DNA from: Chiloscyllium plagiosum
Taxonomy: Eukaryota
Assembly: GCF_004010195.1 (NCBI RefSeq)
Contig: NC_057740.1
Coordinates: 41,422,718-41,474,928, forward strand
DNA length: 52,211 bases
Direction of reading: 5' to 3'
Shown: in pieces, positions 1-52,211 of the stretch
Layout: each line of letters opens with the position of its first letter
Position numbering within the stretch: position 1 is the stretch's first letter
Translations under genes and position numbers: made by a program
Notes under the pieces: generated by a model
Databases searched by the model: none
Seen by the model: only the letters and a program-made list of their open reading frames with translations
What the model was told of the DNA's origin: nothing

Positions 1-263
1 GATGAAGGAAACGTCCACATGCCCGAAATGTTGATTCTCCTGCTTCTCGGATGCTGCCTGACTTGCTGTGCTTTTCCAGCACCACACTCTCAACTCTGAT
101 CTCCAGCATCTGCAGCCCTCACTTTCTCCTTTGAGATATGAAGAGAGATGGTAGATTTAAGGTAAGGGGCAGGAGGTTTAGACAGGATGTGAGGAAAAGC
201 GTTTTCAGTTAGAGGGTGGGAATCGGGAACTCACTCCCTCATCACATTTAAGAAATATTTTGA

Positions 264-911
264 TGTTCTTATGGACTAGATCAGACCACTCAAAAGATTC
301 TTAAGCAGACAGCCCTAGACCTAACTCTGCAATTTATTTCAGTAAGTGTACAGTGAAAATTACCAAGAGTAAGATAGCTAGGTTGACTGCTAGATTTTAA
401 ATCAGACAAAAATTTATTCACAAAGTCACACAATGAAACACAAAGAACAAAGAACCCCTACAGAACTCAACCTATCCAGCTAGATGTAATTATGCTGTTC
501 CGAATATACACAACAGTCCCAATAAGCAAACTCCTTTTAAAATCCAGTATAAATGGAACACATGCTTACAGGTTGAAGTTGAAAGGCAGAAAGGAGAGAG
601 AGTTTCCACACAGCTCCCTGCTGAACTTCCCTGTTGAACTCAACTAAAAACAACTCAGCTTAGCTCAGCTAGAGAGCTGACCACTCCCTTCTCTTTATAC
701 AGATCACTTCTGAAGCATGACTACTTTGGCCTGAAGTCTCATGTGTTTACATATAAAGAAAAGGCCTCTCAAAATCCTTTTTCATCTCTGTACCAAACCA
801 GACTGATCGGATACCGGCCCGGTTTATTGCTCCTCTGAAAAAAAAATCAAGGACAGAATCCCCTTGAGCCAAGGAACAGCTTTTAGGAAAGAAGGGACTA
901 ACTTTGTGACA
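264..911. mobile_element. Possible solo LTR inserted in a CR1 3' end
   Basis: About 650 bp bounded by TGT...ACA that interrupts CR1 sequence (atattttgatgt / atgtacacttgtg); minus-strand TATA-like and AATAAA strings. Confidence 0.4.
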
Positions 912-1432
912 ATGTACACTTGTGATACCAAGGCTCCAGGCTAGGTGCAGGAAAATAGAATAATCAGGTGGTTGCTTTTGACCAGTGTAGACCTGATGGG
1001 CTAAATGGATTTTTCTTTGTGCTGTAAGTCTCTATGACTCTATGTGTCTATGACTTGCATTTATATAGCACAACATTGTAACATCTCAAAGCATTTTCAC
1101 TGAATGAAGCATTTGTCACGTGTAGCTGCTGTTGTAATATGGGAAATGCAGCTGCCAGGAGCAACACAGCAAGATTCCACAAACAGCAATATGATAATAA
1201 CCAAACAAACTGTGTTAGTGATGCTGGTTGAGGGCTCAATGTTGGCCCTGAAACACCAATAAACGAAACAAGTTAAATGAGTGTGTGGCGCAGATTGAAA
1301 TTGGTGGGTACGATGTTATGGGTATCTCAGAAACTGCAAGGGGATCAGGACTGGGAGCTAAATATCCAAGGATATACATCCTATTGAAAGCTCAGGCAGA
1401 TGGACAAAAGGGACAAGGTTACCTAGTTTGTA

Positions 1433-1725
1433 AGATACCCGGGTTCAATTCCCGCCTCAGGCAACTCTCTGTGTGGAGTTTGCACATTCTCCCCGTGTCT
1501 GCGTGGGTTTCCTCCGGGTGCTCCGGTTTCCTCCCACAACCCAAAAAATGTGCAGGTTAGGTGAATTGGCCAGTCTAAATTGCCCGTAGTGTTAGGTGAA
1601 GGGGTAAATGTAGGGGAATGGGTCTGGGTAGGTTGCGCTTTGGTGGGTCGGTGTGGACTTGTTGGGCTGAAGGGCCTGTTTCCAAACTGTAAGTAATCTA
1701 ATCTAATCTAATCTAATCTAATCTA
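1433..1725 (+). mobile_element. HE1-like V-SINE, 5' truncated, (TCTAA)n tail
   Basis: B-box ggttcaattcc, V-domain gtgtggagtttgcacattctccccgtgtctgcgtgggtttcc, CR1-like tail. Confidence 0.85.
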
Positions 1726-1738
1726 AAGTGATATACAG

Positions 1739-1874
1739 CCCTTCTTCAGAAGAAGGTCTTATGCCGGAAACATTGATTCTCCTGCTGCTCTTCGAATGCT
1801 GCCTGGCCTGCTGTGTTTTTCCAGCACACATTTTTCAACTCTGGTACTCCAGCATCTGCAGTCCTCACTTTCTC
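1739..1874 (+). mobile_element. Short Penelope-derived insert with decayed hammerhead
   Basis: Flanked by direct repeat ctaaagtgatatacag (1723-1738, 1875-1890). Confidence 0.75.
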
Positions 1875-2700
1875 CTAAAGTGATATACAGTCAGGTGGCA
1901 TAGAATCTGTATGGGGAGAGTTGAGGAACTGCAAAGGAGAAAAGACCCTGATGAGATTTCTGTACAGGCCTCCTCGCAGTCGTCAGGATGTTGGAAAGAA
2001 AATAAATCAGGAAATAGAAAAAGGCATGTAAGAAATGCGCTATTACAATAATCATGGGGGACTTCAATATGCAGGTGGGCTGGGAAAATCAGACTTGTCA
2101 GGGATCCCAAGAAAAGGAATTTGTGGAATGTCTACATGATTTTTTTGGGAGTAGCTTGTGGTAGAGCCCACTGAGGAACAGCCACTCTGGATTTGGTGAT
2201 GTTTAATGAGGAAGACTTGATTAAGGAGCTAATGGTCTGTAAGAGTCTACAATATGATAGAACTCACCCCGCAGTTTGAGAGGGGGAAGCTGAAACAGAT
2301 GTCACAGTATCACAACTGAGTAACAGTAACTAGAAAGACATGAGGGAGGAGCTGGCCAGAGTTGATTGGAAGGGAAGCCTAGCAGGAAAACAGTGGACCA
2401 ACAATAACAGGAGGCTGCAAAATAAGATAAGAGCCCATGGTGTTAGGGGCAAGGTACTGACGTAGATAGAGGATTGGCTGACTGGTAAAAGGATGACAGT
2501 AGGGAAAAAAGGGGCCTTTTTCAGGATTGCAGTCAATGACTAGGGGAGTTCTGGAGTGGTCAGTGTTGGAACTACAACTATTCACATTAGGTATTAATTT
2601 TCTCCATGAAGGAGCTGAGCACACTGTTGCTAAGTTTGCACGAAGATAGGTGGAGGGACAGGTTGTGTTGAGGAAGCAGGGAGGCTGCAAAATGACTTGG

Positions 2701-2927
2701 CAGAAGTGGGTACTGCAGATGCTGGAGATTAGAGTCAAGATTAGAGTGGTGCTGGAAAAGCACAACAGGTCAGGCAGCATCCGAAGAACAGGAAAATCGA
2801 TGTTTCGGGCAAAGGTCCTTCATCTGGAATGAGGCCTGATGAACAGCTTTTGCCCGAAACATCGATTTTCCTGCTCTTTGGATGCTGCCTGACCTGTTGT
2901 GCTTTTCTAGCACCACTCTAATCTAGA
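2701..2927. mobile_element. Fold-back Penelope-derived insert with two opposed hammerhead cores, nested in a CR1 remnant
   Basis: Inverted arms of about 85 bp (2740-2826 and 2836-2922); flanking repeat ctgcaaaa(t/g)gacttgg. Confidence 0.8.
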
Positions 2928-4567
2928 CTGCAAAAGGACTTGGACAGGTTAGGAGAGTCAGCAAAGAAATGGCAGATAGAATACAAAGTGGGAAAGTGTG
3001 AGGGTATGCACTTTGGTCAGAGGAATAGGTGCACAGATTATTTTCTAAATGGTGAAAGGCTTTGGAAATCTGAAGCACAAAGGGACTTAGGAAACCTGAT
3101 AGAGGATTCTTTTAAGGTTAACATGCCCTTCAGTTGGCAGTTAGGAAAGCAAATGCAATATTTCAAGAAGACTAGAAAACCTGAGCAGGGATACACTGCT
3201 GCGGCTGTATAAAGGCTCCGGTCAGACCACATAAAGAATAGTGTGAACAGTTTTGAACCTCATATCTAAAGAAAGATGCTCTGACCTTGGAGAGGGTCCA
3301 GAGGAGGTTTACAGGAATGATCCTGGGGATGGAGGACTGGTCATATGAGGAGTGATTGAAGATTCTTGGTCTGCATTTGATGGAACTTAGAAGGATGAGG
3401 GGGTATCTGTTTGAAACTTACAGAATACTGCGAGGCCTGGGTTCAGCAGGTGTACAGATCTCTCCACTGATAGGAGAGATGGGGACCTGAGGGGACAGCC
3501 TCAGAGTGAAGGGATGACCTTTTAGAACTGAGATGAGGAGGAATTTCTTCAGCCAGAGGGTGGGAAATCTGTGGAACTGATTACCCAGAGAGCTGTGGAG
3601 GCCAAATCGTTAGGTGTTTTTAAGACAGAGATAGACAGGTACTTGATTAGCAGGAAGGTCAAGGGTTATGAGGGAGGGGGGAATGCTAGAAAATGGGGTT
3701 GAGAAACCTATCAGCCATGATCGAATGGCAGAGCAAACTCAATGGGCTGAATGGCCTGATTCTACTCCAATATCTTACGAGAACACCTCCCCTCTTCTTT
3801 GAAAAGATCTTTTGGGATCTTATAACACCTTCCCTAAAGGGTCAACAAATTGAGGGGGGTGGGGGTGGGGGTGGGGTGGGGGGGTTGGGGAGGTTAGGGA
3901 TTAAAGGCATTGGCTCAATGTCTCATCTGAGGAATGGTCTGCCCTCCCCCACCTCAGTAAAGGCACCATGGGCTGTCAGCCTGAGTTATGTGACCAAGTA
4001 TCTGAAGTGGTTACTCAGAGACGTTTATTGACATTTTTAGGAGTGTTTTAGAATACTGTTACATATTCCTTCAATTGGATTGAACAATGGATTACATTTT
4101 AAAACCAGAATGTGCTAAACAGCTTCGAGTCATCCACAGTCAGATTCTCACTGCTGGCTGCAACAAAATAACATCAACCGAGAAAATATCACAAAGCGAG
4201 ATACATTTCTAATCTCATCCGATGTTCATGTTCTATATTGGAGTCTCTATCTCACTTTCCCTCCTTCACATTCCTCTCCTCCATCAGGCACTAGCTGCCA
4301 CTTGGTTTCTACAAATCAAGATAAACACAGACCAGGCTTCATGTTACAATGTCATTAATCAACTTAACACCTTAACACCCCCAATGACGCAAAACTGCTG
4401 CTGTGCTGGTCACTGTCAGCAGAGCGGCCCAGTGTATTAACCACTTGAAAGGCTGATAAGCCAGTCCTGTTACCTTCCAACCTTTCAAACTCCCATCTGA
4501 GAGGAGATGTCCTTCAGAACTCAAGTTTCAAAGTGCTTTCTGTGAAATAAAAAGAGTTGCAACATTG

Positions 4568-4677
4568 TCGAGAGTGTGGTGCTGGAAAAGCACAGTAGGT
4601 CAGGCAGCATCCAAGGAACAGGAGAATTGATGTTTCGGGCATAAACCCGCCATCAGGATTTCAGCAACTCAGGATCC
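4568..4677 (-). mobile_element. Short Penelope-derived insert
   Basis: Flanked by agagttgcaacattg (4553-4567, 4678-4692); minus-strand CUGAUGG...GCCCGAAACAUC variant core. Confidence 0.72.
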
Positions 4678-5189
4678 AGAGTTGCAACATTGGTCAACAT
4701 TTCAACATAGCAAGATCCCAAGAGCTGTGGCCAGGTGAATATCTGGCCAGTCCGTTGTCTGGTGCTGAATTGGGGATAACTATTGGCTGGGACATTAGGG
4801 AGAACCCCTCTGCTTCTAGTTGTAGCCATCGGCATTGTACTTTTATCTGACCCTGCAGCATTCCCACAGCACTGCTTTGGGAACGTCAATCTGGATCTGT
4901 GCTCAGTTTAAGGGAAGTAAGGAATCGAACTCACAGTGCTCTGACACAGGGGCAGCTGTGTGCTATCCACTGGGATGGATTGATATCAAGCACAGTCTTT
5001 CACAAGGTATACAGAAACCTCAAGTGTTACAGACAAATACTACAACCACTCCAACTGCCCATCTCACTCACTCAGTCCTGTTCAAGGAGATCACCATGAG
5101 TGTATGAACCTTGCAGTAAGTCATCAGGAGTGAATCAATACTTACTGTAAAGCAGGAGCTTAATTTCATACCCAACCTCATGCCACACT

Positions 5190-5560
5190 TGCTCTGGGAG
5201 TGTTTGATGGGGACAGCATGGAGGTAAAAGGGCAGAGAGAGCATTACCTTTAGTTTAAAAGAGTAGTGAGAGATTTTCTCTTTATCTAACCCCGTACAGT
5301 CCCTATCTTGGGAGGGTTTGATGGGGACAGTGTAGAGAGAGCTTAACTTTCAGGTTAAATGAGTGCAGGGAACTTTACTCTGTATCTAACTTTGTGTTGT
5401 ATCTGTCCTGGGACTGTTTCATAGAGACAGTGTCGATGAATTTTTACCTTCAGTTTATTATTAATTTAAAAGAATACAGGAAGTTTTACTCTGTATCTAA
5501 CCCTATGCTGTCCCTATCATGGGAGTGTTTGGCAGGGACAGTGCAGAGGGAGCCTTACTT
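5190..5560. repeat. Dispersed satellite-like repeat, unit about 67 bp (ggacagtgtagagggagctttactctgtatctaaccccgtgctgtccctgtcctgggagtgtttgatgg); also 18045-18370, 32765-33055, 50858-51015
   Basis: Degenerate tandem units at several places in both orientations. Confidence 0.8.
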
Positions 5561-5767
5561 CCTGACTCAGTTGACCACAATTTGATACTTGTCTGTTTGC
5601 CCCATCTCAGAAATGTCATACTGTCTGCATTTCAAGTGTACTTGCTGGATGAAGAAGATATTGTAACTAGCCTCAGAGTAACCTAACTGTACATCATGCC
5701 CAGCAATTATATCCTCAGTCAAAATGGAGACCCAGGTCTTAGTTCTGCTTGCCATAATCCATATTAA

Positions 5768-5933
5768 GGGGGAGAACGTGAGGACTGCAGGTACTGGAGA
5801 TCAGAGTTGAGAGTGTGGTGCTAGAAAAGCACAGCATCCAAGGAGCAGGAGAGTCGACATTTCAAGCATAAGTTCGTCATCAGGAATGTTCCTCAGATGC
5901 TGTGCTTTACCAGCACCACACCTTTTTACTATG
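5768..5933 (-). mobile_element. Short partly fold-back Penelope-derived insert
   Basis: Flanked by atccatattaa (5757-5767, 5934-5944); decayed CUGAUGA...GAAA on minus. Confidence 0.72.
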
Positions 5934-6107
5934 ATCCATATTAACTTGACTATTGCTGGAAAAAGATGCATTTTGTCAAAGTTTTTCATCCTATTTACAT
6001 CAGTTCAATTCACAAAAGCTTACCAATGTAAAGGGCAAACTTCATTTATATCAGAAAAGAAATTGGCAGTTGACTATCTGTCATTATTAACTGGTGTAAT
6101 CTCTATG

Positions 6108-6261
6108 AGGTAAAAACAATGACTGCAGATGCTGGAAACCAGATTCTGGATTAGTCGTGCTGGAAGAGCACAGCAGCTCAGGCAGCATCCAAGGACAGGC
6201 AAAATCTGAGGACAGGCAAAATCGACGTTTCGGGCAAAAGCCCTTCATCAGGAATAAAAAA
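6108..6261 (-). mobile_element. Short Penelope-derived insert with intact hammerhead
   Basis: Perfect 15-bp flanking repeat ggtgtaatctctatg (6093-6107, 6262-6276). Confidence 0.8.
6220..6255 (-). ncRNA. Minimal hammerhead ribozyme inside a short Penelope-derived insert, core intact
   Basis: Minus strand reads AUUC-CUGAUGA-A-GGGC(UUUU)GCCC-GAAA-C-GUC-GAUU; stem I is short with one U.U mismatch. Confidence 0.7.
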
Positions 6262-8409
6262 GGTGTAATCTCTATGGCAACCCCTCTATCAGAGTCTCCT
6301 TGCCAAGCAATTAGCACTCTCCTATCATTTAGTATAAATGTTATTTTCTCTTTATTTGGTATTCTTGTGAATTGTCCTGGTGAGTGAGAGATAAAAAGAT
6401 TTGACAACATGTTTTTTATCAGGAATATTCTGTATCGTTCTGTGCCATCAAATAGCCATATTAAGGTATTGATCATACCCATGAAAAACAACAAGTTGAA
6501 ATTCTTCCAAGTTAATCATTCCTAGTCCAAACAGCCTGCTTGTATTTACCACACAGTAATCACTCAGTACTAGCAGGGAAAGAGAGTTGACCTTTCAAAA
6601 CCTCCCCTCCCTTCCTTGTTGGCTTTTTACTAATAACAGTTTGTGTGACATGCGTTGGAAGTAAATTGTGGAAAACTGTTCCTCTCTCCTTTCGGATTTG
6701 GAGGAGGCCAGGCCGCTGCCATTTGATTAAGATCATGTCTGATTTGTGTCTTAACTTTCTCTACTTTAGATCCCAAACCTTTAACAGCTTTTCCTAACAG
6801 ATTCTTTTTCATTCATTCTTTTGATCAGCCATCACTGACGAAGCCAACATTTATTGGCCAGCCCTAACTGAGAAAGTGGGAGAGAACTGCTTCTTGGACC
6901 ATGACATTTGAGGGGTGTAGAGACACACACAATGATGTTAAAGGAAGGAATTCCAGGATTTCGATCCAGCGATACCGAAGGAACAATGATATATTTCCAA
7001 GTCAGATCGGTGAGTGAGTCAGAGGAAAATATTCAGAGTGTTTCCTGAATTTGCTGCCCTCATCCTTCTAGATGGTAGCAGTTTCAGGTTTTGAAGGTGT
7101 TGTCTTTGGTGAGTTGCTGTAGTGCATCTTGTAGTCAGAATACGCTGCTGTAACTGTGCGTCGGTGGTGGAGAGACTGAATGTTGAATGCATTAAATGCG
7201 ATATCAATAATCAGGCTGCTTTGTCTTGGATGATGTCAAGCTTCTCAAGTGTTGTTGGACCTGCACCCATCCAGGCAAGTGGAGAGTATTCCACCACACT
7301 CCTGACTTGAGTCTAGTAGATAGTGGACAGGCTTTGGGGAGTCAGGAGGGGAGTTGCTCACTGCAGGATTCTCAGCCTCTGACCTGCTCTTGTAGCCAGA
7401 AGATTGACATTGGTGATGCCCAGGAAGATGATGAGTTCACCTCTATGGGGAGGTATAGGTGTAGTGATAATACCACCAAGCTTGTAATTCTAATGATACC
7501 AAAACAGAAATTGCTGGAAAATCTCAGCAGCTCTGGCAGCATCCGTGGAGAGAAATCAAGGTCAATTCTCTGAGGAAGGGTCACTGGACCTGAAACATTC
7601 ACTCTGATTTCTCTCCACGGATGCTGCCAGAGCTGCTGAGATTTTCCAGCAATTTCTGTTTTGGTATCATTAGAATTACAAGCTTGGTGGTATTATCACT
7701 ACAGAGTGAATGTTTCAGGTCCAGTGACCCTTCCTCAGAGAATTGACCTTGATTTCTCTCCACAGATGCTGTCAGACCTGCTGAATTTCTCCAACAATTT
7801 ATGTTTTTGTTTCTGATTTACAGCAGCTGCAGTTCTTTTGGAATACTAGTGTGCTGTAATAATATAGGTTTAAATCCCAATTTAGCAGCTGGTGGAATTG
7901 AAATTGAGTTAATCATTCTGGAATAATGACCACATTATTCCAATTGATTGTTGGAAAATCTCATGTGGCTCCTCAATAATCTTTAGGGAAGGAAATCTGC
8001 CGTCCTTACCTGGTCTGGCCGACACATAACTCCAGACACACAGCAATGTGGCTGACTCTTAACCACCCTCAGAAATAGCTGAGCAAGTGCTGCCCTCAAC
8101 AGCAACACCCACACCACATGAAAGATTAAAGGCAAGAGTGCATGGTGCCAGGAACTATGCATGATCCTTGAAAGAGGACTGTGTCCCTGAGGGAGATACC
8201 AGCCAGCTGTGAGATTGAGACCTTACCTAGTATCAGCCCACAGTTAGTGAAAGAGATACACTGACAGAAATGGTATTGCTATAACCCAAAACCTAACCAC
8301 CACTACCTCCCCTGAGGGAATGCAAAACTAAAACAACAAACAGTTTGCAGCAAGGGAATGCAAGCCCAGTTTAAGTAAACTGTCCTCATTATTTAATGCT
8401 TTCAGTCCA

Positions 8410-9350
8410 TATCACAAACTTGATTGAGTTCTTTGAGGAAGTAACAAAGAGGATTGATGAGGGCAGAGCGGAAGATGTGATCGATATGGACTTCAGTTCG
8501 ACAAGGTTCCCCATGGGAGACTGATTAGCAAGGTCAGAATTAAATTGAATACAGAGAGAACTAGCCATTTGGATACAGAACTGGCTCAAAGGTAGAAGAC
8601 AAGAGGTGGTGGTGGAGGGTTGTTTTTCAGACTGGAGGCCTGTGACCAGTGGAGTGCCTCAAGAATCGGTGTTGGGTCCTTTACTTTTTGTCATTTACAT
8701 AAATGATTAGGGGTTACCTCAAGTTACAATGAGATCTTGATCAGATGGGCCAATGGGCTGAGAAGTGGCAGATGGAGTTTAATTTAGATAAATGCAAGGT
8801 GCTGCATTTTGGGAAAGCAAATCTTAGCAGGACTTATACACTTAATGGTAAGGTCTGAGAGAGTGTTGCTGAACAAAGAGATCTTGGAGTGTAGGTTCAT
8901 AGCTCCTTGAAAGTGGAGTTGCAGGTAGATAGGATAGTGAAGAAGGTGTTTGGTATGCTTTCCTTTATTGGTCAGAGTACTGAGTACAGGAGTTGGGAGG
9001 TCATGTTGCGGCTGTACAGGACATTGGTTAGGCTACTGTTGGAATATTGTGTGCAATTCTGGTCTCCTTCCTATCAGAAAGATGTTGCGAAGATATAAAA
9101 GAGACCTAAGGGGCAACTTTTTCATGCAGAGGGTGGTACGTGTCTGGAATGAGCTGCCAGAGGATGTGGTGGAGGCTGGTACAATTGCAACATTTAAGAG
9201 GCATTTGGATGGGTATATGAATAGGAAGGGTTTGGAGGGATATGGGCCGGGTGCTGGCAGGTGGGACTAGATTGGGTTGGGATATCTGGTTGGCGTGGAC
9301 AGGTTGGACCGAAAGGTCTGTTTCCATGCTGTACATCTCAATGACTCTAT
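8410..9350 (+). mobile_element. CR1/HER1-like LINE, RT region to 3' tail, internally deleted
   Basis: YRSWEVMLRLYRTLVRLLLEYCVQFWSP and FFMQRVVRVWNELPEDVVEAGTIATFKRHLD. Confidence 0.9.
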
Positions 9351-9377
9351 ATCTCTCTTTTTTTTGTCCTTATAAAG

Positions 9378-9745
9378 TCAGAGTCATAGAGCACAGAAAT
9401 AGACCCTTTGGTCTAATCAGACCATGCCGAACCTAATCCCAAACTGAACTAGTCCCACCTGCTGGTACTTAGTCCATACCCCTCCAAACATTTCTTATTT
9501 GTGAACTTATTCAAATGTCTTTTAAACATTGTAACTGTACTCACATCTGTCACTTCCACAGGAAGTTCACTCCACACACAAACCACACTCTGTGTAGAAA
9601 ATGTGCCCTGCATGTCCCTTTTAAATCTCTTTCCTCTCACCTTAGAAATGGACCCCCTAGCCTTGAAATCCCCCATCCTCGGGAAAAGACAACTATCATT
9701 CCTCCTATCCACACTTCTCAGTATTTTAGAAACTTCTATAATGTC
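9378..9745 (-). mobile_element. CR1 LINE 3' fragment
   Basis: VWSELPVEV..V..VTMFKRHL peptide and tail on minus; tail-to-tail with the previous copy. Confidence 0.8.
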
Positions 9746-11059
9746 ACCTGGGGACCTATCTGATTGTCCCACTCCATCATCCAGGAGCATCAAATCCAAT
9801 GACAGCAGCTGCTCTAAATAGGCTCTGTAGGACATTGGTAGTGTCTGTACCTCTGGGTCAGGAGAGCCAGGTCCTAGTCCCACCTGGACCAAGCAGGGTC
9901 CAAGCAGGTTGAGTAAACTAACTGCAATTGTTCTGACTGACTCTAATAATTCACATAATAAAAACAATACCTTGAATTTATGCATCACCTAACTTGAAGT
10001 GAGCAGCAAGCAAAAGTTAGAAAGAGTCATGTCAGGAGACATCCAGGCTCGATCAAGGAAGAAAGCTTTAATGAGAGTCGCAAAGAGGAGAGAGAGAGAT
10101 AGAGAGAGGATGGAGGTTAGGGAGGGAATCTCAAAGTTTAGGAAAAAGGCAACAGAAGCCAATGGTGAGAGTGATGGAAATCAGGAATCTGTATGAGGTA
10201 GGACCTGGAGGAATCTCATTGGATCATGGGGATAGAGGAGGTGGCAGATGAGAGAGACCATGAAGAGATTTGATCTGTTCACCAACACTATGAGAGACCG
10301 GCGTTTCTGGGCTGTTTATTGATTTTGCAGATGTGACCTGATTTCCTTGTTGATGATGTGAGGGTGAGCTAGCACAGTGGGTCTTTCCTCTCTCTCCAGC
10401 TCCACCCAATTCACACCAGGAAACTGCAACGTGGATATGTCAAAGAAACACATCTCACTAGACCATTAGGCAGCCATATTCTGCTGTTAACTCTCAATGT
10501 GAATGAGTATCTCTTCAATGTGCTACTTTCTGCACAGACTGGGACTCTATTCCTCACCATGTCTCACACTACCTAACGTTACAATCAGCAAAATCTGGGA
10601 AAAGCATTAGTGGGAAACCCTTTACAGTCTTACTCGCTCTCTCTCAATCCCTTCAGGCAAAACCCTCACCAGCATTCGGATTCCACATGCAACTGCCCTG
10701 ACTTCCTCCAAGTGCCCATCCAGATAATGAATCTAGGCAAGCTATTTAATTGTGGCTGGTCCTCACTGTCAAGCCCAGTCCTGCCTTCCTATGACACATG
10801 CACTTTCCAGCTGATGATCAGGGGGTGGTGAATAAGAAACAAACTAATCACAGCTCCTACAAAATGTCAACATCCCCAGAGCATTGATAGCGTGGGAGGC
10901 ATTTCTAGTATATTTACTGGATGGTGCATCTATCCCTTCAGAATCATGGAGGACACTAATATTCTGAAGGGGAACATGATTGATTGACTAAGCAAAACAA
11001 AGAAAACTGTTTTTAAAAATAAGTGCAAACATCGGTCATTTAATGCTTAAAGTTCTGGC

Positions 11060-11670
11060 AGTTAAACAGTTCCATTCCTGCCCCAGTCTGCCTGCTATTG
11101 AAAACCTCAATCATGACTTTGTTACATCAAGATCCAACTATTCCAATGTCAACTTGTGGTCATCCATTACTAAGCTGCCCATTTCCTTCACTGTGCCTAG
11201 TTTCATTCACCTAGCACCCCCTGCATGTGCTGCCCAACATTGGCTCCTCCTTAAGCAATATCCAGGCCTTAGAATTCTCATTCACATTATCAAATCTCTC
11301 CGTGAACTCACCCCTCCGATCTTCTGCCATCTTCTCCAACACTATGACCCTCAGAATAATTGTACCCCTCTGATTCCAGCCTCTTCAACTTTTCAGATTT
11401 CCATCTCTACACTCCTTCAGCTGCTTAGACCTGAAGCTCTGGAATTCCCTCCTCTAACCTTTCTCATTCGTGCTTTCTCTCTCTCTCTCTCTCCCCACCT
11501 CCCCCCCATCCTTAAAAAAATCTCCTTCCGACCATCTCTTTGAGTAAGCTTTTGGTTACTGACCTAATATCTCATCACTTGATCCAATATAATATTTCCC
11601 TTTGCCACGCTCCTGTGAAGTACTATTAGGTAATTTTTGGATTAAAAACATTATGCACGTTTTTTTTATT
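11060..11670 (+). mobile_element. L2-like LINE 3' fragment
   Basis: HDFVTSRSNYSN and HWL..KQ....RILI.I.KSL..LTPP..C.LLQ resemble the L2 ORF2 C-terminus; related minus-strand pieces at about 9965-10280 and 51100-51270. Confidence 0.65.
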
Positions 11671-12152
11671 GTTATTAACTGGAGTTCCAAGTAGCAGGAA
11701 ATTCCACATGACTGCAGAAAATTTACAGCAGAGTGAAGGCCATTCAGTCCATCTGGGACAGACCAGTGTTTCTGCACCTCTTAAACTACCTTCCAATCTC
11801 ACCTCATCCCTCTATTTTTCTCTCCTTCTTGTGTCTATCCAGCTTCCCCTTCAAGGTATTGGTACTAATGACCTTGACCAGTCCTTTTTGGAGTGAGTTC
11901 CACATTCTCACTGCTCTTTTACAATTCAGGTGAAATCTCTCTACCCTATTGGTTATTTTAGTGACAGTCTCATAGTGTTGGCCCCTAAATCTGATCAGCC
12001 CAGACAGGTGGAAACACTTTCCCTACATCAGCCTGAAAAAACTTCCATTAAAGACCTCTGACAAGCCACTGCTCTAGCTTCCTGTATCTGGAAGAGTTCA
12101 GATCTGTTTTGATGGTTACAAACCTGCAGTTTACTCATGTCAGCTGAAATGA

Positions 12153-12337
12153 GGAAAACCCAAGAGAACTGCGGGATGCTGAAAATCAGAAACAAAAACA
12201 GAAATTGCTGGAAAAGCTCAGCAGGTCTGGCAGCATCAGTAGTGAGAAATCAGAGTTAATGTTTCAGGTCCAGTGACCCTTCCTCAGAACAGGGCTGCCA
12301 GATCTGCTGAGCTTTTCCAGCAATTTCTGTTTTTACA
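12153..12337. mobile_element. Fold-back Penelope-derived insert, second subfamily (CUGAGGA-AGGGUC-ACUG-GACCU-GAAA)
   Basis: Flanked by tcagctgaaatga (12140-12152, 12338-12350); stem I GUU/AAC on minus; inverted arms. Confidence 0.75.
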
Positions 12338-15309
12338 TCAGCTGAAATGAATCTTCTTTGTTCTGCATTTTCTCAAATTAGATTTTATCCCTCGTGTACT
12401 ATGAACATCACTCTTTAAACTCCTAAATATTACCTCACAAAGAAATGAACTGCAGTAAATTACCATGCCAGTCAAAGAGAACACAGCGTTACACACTTCA
12501 ACCGACACTGAGGGAGCTCATGAGTTTAAAAAGTTTTTACAAGTTAATAATATTTTCCTACCGTCTGGATTCCAATTGTTTGAAGAGTTTACTGATAACA
12601 CACCGTTTTCTCTTGAGAATGAGAATTATTAAATGTTCTCTCTTTCCCAGCTTCTACCTTCTCTGTGACTCATGCTGAAACTTCAGCGAGCAAGTCAGTG
12701 CTTGGTCTGAGTTTGTGGCTCACCAGCTTTCTAAGTGAGAACAACCCGCCCCCAGAGCCTCACAAATCTGAATGTGTGCACCGATGTAATCCCATTCCAT
12801 GGAAAGTGCTTGATAATTACACAGTATCAGCAACATCAGGTTAACTCTTTCTGAGTCACACTCTGCAAAATGTCATTAACTAGAAGGGCAGGGGAAAATA
12901 TTCTAGACGGGTTTATCAGCTGGAATTTACTTTTGCTTTTTGCTGATCAAGACTAACAGCAGCAGACCCTAGCTCCTCAGTGCACACCCCCTCGCAGCAA
13001 GGAAGGGTAAACTAATTTTTCACTAAATGGATGTATGTGTTGGGTCAAGGAACAACGATAAATTTCCAAGTCAGGATGGTGAGTGACTTGGAGGGGAGTG
13101 GTATTCCCATACGTCTGCTCCTCTTGTCCTTCTACATGGAAGAGGTCATAAACAAAATCAGAAATTGCTGGAAAAGCTCAGCAGGTCAGGCAGCATCTGT
13201 GGAGAGAAAGCAGAGTTAATATTTTAGGTCCAGTGACCCTTTCTCAGTACAGTCACGGGTTTGGAGAGTGATAACTTCCTGAGAGGGTAAATGTTGGAGG
13301 CTGTTTCCCCTTGTGGGAGAGTCTGCGTCCAGATGGCATCACCTCATGAACAAGGAGTCACCTGGTTAGACACAGATGAGGAGAAATCTCCCTCTCAAAG
13401 GGAAGTGAATCTGTTTAATTCTTTACCACAGAGGGTTTCGAGGCTGGGTCATTGAGTATATTCAAGGCTGAGATGGACAGATTTTTAAGCAGTAAGGGGG
13501 GGATCAAGGATTATGGGGAAAAGGCAGGAAAGTGGAGTTGAGGATGATCAGATCAGCTATGATCTCATTGAATGATGGAGCTGACTCGATGGGCTGAATG
13601 GCCTAATTCTGCCCTAAATTTAATTGAGAATCTTTAAAGATATCACGCTGAACAGAACCCACAAGGAGTATTAGGAACAGATAAGAATGTCTTACCAGAA
13701 TTGCTTGTGTCCCATGAGCAAATAAAGAAAAGAGTTTAGTTGAGTATGGTGTTGCTGCACCTTTGGAAATTCATGTTCCTAAAATGGAAGTAAGAAAGGA
13801 AAGGAAAACTTGAATTTATATGGTACCTATTACTGCATCAGAATGTCCAGTGCCTGACAGCCAATCAAGACCTCTCAGAAGTGTATTCCTTGTTGTCATC
13901 CAGAAAAATGCATCAACTAGTTGGTGCACAGCAAGATCCCACAAATAGCATTGTGTGTAAATGGCCTGATGGTCTGTTTTCATTGGTGTGGGTTGGGGAG
14001 ATATTCCTTTGCCTCCCAACTCCCTGTACATCAGGAAGAACTCACTGTTCCTCTTCAAAATGAGTGGCATGATGGCTCAGTGGTTAACACTGCTACCTCA
14101 CAGCTCCAGGGGTTGGGTTCAGTTCCACCCTTCAACAACTATCTGAGTGGAGTGGAGTTTGCACATTCTCCTCTGTCTGCACGGGTTACCTTTGGGTTTC
14201 GGTTTCCTCCCACAGTCCAAAACTGTGCAGGTTAGGTGGATTAGCCATTGGGAAATGCAGAATGAGATTTTGTCAGGAGTTCACGATTCTGAAATTGTAC
14301 CTCTCTTTTTTCTCTCTGCAGAACTTGCCTGACCTACTGGGTATTTTCAACGGAGTGTTTTTATTATAGGAGACCACAGAAACCGAGTTAAACAGATTGA
14401 TTTCTATCAGAATGTTTATATATCAAGAGTCTTGGTACAAAATGCGTCTCAAGCTGTTATATATTTCAGATGTTTAAAGACAGTTTAATCCACCCTCTGA
14501 CAACTCCATCGACTCTCTTAGATTCCTTAAGTGCTGTTATGGACCTGCTCCAGACTGTCTGCTTGTCCCTGAATCAGCTCCGTCCGCTAGTTACGATGCA
14601 GAAAGAATAACAAGACTCCCTTGTGGATTAAAGCTTTCACAACTTAAAGAGAGGAAATGGAAAACTGGCAGAGGATCACACATCAACCAGCTGTACTCCC
14701 TGAAACCCTCACTGTTCGTACATACTCCATCAAGTCCAAAATTTACTTTGTCGCTTACTTTGCAGTGTGTTGTCCCAATGCATCAGCAAGGTGTGGTGGA
14801 CCAACTGGGTCATAGGGAAGGATGAGAGGGAGGGATTGCAGGATACAGGGAGATTGTAGGCAATTGAGTGGGGCTGAGGGAGATGAGGAGAGTGTGGGTT
14901 GGATTGAGAGATACAAAGAGATGTGTGTGAGGGTGGGATTGAGAGATACAAAGAGATGTGTGTGAGGGTGGGATTGAGTGATGTGGGGAGTTTGAGGGTG
15001 AATGGGTGAGTGATATTGAGTGATGTGGTGCAGGGTGGAATGCGGGTGAGATTGGAGGATTTGAGTGAGTGGGGAGTGTGCTTCATTTTGAAAGTGAATG
15101 ATGGTCACAGTACTACACAATGTCGTCAGGTTGTGAATAGCACTCAATAACTGCAAGTTTTTCTTTCGGTTTTTCGAGGCATTTGGTATTTTACATTAAA
15201 GAGTGGAAATGAAGTCAATGGCTGAGTGCAAATATCTGACCACAGCTTCACCACTTCCTCTCCAATTAGAATTTCAAAGTCAACAACTGATTAAATCTTA
15301 TGTTTTTTT

Positions 15310-17900
15310 AAAAAAATATTTTCTCATAATGTGGGTGTTGCTGGCTGCCACAAAATTTATTGCCCATTCCCAATAACCATTGAGAAGGTGATAGTGAGCT
15401 GCCTTCTTGAACCACTGCAGTCCATGTGTTACAGACAGATCCTCAATGCCGGTACAGAGGGAAATCCAGATTTTGACCCAGTGATACTGAAGAAACAGCA
15501 ATATATTTCCAGGTCAAGATGGTGAGTTTCCTGGAGGGAGTGGTGTACCTATACAGCTGCTGCCCTTGTCCTTCTAGATGGAAGTGGTCCTGGGTTTGGA
15601 AGGTGCTGTCTAACGAGCTTTGGTGAATTTATGCAGTGCATCATGTAGATAGTACATGCTGCTGCTACTGAGTGTCAGTGGTTGAGGGAGTGGATGCTGT
15701 GGGTTATGGTGCCAATCAAGCTGCTGCTCTCTTAGATGATGTTGAGCTTCTTGAGTTGGAGCTACATCCATTCGGGGAGGGTTCTATCACACTCCTGACT
15801 TGTTCTGTGTAGATGAATCACTTGCTGCAGGATCCCTGTCTCTGACCTGCTTTTGGAGTCTCAATATTCATATGTCTGGTCCAACTCAGATTCTGACAAT
15901 GGTAACCCTTGGTTCCTTGATGCCACACTCAGTCAAACGCAGCCTTGATGCCAAGGGCTGTCACTTTCCCTTCCTCTCTGGAATTCAGCTCATTTGTCCA
16001 TGTTTGAACCAAGGCTGTCATGAGGTCAAGAGCTGAGTGGCCCTGACGGAACCCAAACTGGGCGTCACTGAGCAGGTTATTGTGAGCAGGTGCTGCTTGA
16101 ACGCACAGTTGATGACACCTTCCATCACGTTACTGATGATCAAGAGTAGACTATGGGGCAGTAACTGGCCGGATTGGAATTGTTCTGCTTTTTGTGTGCA
16201 GGACATACCTGGGCAATTTTCCCGCCATTGTCAGGTGGATGGCAGTGTCACAACTACATTGGAACAGCTTGGCGGTAGCTGGGATAATTCTGGAGCATGC
16301 CTTCATGTTGTCAGGACACATAGCCTTTGCAGTATCTAATGTTTTCTGCCATTTGTTGTAATCACATGGAGTGGATCAAATTAGCTGAAGACTGGTATCT
16401 GTGATGCTGGGGGCCACGGGAGAAGGCTGAGATGGAGTATCGACTCAGCATTTCTTGCGGAAGATTGTTGCGAATACTTTGCTCTTGTCTTTTACACTGA
16501 TATGTCAGGCACTTCCATCATTGAGGATGAGAATATGCATGAAGGCTGTTCTTTCAGGCAGATGTGTGAATGTCCACCACTCGTCATGATAGGAGATGGT
16601 AGGGCTGCAGAGCTCAGAGCATATCTGTTGACCATGGGATTGCTAATCCTCATCTATTGCAAGTTACTTATGCTGATTGGCACACAGTATTCCTGTGTTG
16701 TTACTTTACCAGCTGTCCCTGCATTTTTAGGAATGCCTGGTGCTGCTCCACCCTTCCCCTCTCCTTTGGACCAGGGCTAATCCTTAGCTTGAAAGAAGGT
16801 AGAATGGGGGATATGCCAGGCATGAGGTTGCATTTTATGGTTGAATTCGATCATACAGACTGAGGTTGATGGCCCACAGTCTTGTATCAAGTTGTAAGAG
16901 CATGAAAGGGTTAAATCAGAGGACTGTGCTATAATTGGGTGCCACACAATAGTATGAGACCTCCTGCAATGTAGGTCTTCCTCTCTCAAATGATGTCTTT
17001 CATATTAATGAAGCTTATACCTCGCTGCCCTCATGTTATAAACTACACTGTGTTTAATATAGCTTTAGATCACCTGATGGTTTTCCTCTGCCACACTAGA
17101 CCAAATGGGCCTTGTAGATGGGCCTTGGGTGGCTCAGTGGTTAGCACTGCTGCCTCACAGCGCCAGAGACCCGGGTTCAATCCCCGCCTCAGGCAACTGT
17201 CTATGTGGAGTTTATACATTCTCCCCGTGTCTGCATGGGTTTCCTCCCACAGTCCAAAGATGTGCAGGTTAGATGAATTGGCCATGCTAAATTGCCCGTA
17301 GCGTTAGGTGAAGGGGTAAATGTAGGGGAATGGGTGTGGGTGGGTTGCTCTTCAGAGGGTCGGTGTGGAATTGTTGGGCCGAAGGACCTGTTTCCACATT
17401 GTAGGGATTCTAAACTGGAACCAGACTACGAAACAGCATGGATTCCACCAGATGGATCTTACATCAAGGTGATGAGGACATCTCTCACAGCGCACAGTGC
17501 CTCCTGGATGCCCAGTCTTCAGTTAGTACATCTATTAGCACAGCAATAGTGTCACACAACACAATGAGGGGTATTCTCAATGTGAAGATGCGACTTTGCC
17601 TTTACAAGGACTTTACGGTGGTCACTCTTACTAACAATGTCAGGGTGAGGTACATGCATCACTGGCAGATTGGTGAGGATGAGGTCAAGTATATTTTTCC
17701 CTCTTATTGGTTCCCTCACCACCTGCGGCAGACCCAGTCCAGTTGTGATGTCCTTTCAGATCTGACCCTGCTTATTCAACAGTGCTGCTGCTGCTGAACT
17801 GTTCTTGGTGGATATTGAAATTCCCCACCCAATGTTTGTCATGCAGCCTCGTCAACCTCAGTGCTTCCTTCCGGTGATGTTCAACATGGAGGAGTACTGA
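15310..17900 (-). mobile_element. Old non-LTR retrotransposon (second CR1-like family), fragmented
   Basis: Minus-strand SLLLIISNVMEGVIN...Q.GF RT-like peptide; tail aagaaggcagctcac...ttctcaa...gggcaataaa is shared with fragments at 6845-7400, 18700-18850 and 19790-19905. Confidence 0.6.
17128..17412 (+). mobile_element. HE1-like V-SINE
   Basis: A-box tggctcagtgg, B-box ggttcaatcc, V-domain, CR1-like tail. Confidence 0.85.
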
Positions 17901-18850
17901 TTTATCAGCTTTTTTTTGGTTGGGATGGGGCAGAGAACGTGACAGTGTCATGAGATTTCCTGGGACATGGAGTCCATTTGGATGAGTCCCTTTGTGCAGC
18001 TACTTCTGTTGGGTCTGTCCTCACTGTGGGACAGCAACTGAAAGGAAAGCTCCCATTACACTGTCTCCATCAAACACTCCCAGGATAGGGGCACCACGGG
18101 GTGAGTTAGAGAATACAGTTGCCATTCTCCATTTGAACTGTCAGTAAAGCTCCCTTTACTCTTTTTAATTAACCAACTCTTTACATTGCCCCTATCAAAT
18201 ACTCCCAATACAGGGACAACACAAGGTTAGATACAAAGTGAAGCTTCCTCTTCATTGTCACTATTAAACACTCCCAGGACAGGGACATGATGGGGTCAGA
18301 CACAGAGTAAAACTTCCTCTACACTGTTGCCATCAATTGCTCCCTGGATAGGGACAGCATGGGGTTAGCTCCCCCAAGAGAGACCCCACCACATTTTCCC
18401 AGATAGTTGCTCGCCAGCGGATTTCTGATGGGACATCATTTAGATTAATTCTGGAATGTAGATTTCACTCTTTGGAAAAGCAACAAGTGCCTTAAGCTCA
18501 TTGATTAAACTTGCTGCGATCTGCCTAATGCTGTCTGTGCCTTGGGGAGAATGTGCAAACTCCACACAGACAGTCATCTGAGACTGGAATTGAACCTCGG
18601 TACCTGGCACAGTGAGGCAAGCAGTGCTAATCACTGAGCCACCATGCCTCCCAGTTGCCATTTACTCTACTAAACACCAGTGGATTGGAAATATAATCGG
18701 TCAAAATCCTGGAATTCCTTCCCTAAAGGCACTAAGGATAGCACATGGACTGTAGCGGTTCAAGAAGGCAGCTCACTTGCACCTTCTCAAGGGGCAACTA
18801 GAGATGGGCACTCAATACTGACTCAGCCAGTGGAGCCCACATCCTGGGAA

Positions 18851-19176
18851 TTAGATTAGATTAGATTAGATTAGATTACGTTACAGTGTGGAAACAGGCC
18901 CTTCGGCCCAACAAGTCCACACCGACCCGCCAAAATGCAACCCACCCATACCCCTACATTTACCCCTTACCTAACACTACAGGCAATTTAGTATGGCCAA
19001 TTCACCTGAGCTGCACATCTTTGGACTGTGGGAGGAAACTGGAGCACCCGGAGGAAACCCACGCAGACACGGGGAGAATGTGCAAACTCCACACAGTCAG
19101 TCGCTTGAGTCGGGAATTGAACCCAGGTCTCTGGCGCTGCGAGGCAGCAGTGCTAACCACTGGGCCACCGTGCCAC
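18851..19176 (-). mobile_element. HE1-like V-SINE, full length
   Basis: tRNA-like head, V-domain, (TTAGA)n tail on plus strand. Confidence 0.88.
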
Positions 19177-20151
19177 TGTGGAATGAGTAAAGGGAAATGA
19201 GACAAGCTGAGTTTGTCCAGCCTTTCCTCATTAGACAGCACCCCCATTCCAGGTATCAGTCTCTGAACTGCGTCCAACACATTTACATCCATTCTAAAAT
19301 AAACAGACCAATACTGTGCACAATTCATGCACCACATGAACCCCATTCCATCTACTGTTTCCCAAAGATGTACAATATATAATTCGGTTCACCAGACTTC
19401 GGGAGAGAAGCTTTTATATTTCTGAAATTCTCATTATTAATCTCCTCCTGTACCTATACTTCATCAACACCATAAAAACATCTGACTGAAATTCTTCATG
19501 TTAATCATTCCCAGATCAGAACTGCCTGCTTACATTTACCTTGTGGTAATCACTCATCTCCATCTCCTGCACTGACAGGGAGAGAGATTTGACCTTTCAA
19601 AGCCTCCCCACCCTTTTTAGTAATTTTTCACAATATCTTTGTTTGACATACGCCAGGAAAACACCCTGGGAAATGGTGTGACTCTTTCTTTTCGACCTGC
19701 TGTGCTGTTTCCCTTAAATAGCCAATCAAAATTGAACAAGAACCAAACACTAAACTTGCTCACAGTAATACAACCCACACAAACTGCATCATAGACTGCA
19801 GCGGTTCAAGAAGGCAACCCCTCCCCCCACGTTCTCAAGGGGCAACTAGGGACGGGCAATAAATGCTGTGCCCAGTCATTGACATCCACATCCTGTCAAT
19901 GAATGTGAAAAGGAGATCAGAGTTACCATTCAGCCCACTTCACTAATCAACTGGGTCACGATTAAACAGCTGCCATAAATCCATTCTCCCATTTGCCTTG
20001 GTATTGTTAATTTGTTTCATTCATTCACAGAGAGAGGAGTGTATTGACACAGAGAGGGAGAGAGAGGGAGAGTGCTCAGAGATAGGAGGCTATAGAGGGA
20101 GAAAGGAGGGTATTTTGAGAAAGTGAGGACGGTATTGAGAGAGGAGGGTAA

Positions 20152-20775
20152 AACATGTCCAGAAACCCTAGCTCAGCAACGTGGTAGCCCACAAACCCAC
20201 CAACATACTAAAACTGCAGCTAATGAACTTGAAAGACCCTATACAGACAATGAGCAAAACTAATGTAATTTACAAAATACCGTGCCAGAACTGTTACAAA
20301 CACTACATTGGACAAACAGGCAGAAAACTAGCCACCAGGATACATGAACATCAACTAGCCACAAAATGGCATGACCCTCTCTCACTAGTATCCTCACATA
20401 CGGATGAGAAAGGGCACCACTTTGACTGGGACAACACATCCATCCCAGGACAAGCCAAACAGAGACATGCACGAGAATTCCTAGAAGCATAACATTCCAA
20501 CCAGAACTCAATCAACAAACACATTGAGTTAGACCCCATCTATCACCCCCTGAGAAAAACAGGATATGACATCACCACAGGAAATGACAACACCAACCCA
20601 AAGAAACCCAAACATATAAATAGAAAACAGGAATCTTGTGCAGTGCTTCGCCGGAGGCCCACTGAAGATGTTACCTAGTAGGTGACGAAACGTCTGGAAA
20701 TGAACCTTCCAGCTCAGCGATCAAACCCACATCCAAAACCTCAACCTGAGCTACAAATCTTCTCAAAACTCGCTA
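20152..20775 (+). mobile_element. Penelope-like element 3' fragment: GIY-YIG endonuclease plus 3' terminal repeat region
   Basis: ORF 20181-20492 contains NVIYKIPCQNCYKHYIGQTGRKLATRIHEH, the PLE-type GIY-YIG motif with CxxC. An in-frame stop follows, then a hammerhead motif. Confidence 0.9.
20659..20697 (+). ncRNA. Minimal type I hammerhead ribozyme (Penelope-associated), core intact
   Basis: CCA-CUGAAGA-U-GUUACC(UAGUA)GGUGAC-GAAA-C-GUC-UGG: stem I CCA/UGG, 6-bp stem II, palindromic ACGU as stem III, GUC cleavage triplet at 20692-20694. Confidence 0.8.
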
Positions 20776-22331
20776 AGACAGGAGGGTATTGAGAGAGAGA
20801 GAGAGGGGGGAGGGTATTGAGAGAGTGCTTAGAAAGAGGAGGGTATGGGGGGGGGGGATGGTATTGAGAGCGCGAGGAGAGGAGGGTGCTCCAAGAGAGG
20901 ACAGTATTGAGAGAGAGGTGGAGGGCATTCAAGTGGGCCAGGCCTGACTATCGGCTGGGGAACGGAGCATACAGCAGCTTATTTTGATCTAGTTAACTGT
21001 ATTTCCTGCTCAAAACAGTCACAGCATAAAACCCACTATATTCCACCTCCTTTCAGTTCCCAAGATCATTTCAGACTCAAAACATTAATCCTATTTCTCT
21101 CTCCACACCTGCTGAGTTTCTCTAGCAGTCTGTTTTATTTCAGATTTCCAGCATCTGCAGTCTTTTATTTCTATAAGGATTCACAGGAGAAATTTCAGTA
21201 AAGGAGAAGCAATCAGGTCAGCTGAGACCCCAGGGTACAACGTGGCAGATAATCTGCAAATAGCTTATCTGGTTAGGCCACAGCTAGGGTACTGTGTGGT
21301 TCTGGAAACCCATTATGGAGCAATATGATTCTGTCAGAGAGGAATTTACCAGGATGTTGCCTGGTCTGGAGAGTTTCAGAGATGAAGGGAGATTGGACAG
21401 CCTAGGGATGTTTTCCTTGGAGCAGAGGAGGTTGAGAAGAGACATGATTGAGATGGATAAAATGATGGCAGAGATAGGGTAGATAGGAAGAACCATTTTC
21501 TCCTTGATAGAGGGATCAATGACCAACGGGCATGGATTTAAGATAAGGGGCAGGAGAGCTAGAGGAAAACTGTTTCCACCAAGAGGCTGGTAGGGATGTG
21601 GAACTCACTGCCGGTAACCTTGAAGAAATATTTCATTGTGCACTTGTGATGCAAAAATAATTTCTTGAAAATCAGTATTAATGTTGCATCATTTTTCAGA
21701 CGATATGTATTTAACTATTTATTTCGATGAATGTAGAAAGTGAGAGTGTATGGAATGTTTATTTACGATAAATTAACAAAAACATATTACCTACAGATTC
21801 ATGATTAAACTGTTTCACTTTATATTGTGCATGTGATCTTCATTATTTGCTGTTTTGACTATCTGAAGAAAATAAACTCCTAAAAATAAACTCAGCAAAT
21901 GCACACAAATTATTCCTGTGTGACTGCGTCACCTGAAAAAGGAATTAGTGAGAATGGAAACACAGCCGCCTGAAAGCCAAAAAGTAAAAATACATAAATC
22001 AATTTGATCACCACGTCTTGGAGCAGAGAATTCCAAAGATTAAGCACCTTGTCAATTATTTTAAATCTATACCCTCTGGCTTGTGAGAAGAGTTTTCCAA
22101 TTGCTCTCTCAAACACCTCAGTATTTTAGCTAATCTCTATGTTAGGACATCCATGAACCTTTTCTGCTCTTAGTATAAAGAAATCTTGAGTCATAAACAC
22201 AAGCAAAGAGCATCCTCAAATCTTCTAAATAACCTGCTTAGTCTATGCAACTTTTTCTCATAAATTCACTCTTCCTAGCCCACTATCTATCCATGCAGCA
22301 GTTTATATCCTGTGAGGTATGCTGTCCAGAA

Positions 22332-23036
22332 ATCATAGAATCCCTACAGGGTGGAACAGGTCATTTGGCCCAACAAGTCCACACTGACCTTCCATTTGCC
22401 TACCCTATTACTCTCCATTTCCCCTGACCAATACACCTAACCTACACACCCCTGAACACTTTAGCATAGTCAATTCACCAAACCGGCATATCTTTGGACT
22501 ATGGGAGCAAACCCACACAGACATTTGCCAGAGGCTGGATTTGAACCCGGGTCCCTGATGATGTGAGGCAGCGGTGCTAACCACTGAGCCACGTGCCATT
22601 TGGAGTGTTCTCAAGGAATCAAGAGTTCTCCCCCTCACCTCAGCTAACCCCAATAGCTTCACTTTGACAGAAAACTGACCTGACCTCAGTCAGGAGATGT
22701 CACACTACACTTCTGTTTGAGTGGCAGCACAGTGACTCAGTGGTTAGCAGTGCTGCCTCACAACACCAGGAACCCAGGTTTGATTACAGCCTCGGGCAAC
22801 TGTGCAGAGTTTGCACATTCTCCCCGTGTCTGTAGGTGTGCTCCGGTCTCATCCCACAGACCAAAGGTGTGCAGGTCAGGTGAATTGGCTATGCTAAACC
22901 GTCCATAGTGATGGGTGCATTAGTCAGGGGTAAATACAGGCTAGAGGAATGGGTCTAGGTGGGTTACTTGCCAGAGGGCCGGTGTGGACTGGTTGAGCCG
23001 AAGGGCCCGTTTCTGTCCTGTAAGGAATCTAATCTA
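22332..23036. mobile_element. Two divergently oriented V-SINEs (22332-22598 minus; 22722-23036 plus)
   Basis: Heads, V-domains and tails visible in both. Confidence 0.8.
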
Positions 23037-23705
23037 GTGAAGGAGAGTGTGTGATAGCAAGGCCAATGGCACCACCTAGCTGCAGTTCAATGCCTAACAC
23101 CCTCAGATCAATTGACTGAAGGTTGTAGGTTCAAGTCCCCCCATCAGGTAAGGCTGGCAAGTTCCTCTCCCTAAAGGACAGCAGGGAACGAGATGGGACC
23201 ATTTAGAGCATTTGACAGCTGCTACACGATCATCGTTATGCTACATTTTTATTCTGAGGTTCCACAAAATTCAAATTTCACCAATAACTGCTGGCTGCCG
23301 ACATCACGTGAACAAATTAAAAACCTTCAGGTCTGCTCCATTTGTCACATACATCATAACTGGTCATCACCCCGAAGACATTCTCCCACATACCCCTCAA
23401 TCTTGGTCATTTATTGGATTCATTCTCAGGATGTTACTGGCTGGGCCAGTCTCTAATTATCCAGTCAAAAGCCAACCACATTGTTGAGTGTGGAGTTACA
23501 TGTAGGTCAGACCAAGTAAGGATGTCAGATTTCCCTCCCTGAAAGACATTAATGAACGAGACAAGCTTTTATGACACTTAATCTAATGGTGACCATGAAA
23601 ACATTACTATGTTGTTATACCAGATCTTGAATTCAGTTTAAATTTGACCAGTTGCTATGGTAGGATTCTAACCCATGTTCTCAGGCCTGGGGTTCTGGTT
23701 TACTA

Positions 23706-24226
23706 GGAGGAGAAAGTGAGGTCTGCAGATGCTGGAGATCAGAGCTGAAAATGTGTTGCTGGAAAAGCGCAGCAGGTCAGGCAGCATCCAGGGAACAGGA
23801 GAATCGACATTTCGGGCATAAGCTCTTCTTCAGGAATGAGGAAAGTTTGTCCAGCAGGCTAAGATAAAAGGTAGGGAGGAGGGACTTGGGGGAGGGGCGT
23901 CGGAAATGTGATAGGTGGAAAGAGGTCAAGGTGAGGGTGATAGGTCAGACTGGGGTGGGGGCGGAGAGGTCGGGAAGAAGCTTGCAGGTTAGGAAGGCGG
24001 TGCTGAATTCTTGCTACTTGCGGAGCGTTTCAGAGAACACCTCTGGGACACCGGGACCGACCAACCTAACCACCCCGTGGCTCAACATTTCAACTCCCCC
24101 TCCCACTCTGCCAAGGATATGCAGGTCTTTGGACTCCTCCATCGCCAGACCACAACAAAACGACGGTTGGAGGAAGAGCGCCTCATCTTCCGCCTAGGAA
24201 CCCTCCAACCACAAGGGATGAACTCG
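23706..24226. mobile_element. Penelope-like element with inverted 5' part (3' end on minus, GIY-YIG C-terminus on plus)
   Basis: 24011-24225 translates LAERFREH...PVAQHFNSPSHS..DMQVFGL...RRLEEERLIFRLGTLQPQGMN. 23706-24009 is the reverse complement of the 3' terminal segment, with a decayed hammerhead near 23805-23836. Confidence 0.8.
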
Positions 24227-25293
24227 GAACTGGCCCAGAGGGTGGCGGATGCTGTATTACTGAATGTATTCACAGCTGGGATAGACAGGTTTTTGTTTTC
24301 ATGGAGTGCATTAGAAAGTGGTGAGCTACTATGATTATACGGAATGGTACAGCAGGGCTGATGGGCTGAATGTTCTACTCTTGCTGCTTGTGTGCGTAGG
24401 ATGATTCCACAGCCAGAAATGTGCTTCATAGAGCCATTAAGGGAAAATGTGGCACTCCAACAGTGCTGCACTTGTAGATCACACACACATCCTGTATGGG
24501 TCCTTGCGGATACAGGCATAGAATCATTGAATTTTACAGTCCAGGAGGCCATTTAGCCCATCATGTCCGTACCAGCTCCAGATAGACTTTTCCAGCTGGT
24601 CCCACTCTCCAGTCCAATCTCCATAGCCCTCTAACTTCATCCCTTCCAAATATATATCATTTTTGAGACCTCTTATGGAATCCTCCTCCACCACTCTCCC
24701 AGGCAGTGCATTCCAAATCCTAACAACTCTGAGTAAAGAAGTTTCTCCTCATCGCACTCCTAGCTCTCTTACTGACAACCCCGAAATTGTGACCCCTAGT
24801 TACTGACATATCAAATAGTGTAAACAGATTATCCTCCTTTACCCTGTGGAAGTTGTTCATAATTTTGAACATCTCAATAAGGTCACCTCTTAATTATCTG
24901 ACATGGGGCTAACCTGCTCCCTCTCTGAGCAATAGCGGAGATGTGAAACTGATAACTATTAGTGGAATTGTCCTGTGTACCAATTACTGCTGCATTCCCT
25001 CCAGTAATCACGGCACTTGGCTCCTGCACTGGCAGGTCATTTGGGACAAGTTGATGTTGTGAAAGATGCTACAGAAATGCCAGACCATTTCCTTATCTCA
25101 TTTAAAAAAGTTTAAATTTGTTAACAGTTTAGAATGATAATTTCAATGAGTAAAAAAAAATCTGTTTAGAACATTGCAGCGGTGACCTTTCTCCAACTGC
25201 CAGCTGCCTGCACATTGAAGGTCAGGGTTGCCTGGATCAGACGTCAGAGGATGACTGCTCCTCAGCCTATGGGCCATCAGGGACTCTGAGCAG

Positions 25294-25377
25294 CTACGGT
25301 TCATCTTCGAGCAGTTTCACCGAGCTCCCTGATCCTGCTTGCTGTTTGTCCAATGCGAGAGCTGCATCGTCCTGCTC
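25294..25377 (-). CDS. MPV17L2: Probable MPV17L2 terminal coding exon (EQDDAALALDKQQAGSGSSVKLLEDEP*)
   Basis: Strong acceptor tttttttttgtttcttgcccgttttgtctttcag|; phase 0 reads 27 codons to TAG, giving a 213-aa protein. The tail is not a conserved region, so the assignment rests on splice signal and phase. Confidence 0.62.
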   Translation of the reverse strand, partial: EQDDAALALDKQQAGSGSSVKLLEDEP

Positions 25378-27539
25378 CTGAAAGACAAAACGGGCAAGAA
25401 ACAAAAAAAAAAGCCACTTGCATTTATATAGCACCTACAGACTGAAACATACTTTGCGGACACCAACATGTTTTGCTCAGAGAGTGGTCACTGGCACAAT
25501 GCAGCAATGTGTACAAAATATGTTCCCACAAACAACAACGAGATTATGGTCCTTTAGCAACACTGGTTGATGGAGACGTATTGATCAGTATTGATATTGA
25601 TCAATGTTGATCAGGACAGAAGGAAGAGGTTCCTGCTCCATTTTGATGGAGTGCAGTTGGACCAGTCACATCCAGCTGAGACAGCAGATGGACTTCAGTT
25701 TAACATCTCATCTAAAAGATGGTATCTCTGACAGGGCTGCACCCCCTGGGTACTGTACTTGGCATCAGGCCTGGATTCGATGCTCAATGTCACGTGTTAT
25801 CGCACAAGCTCTGGCTCCAGGGGAGATACGGACCTCAATGGCGAGACAAAGCTGAGATTGTGTCAAACCTTTCACAGGGACTCCTGGAAGCCGGCGTCTC
25901 TGGGAGGCACACGGTACACCATTACCAGCTGGGATGGTGCTACAGGGCACTGGGGTTAGCCAGCTGCTGTGGTGCCACCTCTGCAGTCCCCACACCTTCG
26001 GAAGTAAACTTAAGGAAATGCACCTTTCCAGAGGCAGCTAATAAAAAGATTCCACCGGGAATAGTGTGGAAATTCACCAACTGGGCCTCAAACCACCACC
26101 CCCACCCTTGAACTAAACTGAATAAATTGCTCACCACCAGTAATGGGATCTTGCTGTGCATCATGACAAATGGGTATCACATTTAGTGGAATGTTCTCGA
26201 CTGCACACAAAACATAAGTGGGCCGTTCAGCCCATCCATTGCATGCTGGTTCCACAACAGCCACCTCCTAGACCCTCTCTCCATGATCTCCTTCCATTCC
26301 CCTCTCCCTCAGGCAGTTGGTCTTGTTTCCTCTTAAGATGTATCGATACTCAATCGCTCCCTGAGAAGCGAGTTCTACATGCTCCCCATTCCCCGATTAA
26401 AACAGTTTCTCCTGAGTGAATTCCTGTATGTGTGCATGGCGGTCTTAATATCATGACCCCATCATTTGGAACTTTTGTGCAGGTGAGCCCAATACCAGCT
26501 AACAATTAGCAAAAACAATGTTATTACTAATTGTCTTCAAACACACACAGGCATTCATACCCTGAAAGTTTGCAATACTCCTTCTCACTTCCTGTTTTTC
26601 CAATCAAATGGCTGGCATCTTTTCCCAAGGGGGGTGGATTTCAAGACTAGGGGGCATATGTTTAAGGTGAGAGGAGAGAGATTTAAAAAGGATATGAAAG
26701 GTAACTTTTATTTCAAAACACAGAGTGGTTCGTGTTTGGAATGAACTTCCAGAGGAAGTGGTGGATCCGGGTACAGTTACAATATTTAAAAAGTCTAAGA
26801 AAGGTTTGGAGGGATATGGGCCAAACGCAGGCTGGTGGGACTCGTTTAGTTTGGGATTATGGTCAGCACGGACTGGTAGGACCAAAGGGTCTGTTTCCAA
26901 GCTGTATGGCTCTAAACATCACAGCCTTCTGGCTTTCACAACTTTATTTGCATTTACAAAATATTTTCAAACACATCCCCAAAGGTACTGTGTCACTCTC
27001 AGAAGGGTCGGCACTGTGTGAACACAGTTAGTAAGATAATTGGCAAATAAAAAAACATTTTTTTGGTGGGGGAGGGGGGGGGCGGGTGGAGTAAGACGAT
27101 CGTAGTTTCTGTTTCTGCAATCAGATGTTGTGACCTGGAATCCCATAACTGAAAGGACAGTGTGTCAATACAGGAAGTAATTAAGGTTCAAAGGGGAATG
27201 GGATCTCAACTAAAGGAAACTACCAAGGTATGAGGGGGGTTAAATAAAACAAAGAACTGCAGGTGCTGGAGGTCTGAAATACACACAAAAACAAAACTGC
27301 TGCAGACATTCAGAGTCTGACAGCATCTGTGGAGAGAAAACAAGAATTTACATTTCGAAGGCAGTGACCATTCTACAGAACAGCTCTCTCCATGCAGCTA
27401 CCCCTGCTGAGTTTCCCCAGCAATTTCTTGTGTGTTTAAGGTTGAGGGCTGAGACAGGCTGGGCAACTCCATTAAATACAATGGCAGTGGGTAGGTCATG
27501 ATTAATATTTAAAGAACAAATGCATGCTTTGCAGCAGTT

Positions 27540-30165
27540 AGACATACTTTCTCGGTTAAAGGTCAGACCAGAAAAGGTGGCCCCTAACCATGGCTATCAC
27601 AACAAATGAAGGATAAAGTTAGGCTCAAAGAGGGGATCATACAAAGTTGCTGGAAAAAATAGCAAGCCTGAGGAACGGCAGAGTTTAGAATTCAGCAAAG
27701 GAAGGTAAAGAGATTGATTAAAAGGGAAAAATGAATTCAGAGTGTGAACTTCGAAGAAAGACAAGAACAGACTACAAGGCCTCAAGTAAAATAAACAAAT
27801 TCGTGTTCATCAAATGTGTAAAAACTGAAGAATTGATCATGGAAAAGAACTAAATAATTACTTTAGCTTGGTCTCCACAGAAGAAAGCAAATAATTTCAT
27901 GAAATGCTAGGAAAGCAAAGGCCTATTAGGGAGGATAATTTGAAGGAAATTATCAGTTAAAAAAATAGTGATGGAGAAATCACTGGGCCTGAAAGTTGAG
28001 AAATTCCCAAGGCCCGCTAATCTACGAGCCAGAGTAGGAAGGAATAGCAACAGAAACTTGGATCCATTGGTTGGCATCTTCCAAAACTCTCTAGTTTTTC
28101 TGGAACAGCTCCATGAGATTGGAGGTTGCAGATGTAATGCCAGTATTTAAAAGGAGGGATGGAGAAAATCAGTTAACCTAACAGAAAACCGCTGGACCAT
28201 AGGTCATTGTAGCAGACATAGGCCATTCAGCCCATCCAGGCTGCTCTGCCATCTAGTGAGATCATGGCTCATCTGATAACGCTCAACTCCACTTTCTTGT
28301 GTTTTCCCCATCCTGATTAAAAGTCTGTCTTAGCCTTGAATATACCTATTGATCCAACCTTAACAGCCCTCTGTGGTAAAGAATTCCACAGATTCACTTC
28401 CCCACGAGTATTGTAAAGAATTTGAAAACAGAATGTTTAGAACATACCAACAGGATGACACAAAGTCAACACGGATTTCCAAAATTTTTTTGTTTTGAGG
28501 ACATAGCTAGATGAGGGAAAACAGTGCACATGGTGTATTTAGATTTTCAGAAAGCTTTTGACAAAGTCCCATATCTGGGGTTACTGAAAGAAATTAAAGC
28601 ACATGGGACTGAGGGTAATATCATGGAATTGGTTAGCAGAGAGGAATTAATGGGTCATTTTGAGAATGGAAGACCATGAGGAATGGGGCACGACAGAGAT
28701 CAGTGCTTGGGACCCCAGCTGTTCATACTTAAAATCTTAGAATCCCTATAATGTGGAAACAGGCCCTTCAGCCCAACAAGTTCACACTGACCCTCCAAAC
28801 CCATTCCTCATTACTCTACATTTGCCCCTGACCACTGCACCTAACCTGCACCATCCCTGAACACTGTGGGCAATTTAGCATGGCCAATTCACCTAACCTG
28901 CACAGCTTTGGACTGTGGGAGGAAACCGGAACACCCAGTGGAAATGTATCTGAACAATTTGGGCAAGGGAATCAAATGTAATATTTCCAAGACTACACAA
29001 AACCAGGTGGGGCCAAGAGAGGTAAAGAAGCTTCAAAGAGTCTTCAGGTCAATTTAGACAAGTAGAAAGAGTGAGCAAATGTGTGGTAGATGCAGCATAA
29101 TGTTGATAAATATGAAGTTGTCCACTTTGGTAGGAAAAGCAGAATGGGAGAAATGTGCCTAAATAGTCAAAGTCAGACGACACCAGGTTATAGCCCAACA
29201 GGTTTATTGGAAATCATAAGCTTTCGGAGCGCTGCTCCTTCGTCCAGTGGATTCTAACCTGGTGCTGTGAGACTCTTGACTTTGTCCAGCCCAGTCCAAC
29301 ACTGGCATCTCCACAGCATGGCTAATACAGCACAGAAACAGACCCTTTGGTCTGACAGTCCATGCCAAAGATAATCCCAAACTAAACTATTCCCATCTGC
29401 CTGCTCCTGGCCCATATCCCACCAAACCTTTCCAATTCAGGACAGATTAGGAAAGCGCTGATTTACAAATGGACCCGATTGCTTTCAGTGACTGGTTTAC
29501 AAGGACAAAGATGTAGGTGTAGCACAATGTCAGGAAGGCAAAATGGAATGGTGGCCTTCACTGAAGGAGGATTGAGCACAGGAGCGAGGATGTCTAACTG
29601 GAGCTGTAAGGGGTCCTGGAGTATTGTGTGCAGTTTGATTAGATTAGATTACATTACAGTGTGGAAACAGGCCCTTCGGCCCAACAAGTCCACACCGACC
29701 CGCCGAAGCGTAACCCACCCATACCCCTACATTGACCCCTTACCTAACACTATGGGCAATTTAGCATGGCCAATTCACCTGAGCTGCACATCTTTGGACT
29801 GTGGGAGAAAACCGGAGCACCCGGAGGAAACCCACGCAGACACGGGGAGAACGTGCAAACTCCACACAGTCAGTCGCCTGGGGCGGGAATTGAACCCGGT
29901 CTCTGGCGCTGTGAGGCAGCAGTGCTAACCACTGTGCCACCGTGCTGCCCTCAACTGCTGTATCTCCTTAATCAAGGAAAGATATATTTTCCACAAAGGA
30001 AATGCAGTGAAGATTCACCAGACTATTCCTGGAATGGTAGAATTGTCATAGAAGGGTCCACTTGGCCTGTGGTCATTGGAGTTTAGAAAAATGAGAGGGA
30101 TCTCATTGAAGCATGAAATTCTGACAGAGCTGGACAGACTGGATGCAGGGTGTATATTTCTCCTG
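27540..30165 (+). mobile_element. Old CR1 LINE remnant fragmented by several nested SINE and Penelope-derived inserts
   Basis: Scattered CR1 ORF2 motifs, e.g. gtgtatttagattttcagaaagcttttgacaaagtccca (VYLDFQKAFDKVP) near 28530. Confidence 0.7.
29637..29950 (-). mobile_element. HE1-like V-SINE, full length
   Basis: Very similar to the 18851-19176 copy. Confidence 0.88.
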
Positions 30166-31091
30166 GGACAAAGTGAGGACTGCAGATGCTGGAGATCAGA
30201 GTTGAAGAATGTCATGCTGGAAAAGCTAGGCTGGTCAGGCAGCATCCGAGGAGCAGGAGAGGTCGACGTTTCAAACATAAGCTCTTTAATAGGAATGGGG
30301 GGTGTGTGGCCAAGGGGACGGAGAGATAAATGGGAGGAGGGTGGGGCTGGAAGAAAGATAGCTGGGAATGCGATAGGCAGATGAAGATTGGGGGTAATTG
30401 TGATAGGTTGGACTGGAGGGTGGAGCGGATAGGTGGGAAGGTAGATGAACAGGTAGGACAATTCAACAGGGCGGTGTCGAGTTGGAGGTTTGGATCTGGG
30501 ATGAGATGGAGGGGAGGGGAGATCAGGAGACTGGTGAAATTGAAATTGATCCCATGTAGTTGGAAGATCCCAAGGTGGAAGATGAGACGTTCTTCCTCCA
30601 GGCGTCGGGTGGTAGGGGAGGGGCGATAGGGGAGGCCCAGGCCCTTAGCGGAGTGGGAGGGGGAGTTAAGTGTTCAGTCACAGGGCGGTGGGGTTGGTTA
30701 GTGTGTGTCCCCCAGAGATGTTCCCTGAAACATTCCGCAAGTTGGCGTCCTGTCTTCCCAGTGTAGAGGAGACCACATTGAGAGCAAAGGACACAGCAGA
30801 TGAGGTGTTTGGATATGCAGGAAAATCTCTGTCAGATGTGGAAGGATCCTTTGGGGCCTTGGATAGAGGTGGGTGTACCTTTTACCCCTCTCTACACTTC
30901 TCAAGGGAAGGTGGTGGGAGGGGAGGGGAGGGTGGGTTGGTGAGGGGCATGGATCTAATCAGGTAGTCACGGAGGGAATGGTCTCTGCGGAATGCGGATA
31001 GGTGGTGGGGCCTGACCGTAGGTGGCAGAATTGGAAGAGGAAGATGTATTGTATCTGGAGATTGGTGGGGTGGAAGGTGAGGACTGGAGGG
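30166..31091 (-). mobile_element. Degraded Penelope-like element (RT C-terminus, GIY-YIG, 3' terminus), running into the gap
   Basis: Frameshifted minus-strand peptides PPVLTFHPTNLQIQ and C..CGLLY.G.T.RQLAE.FREHL; shares the 3' terminal segment seen in the short inserts. Confidence 0.8.
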
Positions 31092-32023
31092 NNNNNNNNN
31101 NNNNNNNNNNNNNNNNNNNNNNNNNNNNNNNNNNNNNNNNNNNNNNNNNNNNNNNNNNNNNNNNNNNNNNNNNNNNNNNNNNNNNNNNNNNNNNNNNNNN
31201 NNNNNNNNNNNNNNNNNNNNNNNNNNNNNNNNNNNNNNNNNNNNNNNNNNNNNNNNNNNNNNNNNNNNNNNNNNNNNNNNNNNNNNNNNNNNNNNNNNNN
31301 NNNNNNNNNNNNNNNNNNNNNNNNNNNNNNNNNNNNNNNNNNNNNNNNNNNNNNNNNNNNNNNNNNNNNNNNNNNNNNNNNNNNNNNNNNNNNNNNNNNN
31401 NNNNNNNNNNNNNNNNNNNNNNNNNNNNNNNNNNNNNNNNNNNNNNNNNNNNNNNNNNNNNNNNNNNNNNNNNNNNNNNNNNNNNNNNNNNNNNNNNNNN
31501 NNNNNNNNNNNNNNNNNNNNNNNNNNNNNNNNNNNNNNNNNNNNNNNNNNNNNNNNNNNNNNNNNNNNNNNNNNNNNNNNNNNNNNNNNNNNNNNNNNNN
31601 NNNNNNNNNNNNNNNNNNNNNNNNNNNNNNNNNNNNNNNNNNNNNNNNNNNNNNNNNNNNNNNNNNNNNNNNNNNNNNNNNNNNNNNNNNNNNNNNNNNN
31701 NNNNNNNNNNNNNNNNNNNNNNNNNNNNNNNNNNNNNNNNNNNNNNNNNNNNNNNNNNNNNNNNNNNNNNNNNNNNNNNNNNNNNNNNNNNNNNNNNNNN
31801 NNNNNNNNNNNNNNNNNNNNNNNNNNNNNNNNNNNNNNNNNNNNNNNNNNNNNNNNNNNNNNNNNNNNNNNNNNNNNNNNNNNNNNNNNNNNNNNNNNNN
31901 NNNNNNNNNNNNNNNNNNNNNNNNNNNNNNNNNNNNNNNNNNNNNNNNNNNNNNNNNNNNNNNNNNNNNNNNNNNNNNNNNNNNNNNNNNNNNNNNNNNN
32001 NNNNNNNNNNNNNNNNNNNNNNN
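31092..32023. other. Assembly gap
   Basis: Run of N. Confidence 1.
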
Positions 32024-33094
32024 CCCCCCCACCCCCGGGGGTTCCACATGCCCGGGAGGTGTGTCATAACAGGCCCAGAGAGATTGATTAAAAAATTATT
32101 TATAACAGGCCCTCAGCTGGAACTGGGGCAGAGACCTGTTGTGCTGTTATAGTCTATAAACTCTCCACTCAAAGGAAGTCCACATCTTTTCGGTTTCTTT
32201 TGATAGAATTTTTTAACATGGTGGAACCAAACTGAACAGTAACTTTGAATTAAAACCTGGATAGATACTTAAAAAGGGTGACACTAACGGCGCAGCAGTG
32301 GGGAATGAGCAACGGGGTGAGGGAGAGGACATAATTAATTGTATCTTTCTTTACAGGCACAATGCTGGGAGATTCTGTGAAAAGGAGACAACTAAAGTCA
32401 GTCTAACTTTCTCTCCCCAGACAGTAATTAAAATACAGAACAGGAAATCTCGCAGTCACCTTCCCCTGTCCCTGAAAAAACAATGTCCTGCCTCCACACT
32501 AACGCTTCCTGATTTTGTAGCAGTTACAATTCTCACCCTGGAGTTTGAGTTTAATTGCAGTGTCTCCTCAATTCTACCCTCCCATTCAGCTAATAGGCTC
32601 GGCACAAAACCAAAGTTCACAATACAAATCTGATTCAATACTAATTATAAATCATAATACCAATGGTGTTGTACAGTAAATATTACAACACTGTTGTAGC
32701 AGGCAATGCTCAGCTGGTAGGCCTGGAAAGCACAGAGGGAAGTCTTCCCCCCATATCCAACCCCATGTTTGATGGGGACAGTCTAGAGGGAGCTTTACTC
32801 TGTATCTAACTCTGTGTTCTCCCTGTCCTGGGAGTGTTTGATGTGGAGAGGGGGGGAATTGTAGAGATAGCTTTACTTTCAGTGCAAAATTGTGGACAAA
32901 ACTTTGCTTTCAGTTTAAGAGTAGGTGGAGCTTCACTCTGTATATAACTGCATGCGACCCCTGTCCTGGGAATATTTGAATGGGACAGGGTAGAGGTAGC
33001 TTTACTCTGTGTCTAACTCTGCTGCCCCTGTCCTGGGAATGTTTGAAGAAGACTGTGTTTTAAATAAAAAGTGTTACTTCAGTTTAAAAGATTA

Positions 33095-34620
33095 GAGTTA
33101 CAGAGGTGTTCGGCACAGAAACAGACCCTTCGGTCCAACTCGTCCATGCCAACCAGATATCCTAAACTAATCTAGTCCTATCTGCCAGCATCCAGCCCAT
33201 ATCTCTCCAAATCCTTCCAATTCATATACCCATCCAGATACGATTTGAATGCTGCAATTATACCAGCCTCCACCACTTCCTCTGGCAGCTCATTCCATAC
33301 ACGTACCACCCTCTGTGTGAAAACATTGCCCCTTAGGTCTCTTTTATATCTTTCCTCTCACCCTAAACCTACGCCCTTTAGTCTGGTCTCCCCGATCCCA
33401 GGGAAATGACTTTGTCTATTTATCCTATCCATGCCCCTCATGATTTTATAAACCTCTATAAGGTCACTCCTCAGCCTCCGACACTCCAGGGAAAACAGCC
33501 CCAGCTTGTTCAGCCTCTCCCCGTAGCTCAAATCCTCCAACCTTGGCAGCATCCTTGGAAATCATTTCTGAACCCTTTCAAGTTTCACATCTTTCCGATA
33601 GGAAGGAGACCAGAATTGCACTCAATACTCGAAAAGTGGCCTAACCAACATCATGTACAATCGCAACATGACCTCCCAACTCCTGTACTCAATAGTCTGA
33701 CCAATAAAGGAAAGTATAACCCACGCCTCCTTTACTATCCAATCTACCTGCGACTCTACTTTCAAGGAGCTATGAATCTGCACTCCAAGGTCTCTTTGTT
33801 CAGCAACACTCCCTAGGACCTTACCATTAAGTGTATGAGTCCTGCTAAGATTTGCTTTCCCCAAATGCAACACCCCACATTTATTTAAATTAAACTCCAT
33901 CTGCCCATTGGCTTATCTGATCAAGATCCTGTTGTAATTTGTCCACTACACCTCCAATTTTAGTGCCATCTGCAAACTTACTAACTATACCTCTTATGTT
34001 CACATCCAAATCATTTATATAAAATGATGAAAAGTAGTGGACCCAGCACCGATCCTTGTGGCACTCCACTAGTCACAGGCATCCAGTCTGAAAAACAACC
34101 CTCTACCACCACCCTCTGTCTTCTACCTTTGAGCCAATTCTGTATCCAAATGGCTAGTTCTCCCTGTATTCCGTGAGATCTAACCTTGCTAATCAGTCTC
34201 CCATGGGGAACTTTGTCAAACATCTTACTGAAGTCTATATAGATCACGTCCACTGTTCTGTCCTCATCAATCCTCTTTGTTACTTCTTCAAAAACTCAAT
34301 CAAGTTTGTGAGACATGATTTCCCACTCACAAAGCCATGTTGACTATCCCTAATCAGTCCTTGCCTTTACAAATACATGTACATCCTGTCCCTCAGGATT
34401 CCCTCCAACAACTTGCCCACCACTGACGTCAGGCTCACTGGTCTATAGTTCCCTGGTTTGTCCTTACCACCTTTCTTAAACAGTGTCACCATGTCAGTCA
34501 ACCTCCAGTCTTCCAGCACCTCACCTGTGACTATCGACGATACAAGTATCTCAGCAAGGGTCCAGCAATAACTTCCCTAGCTCCTCACAGAGTTCTAGGG
34601 TACACCTGATTAGGTCCTTA
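33095..34620 (-). mobile_element. CR1/HER1-like LINE RT region to 3' tail (MPV17L2 intron)
   Basis: DVIYIDFSKMFDKVPHGRL...[16 protein letters not shown] and MEFNLNKCGVLHLG; frameshifted. Confidence 0.92.
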
Positions 34621-34792
34621 AAGAGAGCTTTTCTTCTAGTTCAAGCATGTAGAGGGAGCTTTACTCTCAGTTGAAAGGAGTTGAGAAAGGTTCACTTTCC
34701 GTTTAAGGAGTAGAGGGAGCTTAATTTGGTATCTGACCTCACATAGGGTGTAATTGAAGGAGGACGAGGTGGAGCAGTATTCAGGTCAAACA

Positions 34793-35099
34793 GTGGGCTC
34801 AGTGGTTAGCACTGCTGCCTCACAGCACCACAGTCCCAGGTTCAATTCCAGCCTCGGGCAACTGTCTATGTGAAGATTGCACATTCTCCCCGTGTCTGCA
34901 TGGGTTTCCTCCAGGTGCTCCGGTTTCCTCCCACAATCCAAAAATGTGCAGGTTAGGTGAATTGGCCACGTTAAATTGCCCATAGTGTTAGTGAAGGGAT
35001 AAATGTTGGGGAATGGGTCTGGGTGGGTTGCTCTTCAGAGGGTCGGTGTGGACTTGTTGGGCTGAACAGCCTGTTTCCACACTGTAAGTAATCTAATCA
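34793..35099 (+). mobile_element. HE1-like V-SINE ending about 40 bp from the exon 4 donor
   Basis: Head, V-domain and taatctaatc tail. Confidence 0.87.
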
Positions 35100-35140
35100 A
35101 ATCCATCACCAGACTTTAGCTCCGCGCAGTAAGTACCTAC

Positions 35141-35269
35141 CTGATGTTTAAGGTAGGAGAGGAAAGTATCCCAGCCGACTGTCACTATATTCACGTAGAG
35201 GACACGGTATTTTGGAGAAAGGAAGTAGAAGTTGATCATTTGGGCTCCAGGCCACAACATCAAATCCGC
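35141..35269 (-). CDS. MPV17L2: MPV17L2 coding exon 4 ([43 protein letters not shown])
   Basis: Read manually. Mpv17/PMP22 core WP..Q..NF...P..RV.Y.N....W..LS; acceptor cttctttccag|, donor CAG|gtaggt; 129 nt, phase 0 to 0. Confidence 0.95.
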
Positions 35270-35514
35270 CTGGAAAGAAGACGACGGATTAAAATATCAG
35301 AGGTCCTTGACGATTCCAAAAACCTCAACCCCACTTCAGACAGACAGGTTAGTCTCAGCATTGCCATGAGACAGTTTGAAATTTACAAAGTGACTTTCAT
35401 CCCCTTTGAACATCCAAGTTTGACCATAGTTCAAAAGCCCTTCACTGAATTTGGAAGATGTTGGGGTGATGAAAGGTGAATTCTGTTTCTGGAACATAGG
35501 TCCAAGAAAGAAAT

Positions 35515-36350
35515 TAAACCTGCATTTATATAGCAGCCTATGATCCCAGAACTGCTTCACAACCAAATAAGTATTTCATTGATTTACAGTCACTGTTGTA
35601 AAGTAGGGAGCCTTCCTCAAGTTGAGAGAACAGTCTAGTGGTAATCCAGGATACAGGTTAATATTCTGGGCACATGGGTTCAAATCCCACCACCTAGTGA
35701 GGTTTACATTTAATTGATAAAATAAATCTGGAACTGAAAGCTATTCTCAGCCACGGTGACTGATTGCTGTAAAAACCCATCGGGTTCACTAATCAGTTTT
35801 AGGGAAGGAAATCAGTCATCTTTAACTGGTCTGACCTACATCTGACGCCAGACCCACTGTGATCCGGTCGACTCTTAACTATCCTCTGAAGAGACCACTC
35901 CGTTCAAGGGCAAATAGGTTTGGGAAAACAAATGCTGGCCTTGCTGGTGATGTCAAAATTACATCAAAAGAATAAAAAAAAACAAAGTAACCAATCTGGA
36001 CAAATTTTAGAATTAACTAATTAGTCACATGACCAGGTTACTCTTATATTGACTGACGGATAAACATTGGTCAGCACATCAAAGAGACACTCTGCTGCTC
36101 TTTATTTGAAAAATAACACAATACATCTTTTACATCCAGCTGAAAGAGCAGACAGAGTCTTGATTTAACGTCTCACCTGAACGACAGCATCTACAACAGA
36201 GCAGCACTCCTTCAGCTCTGCACGAGTCTGTCAGCCTCGAGTGAGAGAGTCAGACAGCACAGAAGGAAGACTCTTCAGCCCAACCAGCTGGGGATCTGGA
36301 TTAGGACTTGAGCTCACAACTTCGAGACTCAAAACTAGTGTGCGACCACC
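35515..36350 (-). mobile_element. Old Deu-type (SacSINE1-like) SINE with a nested insert; relatives at about 1050-1250, 3770-4020, 4693-4960, 13820-14060, 25415-25790, 44260-44600
   Basis: Shared strings ttgcatttatatagca, cagcaagatcccacaaa and tttaacgtctcacctgaa; family name from recall. Confidence 0.55.
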
Positions 36351-36561
36351 TGAGGTACTGCAGAAGTGGCATTAAGCAATGCAGATCAGGATTTGTCATT
36401 TTCCCAGTGTCATTTATAATATGAACATTTTAAACAAGGTTTGTGTTGCTTATTGGACTGATGTACAGTTCCTGCCAAAAAGGTCCACAGTTATAAAGGA
36501 CAAAATCATGATAAATCATCCAAAATCAATTCATCAAAGAACCAGAATTTCAATATTTTAC

Positions 36562-36638
36562 CATATAAAATTTCCAGAATTTCCTCTTGAATTCCATCAG
36601 GCATTCGATTGGATGATGGCCTTCTAACATCCCCATTC
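36562..36638 (-). CDS. MPV17L2: MPV17L2 coding exon 3 (GMGMLEGHHPIECLMEFKRKFWKFYM)
   Basis: Not in the ORF track; read manually. Acceptor gttttgacag|, donor ATG|gtaaaa; 77 nt, phase 1 to 0; LEG...E...KFW.FY motif. Confidence 0.93.
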
Positions 36639-37162
36639 CTGTCAAAACATATCACCACATCTTCAATTCAACATTCATCTCAAGAGATTTTAACATGCTA
36701 TTGAAATCTGAATGTTCCTCTATCCTATCGGACCCAGGCTGTGGGATCCCTCCATTAATTACTCTCTAAATTAGGAGAACTCACCTCAAACCCAGTGGAC
36801 ACACAGCTGCAAGTAAATATCAACCCTCTGTACAAATACAGACACTGGCTCAGCATGAGGGAATCAATATCATAACACGGGTCAATAGTGCAGGGAAATA
36901 CCTCGGCCCTAATGCAGTCCAGAGATTGATCAGTAAACACAATAGCATTGGAATCTGACCACTGGTGAAAAAAACTTCCCATTGTGGAGGGAAATGGCTA
37001 ATTCAAACATCTGTCCATCGTTGTGGGATTGCCGTGTCATGCCCAAACAGCAGGAGATGTTTCAACCCAGAATTAATGAACTGGGTTTTCAGAACTGGTC
37101 TCTCTGTGGAGAAAAACTGCATTGTTTCAATCACCATACTCAGCTAGGCTCAGTGTGAAATA

Positions 37163-37354
37163 CAGTCAGTTCTGCTATAGCATTTGTTTCTTCAGCGTGA
37201 ATTGGTATAAAAGCAATTGAAGAACTTTCCTTACCCGTACTGGCTATAACGTGGTTCTGACCCCATCAGTTTAAATGGGGCAGCGATTGTGCAATTTCCT
37301 TATAGCGCGAGATGGCATGAGAATGGAACCATCACGTTATATCAGAACAGACTG
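37163..37354. mobile_element. Tc1/mariner (pogo/Tigger-like) MITE
   Basis: TA-cagtcagttctgctatagc ... gttatatcagaacagactg-TA: imperfect terminal inverted repeats with TA duplication; no ORF. Confidence 0.75.
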
Positions 37355-37407
37355 TACATCAAGGACAATTAGCTCTCAGACATCCTGAGCAACAGACAAA
37401 TGTTTGC

Positions 37408-37670
37408 TTGGCTCAGTGGTTGGCATTGCTGCCTCACAGCAACAGGGACCCAGGTTCAATTCCAGCCTTGGACAACTGTCCGTGTGGAGTTTGCACATTC
37501 TTCCCGTGTCTGTGTGGGTTTCCTCCCACAGTCCAAAAATGTACAAATTAGGTGGATTAGCCGTGGAATGGGAAATGCAGGATTACAGGGATAGGGTGGG
37601 ATGCTCTTTGGAGGGTCAGTGCAGACTTTATGGGCCAAATGGCCTCTAACCGCACTTATCAGGATTTTAT
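37408..37670 (+). mobile_element. V-SINE (further copies at about 14066-14258, 18543-18650, 28738-28940, 45993-46260)
   Basis: Head and V-domain. Confidence 0.78.
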
Positions 37671-39128
37671 GAAAACAAAGATACTGAAGATTTGAAACAA
37701 AAACAAGAATTTCTGGAGAAACTCAGCAGGTCTGGCAGTATCTACAAAGAGAGAAACAGAGTTAACATTTCAAGTCCAGTCCCACTTCTTCACACGAGAT
37801 TACAGTTGATGTGGTTATGCTATGTTCAACTTTAATCAAAAGCAGGTTGGAATTGAAGCAACTGACCTGTCTTCCAACTGTAGTAAAGAATTGGTCAGTC
37901 TGACTCGGGCCACAATCAATGCTGAACCGTGTAGGGAACTGTAAATCTCCAGCCAAATTATCTTGGTCAGGAGGTGTATGCAGGTACTAAGGAGGGTCAG
38001 GGACAGTCAAACTGCTCATGTAGCTGCAGTTCTCTTGGGAAAAGTCAATCACATGAAGGATTGTAAACTAATCAGTCAAATCCAAAACGTGTTGGAACTG
38101 AGAGGTTAAGATAACTCAAGGGTAACAACCGAACCCTAAACTAACTACAGCTTGTGCAGAGTACGAGGCTTTTCCTACGCTTTCTCAATAAAGGTGTGCT
38201 TCTGATAAGTTGTGGGGCCTGCATGTATTTTGGGCGAGAGCCAAGGTTACATTACAGAGTGTTTTAAATTGGAAGAGCCAATAAAGGTGTCGTGTCATTG
38301 AGATTACTTTAGACACTTCACATCAAGGCATCAGGAAGTTTATTTTAATAAATAAGATGTTTGTGGTGGAGCAAAACCGATGCCTGAGATTTTTCTTCTC
38401 AATAAAATCCTCAAGCCCAAGCACTAACGTGAGGAGACTGAACAGTGGCTGTTTATGTTAATGGTTCATGTTAATGGTATCAGTGGAGTGGTGCACACAA
38501 GGTCCATGACGAGTGGGTGCTGTAAGGTTTGGACTGGGTGTTGGCAGCCCTGGAATAACATTCTAATTTAGTTTGATAAGTTTTCTTTACAATTTGCTTT
38601 CAAGTTAAACCTTTTTAATTTATCCCCACAGTAGTGTCCCCATCAGTACTGTACCCCAGTGGTTATACACTGACAGACCTGACCCCACCAGTGGTTATAC
38701 ACTGGCAGACCTGTCAGGCTTATGCCCGAAACGTCGATTCTCCTGCTCCTCGGATGCTGCCTGGCCTGCTGTGTTTTTCCAGCACCACACTTTTCAACTC
38801 TTGTCTCCAGCATCTGCAGTCCTCACTTTCTCCTAGTTATACACTGACAGACTTGTCCCCACCAGTACTGTCCCTAGTGTTATAGTGACAGACCTGTCCC
38901 CACCAGTACTGTACCCCAGTGTTATACAGTGACAGACCTGTCCCACTGTTACTGTATGCTCTACAGCGCAGTGTCATGCTGCCTTGCAGGTTAATGAGTT
39001 GTCAGATACAGATTGAATGGGGACAGGAGAAAGGTTTCACACACCTATAACCCTGAGTATAGGAAGAGGGTAGAGAGAATTGGTTGGAGGTAGGTCGTTT
39101 TGGGCGCAGCGATGTTAGTTACACATAC

Positions 39129-39290
39129 CGCCAAAATAGATGAGGCCAAAGATGGGCGAGGCAATGATTTGGTCCAACAAAACCTTCTTCAGCACAATGC
39201 GTTTGGTCCTTCCTGGGAACCTTCGATCCAGGGCCCCATACCAGAAATGCCCAAAAGGGCCCATTAAACAGCCAGTTGCAAACATTCGTC
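39129..39290 (-). CDS. MPV17L2: MPV17L2 coding exon 2 ([53 protein letters not shown])
   Basis: Family motifs GP..H.WY..LD and KKVL.DQ...SP. Acceptor ttatccacag|, donor G|gtatgt; 162 nt, phase 1 to 1. Confidence 0.95.
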
Positions 39291-39628
39291 CTGTGGATAA
39301 GTGAGAGAAACAGGGAGGAGAGACTGACATTGGGAAATACAGAGCTCCTTTGTGAATATTGAGTCTGGAATCAAAATTAAGACAAAGGAATAATCCTTCT
39401 ATGTACAAATATTGAGAAACACAGAAAATATCAATCCTCAGATGCTGCTCAAACTTACAACGCCATCACAAGCTGCACTTCCACTTTCAGGACTGAACAC
39501 GTTGTCTGCCTCCCAGTGCATGCAGGTGTTTGGCTGTTGGGAGGATTCACAAACAGACCTGTCCCCACCAGTACCCTACCCCAGTGTAATACAGGGACAG
39601 ACCTGTCCCCACCAGTGTGATACAGTGA

Positions 39629-40273
39629 GGTGGAGGTACCGGTTTTGGACTGGGATGGTCAAAATTAACAATCACACAACACCGGGTTATAGTCCAACTG
39701 GTTTATTTGGAAGTACCAACTTTCTGAGCGCTGCTCCTTCATCAGGGAGCTAGTAAAATAGGATCACAGGACACAGAATTTATAGAAAAAGATCATAGTA
39801 TCATAAACTGATGCAATATATTGAACAAACCTAGATTGCTGTTAAGTGGCAGTCAATATTTTTTATAAGCCATATGACATTTTACAAACTCATACTTTGT
39901 AAAGAGAATCAGTCTGACTCAAGATTGGAACACATATGGACTCTAACTGCACACTTTTAATACATTGTTGGAGCTGAGATGTCACTTTTTTTAAACAAAC
40001 CTTAAGTTATCTGGGGAATGTGACTTGAAAGTAGTTCTGGGATTTACATATTAATGAACCGCAACCTAAAACCCATTCTTACGGATGAATGATTGAACAG
40101 CAATCAAGATTTGTGTAATATATTGCATCAGTGTCTGACACGATGATCTTTTGCTATAAATTCTGTGTCCTACGATCCTGCTCTGCGAGCGACCTGACAA
40201 TGGAGCAGCAGTCCGAAAGCTTATACTGCTAAGTAGACCTGTTGGACAGTAACCTGGTGTTGTATGATTTTAA
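39629..40273. mobile_element. Penelope-derived element with long inverted arms, third hammerhead subfamily, in MPV17L2 intron
   Basis: Arms about 39668-39845 and 40094-40272, each with CUGA.(G/A)A..GGAGC-AGC-..CC-GAAAG; flanked by gtgatacagtga (39617-39628, 40274-40285). A shorter relative is at about 29165-29325. Confidence 0.7.
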
Positions 40274-40800
40274 GTGATACAGTGACCTCTCCCCACCAGT
40301 ACCGTACCCCAGTGTTATACAGCGACAGACCTGTCCCCACCAGTACTGTACCCCAGTGTTATACAGCGACAGACCTGTTCCCACCAATACTGTACCCCAG
40401 TGTTATACAGGGACAGACCTGTCCCCACCAGTACTGTACCCCAGTATTGTACAGTGACAGACCTGTCCCCACCAGTACTGTACCCCAGTGTTATACAGTG
40501 ACAGACCGGTCCCCATCAGTACTGTACCCCAGTGTTATACACTGACAGACTGGTCCCCACCAGTACTGTACCCTAGTGTTATACACTGACAGACTGGTCC
40601 CCAGTAGTACTGTACCACAGTGTTATACACTGACAGACCTGCCCCCATCAGTACTGTACCCTAGTGTTATACACTGACAACCTGTCCCCACCAGTACAGT
40701 ACCCCAGTGTTATACAGTGACAGACCTGCCCCCACCAGTACTGCACCCCAGTGTTATACAGTGACAGACCTGCCCCCATCAGTACTGCACCCCTGTGTTA
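40274..40800. repeat. 44-bp minisatellite, about 12 units (gtgttatacagtgacagacctgtccccaccagtactgtacccca); further units at 38620-38960 and 39553-39628
   Basis: Period measured directly (40312 to 40356). Confidence 0.95.
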
Positions 40801-41095
40801 CATTGGAGAGAAATCAAGTTAACCTCTCGGCTTCAGTGACCCTTCATCAGAACAGAGAGTATCACTGGCTCCGGACTGTAACTCTGATCGCTCTCCACAG
40901 ATGCTGCCAGACCTACTGATATTTTCTGTTTTGGTTTCTGATTTCCAGCAGTTCTTTCAGTTTTTATCTTGAAGAGGAGTGTCGGTCCCTGCGCAGATAT
41001 TTCACTCTCGTCAGTATCTTCAGTAGCGACCGCACTTCAGGGCAACACCACTGGGAGGCGCTGAACTGGTGGAAGGCGCTACCTAAATGCATTAC

Positions 41096-41285
41096 CTGTT
41101 CGAGCCCATTCCCGGACACGGTCGGGCTCCCGCCAGATCTCTCGGGTTTGTTGTATCATGTCCCCAGTTGCCATCAGAGCCCCGCAGCTAACAGTGTTAG
41201 TGACGAACAGATACCTGCCAGTGAAGAGAGATTTCCAAACAGCGAGCAGGCGGACAGAGAAAGCTGTGTTTGGAGGAGCAGGCAT
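41096..41285 (-). CDS. MPV17L2: MPV17-like protein 2, first coding exon (MPAPPNTAFS...RYLFVTNTVSCGALMATGDMIQQTRE...EWART)
   Basis: The translation matches the Mpv17/PMP22 N-terminal helix pattern (L-x-T-N-T..CG-x-LM-x-x-GD-x-x-QQ). ATG at 41285; donor ACAG|gtaat gives phase 1; upstream acceptor cttttaacatcctacag| at 41403 suggests the exon includes 5' UTR. Confidence 0.93.
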
Positions 41286-42324
41286 TCTGTACTGGGAAGG
41301 CAGGGCTAACCCACTGACTGAACTAACTCCAAACTTTTAATGTTGCTCTGCAAAAGAGATCTACTCCGCTCTTACTTCTCAAAGTCAGCTTGAAATTTCC
41401 AGCCTGTAGGATGTTAAAAGTGAAAAACTCCTGAAAGAGCCTAATCTCCAGGTTACTATCTAACCTTGAAGCTTCTCACAACTGCAATGGGCCACTCTCA
41501 CTCCCCCTATGTAAAATAACTTATCTCCGTGCAGTATCAGCACACTATGCCAAAATGCTTCTTTTTTTCCTGCAAGTGTTTTTTTTTCTTAATGGAGAGT
41601 TTGCACCTACACATTCAAGTTCTGCTTCTGTAAACCGTTTGCACTCATCAAACTCAAAGACTGCGGAGTTCTCAGAGATTCCTGGGGCTCTCTGTCCAGT
41701 CTCCGGCCACTGACCAGCTCTGAAGGTCAAACTAAACTCTGCCTGAGCAGGAGATGAACTTCGAACTTTAAGATGACACGATAATTCCAGTTTTTGGACC
41801 TCCCTTCCCTCCTTAATCCTTGGTCCCCTCAATTAACTGGTCTTTCTTAGCCCATTCCCTCTCCCCACACTGTCGATACCTAATGTTTCCACAGTTCTGA
41901 GGGGACCCCAGCTCAACGCCGCCCTCAACTCCCTGTTCCTGGGGAATTTTATTCCTTTTTCTTTACCCTGCAGTCTGTACTTCTCTATTACTCCATCTCC
42001 CTCTCCCTCTCTCCACCCTGCAGTCTGTATCCCTATTTCAATCCTGTCTCCCTATTACTCCAGCTCCTTTCCTCTCTTTCGCTCCCTGTCAGACTATCTA
42101 TACATCTCCAACTATACGTCTATCCCTCTCTGCTCACCATCCGTTAACGATTTGATCCCACTCTGTTTGTCTATGTGTATCCTTATCTAAATCCACTCTC
42201 TCTCTCTCTGTCTCCTGGTTCTGGTTCTGGTCCTGTCTCTCTCCTCTTCCTTCCCCAGATTACATATATTTTTATTCACTCATTTTCTCTTTCCCTTCCT
42301 GTCACTGAATCTCAACCACGTTCC

Positions 42325-42455
42325 TCAGCATCCGGAAGGAAATTGTATCAGTTTTTTCAACCAATCAGTTCCAGGTATGGGTTTGATTGATACAACAATT
42401 GACCAATGAAAGATGAGTGATTCGGCAACATGCCGGCGCTATTGACCAATCACAT
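42325..42455 (-). promoter_or_regulatory. Probable MPV17L2 promoter: three CCAAT boxes and an ETS site
   Basis: CCAAT at 42361, 42403 and 42446 (42-43 bp spacing), CCGGAAG at 42332, local CpG enrichment; about 1 kb upstream of the acceptor at 41403. Confidence 0.6.
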
Positions 42456-43883
42456 CGTTCTACCGTCAATGTCCTGTTTTACTTAGATTAATATTCAATT
42501 AGAATAGGAGGGGTTACCCTGTAATAATCTTTTAAAGTCACAGGCACCTCCTGGAATAAGTTATTGAAAAGTTATATTTTACTGATTGATTACTGACTGC
42601 TTTTTGTTCGAGAAGAATGTAATCAATCCCTAGGGTCAGTCATGATCTGACTGATTGGCAGAACAGGCTCGAGGGGCCGAACAGGGCTTTTGCCCAAAAT
42701 GTCGATTTTCCTGCTCCTCGGATGCTGCCTGACCTGCTGTGCTTTTCCAGCATCACTCTAATCTAGACTCTGGTTTCCAGGATCTGCAGTCCTCACTTAT
42801 GCCTCGAGAGAGCGAACAGCCTACTCCCACTCCTGTTTCTTCTGGCTTTATGGGATACTGTAGCAGAGGGGATTTAGAGGAGATAGCTGGAGCATACAAC
42901 CATGGAACTGTGTGGAAGGAAGCCATTCAGTCAATTGTGCCTATACTGGCTCATTAAAGAGCATCATTACCTCGTGCCAATCATCTGCCTTTCCCCCGGA
43001 CCCTTGCATCTTATTTTTATCCAAATAACCATCCAATGCCCTCATGAATACCTCCATTGAACCTGCTTCTGCCACATTTCCAGGCAATGCCTTCCACATT
43101 TCATTCTGATGAAGAGTCACTGGACTGAAAAAGTTTAGCTCTGCTTTCTTCCTACAGATGCTGCCGGAAGTGCAGAGTTTCCCCAGACATTCCTGTTTCA
43201 TAGCTCAAATAGAACCATCAGCGTAACACTTGTAGGAAAGGAAAGATTAGCCTTCATTGTCCCAGGTACTTGAATGAATGCAGTGAAAAATTCGTAATAT
43301 CGCCTCTCCGTGCCACCTCAGGTACAATGGTACCTAGGTACAGATACTTTATGTCTTGTCACAGAGTTGAAATAGTCAAAAGAAAGGCTTGCATGGGAAT
43401 ACAGAGTATAAAAGTCCAGAATATGATTAAAGAGTGTCTGTAAAGTACTCAATTTATAATCTTTCAGAACATGAGGCTAAGCTGCCTCCATCCGGACTCA
43501 CTCTGGGCTCCAGCCCAAGACTCGGCCCACTCTCATCCTGCTCCCCACTCCCGGACTCAGCTGGGGTGGGGAGAAAAACTGCAGCAAAGAGGGGAAACAA
43601 AAGCGAAAAGGAATTGGCAAGCAGAGGAGCTCCGACTGGAGCATCTTAATGTGCCGCCATCTTGAACAGTTAGAATCTGCCATATCTGCCTGGTCTGGCC
43701 TACATGGAAAACTACAGGTCACTGTTGAAAAATAAAGGGACTGCCCATTTAAGGTGAGGAACTCTTATAAAGGATTGTGGCTAAAGAGAATTTAAAATCA
43801 TTTACATCCCTAACCAGGTGCACCGACTTCTTTCCACAGTCCAAAGATGTTTAGGTTAGGTGGATTGGCCATGGGAAATACAG

Positions 43884-44020
43884 AGGTAAAAACAATGACC
43901 GCAGATGCTGGAAACCAGATTCTGGTTTAGTGGTGCTGGAAGAGCACAGCAGTTCAGGCAGCATCCAACGAGCAGCGAAATCTCTGGATCAGTGGCTCTT
44001 CCAGCACCACTGATCCAGAA
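43884..44020. mobile_element. Fold-back Penelope-derived insert splitting a V-SINE
   Basis: Flanked by catgggaaatacag (43870-43883, 44021-44034). Confidence 0.75.
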
Positions 44021-44599
44021 CATGGGAAATACAGGGTTATAGGGATAGGCTGGGCATATCTTTGGTGTGGACTCGATGGGCCGAATGGCCTTCTTCCACA
44101 CTGTAAGGATTCTGTGATCCTGTGGTTCAATGAACTGAGGAAACTAAAAAAGAGGGGAGCTGGCCGACACTTCCTCACCGGATTGTATCAAATGCTGCAG
44201 CCTGAAGGATTTATAGCTGCACTTTGTTTTCCTTCCATTTAACTCCAAGGGATTCTGCAATGTAATTGCTGCCACCATGTGGCTGCTTATTGGTAGGGCA
44301 GCAGGATCCCATAAAAGACAATCAGGGAGAGGTCCATTAATCAGTGATGGTAAGTGAGCAGGAAACGTTGGCCCTGCACAGGATGGACTTGACTCTATGA
44401 CTCTAAGTAGGACTGTGGGATAGGTTACACCCACCTGAAAGAGCAGGAAGGAGCTGGTGTTTAGTACCCCACCACAGTTGGGACAGTGTGGCACTGCCTC
44501 AGTGCTGCACTCAGTGGGTCTGCCTTCATTTTCTGCTTAAGTCTCTGGAGTGGCTCTTGAACCTGCCTTCTTCAAACTAAGAGTGAAATGCTCCCCACC

Positions 44600-46440
44600 A
44601 ACCACAGCTGCCCGGTCAGACAAACAGACCTAGGACATTCGGCCTCTCGACATTAATCTGCCACTCATTAAGGTCATAGCTGATCTTCCACATTCCCATC
44701 CACTGCCAATAACCTCATTCCTTGCCTATCCAGAATCTATCTACCTCTGCTTCAGCAACACTGAATGGCCCGAGCTCCACTGTGTTCTAAGACAGAGAGT
44801 TCCAAAGTCATACAACCCATCTGAGAGAAAAAATATCTTTCTCATCTCTGTCCGAAAAGGATGACCTGAACTTTTAAATAGATCTGGACAGACCCACATG
44901 AGGAAAAGTCATTTCCACATCCACCTTGCAAGGCCATTCAGGATCTTACACACTCTAATCAAGTCTAAGTCTAACCCTAACCCTAACCCTAACCCTTATT
45001 CTCATAAACCTCAGTGGAAACAAGCCTGGTCAGTCCAAGCTTGCCTCGTAAGACAACAGATTCATTCCAGGTATCAATCAAGTAAATCTCCTCTGAACCA
45101 CCAACAATGTATTTACACATCGCCTTATTGCAGGAGGCCAGAACTGCACACAGTATTTGAGATGCGTGTCACCAATATCGTGTATAACTGAAGCCTAACC
45201 TTCTCTATTGTACGTTCAATTCCTTTCATGAGAAATTAGAGTATTCTTCTCGAGTACTTGCTGTGCCTATATTCTATATCATTGTCACCCCTGCACTAGA
45301 ACACCCAGAGCCCTCTGCCTCTTGAAATTCTCTGTTTAAGTAATACTCTTTAAAACGTTCTTCCTGCCCAAGGTAAACAACTTTGCATTTTCCCACTACT
45401 GGCATTTTTTTTATCCATTCCCACAACCTACCTATATTTGTCTGCAGCATTCTTATGCCTTCTTCCCCACATACTTTCCTACTTATCTTGGTGTTGTCTA
45501 TGCTTTTAGCCTCCATGCCTTCACTCCCCACATTGATATAAATCGTAAGAAGTAGCTGCCCCAACACAGAAGCCTGTGCGATTTCATTTGTCACACCCTG
45601 CCAATGAGAAACAGACCTCTGAATTCCAGCAGCTAGCCAACTTTCAATCGATGTTAATATGTTACCCTTTACACCATGAGCTTAAACTTTGCACAATTAG
45701 ATTATATGTGGAACCTTGTCAAATGCCTTCTGGTAATGCGAATCAGTACATCGAAAGGTTACCCTTTATCCACAACGCATGTTACACCATCAAAGAATTC
45801 CAACAGACTCTAATAAATGCATTCATTTCATTCACACATCTCATTCCTGATGAAGGGCTTTTGCCTGAAACATCGATCTTCCTGCTCCTCGGATGCTGCC
45901 TGACCTGTTGTGCTTTTCCAGCACCATTTTAATCTTGACTCTAATCTCCAGCATCTGCAGTACTCACTTTCACCTAGTCTAATAAATGCATGTTGGCTCA
46001 GTGGTTAGCACTGCTATCTCAAAGCACCACTGATCCGTGTTCAATTCCAGCCTCCGGTGATTGTCTGCGTGGAGTTTGCACATTCTCCCTGTGTCTGTGT
46101 GGGTTGCTCTGGTTTCCTCCCCCAGTCCCAAGATGTGTAGGTTAGATGAATTGGTCTTGCTAAATCATAGTGAGTGAGTGTGTAATGGGATGATACTTTT
46201 GGAAGGTCAGTGCAGACCCAATGGGCCAAATGGCCTCTCCCTGCACTGTAGGGATTCTAAATTGGTGAAACATGACTTCCCTTCAACAAAACCATGCTTA
46301 CTCTTCCCAAATACTGTGTGTTTATCCAAGTGCTCAGCTATAACCTCTTTAATGATTAATTCTAACACCATCCCCATGACAGGTGTCAGGCTAATGAACC
46401 TATTCTTTCTTTTCATCTGCCTGCCTCCCTTCTTGAATAG
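44600..46440 (-). mobile_element. Old CR1 LINE remnant with nested inserts
   Basis: SVLGQLLLTIYIN and SKHGFVEGKSCFTNL peptides on minus. Confidence 0.72.
45823..45977 (+). mobile_element. Short Penelope-derived insert with near-intact hammerhead (CpG-decayed stem III)
   Basis: Flanked by tctaataaatgcat (45809-45822, 45978-45991); CUGAUGA-A-GGGC-UUUU-GCCU-GAAA-CAUC. Confidence 0.78.
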
Positions 46441-46808
46441 GATAGTTTATTTGTTTCTTCTAAGTCTGATGGAACATTACCAAAACCTTGTGAATTTTGA
46501 AAAGATTAGCATCACCTGTACAATCTATTTAGTGACATATTTTAGGGAGGAGCCAATCAGGATGCAGGGGCCTAGCGTCAGTCCACAGCTCGATTTGGTT
46601 AGGCCAGCATCTTTTCCTTGGTGATTGTAATGTCACAACATTCCTGTCTTCCTGCTAGCTCCTGGTTCACGGCTTTTATTGAAATATTACAGGCTATGCA
46701 TTTATTTTCCTCTTTCACTTTATTTTCCCTCTCATGGACATCTCTTCGTCTGATCATTGTAACATCTCCATCCCAATCATGTGTGTGTGTGTGTATTTGT
46801 GTGTGGTG

Positions 46809-47308
46809 NNNNNNNNNNNNNNNNNNNNNNNNNNNNNNNNNNNNNNNNNNNNNNNNNNNNNNNNNNNNNNNNNNNNNNNNNNNNNNNNNNNNNNNNNNNN
46901 NNNNNNNNNNNNNNNNNNNNNNNNNNNNNNNNNNNNNNNNNNNNNNNNNNNNNNNNNNNNNNNNNNNNNNNNNNNNNNNNNNNNNNNNNNNNNNNNNNNN
47001 NNNNNNNNNNNNNNNNNNNNNNNNNNNNNNNNNNNNNNNNNNNNNNNNNNNNNNNNNNNNNNNNNNNNNNNNNNNNNNNNNNNNNNNNNNNNNNNNNNNN
47101 NNNNNNNNNNNNNNNNNNNNNNNNNNNNNNNNNNNNNNNNNNNNNNNNNNNNNNNNNNNNNNNNNNNNNNNNNNNNNNNNNNNNNNNNNNNNNNNNNNNN
47201 NNNNNNNNNNNNNNNNNNNNNNNNNNNNNNNNNNNNNNNNNNNNNNNNNNNNNNNNNNNNNNNNNNNNNNNNNNNNNNNNNNNNNNNNNNNNNNNNNNNN
47301 NNNNNNNN
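46809..47308. other. Assembly gap (500 N)
   Basis: Run of N following a (TG)n tract. Confidence 1.
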
Positions 47309-47529
47309 CTATTTTCACTCTTGCCTCTTATGGGTTGAGGACATTTAGAATTTCAAAGCTGAAATTGATAGAAGTTTAATTGGATTAGGGGTTTACAGGT
47401 TACAGGCCAAGGTTAGTACAAAGGATCAAAGTCAACCAAGGTCTAATTGAGTGGTGGAACAGTCTCAAGAGGCTAAATTGACACATTCTGATCCTTTGCT
47501 AGTTGAGGGCATAGTTCTGTTACACACTT

Positions 47530-48180
47530 CATGTAACAGCCTTAAATTGATGCACAAAAGACGAAAAGGCAATGTGGGGAAAACATTTTTCCTGCAGTAA
47601 GTGGTTAGGGTCTGGAAGGTTTCGCCTGACAGTCTGGTGGAGATAGGTTCAGTTGAAATGTTCAAAAGGGAATCAAAGGGCTGCCAAAGAGTCAAAGAGC
47701 TGTACAGCATGGAAACAGACCCTTCAGTCCAACTTATCCATGCTGACCAGATATCCTAAATTAATCTAGTCCCATTTGTCAGCATTTGTCCCATTTCCCT
47801 CCAAACTCTTCCTATTGATTTACTCACCTAGATCCCTTTTAAATCTTTCCTGTCTCACCTTAAACCTGTGCCCTCTAGTTTTGGACTCCCCTACCTAGGG
47901 GGAAAGACTTTGTCTAGTCGCCCTATCCATGCCCCTCATGATTTTATAAACATCTACGAGATCACCCCTCAGCCTCTGACAGTTCAGGGAAAACAGCCCC
48001 AGCCTCTTCAGCCCCTCCCTATAGCTCAAACCCTCTAAACAGGCAACATGAAAAGGGAATAATGTGCAGGCTTATGGGGAGAAGATAGGAGAATTTCATT
48101 GAGTGAGATGTTGATCAGGAGACTAGGCACAGACATGATGGACCAAATGGCCTCCTTTTGTACTGTAACAATTTTGTGAT
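47530..48180. mobile_element. Nested CR1 3' fragments in opposite orientations
   Basis: Plus-strand CR1 tail interrupted by a minus-strand HER1-like tail (about 47690-48035). Confidence 0.7.
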
Positions 48181-48398
48181 TGTGTGATTTCTTTTGTCCT
48201 CCCCATCTACATGTGGCAAATTCAATCCCATTCTCACTATGCATTGCAATTAACAACACAGCCAACCCAACTGTACATAATGTGCATTGATGTAGGACAT
48301 GGTATCGCCCAGGCAATATGTATTGAAGCAGTTACACTTGAGATAGTTTTGAACCAAGTAGAAAATGTTAACTATCTTCATATCTTTTATAACCGCAG

Positions 48399-49090
48399 AC
48401 AACAACCCGCAAGCACCGTTTGAAAAGTTTAGGTTCTGCACGATGCTGCAACAAAACTATTCGACTGCCCAAATGCAGATTGTGACGTTGAAAGCTGACA
48501 ATGAGCTCCAACAGGCTAAACACATCTTGGAAGTCACAAAGCTGAACAGTCAGAAGGCAGAACTGCTCAGGCAGTTGGCAGATCAGAGAGGGAACTGCAC
48601 ATCCATGAGCAAGGACTTTAAGAAGATGATGGATGAAACCAGTACAGTTTATGAAGCAGGATTCAGGGAGGTTGTGGCGAAGGTAGGAGGGCGCTATGAC
48701 CCGAACCTGAGCAGACAACTGGAACAAATGAGAGCAAACTGCACAGCACTGACTTCCAACTTTCGGACACAGCTCCAGCAGAGGATCGACGGTTTTGTTG
48801 CAACCTTCAAACACATCTGGCAGAGTAACAACGAACAATCCTCAAGGATAAGCAACCTGGAAAAGATGAACGAAGAATGTCAGCAAGAAGCAGCAGTCCA
48901 GCTCCACCAGTTCAAGAGAAAAGAGTCTCAGTTGCAGACCGAGAAGGAGAGTTACCTTGAAGAGAAGGTGCAGCTCCTGCAGGAACGGAATCTGCTGAGA
49001 TCTCAGCTGGCAGCCAAAAACCACCAATCCAATTTCTTCCTCAACCCGGGATCCAGCAACACCAGATCCACTTCCTGCCAAAGTGAATAT
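48399..49090 (+). CDS. PLVAP: Large internal exon of a PLVAP (PV-1)-like coiled-coil glycoprotein
   Basis: Acceptor tatcttttataaccgcag|, donor TAT|gtgagt; 692 nt open, phase 1 to 0. Heptad-rich with spaced Cys and N-glycosylation sequons (NYS, NCT, NLS, NCT). LEEKVQLLQERNLLRSQL resembles the PLVAP LEEKAVLRKERDNLAKEL segment as recalled. Orthologue versus paralogue is unresolved. Confidence 0.72.
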
Positions 49091-49199
49091 GTGAGTCTGC
49101 GAGACCATGGGGGGGCGAGGTGGGAGACATTGATCAAACTGATGGCTTGGCTCATTCATTTCAGGGTGGGTGAGAAACCGAATCAAATTACAGGAGCCT

Positions 49200-50485
49200 C
49201 CGGGGTCATAAACCAGAACCAAGGGCTTCAACCAATTGGCAAAGAGACCCAGAGGAACATGAGAAGAGATTTGTTCAAGCAGCAGGTTGTTAAAGTCTGG
49301 AACACTGTAAAGTTGTGAAATCAAGTTCCATGTGCAGGGACTTACGGATTTAATTGCATTCAGCTCCTGACATCCTGGTTTATAGCCTGAAACAGACCAT
49401 TCGGTCCAGCCAGTACACACTGACCATGTTCCCAAACTAAACTAGCTCCACCTGCCTGTACTTGACCCATAACCGTCCAAACCTTTCTGAACCATGAATT
49501 TATCCGGGAATGGAGGGTTTGAGTTCTACAAATAGATTGGAAAGGCTGGGGCTTTTTTCACTGGAGTGTAAGAAGTTGAGGGGTGACCTTGTAGAGGTTT
49601 ATAAATTCTTGAGGGGCATGGACAAGGTGAATGACAAGGGTCTTTTCACTAGAGTGGGGGAGTTTAAAACTAGGGGACATATTTTTTAAGGTGAGAGGAA
49701 AAAGATTTTGAAAGGGCATGAGGAGCAGCATTTTTTACACAGAGTAGTTCACAGAGAGTGGACTACCAGAGAAAGTGGTGGAAACATGTACAGTTATAAT
49801 GTGATTTAATTGTGATAAACTCTGATTGAGCTTTTGACTTTGTTTAGTTACACTGTGCCACCAGGTGACTAACCTGCTAAACCTGTGATTATAATGTATA
49901 GGGGAAAGGACTGCACAGCTCTTTCTACAAAATACCTCATGCTGTTACATGGCCGGGGGAGGGGGGAGGGGTTTGGTGGTGGTGGTGGTGACGGGAACTG
50001 TGGCAAATCTTTTAAAATCTTGTCTTTCATGGATAGGATAAATAGACAAAGTCTTTTCCCTGAACTGAACTGGGGGAGTCCAGAACTAGAGGGCGTAGAT
50101 TTAAGGTGAGAGGGGAAAGATATAAAAGAGGCCTAAAGGGTAACTTTTTCATGAGGATTTCCTTGCTGTACATCTCTATGACTCTATGTGTGTGGCTGGG
50201 TTGCTGGCAAAGCTATTGCTTGTGGGCCATTCTTTACTAGATAAAAGGGCGACATTTTTCACACAGAGCGGGGTGAGAGCCTGGGACATGCTGCCAGAGG
50301 AGTTGGTGGAAGCAGACACAATAGCAACATTCAAGAAACACCTGGGCAAATACAGGAATAGGAAGGGAATAGAGGGATACGGATCCTGTAAGTGAAGACA
50401 GTTTTAATACGGAAGGGCAAAATGCATCAGCACAGGATTGGAGGGCCGACGGGGCTGTTCCTGTGTTGTAAAGTCCTTTGTTCTT
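49200..50485. mobile_element. Cluster of CR1 3' fragments in the intron after the PLVAP-like exon
   Basis: Repeated FFTQ..VR.W..LPEE.VEA.TI.TFK peptides and CR1 tails. Confidence 0.75.
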
Positions 50486-51271
50486 TGACACAGAGACTTT
50501 AGGCTTCACTGCTGATGGGTTAGGAATGGTCCAGCCTGGAATCTGACCCCTAACTGTGCAATACCCCTCCAAGATAAAATGCTCTTCTGACCCATAGACT
50601 CAGAGAATGATGGATTTAGCAGTGAAGACCCAGCAGTCAAATCGTCAATTGATGATCACTATCAAGATTCAGTTTCATAGAACAGACACTGGAGCAGAGT
50701 GTGAAGAATAGGAAACACTCTGATAAAGGCAAAAGAAAGGACTTCCATTTACATAACAACTTGCCCAATTGCAGCATATCGCAAAGTGTTTTAGAGACAA
50801 TAACACACTTTTTAACAAAATAATAATAGTACCCACACATCCTGGAAATGTTAAATGAGGACAGTGTAGAGGGAGCTTTATTCTGTATCTAACCCCGTGC
50901 TGTCCCTCGTCCTGGGAGTGTTTGATGGGGACAGTGTAGAAGGAGCTTTACTCTGTATCTAACCCCGTTCTGTCCCTGCCCTGGGAAGGTTTGATGGGGA
51001 CAGTGTAGAGAGAGATTTAGTAAAATTACAACACCATATACAGTAATTTGTAACATTGAGGAACCTGGGGACACTTCATTGTTGGTGTCCAAAATCTGTG
51101 TGACAGAGGCAGGATAAAGGGACCAGCTTTAAGGAGAGAGAGGTAGAGACAAAGGAGACATTTTGGGAATGAATTCCAGGCTTTGGGCTCAGACAGGGAT
51201 CAATAGGAATCACGGGATGCACAAGGGATCAGAAATGGAGGAGGGCAGAGATCTCACACACTGGATGAGTT

Positions 51272-51805
51272 TACAGAGATAGAGGGGGTGTAGGGGCTGG
51301 AGGAGGTGACAGAGATAGAGTGGGGTGTAGGGGCTGGAGGAGGTGACAGAGATAGAGTGGGGTGTAGGGGCTGGAGGAGGTGACAGAGATAGAGTGGGGT
51401 GTAGGGGCTGGAGGAGGTGACAGAGATAGAGTGGGGTGTAGGGGCTGGAGGAGGTGACAGAGATAGAGTGGGGTGTAGGGGCTGGAGGAGGTGACAGAGA
51501 TAGAGTGGGGTGTAGGGGCTGGAGGAGGTGACAGAGATAGAGTGGGGTGTAGGGGCTGGAGGAGGTGACAGAGATAGAGTGGGGTGTAGGGGCTGGAGGA
51601 GGTGACAGAGATAGAGTGGGGTGTAGGGGCTGGAGGAGGTGACAGAGATAGAGTGGGGTGTAGGGGCTGGAGGAGGTGACAGAGATAGAGAGGGGTGTAG
51701 GGGCTGGAGGAGGTGACAGAGATAGGCAGGGTGTAGGGGCTGGAGGAGGTGACAGAGATAGGCAGGGTGTAGGGGCTGGAGGAGGTGACAGAAATAGGCA
51801 GGGGG
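51272..51805. repeat. 37-bp G-rich minisatellite, about 14 units (gacagagatagagtggggtgtaggggctggaggaggt)
   Basis: Period measured directly (51308 to 51345); central units identical. Confidence 0.95.
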
Positions 51806-52099
51806 TAGTGATTGTAACATGATCAGCCTGGTTGACCTCCATCAGCCCCTACAGCTCTCTGTATCTGCCTTGAAAATAATCAAAGACCATCGACCCATCA
51901 CATTTTAAGGAAGAGAGTTCTAAAGAGACTGACAAGTAAAAATAACCTGATCTCTGTTTGAAAAAGGCGAACCCCTCATTTTGAAACAGTGAGCCCTCGG
52001 TCTGGATTCTCCCTGAAAAGGGAACGCTCTCTTCACATCCTTCAGAATCTTACACATTTCAATCAAGTCACTTCTCCATCTTGTAACCTCCCAGGATAT

Positions 52100-52211
52100 G
52101 TCCCAGCCTGCACAACCCCTCCCCAACCACAGCCTGCACAACCCCTCCCCAAAACACAGCCTGACCAACACCTCCCCAAAACACAGCCTGCACATCCCCT
52201 CCACAAACCAC
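52100..52211. repeat. Short tandem repeat of about 25 bp (cacagcctgcacaacccctccccaa) running off the window end
   Basis: Four to five imperfect units. Confidence 0.8.

Follow-up and report, generated by a model that had tools for sequence, protein, structure and literature searches.

The window, a stretch of 52,211 nucleotides from Chiloscyllium plagiosum, carries many short, mostly decayed end-pieces of Penelope-like elements (PLEs) with a previously described type of hammerhead, and to this extent the finding is largely ordinary. With a probability of roughly 0.55, we take these inserts to be solo copies of the PLE terminal repeat (pLTR) that arose as fixed-length run-off cDNAs from mostly uncleaved transcripts of autonomous, endonuclease-bearing elements. 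The features observed are the GIY-YIG homology of families A and D, target-site duplications (TSDs), two alternative 3' ends, a single tail on each two-armed insert, a clustering of 5' ends and neutral decay. From these we infer that the 5' cluster would mark the transcript start, that the templates were probably autonomous mRNAs and that priming may have been dual; any ribozyme activity is likewise a prediction.

Dispersed minimal hammerheads of PLEs have already been published for fish, coelacanth, frog and reptiles, so the inserts carry little weight as a catalogue entry. Their value lies in mechanism: how PLEs replicate is poorly understood, with the process reconstituted for a single element, and the sharply defined ends of the pieces hint at the way in which the element is copied. 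If the pile-up of 5' ends and the one-tail rule hold genome-wide, shark genomes would offer a large in vivo record of PLE replication, with its uncleaved templates, its transcript start and both strands priming at two fixed sites. Genome-wide confirmation would also help to test any role of the hammerhead in PLE transposition. A PLE expansion in a carpet shark has been reported (10.1101/443036).

Insertions and their parent elements

The preliminary description of this DNA claimed more than 15 inserts, and all 17 that it listed were matched by profile HMMs built from the window copies. We count 24 PLE-derived insertions (12 of family A, nine of B, two of C and one of D), about one per 2.1 kb of the window and together about 5.7 kb, or 11.3% of its non-N bases; an additional weak PLE fragment lies near 19200. 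The solo unit measures 95–135 nt. Not all inserts are short, an exception being a family C unit of 640 bp at 39629–40273, which reaches at least about 100 nt upstream of its hammerhead.

The proposed Penelope origin is supported, and family A is indeed the 3' terminal repeat of Neptune-like GIY-YIG elements at 23706 and 30166. The first of these (23708–24225) consists of a minus-strand pLTR and 3' UTR (23708–24010; C3 of the hammerhead at 23833) joined to an inverted, plus-strand piece of the upstream GIY-YIG C-terminus (24014–24225). The second (30166–31091, minus strand) contains a frameshifted Neptune-like RT-thumb, linker and GIY-YIG, a 3' UTR and the pLTR (C3 30292), and reaches an assembly gap. 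The GIY-YIG of family A is 63% identical to Chiloscyllium punctatum proteins that have an RT and a CX4CxxC linker, a relationship that likens it to Neptune-clade PLEs; a Neptune-type CX2-5CxxC linker is found in 53 of the 85 scorable relatives. In contrast to that clade, the linker is degraded beyond reading in the window's own decayed copy.

Family D is represented by a single 5'-truncated Penelope/Poseidon-like element on the plus strand (20161–20775), in which a GIY-YIG frame (20172–20489) is followed by a pLTR with an intact minimal hammerhead (C3 20662); this element was absent from the preliminary list. Its GIY-YIG is 84–87% identical to Stegostoma proteins, and the zinc linker is present in none of the 15 scorable relatives, which is a likeness to the Penelope/Poseidon clade. 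The repeats of families A and D lie directly 3' of GIY-YIG frames, and the RT is seen in relatives only. Downstream of the hammerhead, family B shares homology with A, and neither B nor C has a coding partner within the window. No full-length PLE can be seen among the four longer copies in the window, three being short of full length and one entering a gap.

A useful comparison is PAc of Anolis, which belongs to the Penelope/Poseidon clade (PMC11167929). Families A–C resemble it in the position of the hammerhead, about 115–130 nt upstream of the 3' end, and in a tail of 30–40 nt. In PAc the ORF starts inside the hammerhead (PMC11167929). The N-termini of six long relatives of our families had no match to the repeats, so a repeat–ORF junction of the Anolis type is not demonstrable for families A–C.

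Ends, arms and target duplications

The inserts of families A, B and C have two classes of 3' end that are 29–42 nt apart, the difference being the PLE tail. Among the single-armed copies of family A, the tailed ones lie at 1–130 (plus strand, clipped by the window edge, upstream half of the hammerhead disrupted), 1739–1876 (plus, C3 1747), 6108–6261 (minus, third subtype, intact minimal hammerhead with C3 6251 and predicted cleavage after 6224), 38712–38834 (plus, beginning in stem II at +10 and lying within a 41–44 bp tandem repeat), 42679–42804 (plus, beginning at +8) and 45823–45977 (plus, C3 45847, 5' end at -7, 16 nt of filler). The solo pLTR at 4568–4677 (minus, C3 4656) is tail-less, with about 19 nt of filler partly copied from the target. 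Family B contributes tail-less solo pLTRs at 13143–13253 (minus, C3 13247) and 43104–43199 (plus, C3 43106), a tailed one at 37671–37798 (minus), which also had not been listed before, a tailed copy that begins inside the hammerhead (21070–21170, plus) and a degenerate one whose hammerhead is unrecognisable (14275–14365, plus).

The 5' ends are clustered: 14 of the 24 fall between -8 and +3 of C3, a stretch of 12 nt at the start of the hammerhead, in a small sample where the position in decayed copies carries an uncertainty of several bases. In 22 copies the 5' end precedes the cleavage site, in 18 of these at +3 or upstream of it, and only one (43884) starts exactly at the predicted site. Positions +8 to +60 account for six of the 24 ends.

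Nine inserts are two-armed, in addition to the inverted ORF piece at 24014, and their second arms end variably. In family A, a tailed minus arm is joined head-to-head with a tail-less plus arm at 2701–2927 (C3 2826, 5' end at -8; plus-arm C3 2836), at 5768–5933 (C3 5883, short plus arm) and at 43884–44020, where the minus arm runs from +29, immediately past the predicted cleavage site, the plus arm is short and there is no hammerhead. The family B inserts at 12153–12337 (C3 12287, 5' end at -5) and 27250–27440 (C3 27378) have the same arrangement with a short plus arm. At 7494–7840 a tail-less minus arm and a tailed plus arm of family B are overlaid by a perfect inverted duplication that takes in 34 nt of flank, and at 40804–40963 the family B minus arm with the hammerhead (C3 40850) is cut short beside a tandem array and faces a tailed plus arm. 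In family C, the insert at 29166–29312 pairs a tail-less minus arm that bears the hammerhead with a tailed plus arm; the arms of the 640-bp unit, the minus one tailed (C3 39745) and the plus one tail-less (C3 40194), both extend upstream. One tailed and one tail-less arm were thus found in all seven directly readable two-armed inserts (p at most 0.008 if the arms are independent), and in eight of eight if 7497 is read through its secondary duplication; 40805 could not be assessed.

All eight flanking direct repeats of 11–16 bp noted in the preliminary description were recovered. They lie at 1739 (16 bp; 1723–1738 and 1875–1890), 2701 (16, with one mismatch), 4568 (15), 5768 (11), 6108 (15), 12153 (13), 43884 (14) and 45823 (14), and each scored at least 11 in a test of 23 inserts, a score reached by 3% of 400 random position pairs. 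Scores at 38715 and 20161 were equally high, but the flanks there are repetitive; the family C unit at 39629–40273 is flanked by a 12-bp repeat that matches at 12 of 12 positions. The duplications, the tail and the inverted arm support mobilisation by the PLE RT and GIY-YIG endonuclease, as had been suggested.

Origin of the short copies

Fixed-length pieces of this kind could be produced in a few steps. Transcription of an autonomous element would start a few bases before its own hammerhead, and the element's RT–GIY-YIG protein would nick host DNA with a stagger of 11–16 nt. Reverse transcription would begin inside the RNA at one of two sites, which lie about 90 and about 125 nt past C3. Where priming falls on the repeat's 5' copy, synthesis would proceed only to the RNA 5' end and leave an insert of 95–135 bp. 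If the two nicked strands were both to prime, each at a different site, a head-to-head insert with a tail on one arm would result. The template would be mostly uncleaved RNA, the ribozyme presumably being a feature of the parent element that is weak and depends on a dimer or a protein, and the inserted copies would be dead and decay neutrally. In the one reconstituted PLE, the RT initiates internally at two sites that match the 30–40 bp tail, both strands are extended, the length of the product is fixed by the RNA 5' end and the main substrate is uncleaved RNA (PMC11167929). An inverted copy with a one-sided tail is the standard PLE layout (PMC8557442, PMC3846280), and Penelope has an internal promoter (PMC2377424). 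Run-off copying from an autonomous transcript, an option that the preliminary description did not name, would account for the discrete ends with no need for a separate family. Points against it are that the window shows no full-length element, that families B and C lack coding partners in it, that two of the three A subtypes are represented here by short copies only, that the N-termini of the long relatives do not match the repeats, and that the sample is small.

The preliminary description favoured dedicated non-autonomous families, in which solo copies of 130 nt with their own promoter and RT start sites would be transcribed, remobilised in trans and evolve apart. We regard this as rather unlikely, though it has more in its favour than its 3' and 5' ends being discrete. 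Family A falls into three subtypes (the split supported at 94 and 100), two of which are short copies only here, and the nine B insertions include no long copy. Elsewhere, pLTRs alone mobilised sequence in trans in a rotifer (PMC3846280), non-autonomous PLEs exist in Chlamydomonas (PMC8557442), and such a status was proposed for retrozymes in a 2026 preprint (bioRxiv 10.64898/2026.07.22.740005). However, the short copies consist of pLTR sequence with nothing unique to them, the long elements share the diagnostic sites of subtype 1 with five short copies, and families C and D extend past the short-copy boundary. The reconstituted PLE requires the RNA to extend about 55 nt past the start sites (PMC11167929), an extension that solo copies do not have. 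The best tree nests the long elements among the short A copies, and a tree constrained to monophyly of the short copies is not rejected (AU p 0.43). It is doubtful, at a similar level, that A subtypes 2 and 3 and family B live on shark Neptune elements as self-propagating parasites of 130 nt, which would make them the shortest PLE-dependent kind. The unit of such a parasite might, as tentatively, comprise a transcript start, a hammerhead and two RT start sites, inserted through both-strand priming at two sites. If they were real, an expected tens of thousands of copies would locate the PLE transcript start and the two priming sites to the exact base in vivo.

It is improbable that recombination between the direct repeats of full-length insertions left the solo pLTRs behind, with the TSD and any inverted arm staying in place. 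The published layout of an inverted pLTR followed by pLTR–ORF–pLTR within a TSD (PMC3846280) would collapse to the two-armed form, yet this route calls for some 20 former full-length insertions, of which none can be seen among the four longer copies, and for recombination between repeats of only about 130 bp.

The prospects are equally slim for ordinary 5' truncation of long elements in which the hammerhead would be a preferred place for RT arrest or for the formation of a junction. Published PLE insertions are typically 5'-truncated, single minimal hammerheads have been interpreted in this way, and the six ends at +8 to +60 and the variable second arms would fit. A constant-truncation simulation, however, gave p <1e-5 for the 14 of 24 ends within 12 nt at the fitted mean, and up to 0.018 at the most favourable mean tried; the ends also lie beyond stem II, the only stable hairpin, which would already have been copied, and stem I has a pairing probability of at most 0.025. 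The 5' ends are non-random, which makes extreme random truncation, the alternative offered in the preliminary description, unlikely.

Very improbable, finally, are non-LTR retrozymes, whose ribozyme-cut monomers circularise and undergo rolling-circle reverse transcription: the inserts share with them a non-coding, pLTR-related sequence, a type I hammerhead and long TSDs of more than 4 bp (PMC7229834; bioRxiv 10.64898/2026.07.22.740005), 43884 starts exactly at the cleavage site and tandem retrozymes are published for one chondrichthyan, but retrozymes have at least two head-to-tail units of about 170–400 nt, whereas here the units measure 95–135 nt, the motif is minimal rather than canonical, the arms are head-to-head, the ends are not set by, or permuted at, the cleavage site, and the window holds no head-to-tail array except a partial repeat at its edge. 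The label "retrozyme-like" is therefore not retained, although dispersed monomers have also been counted as retrozymes (bioRxiv 10.64898/2026.07.22.740005).

The hammerhead motif

The minimal type I architecture (CUGANGA, GAAA-NN-UH, an extra base after A9, G10.1-C11.1 and stem II) is intact at 6251 on the minus strand and 20662 on the plus strand, and the majority sequences of the families fit it. Published PLE minimal hammerheads are alike in the CUGANGA/GAAA core, the extra base before stem II, G10.1-C11.1 and the loopless palindromic 15.2-16.2, and they likewise form several families per genome, mostly as scattered single copies (about 4,000 in coelacanth and 9,000 in Xenopus). Those of Schistosoma have longer stems, of 7–8 and 4–5 bp as described there, against 4–6 bp for stem II and 2–3 bp for stem I here. 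The published survey did not map the ends of single copies, which are mapped here, and in the parts consulted it names no sharks.

Stem II, whose three types match the preliminary description, has a pairing probability of 0.76–1.0 in all five copies folded. Stem I has at best 2–3 contiguous pairs, short of a helix I of 4–5 bp, and as a monomer it pairs with a probability of no more than 0.025. The palindromic stem III self-pairs as ACGU in families A and D and as AGCU in C, and CpG decay has destroyed the palindrome in most A and B copies. The covariation that had been put forward as evidence was not found within families by a shuffle test: the observed pairing was reached in 410 and 433 of 500 shuffles, and the covariation score in 262 and 403 of 500. 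Paired stem differences occur only between four lineages, which are too few and structure-aligned.

The claim that most inserts retain a recognisable core stands for 13 of the 17 listed, which have at most two mismatches over 11 core positions (none in six). The other four are incomplete, the CUGANGA half missing in 1–130, 38715 and 42680 and the entire motif in 43884. A search with Rfam covariance models gave no match to any hammerhead family with E values allowed up to 1. The strict descriptor was passed by only the two sites at 6251 and 20662 (none in 20 shuffles), and thus by one of the listed inserts (6108); substitutions in the core (6/103) are as frequent as elsewhere (62/963; Fisher p 1.0). 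With so few passes and a core whose decay keeps to the neutral rate, most of the ribozymes are fossils.

Insert families and their parent elements

The inserts are real and Penelope-derived. Profile HMMs seeded from window copies matched all 17 of the inserts listed in the preliminary description, and they recovered 24 insertions of four families of Penelope-like elements (PLEs; 12 of family A, 9 of B, 2 of C and 1 of D), beside one weak fragment. The DNA of the window is repeat-rich, with two assembly gaps, and PLE-derived inserts make up 11.3% of its non-N bases. By the same profiles, A and B share homologous sequence downstream of the hammerhead, and no relation of C and D to A or B was detectable. 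Flanking direct repeats scoring at least 11 were present at 10 of 23 tested inserts, as compared with 3% of 400 random pairs; two of these ten sit in repetitive flanks, and the eight flanking repeats described earlier stood up as eight clean duplications of 11–16 bp. The family C stretch at 39629–40273, taken as one unit, has a 12-bp target site duplication (TSD), none being found when its two halves were tested apart. No tRNA genes were found in the window by ARAGORN. The evidence used here consists of the window, its protein relatives and published papers.

The segment of the first subfamily had been described as the 3' end of the GIY-YIG elements, and this proved correct: family A runs upstream into a GIY-YIG frame in two copies, the long elements at 23706 and 30166, with a pyrimidine-rich 3' UTR between the repeat and the frame in both. 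The best named relatives of the window's retrotransposon frames are from Stegostoma tigrinum (84–87% identity), Chiloscyllium punctatum and Hemiscyllium ocellatum, which makes a carpet shark the most likely host. Those closest to the long family A copies are C. punctatum proteins that carry a CX4CxxC linker along with RT and GIY-YIG. This linker, given in PMC8557442 as a mark of Neptune and Nematis, was present in 53 of 85 scorable relatives of family A and in 0 of 15 relatives of family D (20161–20775), so that, judged from these relatives, family A classifies as Neptune-like and family D as Penelope/Poseidon-like. At 23706 the endonuclease segment lies in the opposite orientation to the remainder of the element, and a short deletion separates the two. 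For the 30166 element, a protein search with the single frameshifted frame at 30526–30831 found nothing, while a two-fragment profile did recover relatives. When the N-termini of six long relatives were compared with the window, the repeats were not matched. The C-terminus of the Stegostoma gene model P0001 matches the family D translation as far as the start of stem II, which indicates that a related Stegostoma element also has its repeat directly behind the endonuclease frame; the standard PLE layout is given in a curation guide (PMC8969392).

The hammerhead motif and its decay

Every family shares one layout, consisting of CUGANGA, one extra base, stem II (4, 5, 5 and 6 bp across the four families), GAAA, a self-complementary pair and UH. 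It is the same layout as that of the minimal hammerhead of PLE terminal repeats (pLTRs), as defined in PMC4209133. Most of the listed inserts had been said to retain a recognisable core; 13 of the 17 do so with at most two core mismatches, six of them with none, and four are without half or all of the motif. A strict descriptor passed two sites in the window, 6251 on the minus strand and 20662 on the plus strand, against none in 20 shuffles, and allowing one core mismatch added no further site (0.75 per run in shuffles). When the descriptor was relaxed but the core kept exact, 12 hits were obtained, with 1.3 expected by chance; three of the 12 lie outside the families or off the family hammerhead positions. 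An Rfam scan of the window at E up to 1 returned no hammerhead match; its five weak miRNA matches are an artefact of the inverted arms. Among five copies that were folded, stem II formed well and stem I was unformed in the monomers. In the published assays of PMC4209133, single minimal motifs did not cleave and dimers did so at a low level. Cleavage is reported for one of nine Xenopus dimers (bioRxiv 10.64898/2026.07.22.740005), and protein-assisted hammerhead cleavage for an Anolis PLE (PMC11167929).

No purifying selection on the hammerhead core was detected in the family A copies. In 13 aligned family A segments, substitutions occupy 6 of 103 core cells and 62 of 963 cells elsewhere (p 1.0), with CpG-site substitutions at 16/60 and 33/91. 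Since the core and the remaining sequence are substituted at a like rate, the inserted copies decay neutrally. Stem III owes its palindrome to a CpG, and this is broken in 5 of 9 A copies and 4 of 7 B copies.

The proposed covariation did not hold inside the families, where pairing is no higher than in shuffles; it is higher than in slid registers, as expected when the structure is read off the consensus. The paired differences between families are real, with one U-A pair added in B relative to A and a stem III pair swapped in C, four structure-aligned lineages making no statistical test. A covariance model built from nine family A copies picked up two family B inserts, one at 12252 (E 9e-5) and one, as a weak match, at 7563/7703 (E 0.07). 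It found no match to families C and D at E up to 10, and thus does not demonstrate a likeness across families.

Insert ends and a possible run-off origin

The 5' ends of 24 entries were counted, the window-edge copy being the only one left out; for the short copies the ends were taken from alignments, and the upstream ends of four long copies were set separately. Relative to C3, the core residue taken as zero point, 14 of the 24 start between -8 and +3, four reach far upstream and six start at +8 to +60; only the insert at 43884 starts at the predicted cleavage site. Just before C3, TCATTC, a candidate initiator-like word, occurs in three of eight family A copies and is not seen in family B. 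The 3' ends form two classes, separated in families A, B and C by 29–42 nt, a length that is the PLE tail. A head-to-head arrangement of a minus and a plus arm is seen in nine inserts, and all seven that are directly readable carry the tail on exactly one arm. The insert at 7497 fits this pattern once a secondary duplication is discounted, and 40805 falls outside this count. An inverted arm, a one-sided tail, a TSD and solo pLTRs are all published PLE traits (PMC8557442, PMC3846280).

The mechanistic facts come from the only PLE reconstituted (PMC11167929). As described there, reverse transcription begins within the RNA at two tail-defining sites, both DNA strands are extended, and the length of the product is set by the 5' end of the RNA; the main substrate is uncleaved RNA, and RNA up to +172 is required, though priming takes place at +111–118. 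An internal promoter has been described in Penelope (PMC2377424). We infer that the solo pLTRs are run-off products and the two arms the outcome of dual priming, the transcript start being presumed. A cDNA primed on the 5' repeat in the transcript of an autonomous element would run off after 95–135 nt and enter the target as a solo pLTR. If both strands were primed, with the two sites in use, a two-armed insert would result; a solo copy, lacking the downstream RNA, would be a dead end. The value of the inserts rests on this mechanistic hint, not on ribozymes.

A dedicated non-autonomous family, as put forward in the preliminary description, explains the discrete ends equally well. In the best tree of 13 family A segments the long copies are nested, on weak support, within the short copies of subtype 1, and monophyly of the short copies is not rejected. 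Recombination between direct repeats of full-length insertions would also leave solo and two-armed forms, but many full-length precursors would be needed. Random truncation is disfavoured because the 5' ends cluster: under constant-hazard truncation, none of 400,000 runs with the fitted mean produced clustering of this kind, and 1.8% of runs did so with the most favourable mean tried. Retrozymes, defined as tandem hammerhead units expressed as 170–400 nt circles (PMC7229834; bioRxiv 10.64898/2026.07.22.740005), are a very unlikely source, and "retrozyme-like" is not supported, since the window holds no tandem hammerhead arrays.

Thousands of dispersed single minimal hammerheads have been tied to truncated PLEs in other vertebrates (PMC4209133), retrozymes of pLTR origin have been reported with one chondrichthyan included (bioRxiv 10.64898/2026.07.22.740005), and a PLE expansion was described in whale shark introns (10.1101/443036). 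Among the open-access papers searched, none was seen to describe these shark families or to show 5' ends piling up at the hammerhead.

Further details of the junctions may be pointed out. Filler at the 5' junction of the 4568 insert (4659–4677) includes seven nucleotides of the target site in inverted orientation, and that at 45823–45839 repeats the element's 5'-end word TCATT, as in reiterative copying at a template end. The tailed 3' ends of A and B (e.g. 38820–38836) resemble a 3' splice site in being rich in pyrimidines and in the AG that often comes next, and the 23706 element has a further acceptor-like stretch about 25 nt upstream of C3; PLEs are described as holding introns near the hammerhead (PMC4209133). 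A perfect inverted duplication at 7460–7770, identical at 95 of 95 positions, covers a family B insert and takes in 34 nt of flank. Its apparent origin is a template switch at the inverted arms of the element itself, and it is either a very recent event or an assembly artefact. The copy at the window edge (1–35) opens with a piece that resembles a hammerhead without stem II and stops at the cleavage triplet. A second copy, which begins within loop II, comes 3 nt further on; cut by the edge, this is the sole hint of a head-to-tail pair.

Other features of the window

A probable Mpv17/PMP22-family exon lies on the minus strand at 39118–39306 (atlas lead 0.84, family on 32% of cluster members), presumably of MPV17L2, and several inserts may therefore be intronic. 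A long coiled-coil coding exon on the plus strand at 48395–49100, with no family from Pfam or the atlas, may resemble PLVAP. A SINE-like repeat of ~300 bp with (TAATC)n tails, which we take to be the elasmobranch HE1 SINE, is present in about 11 copies (1433–1722, 17128–17416, 18850–19185, 22717–23036, 29634–29954, 34790–35103 and others). Two long LINE-like 3' fragments (8412–9350 and 33089–34311), related to each other and oppositely oriented, are accompanied by many shorter ones and are presumably of CR1 type. Dispersed minisatellites have units of 41–44 bp (38635–38956, 39545–39627, 40284–40800), about 70 bp (5195–5560, 32765–33058, 50840–51019) and 37 bp (51261–51797). The PLE insertions at 38715 and 39629 lie inside the 44-bp minisatellite family, and that at 40805 adjoins it.

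Follow-up and report, generated by a model that had tools for sequence, protein, structure and literature searches.

The window, a 52,211-nucleotide stretch of the Chiloscyllium plagiosum genome (contig NC_057740.1), contains on its plus strand a solo, 5'-truncated copy of a Penelope/Poseidon-type element, here called family A, the limits of which (20150..20779) were set by alignment with other copies. The copy is about 631 bp long, and the best of the other copies are 89-91% identical to it, with 40 scored of 9,124 first-look candidates. It begins with a piece of the linker between reverse transcriptase (RT) and endonuclease (20150..20172), which in other copies has its match 65 nt ahead of the following block, and passes through a 9-nt filler (20173..20181) at a 65-bp internal deletion into the C-terminal remnant of the open reading frame (ORF; 20182..20678), consisting of the linker end, a GIY-YIG endonuclease that carries VIYKIPC..C..YIGQT, and a C-terminal tail. 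Position 20182 is also where family reads depart from the window sequence. The GIY-YIG frame of 106 aa (20172-20489, plus strand) ends at a TAA (20490-92); it matches Pfam PF01541 with E=0.009, below the curated cut-off, and its nearest named proteins are those of carpet sharks (84-87% identity). In the family majority this TAA is a Trp codon. A preliminary description of the locus had placed a hammerhead motif (20659-20697) some 170 nt downstream of the ORF; since the TAA is a decayed Trp codon, the motif in fact overlaps the ORF end.

Compared with the family majority the copy has 34 differences in 594 bases (5.7%), the average for 29 others being 6.3%, and its decay is marked by the premature stop, the 65-bp deletion and a deletion in loop II of the hammerhead. 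At the 3' end lies an optional tail of about 40 nt (20736..20779, plus strand), separating the two sites at which family copies preferentially have their 3' end. The element is flanked on the plus strand by AGGAGGGT, at 20142..20149 and 20780..20787, a possible 8-bp target-site duplication that is unproven, since this word recurs in the GA-rich repeat around the element. No second family copy that could serve as a dimer partner was found in the window or in 10 kb on each side of it. The locus itself matters little, as one among thousands of decayed ends.

Other repeats are scattered through the window. Several copies of a SINE-like repeat, which we take to be of the shark HE1 type, lie at 18950-19180, 17080-17300 and 22450-22900, and assembly gaps of N occupy 31092-32023 and 46809-47308. 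A Pfam scan of the 139 window frames of 78 aa or more returned only two sub-threshold matches and one RT fragment, on the minus strand (34014-34295, RVT_1, E=5e-11), which is likely a LINE remnant. Short hammerhead-bearing repeats with three other stem II types occur at 2760-2900, 6228-6251, 7511-7738, 12209-12319, 13247, 39721-39745, 43106-43130 and 45847-45870, several of them in palindromes and most with a stem I of 0-2 bp; our reading of these cores agrees with the earlier description of the present motif as a fourth stem II sequence in the window. A fold-back remnant of a Penelope-like element (PLE) at 23700-24334 combines a minus-strand hammerhead core (23810-23833) with a plus-strand endonuclease C-terminus, Neptune-like when compared by eye with the supplement of PMC8557442. 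The earlier proposal that the motif at 20659-20697 is tied directly to an endonuclease-coding element is borne out, although the tie is not unique, as the core at 23810-23833 also adjoins such an element.

The hammerhead motif and its conservation

The motif at 20659-20697 (plus strand) is a minimal type I hammerhead, and all the parts that had been claimed for it were found at their positions. Stem I has 3 bp, formed by CCA (20659-61) and UGG (20695-97). As read from the sequence, the core box CUGAAGA (20662-68) is followed by an extra U after A9 (20669), by stem II (20670-75 with 20681-86, including one G-U pair, or in an alternative reading 7 bp with a 3-nt loop), by the GAAA box (20687-90) and by CGUC (20691-94), with C17 at 20694 and the predicted cut after it. 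The core boxes CUGANGA, GAAA and UH are all present, helix III is absent, and a palindromic ACGU occupies 20690-93. Two of these features, the extra base and the self-complementary ACGU replacing stem III, had been noted as if they were oddities; according to the published description both are hallmarks of PLE hammerheads (Cervera and de la Pena, 2014; PMC4209133). The motif agrees with that description of the minimal hammerhead ribozyme (min-HHR), having a base between 9 and 10.1, a G10.1-C11.1 pair, a long helix II and a palindromic 15.2-16.2.

A strict hammerhead descriptor matched once in the window and not at all in 300 shuffles, a result that speaks against chance as the origin of the motif, and a loose core pattern gave 20 matches vs 6.7 expected. 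No hammerhead family was returned by an Rfam scan of the window at E<=1 or E<=10; weak miRNA-type matches, all on palindromic repeats and far below gathering scores, were rejected. An extended helix I (20644..20721, plus strand), with a distal GAGG/CCUU segment beyond an internal loop, is predicted as a possible addition, the fold constrained to contain it lying 5.7 kcal/mol above the minimum-energy fold.

Conservation of the core by the family, which the preliminary description had left to be established, was confirmed, as all hammerhead core bases are kept by the family majority. The third pair of stem I is C-G in 43/52 copies of family A, U-A in 23/28 copies of a subfamily and G-C in 26/29 copies of the sister family B, in counts that were anchored on the core, the U-A subfamily having been fetched with a U-A query. 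The third pair of stem II, counted in the same way, is U-A (30/52) or U-G (19/52) in family A and C-G in 27/29 copies of family B; in 26/29 family B copies, stem II also contains an A-G mismatch. This covariation represents about three events in related lineages. An alignment-based covariation test gave a weak result: 92% of cells were paired, 14 of 500 shuffles reached the score, and gaps placed by the aligner removed the stem I pair of family A that carries the most information. At the palindrome position CG is found in 23/52 family A copies, with most of the others showing CpG-type changes. Among distant relatives from metagenome contigs (31-48% identity), a sense-strand motif was present at 9 of the 73 loci with enough flank, as opposed to none in antisense at the same 73 loci and none in 20 shuffles; the extra base occurs in all nine, as U in four and A in five. 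Taken from these comparisons of sequence, the hammerhead fold is probably real at the level of the family. The sister family (L107-L136) is of Poseidon type and shares about 70% identity with family A over the endonuclease; its copies are less diverged and mostly have U17, and a protein query, which picks up other families as well, gave 96,076 first-look candidates for it.

Family A and the reading frames that meet in the motif

The assignment of the element as Penelope-like stands, since the family layout, the RT and the GIY-YIG endonuclease all fit. Homologues match RVT_1, and the family has a single ORF of RT plus C-terminal GIY-YIG, of which the window copy retains the endonuclease end only. 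The question raised earlier of Poseidon versus Neptune can be answered in favour of Penelope/Poseidon by diagnostic features. A CX2-5CXXC linker is described as marking Neptune and Nematis (PMC8557442); the 73-aa linker of the family majority lacks it, as do 5/5 homologues checked, and Neptune was rejected because of the missing linker zinc finger. The linker and endonuclease also resemble, by eye, the PoseidonFr rows in the supplement of that study (PMC8557442), and family A is filed under Penelope/Poseidon on both grounds.

Family A is present in high copy number. First-look candidates for it numbered 9,124 with a 3' probe, 4,483 with a middle probe and 1,140 with a 5' probe, the probes differing in length, and a fall towards the 5' end is expected from 5' truncation. 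A 35-nt core motif was found in 280 exact copies, compared with 0 for the control. A direct, pseudo-LTR partial copy of the 3' end running into the body was seen in 16 of 30 long loci, most of which also have an inverted arm; the partial tandem, the inverted arm and an optional tail of 30-40 nt are traits of endonuclease-bearing (EN+) PLEs, and the window copy keeps only the tail from this layout. The 3' ends of copies fall at two places, with 41/105 at 20730-45 and 57/105 at 20765-78 (in 19 of the latter the end is the last base of the query, some of these copies continuing beyond it), while the 5' ends are scattered. None of the 105 copies ends within 12 nt of the predicted cut site, and insertion ends defined by the cut were accordingly rejected. 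Loose read ends at 20735, 20768-72 and 20776 were seen in an RNA run.

Several individual loci show variations of the layout. Same-strand family 3' ends lie about 2.2 kb apart at locus L067 (191-367 and 2390-2566), a displaced 3' end is present at L068 (2709-2886), and at L244 (1196-1928) two 3' ends stand in direct tandem with near-identical motifs 298 bp apart, a dimer-type arrangement with an inverted arm too and with substitutions in both cores. Endonuclease pieces also occur in shark gene models named after host genes (P0007, P0016, P0017, P0024, P0025), where they are either exonised repeats or annotation artefacts.

Two reading frames overlap the motif. The natural stop of the family is a TAG in loop II (20676-78, plus strand); the upstream frame stops in loop II in 17 of the 27 copies that could be parsed out of 30, in the core UGA in six and elsewhere in four. 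The bases A9-U-G10.1 (20668..20670, plus strand) form the AUG with which, in tandem copies, the ORF of the following unit begins. From this AUG, a frame in the majority of 30 long copies runs to DKG (272), YVDD (515) and the endonuclease (707), with one internal stop and slips near the thinly covered end. One sister-family copy has a frame of 69 aa from the equivalent AUG, with no other Met and 48% identity to family A, this being the one locus of 29 that reaches the upstream motif; six other pattern matches were spurious. Of 56 core-intact copies, 54 have a loop II of 6 nt; the window copy has one of 5 nt, and this loss of one base cuts the downstream frame after five codons. In tandem units the predicted cut falls 25 nt after the hammerhead AUG, the stop of the upstream unit lies 6 nt after the AUG in another frame, and a second Met of family A stands just after the cut. 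No intact natural ORF was found among the family copies searched, and seven long 'open' frames in the sister family proved to be assembly gaps of N.

Origin of the copy and competing explanations

The locus is very probably occupied by a solo, 5'-truncated and mutated Penelope/Poseidon end, with a pseudo-LTR ribozyme that was likely functional ancestrally and is likely inactive here. In full-length tandem copies the motif lies at the junction between units, where the sequence shows directly that the upstream endonuclease frame stops inside the motif and the downstream ORF takes its AUG from A9-U-G10.1. Target-primed reverse transcription is the likely origin of the copy; it would have begun some 112 nt inside the next ORF and broken off after about 700 nt, internal initiation being suggested by the two fixed 3' ends and by PAc, the Poseidon element of Anolis carolinensis (Frangieh et al., 2024; PMC11167929). 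In an active element, cleavage may have been weak and dependent on help from the element's own protein and/or from a second motif paired through ACGU, as PAc and the min-HHRs would suggest (PMC11167929; PMC4209133), and it is unlikely to have determined where the inserted DNA ends.

A further, rather unlikely reading gives the vertebrate Poseidon hammerhead the role of a self-limiting translation switch, in which the start codon takes its U from the conserved extra base, the protein encoded by the element binds the RNA and switches the ribozyme on, and the cut removes the AUG together with nine codons. It is concerned with the family and not with this dead copy. If true, the upstream stop near the AUG would couple translation across tandem units, and the PLE hammerhead would gain a regulatory job instead of end-processing. 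Several observations tell against such a switch: the extra base is A, giving no AUG, in five of the nine distant motifs, and the other four open only 8-31 codons; family A has the second Met just after the cut; and the RNA-seq described for PAc has no ends at the cut site (PMC11167929).

It is improbable that the motif is kept mainly as coding sequence and start-codon context, with no ribozyme role even in active elements. A stop codon and the opening 9-10 codons do overlap the motif, the near-constant 6-nt loop fits a constraint on frame, PAc ribozyme mutants are reported still to insert in vitro (PMC11167929), and Naiad elements are described as thriving without the motif (PMC8557442). The CUGANGA box, however, precedes the AUG, with N7 as its sole position of difference between lineages, and the stem I compensations preserve the pair although the amino acid encoded changes (Glu, Lys, Gln). 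In PAc, moreover, C3G or G8C abolished cleavage, and the double mutant partly restored it (PMC11167929).

The preliminary description had regarded the motif as the best candidate in the window for an active ribozyme, and as fully paired. Full pairing is predicted for the bare 39-nt core, where stem I has a pair probability of 0.48-0.55, but not for contexts of 86 and 121 nt, where the probability is 0.0 and the hammerhead fold is 5.7-6.4 kcal/mol less stable than the best one. Pairing through ACGU contributes a mere -1.7 kcal/mol, and a pair of cores is predicted to favour a stem II duplex instead. Core boxes are kept in 56 of 109 copies that were not picked for their core, and 12 of the 109 are as fully intact as the window copy (a count of 20/125 took in loci picked for an exact core). 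Losses are concentrated at CpG sites, the pattern expected of neutral decay. Because the copy is solo, decays at the usual rate, is no more intact than those 12 copies and is predicted to fold otherwise in its context, it is not a notable candidate, and the ranking given to it earlier was not upheld. The accompanying idea that a dimer would be needed fares better, given that motifs of this kind are reported as inactive when single and weak as multimers (PMC4209133).

From the folding energies and from what is reported for other elements, the hammerhead of the window copy is judged likely to be inactive at this locus. That the copy is a working ribozyme, cutting a read-through transcript of the host either as a monomer or in trans with another family transcript, is correspondingly a highly improbable reading. 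The intact core, stem I, stem II and palindrome speak for it, as do the 627 family reads (85% identity or more) in the RNA run, so that trans partners could exist; seven of these reads are 99% or more alike to the window copy. Against it stand the folding predictions, the number of equally intact copies and the average decay given above, the reported inactivity of single motifs, and the eight of nine Xenopus dimers without cleavage (bioRxiv 10.64898/2026.07.22.740005). No pile-up of read starts or ends was seen among the 627 reads, which come from a poly(A) single-cell library, possibly of a different species and poorly suited to cleavage ends.

Hardly any credence can be given to the window copy as a non-autonomous tandem retrozyme monomer spreading via circular RNA cut at the hammerhead: an origin of animal retrozymes from PLE pseudo-LTRs has been proposed (bioRxiv 10.64898/2026.07.22.740005) and L244 holds its two motifs in direct orientation, but the window copy is single, contains endonuclease coding sequence and ends at the tail, no family end coincides with the cut site, the 5' ends are scattered, and a non-LTR retrozyme array was rejected as its non-coding tandem repeats with hammerheads were not encountered.

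Comparison with known systems

The interpretation of the locus as a solo, decayed Penelope/Poseidon end agrees with what is known of PLE hammerheads, the function of which has been called unclear (PMC8557442). In the literature collection searched, no description of hammerheads in shark PLEs was found, although the supplements of PMC4209133 and bioRxiv 10.64898/2026.07.22.740005 may list some, and the main text of PMC4209133 has no mention of sharks or of a start codon. The min-HHRs of metazoan PLE pseudo-LTRs are of type I with a long helix II and a short helix I, as here, and the base between 9 and 10.1, the G10.1-C11.1 pair, the palindromic 15.2-16.2 and the missing helix III are likewise shared. 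They are described as mostly solo copies with some opposite-strand pairs, a likeness to family A, while the proximal helix I has 3 bp here vs 4-5 bp in Schistosoma (PMC4209133). Family A has in common with the Penelope/Poseidon EN+ PLEs the C-terminal GIY-YIG with CCHH residues, the linker without CX2-5CXXC, the partial tandem, the inverted arm and the tail (PMC8557442).

Animal non-LTR retrozymes also have a type I hammerhead from PLE pseudo-LTRs, and have been reported in one cartilaginous fish; among Xenopus dimers 1/9 cleaved. They are non-coding tandem arrays, whereas the window copy is a single fragment with endonuclease coding sequence (bioRxiv 10.64898/2026.07.22.740005). Viral hammerheads have been described as promoting translation from codons downstream of the cut, which is the opposite geometry (PMC13725137).

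The closest counterpart is PAc, an element that was expressed and biochemically tested, whereas the window copy is a dead fragment; the comparison is made by the published description (PMC11167929). PAc cleaved only when its protein was added, its insertion did not need cleavage, and no RNA-seq ends at the cut site were reported. A stop codon inside the motif is a feature of family A for which the text available on PAc has no report. In both, the ORF starts at stem II, with the cut 26 nt downstream of the ORF start in PAc vs 25 nt after the AUG in family A. Copying of PAc starts 111-118 nt into the ORF and its tail lies between two start sites, a design also seen in family A (PMC11167929). The natural compensatory variants from three lineages could be used as controls for the function of Penelope hammerheads. 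Family A extends to a shark genome the layout demonstrated biochemically for PAc, in which the start codon lies in the ribozyme and copying begins about 70 and 112 nt into the ORF.
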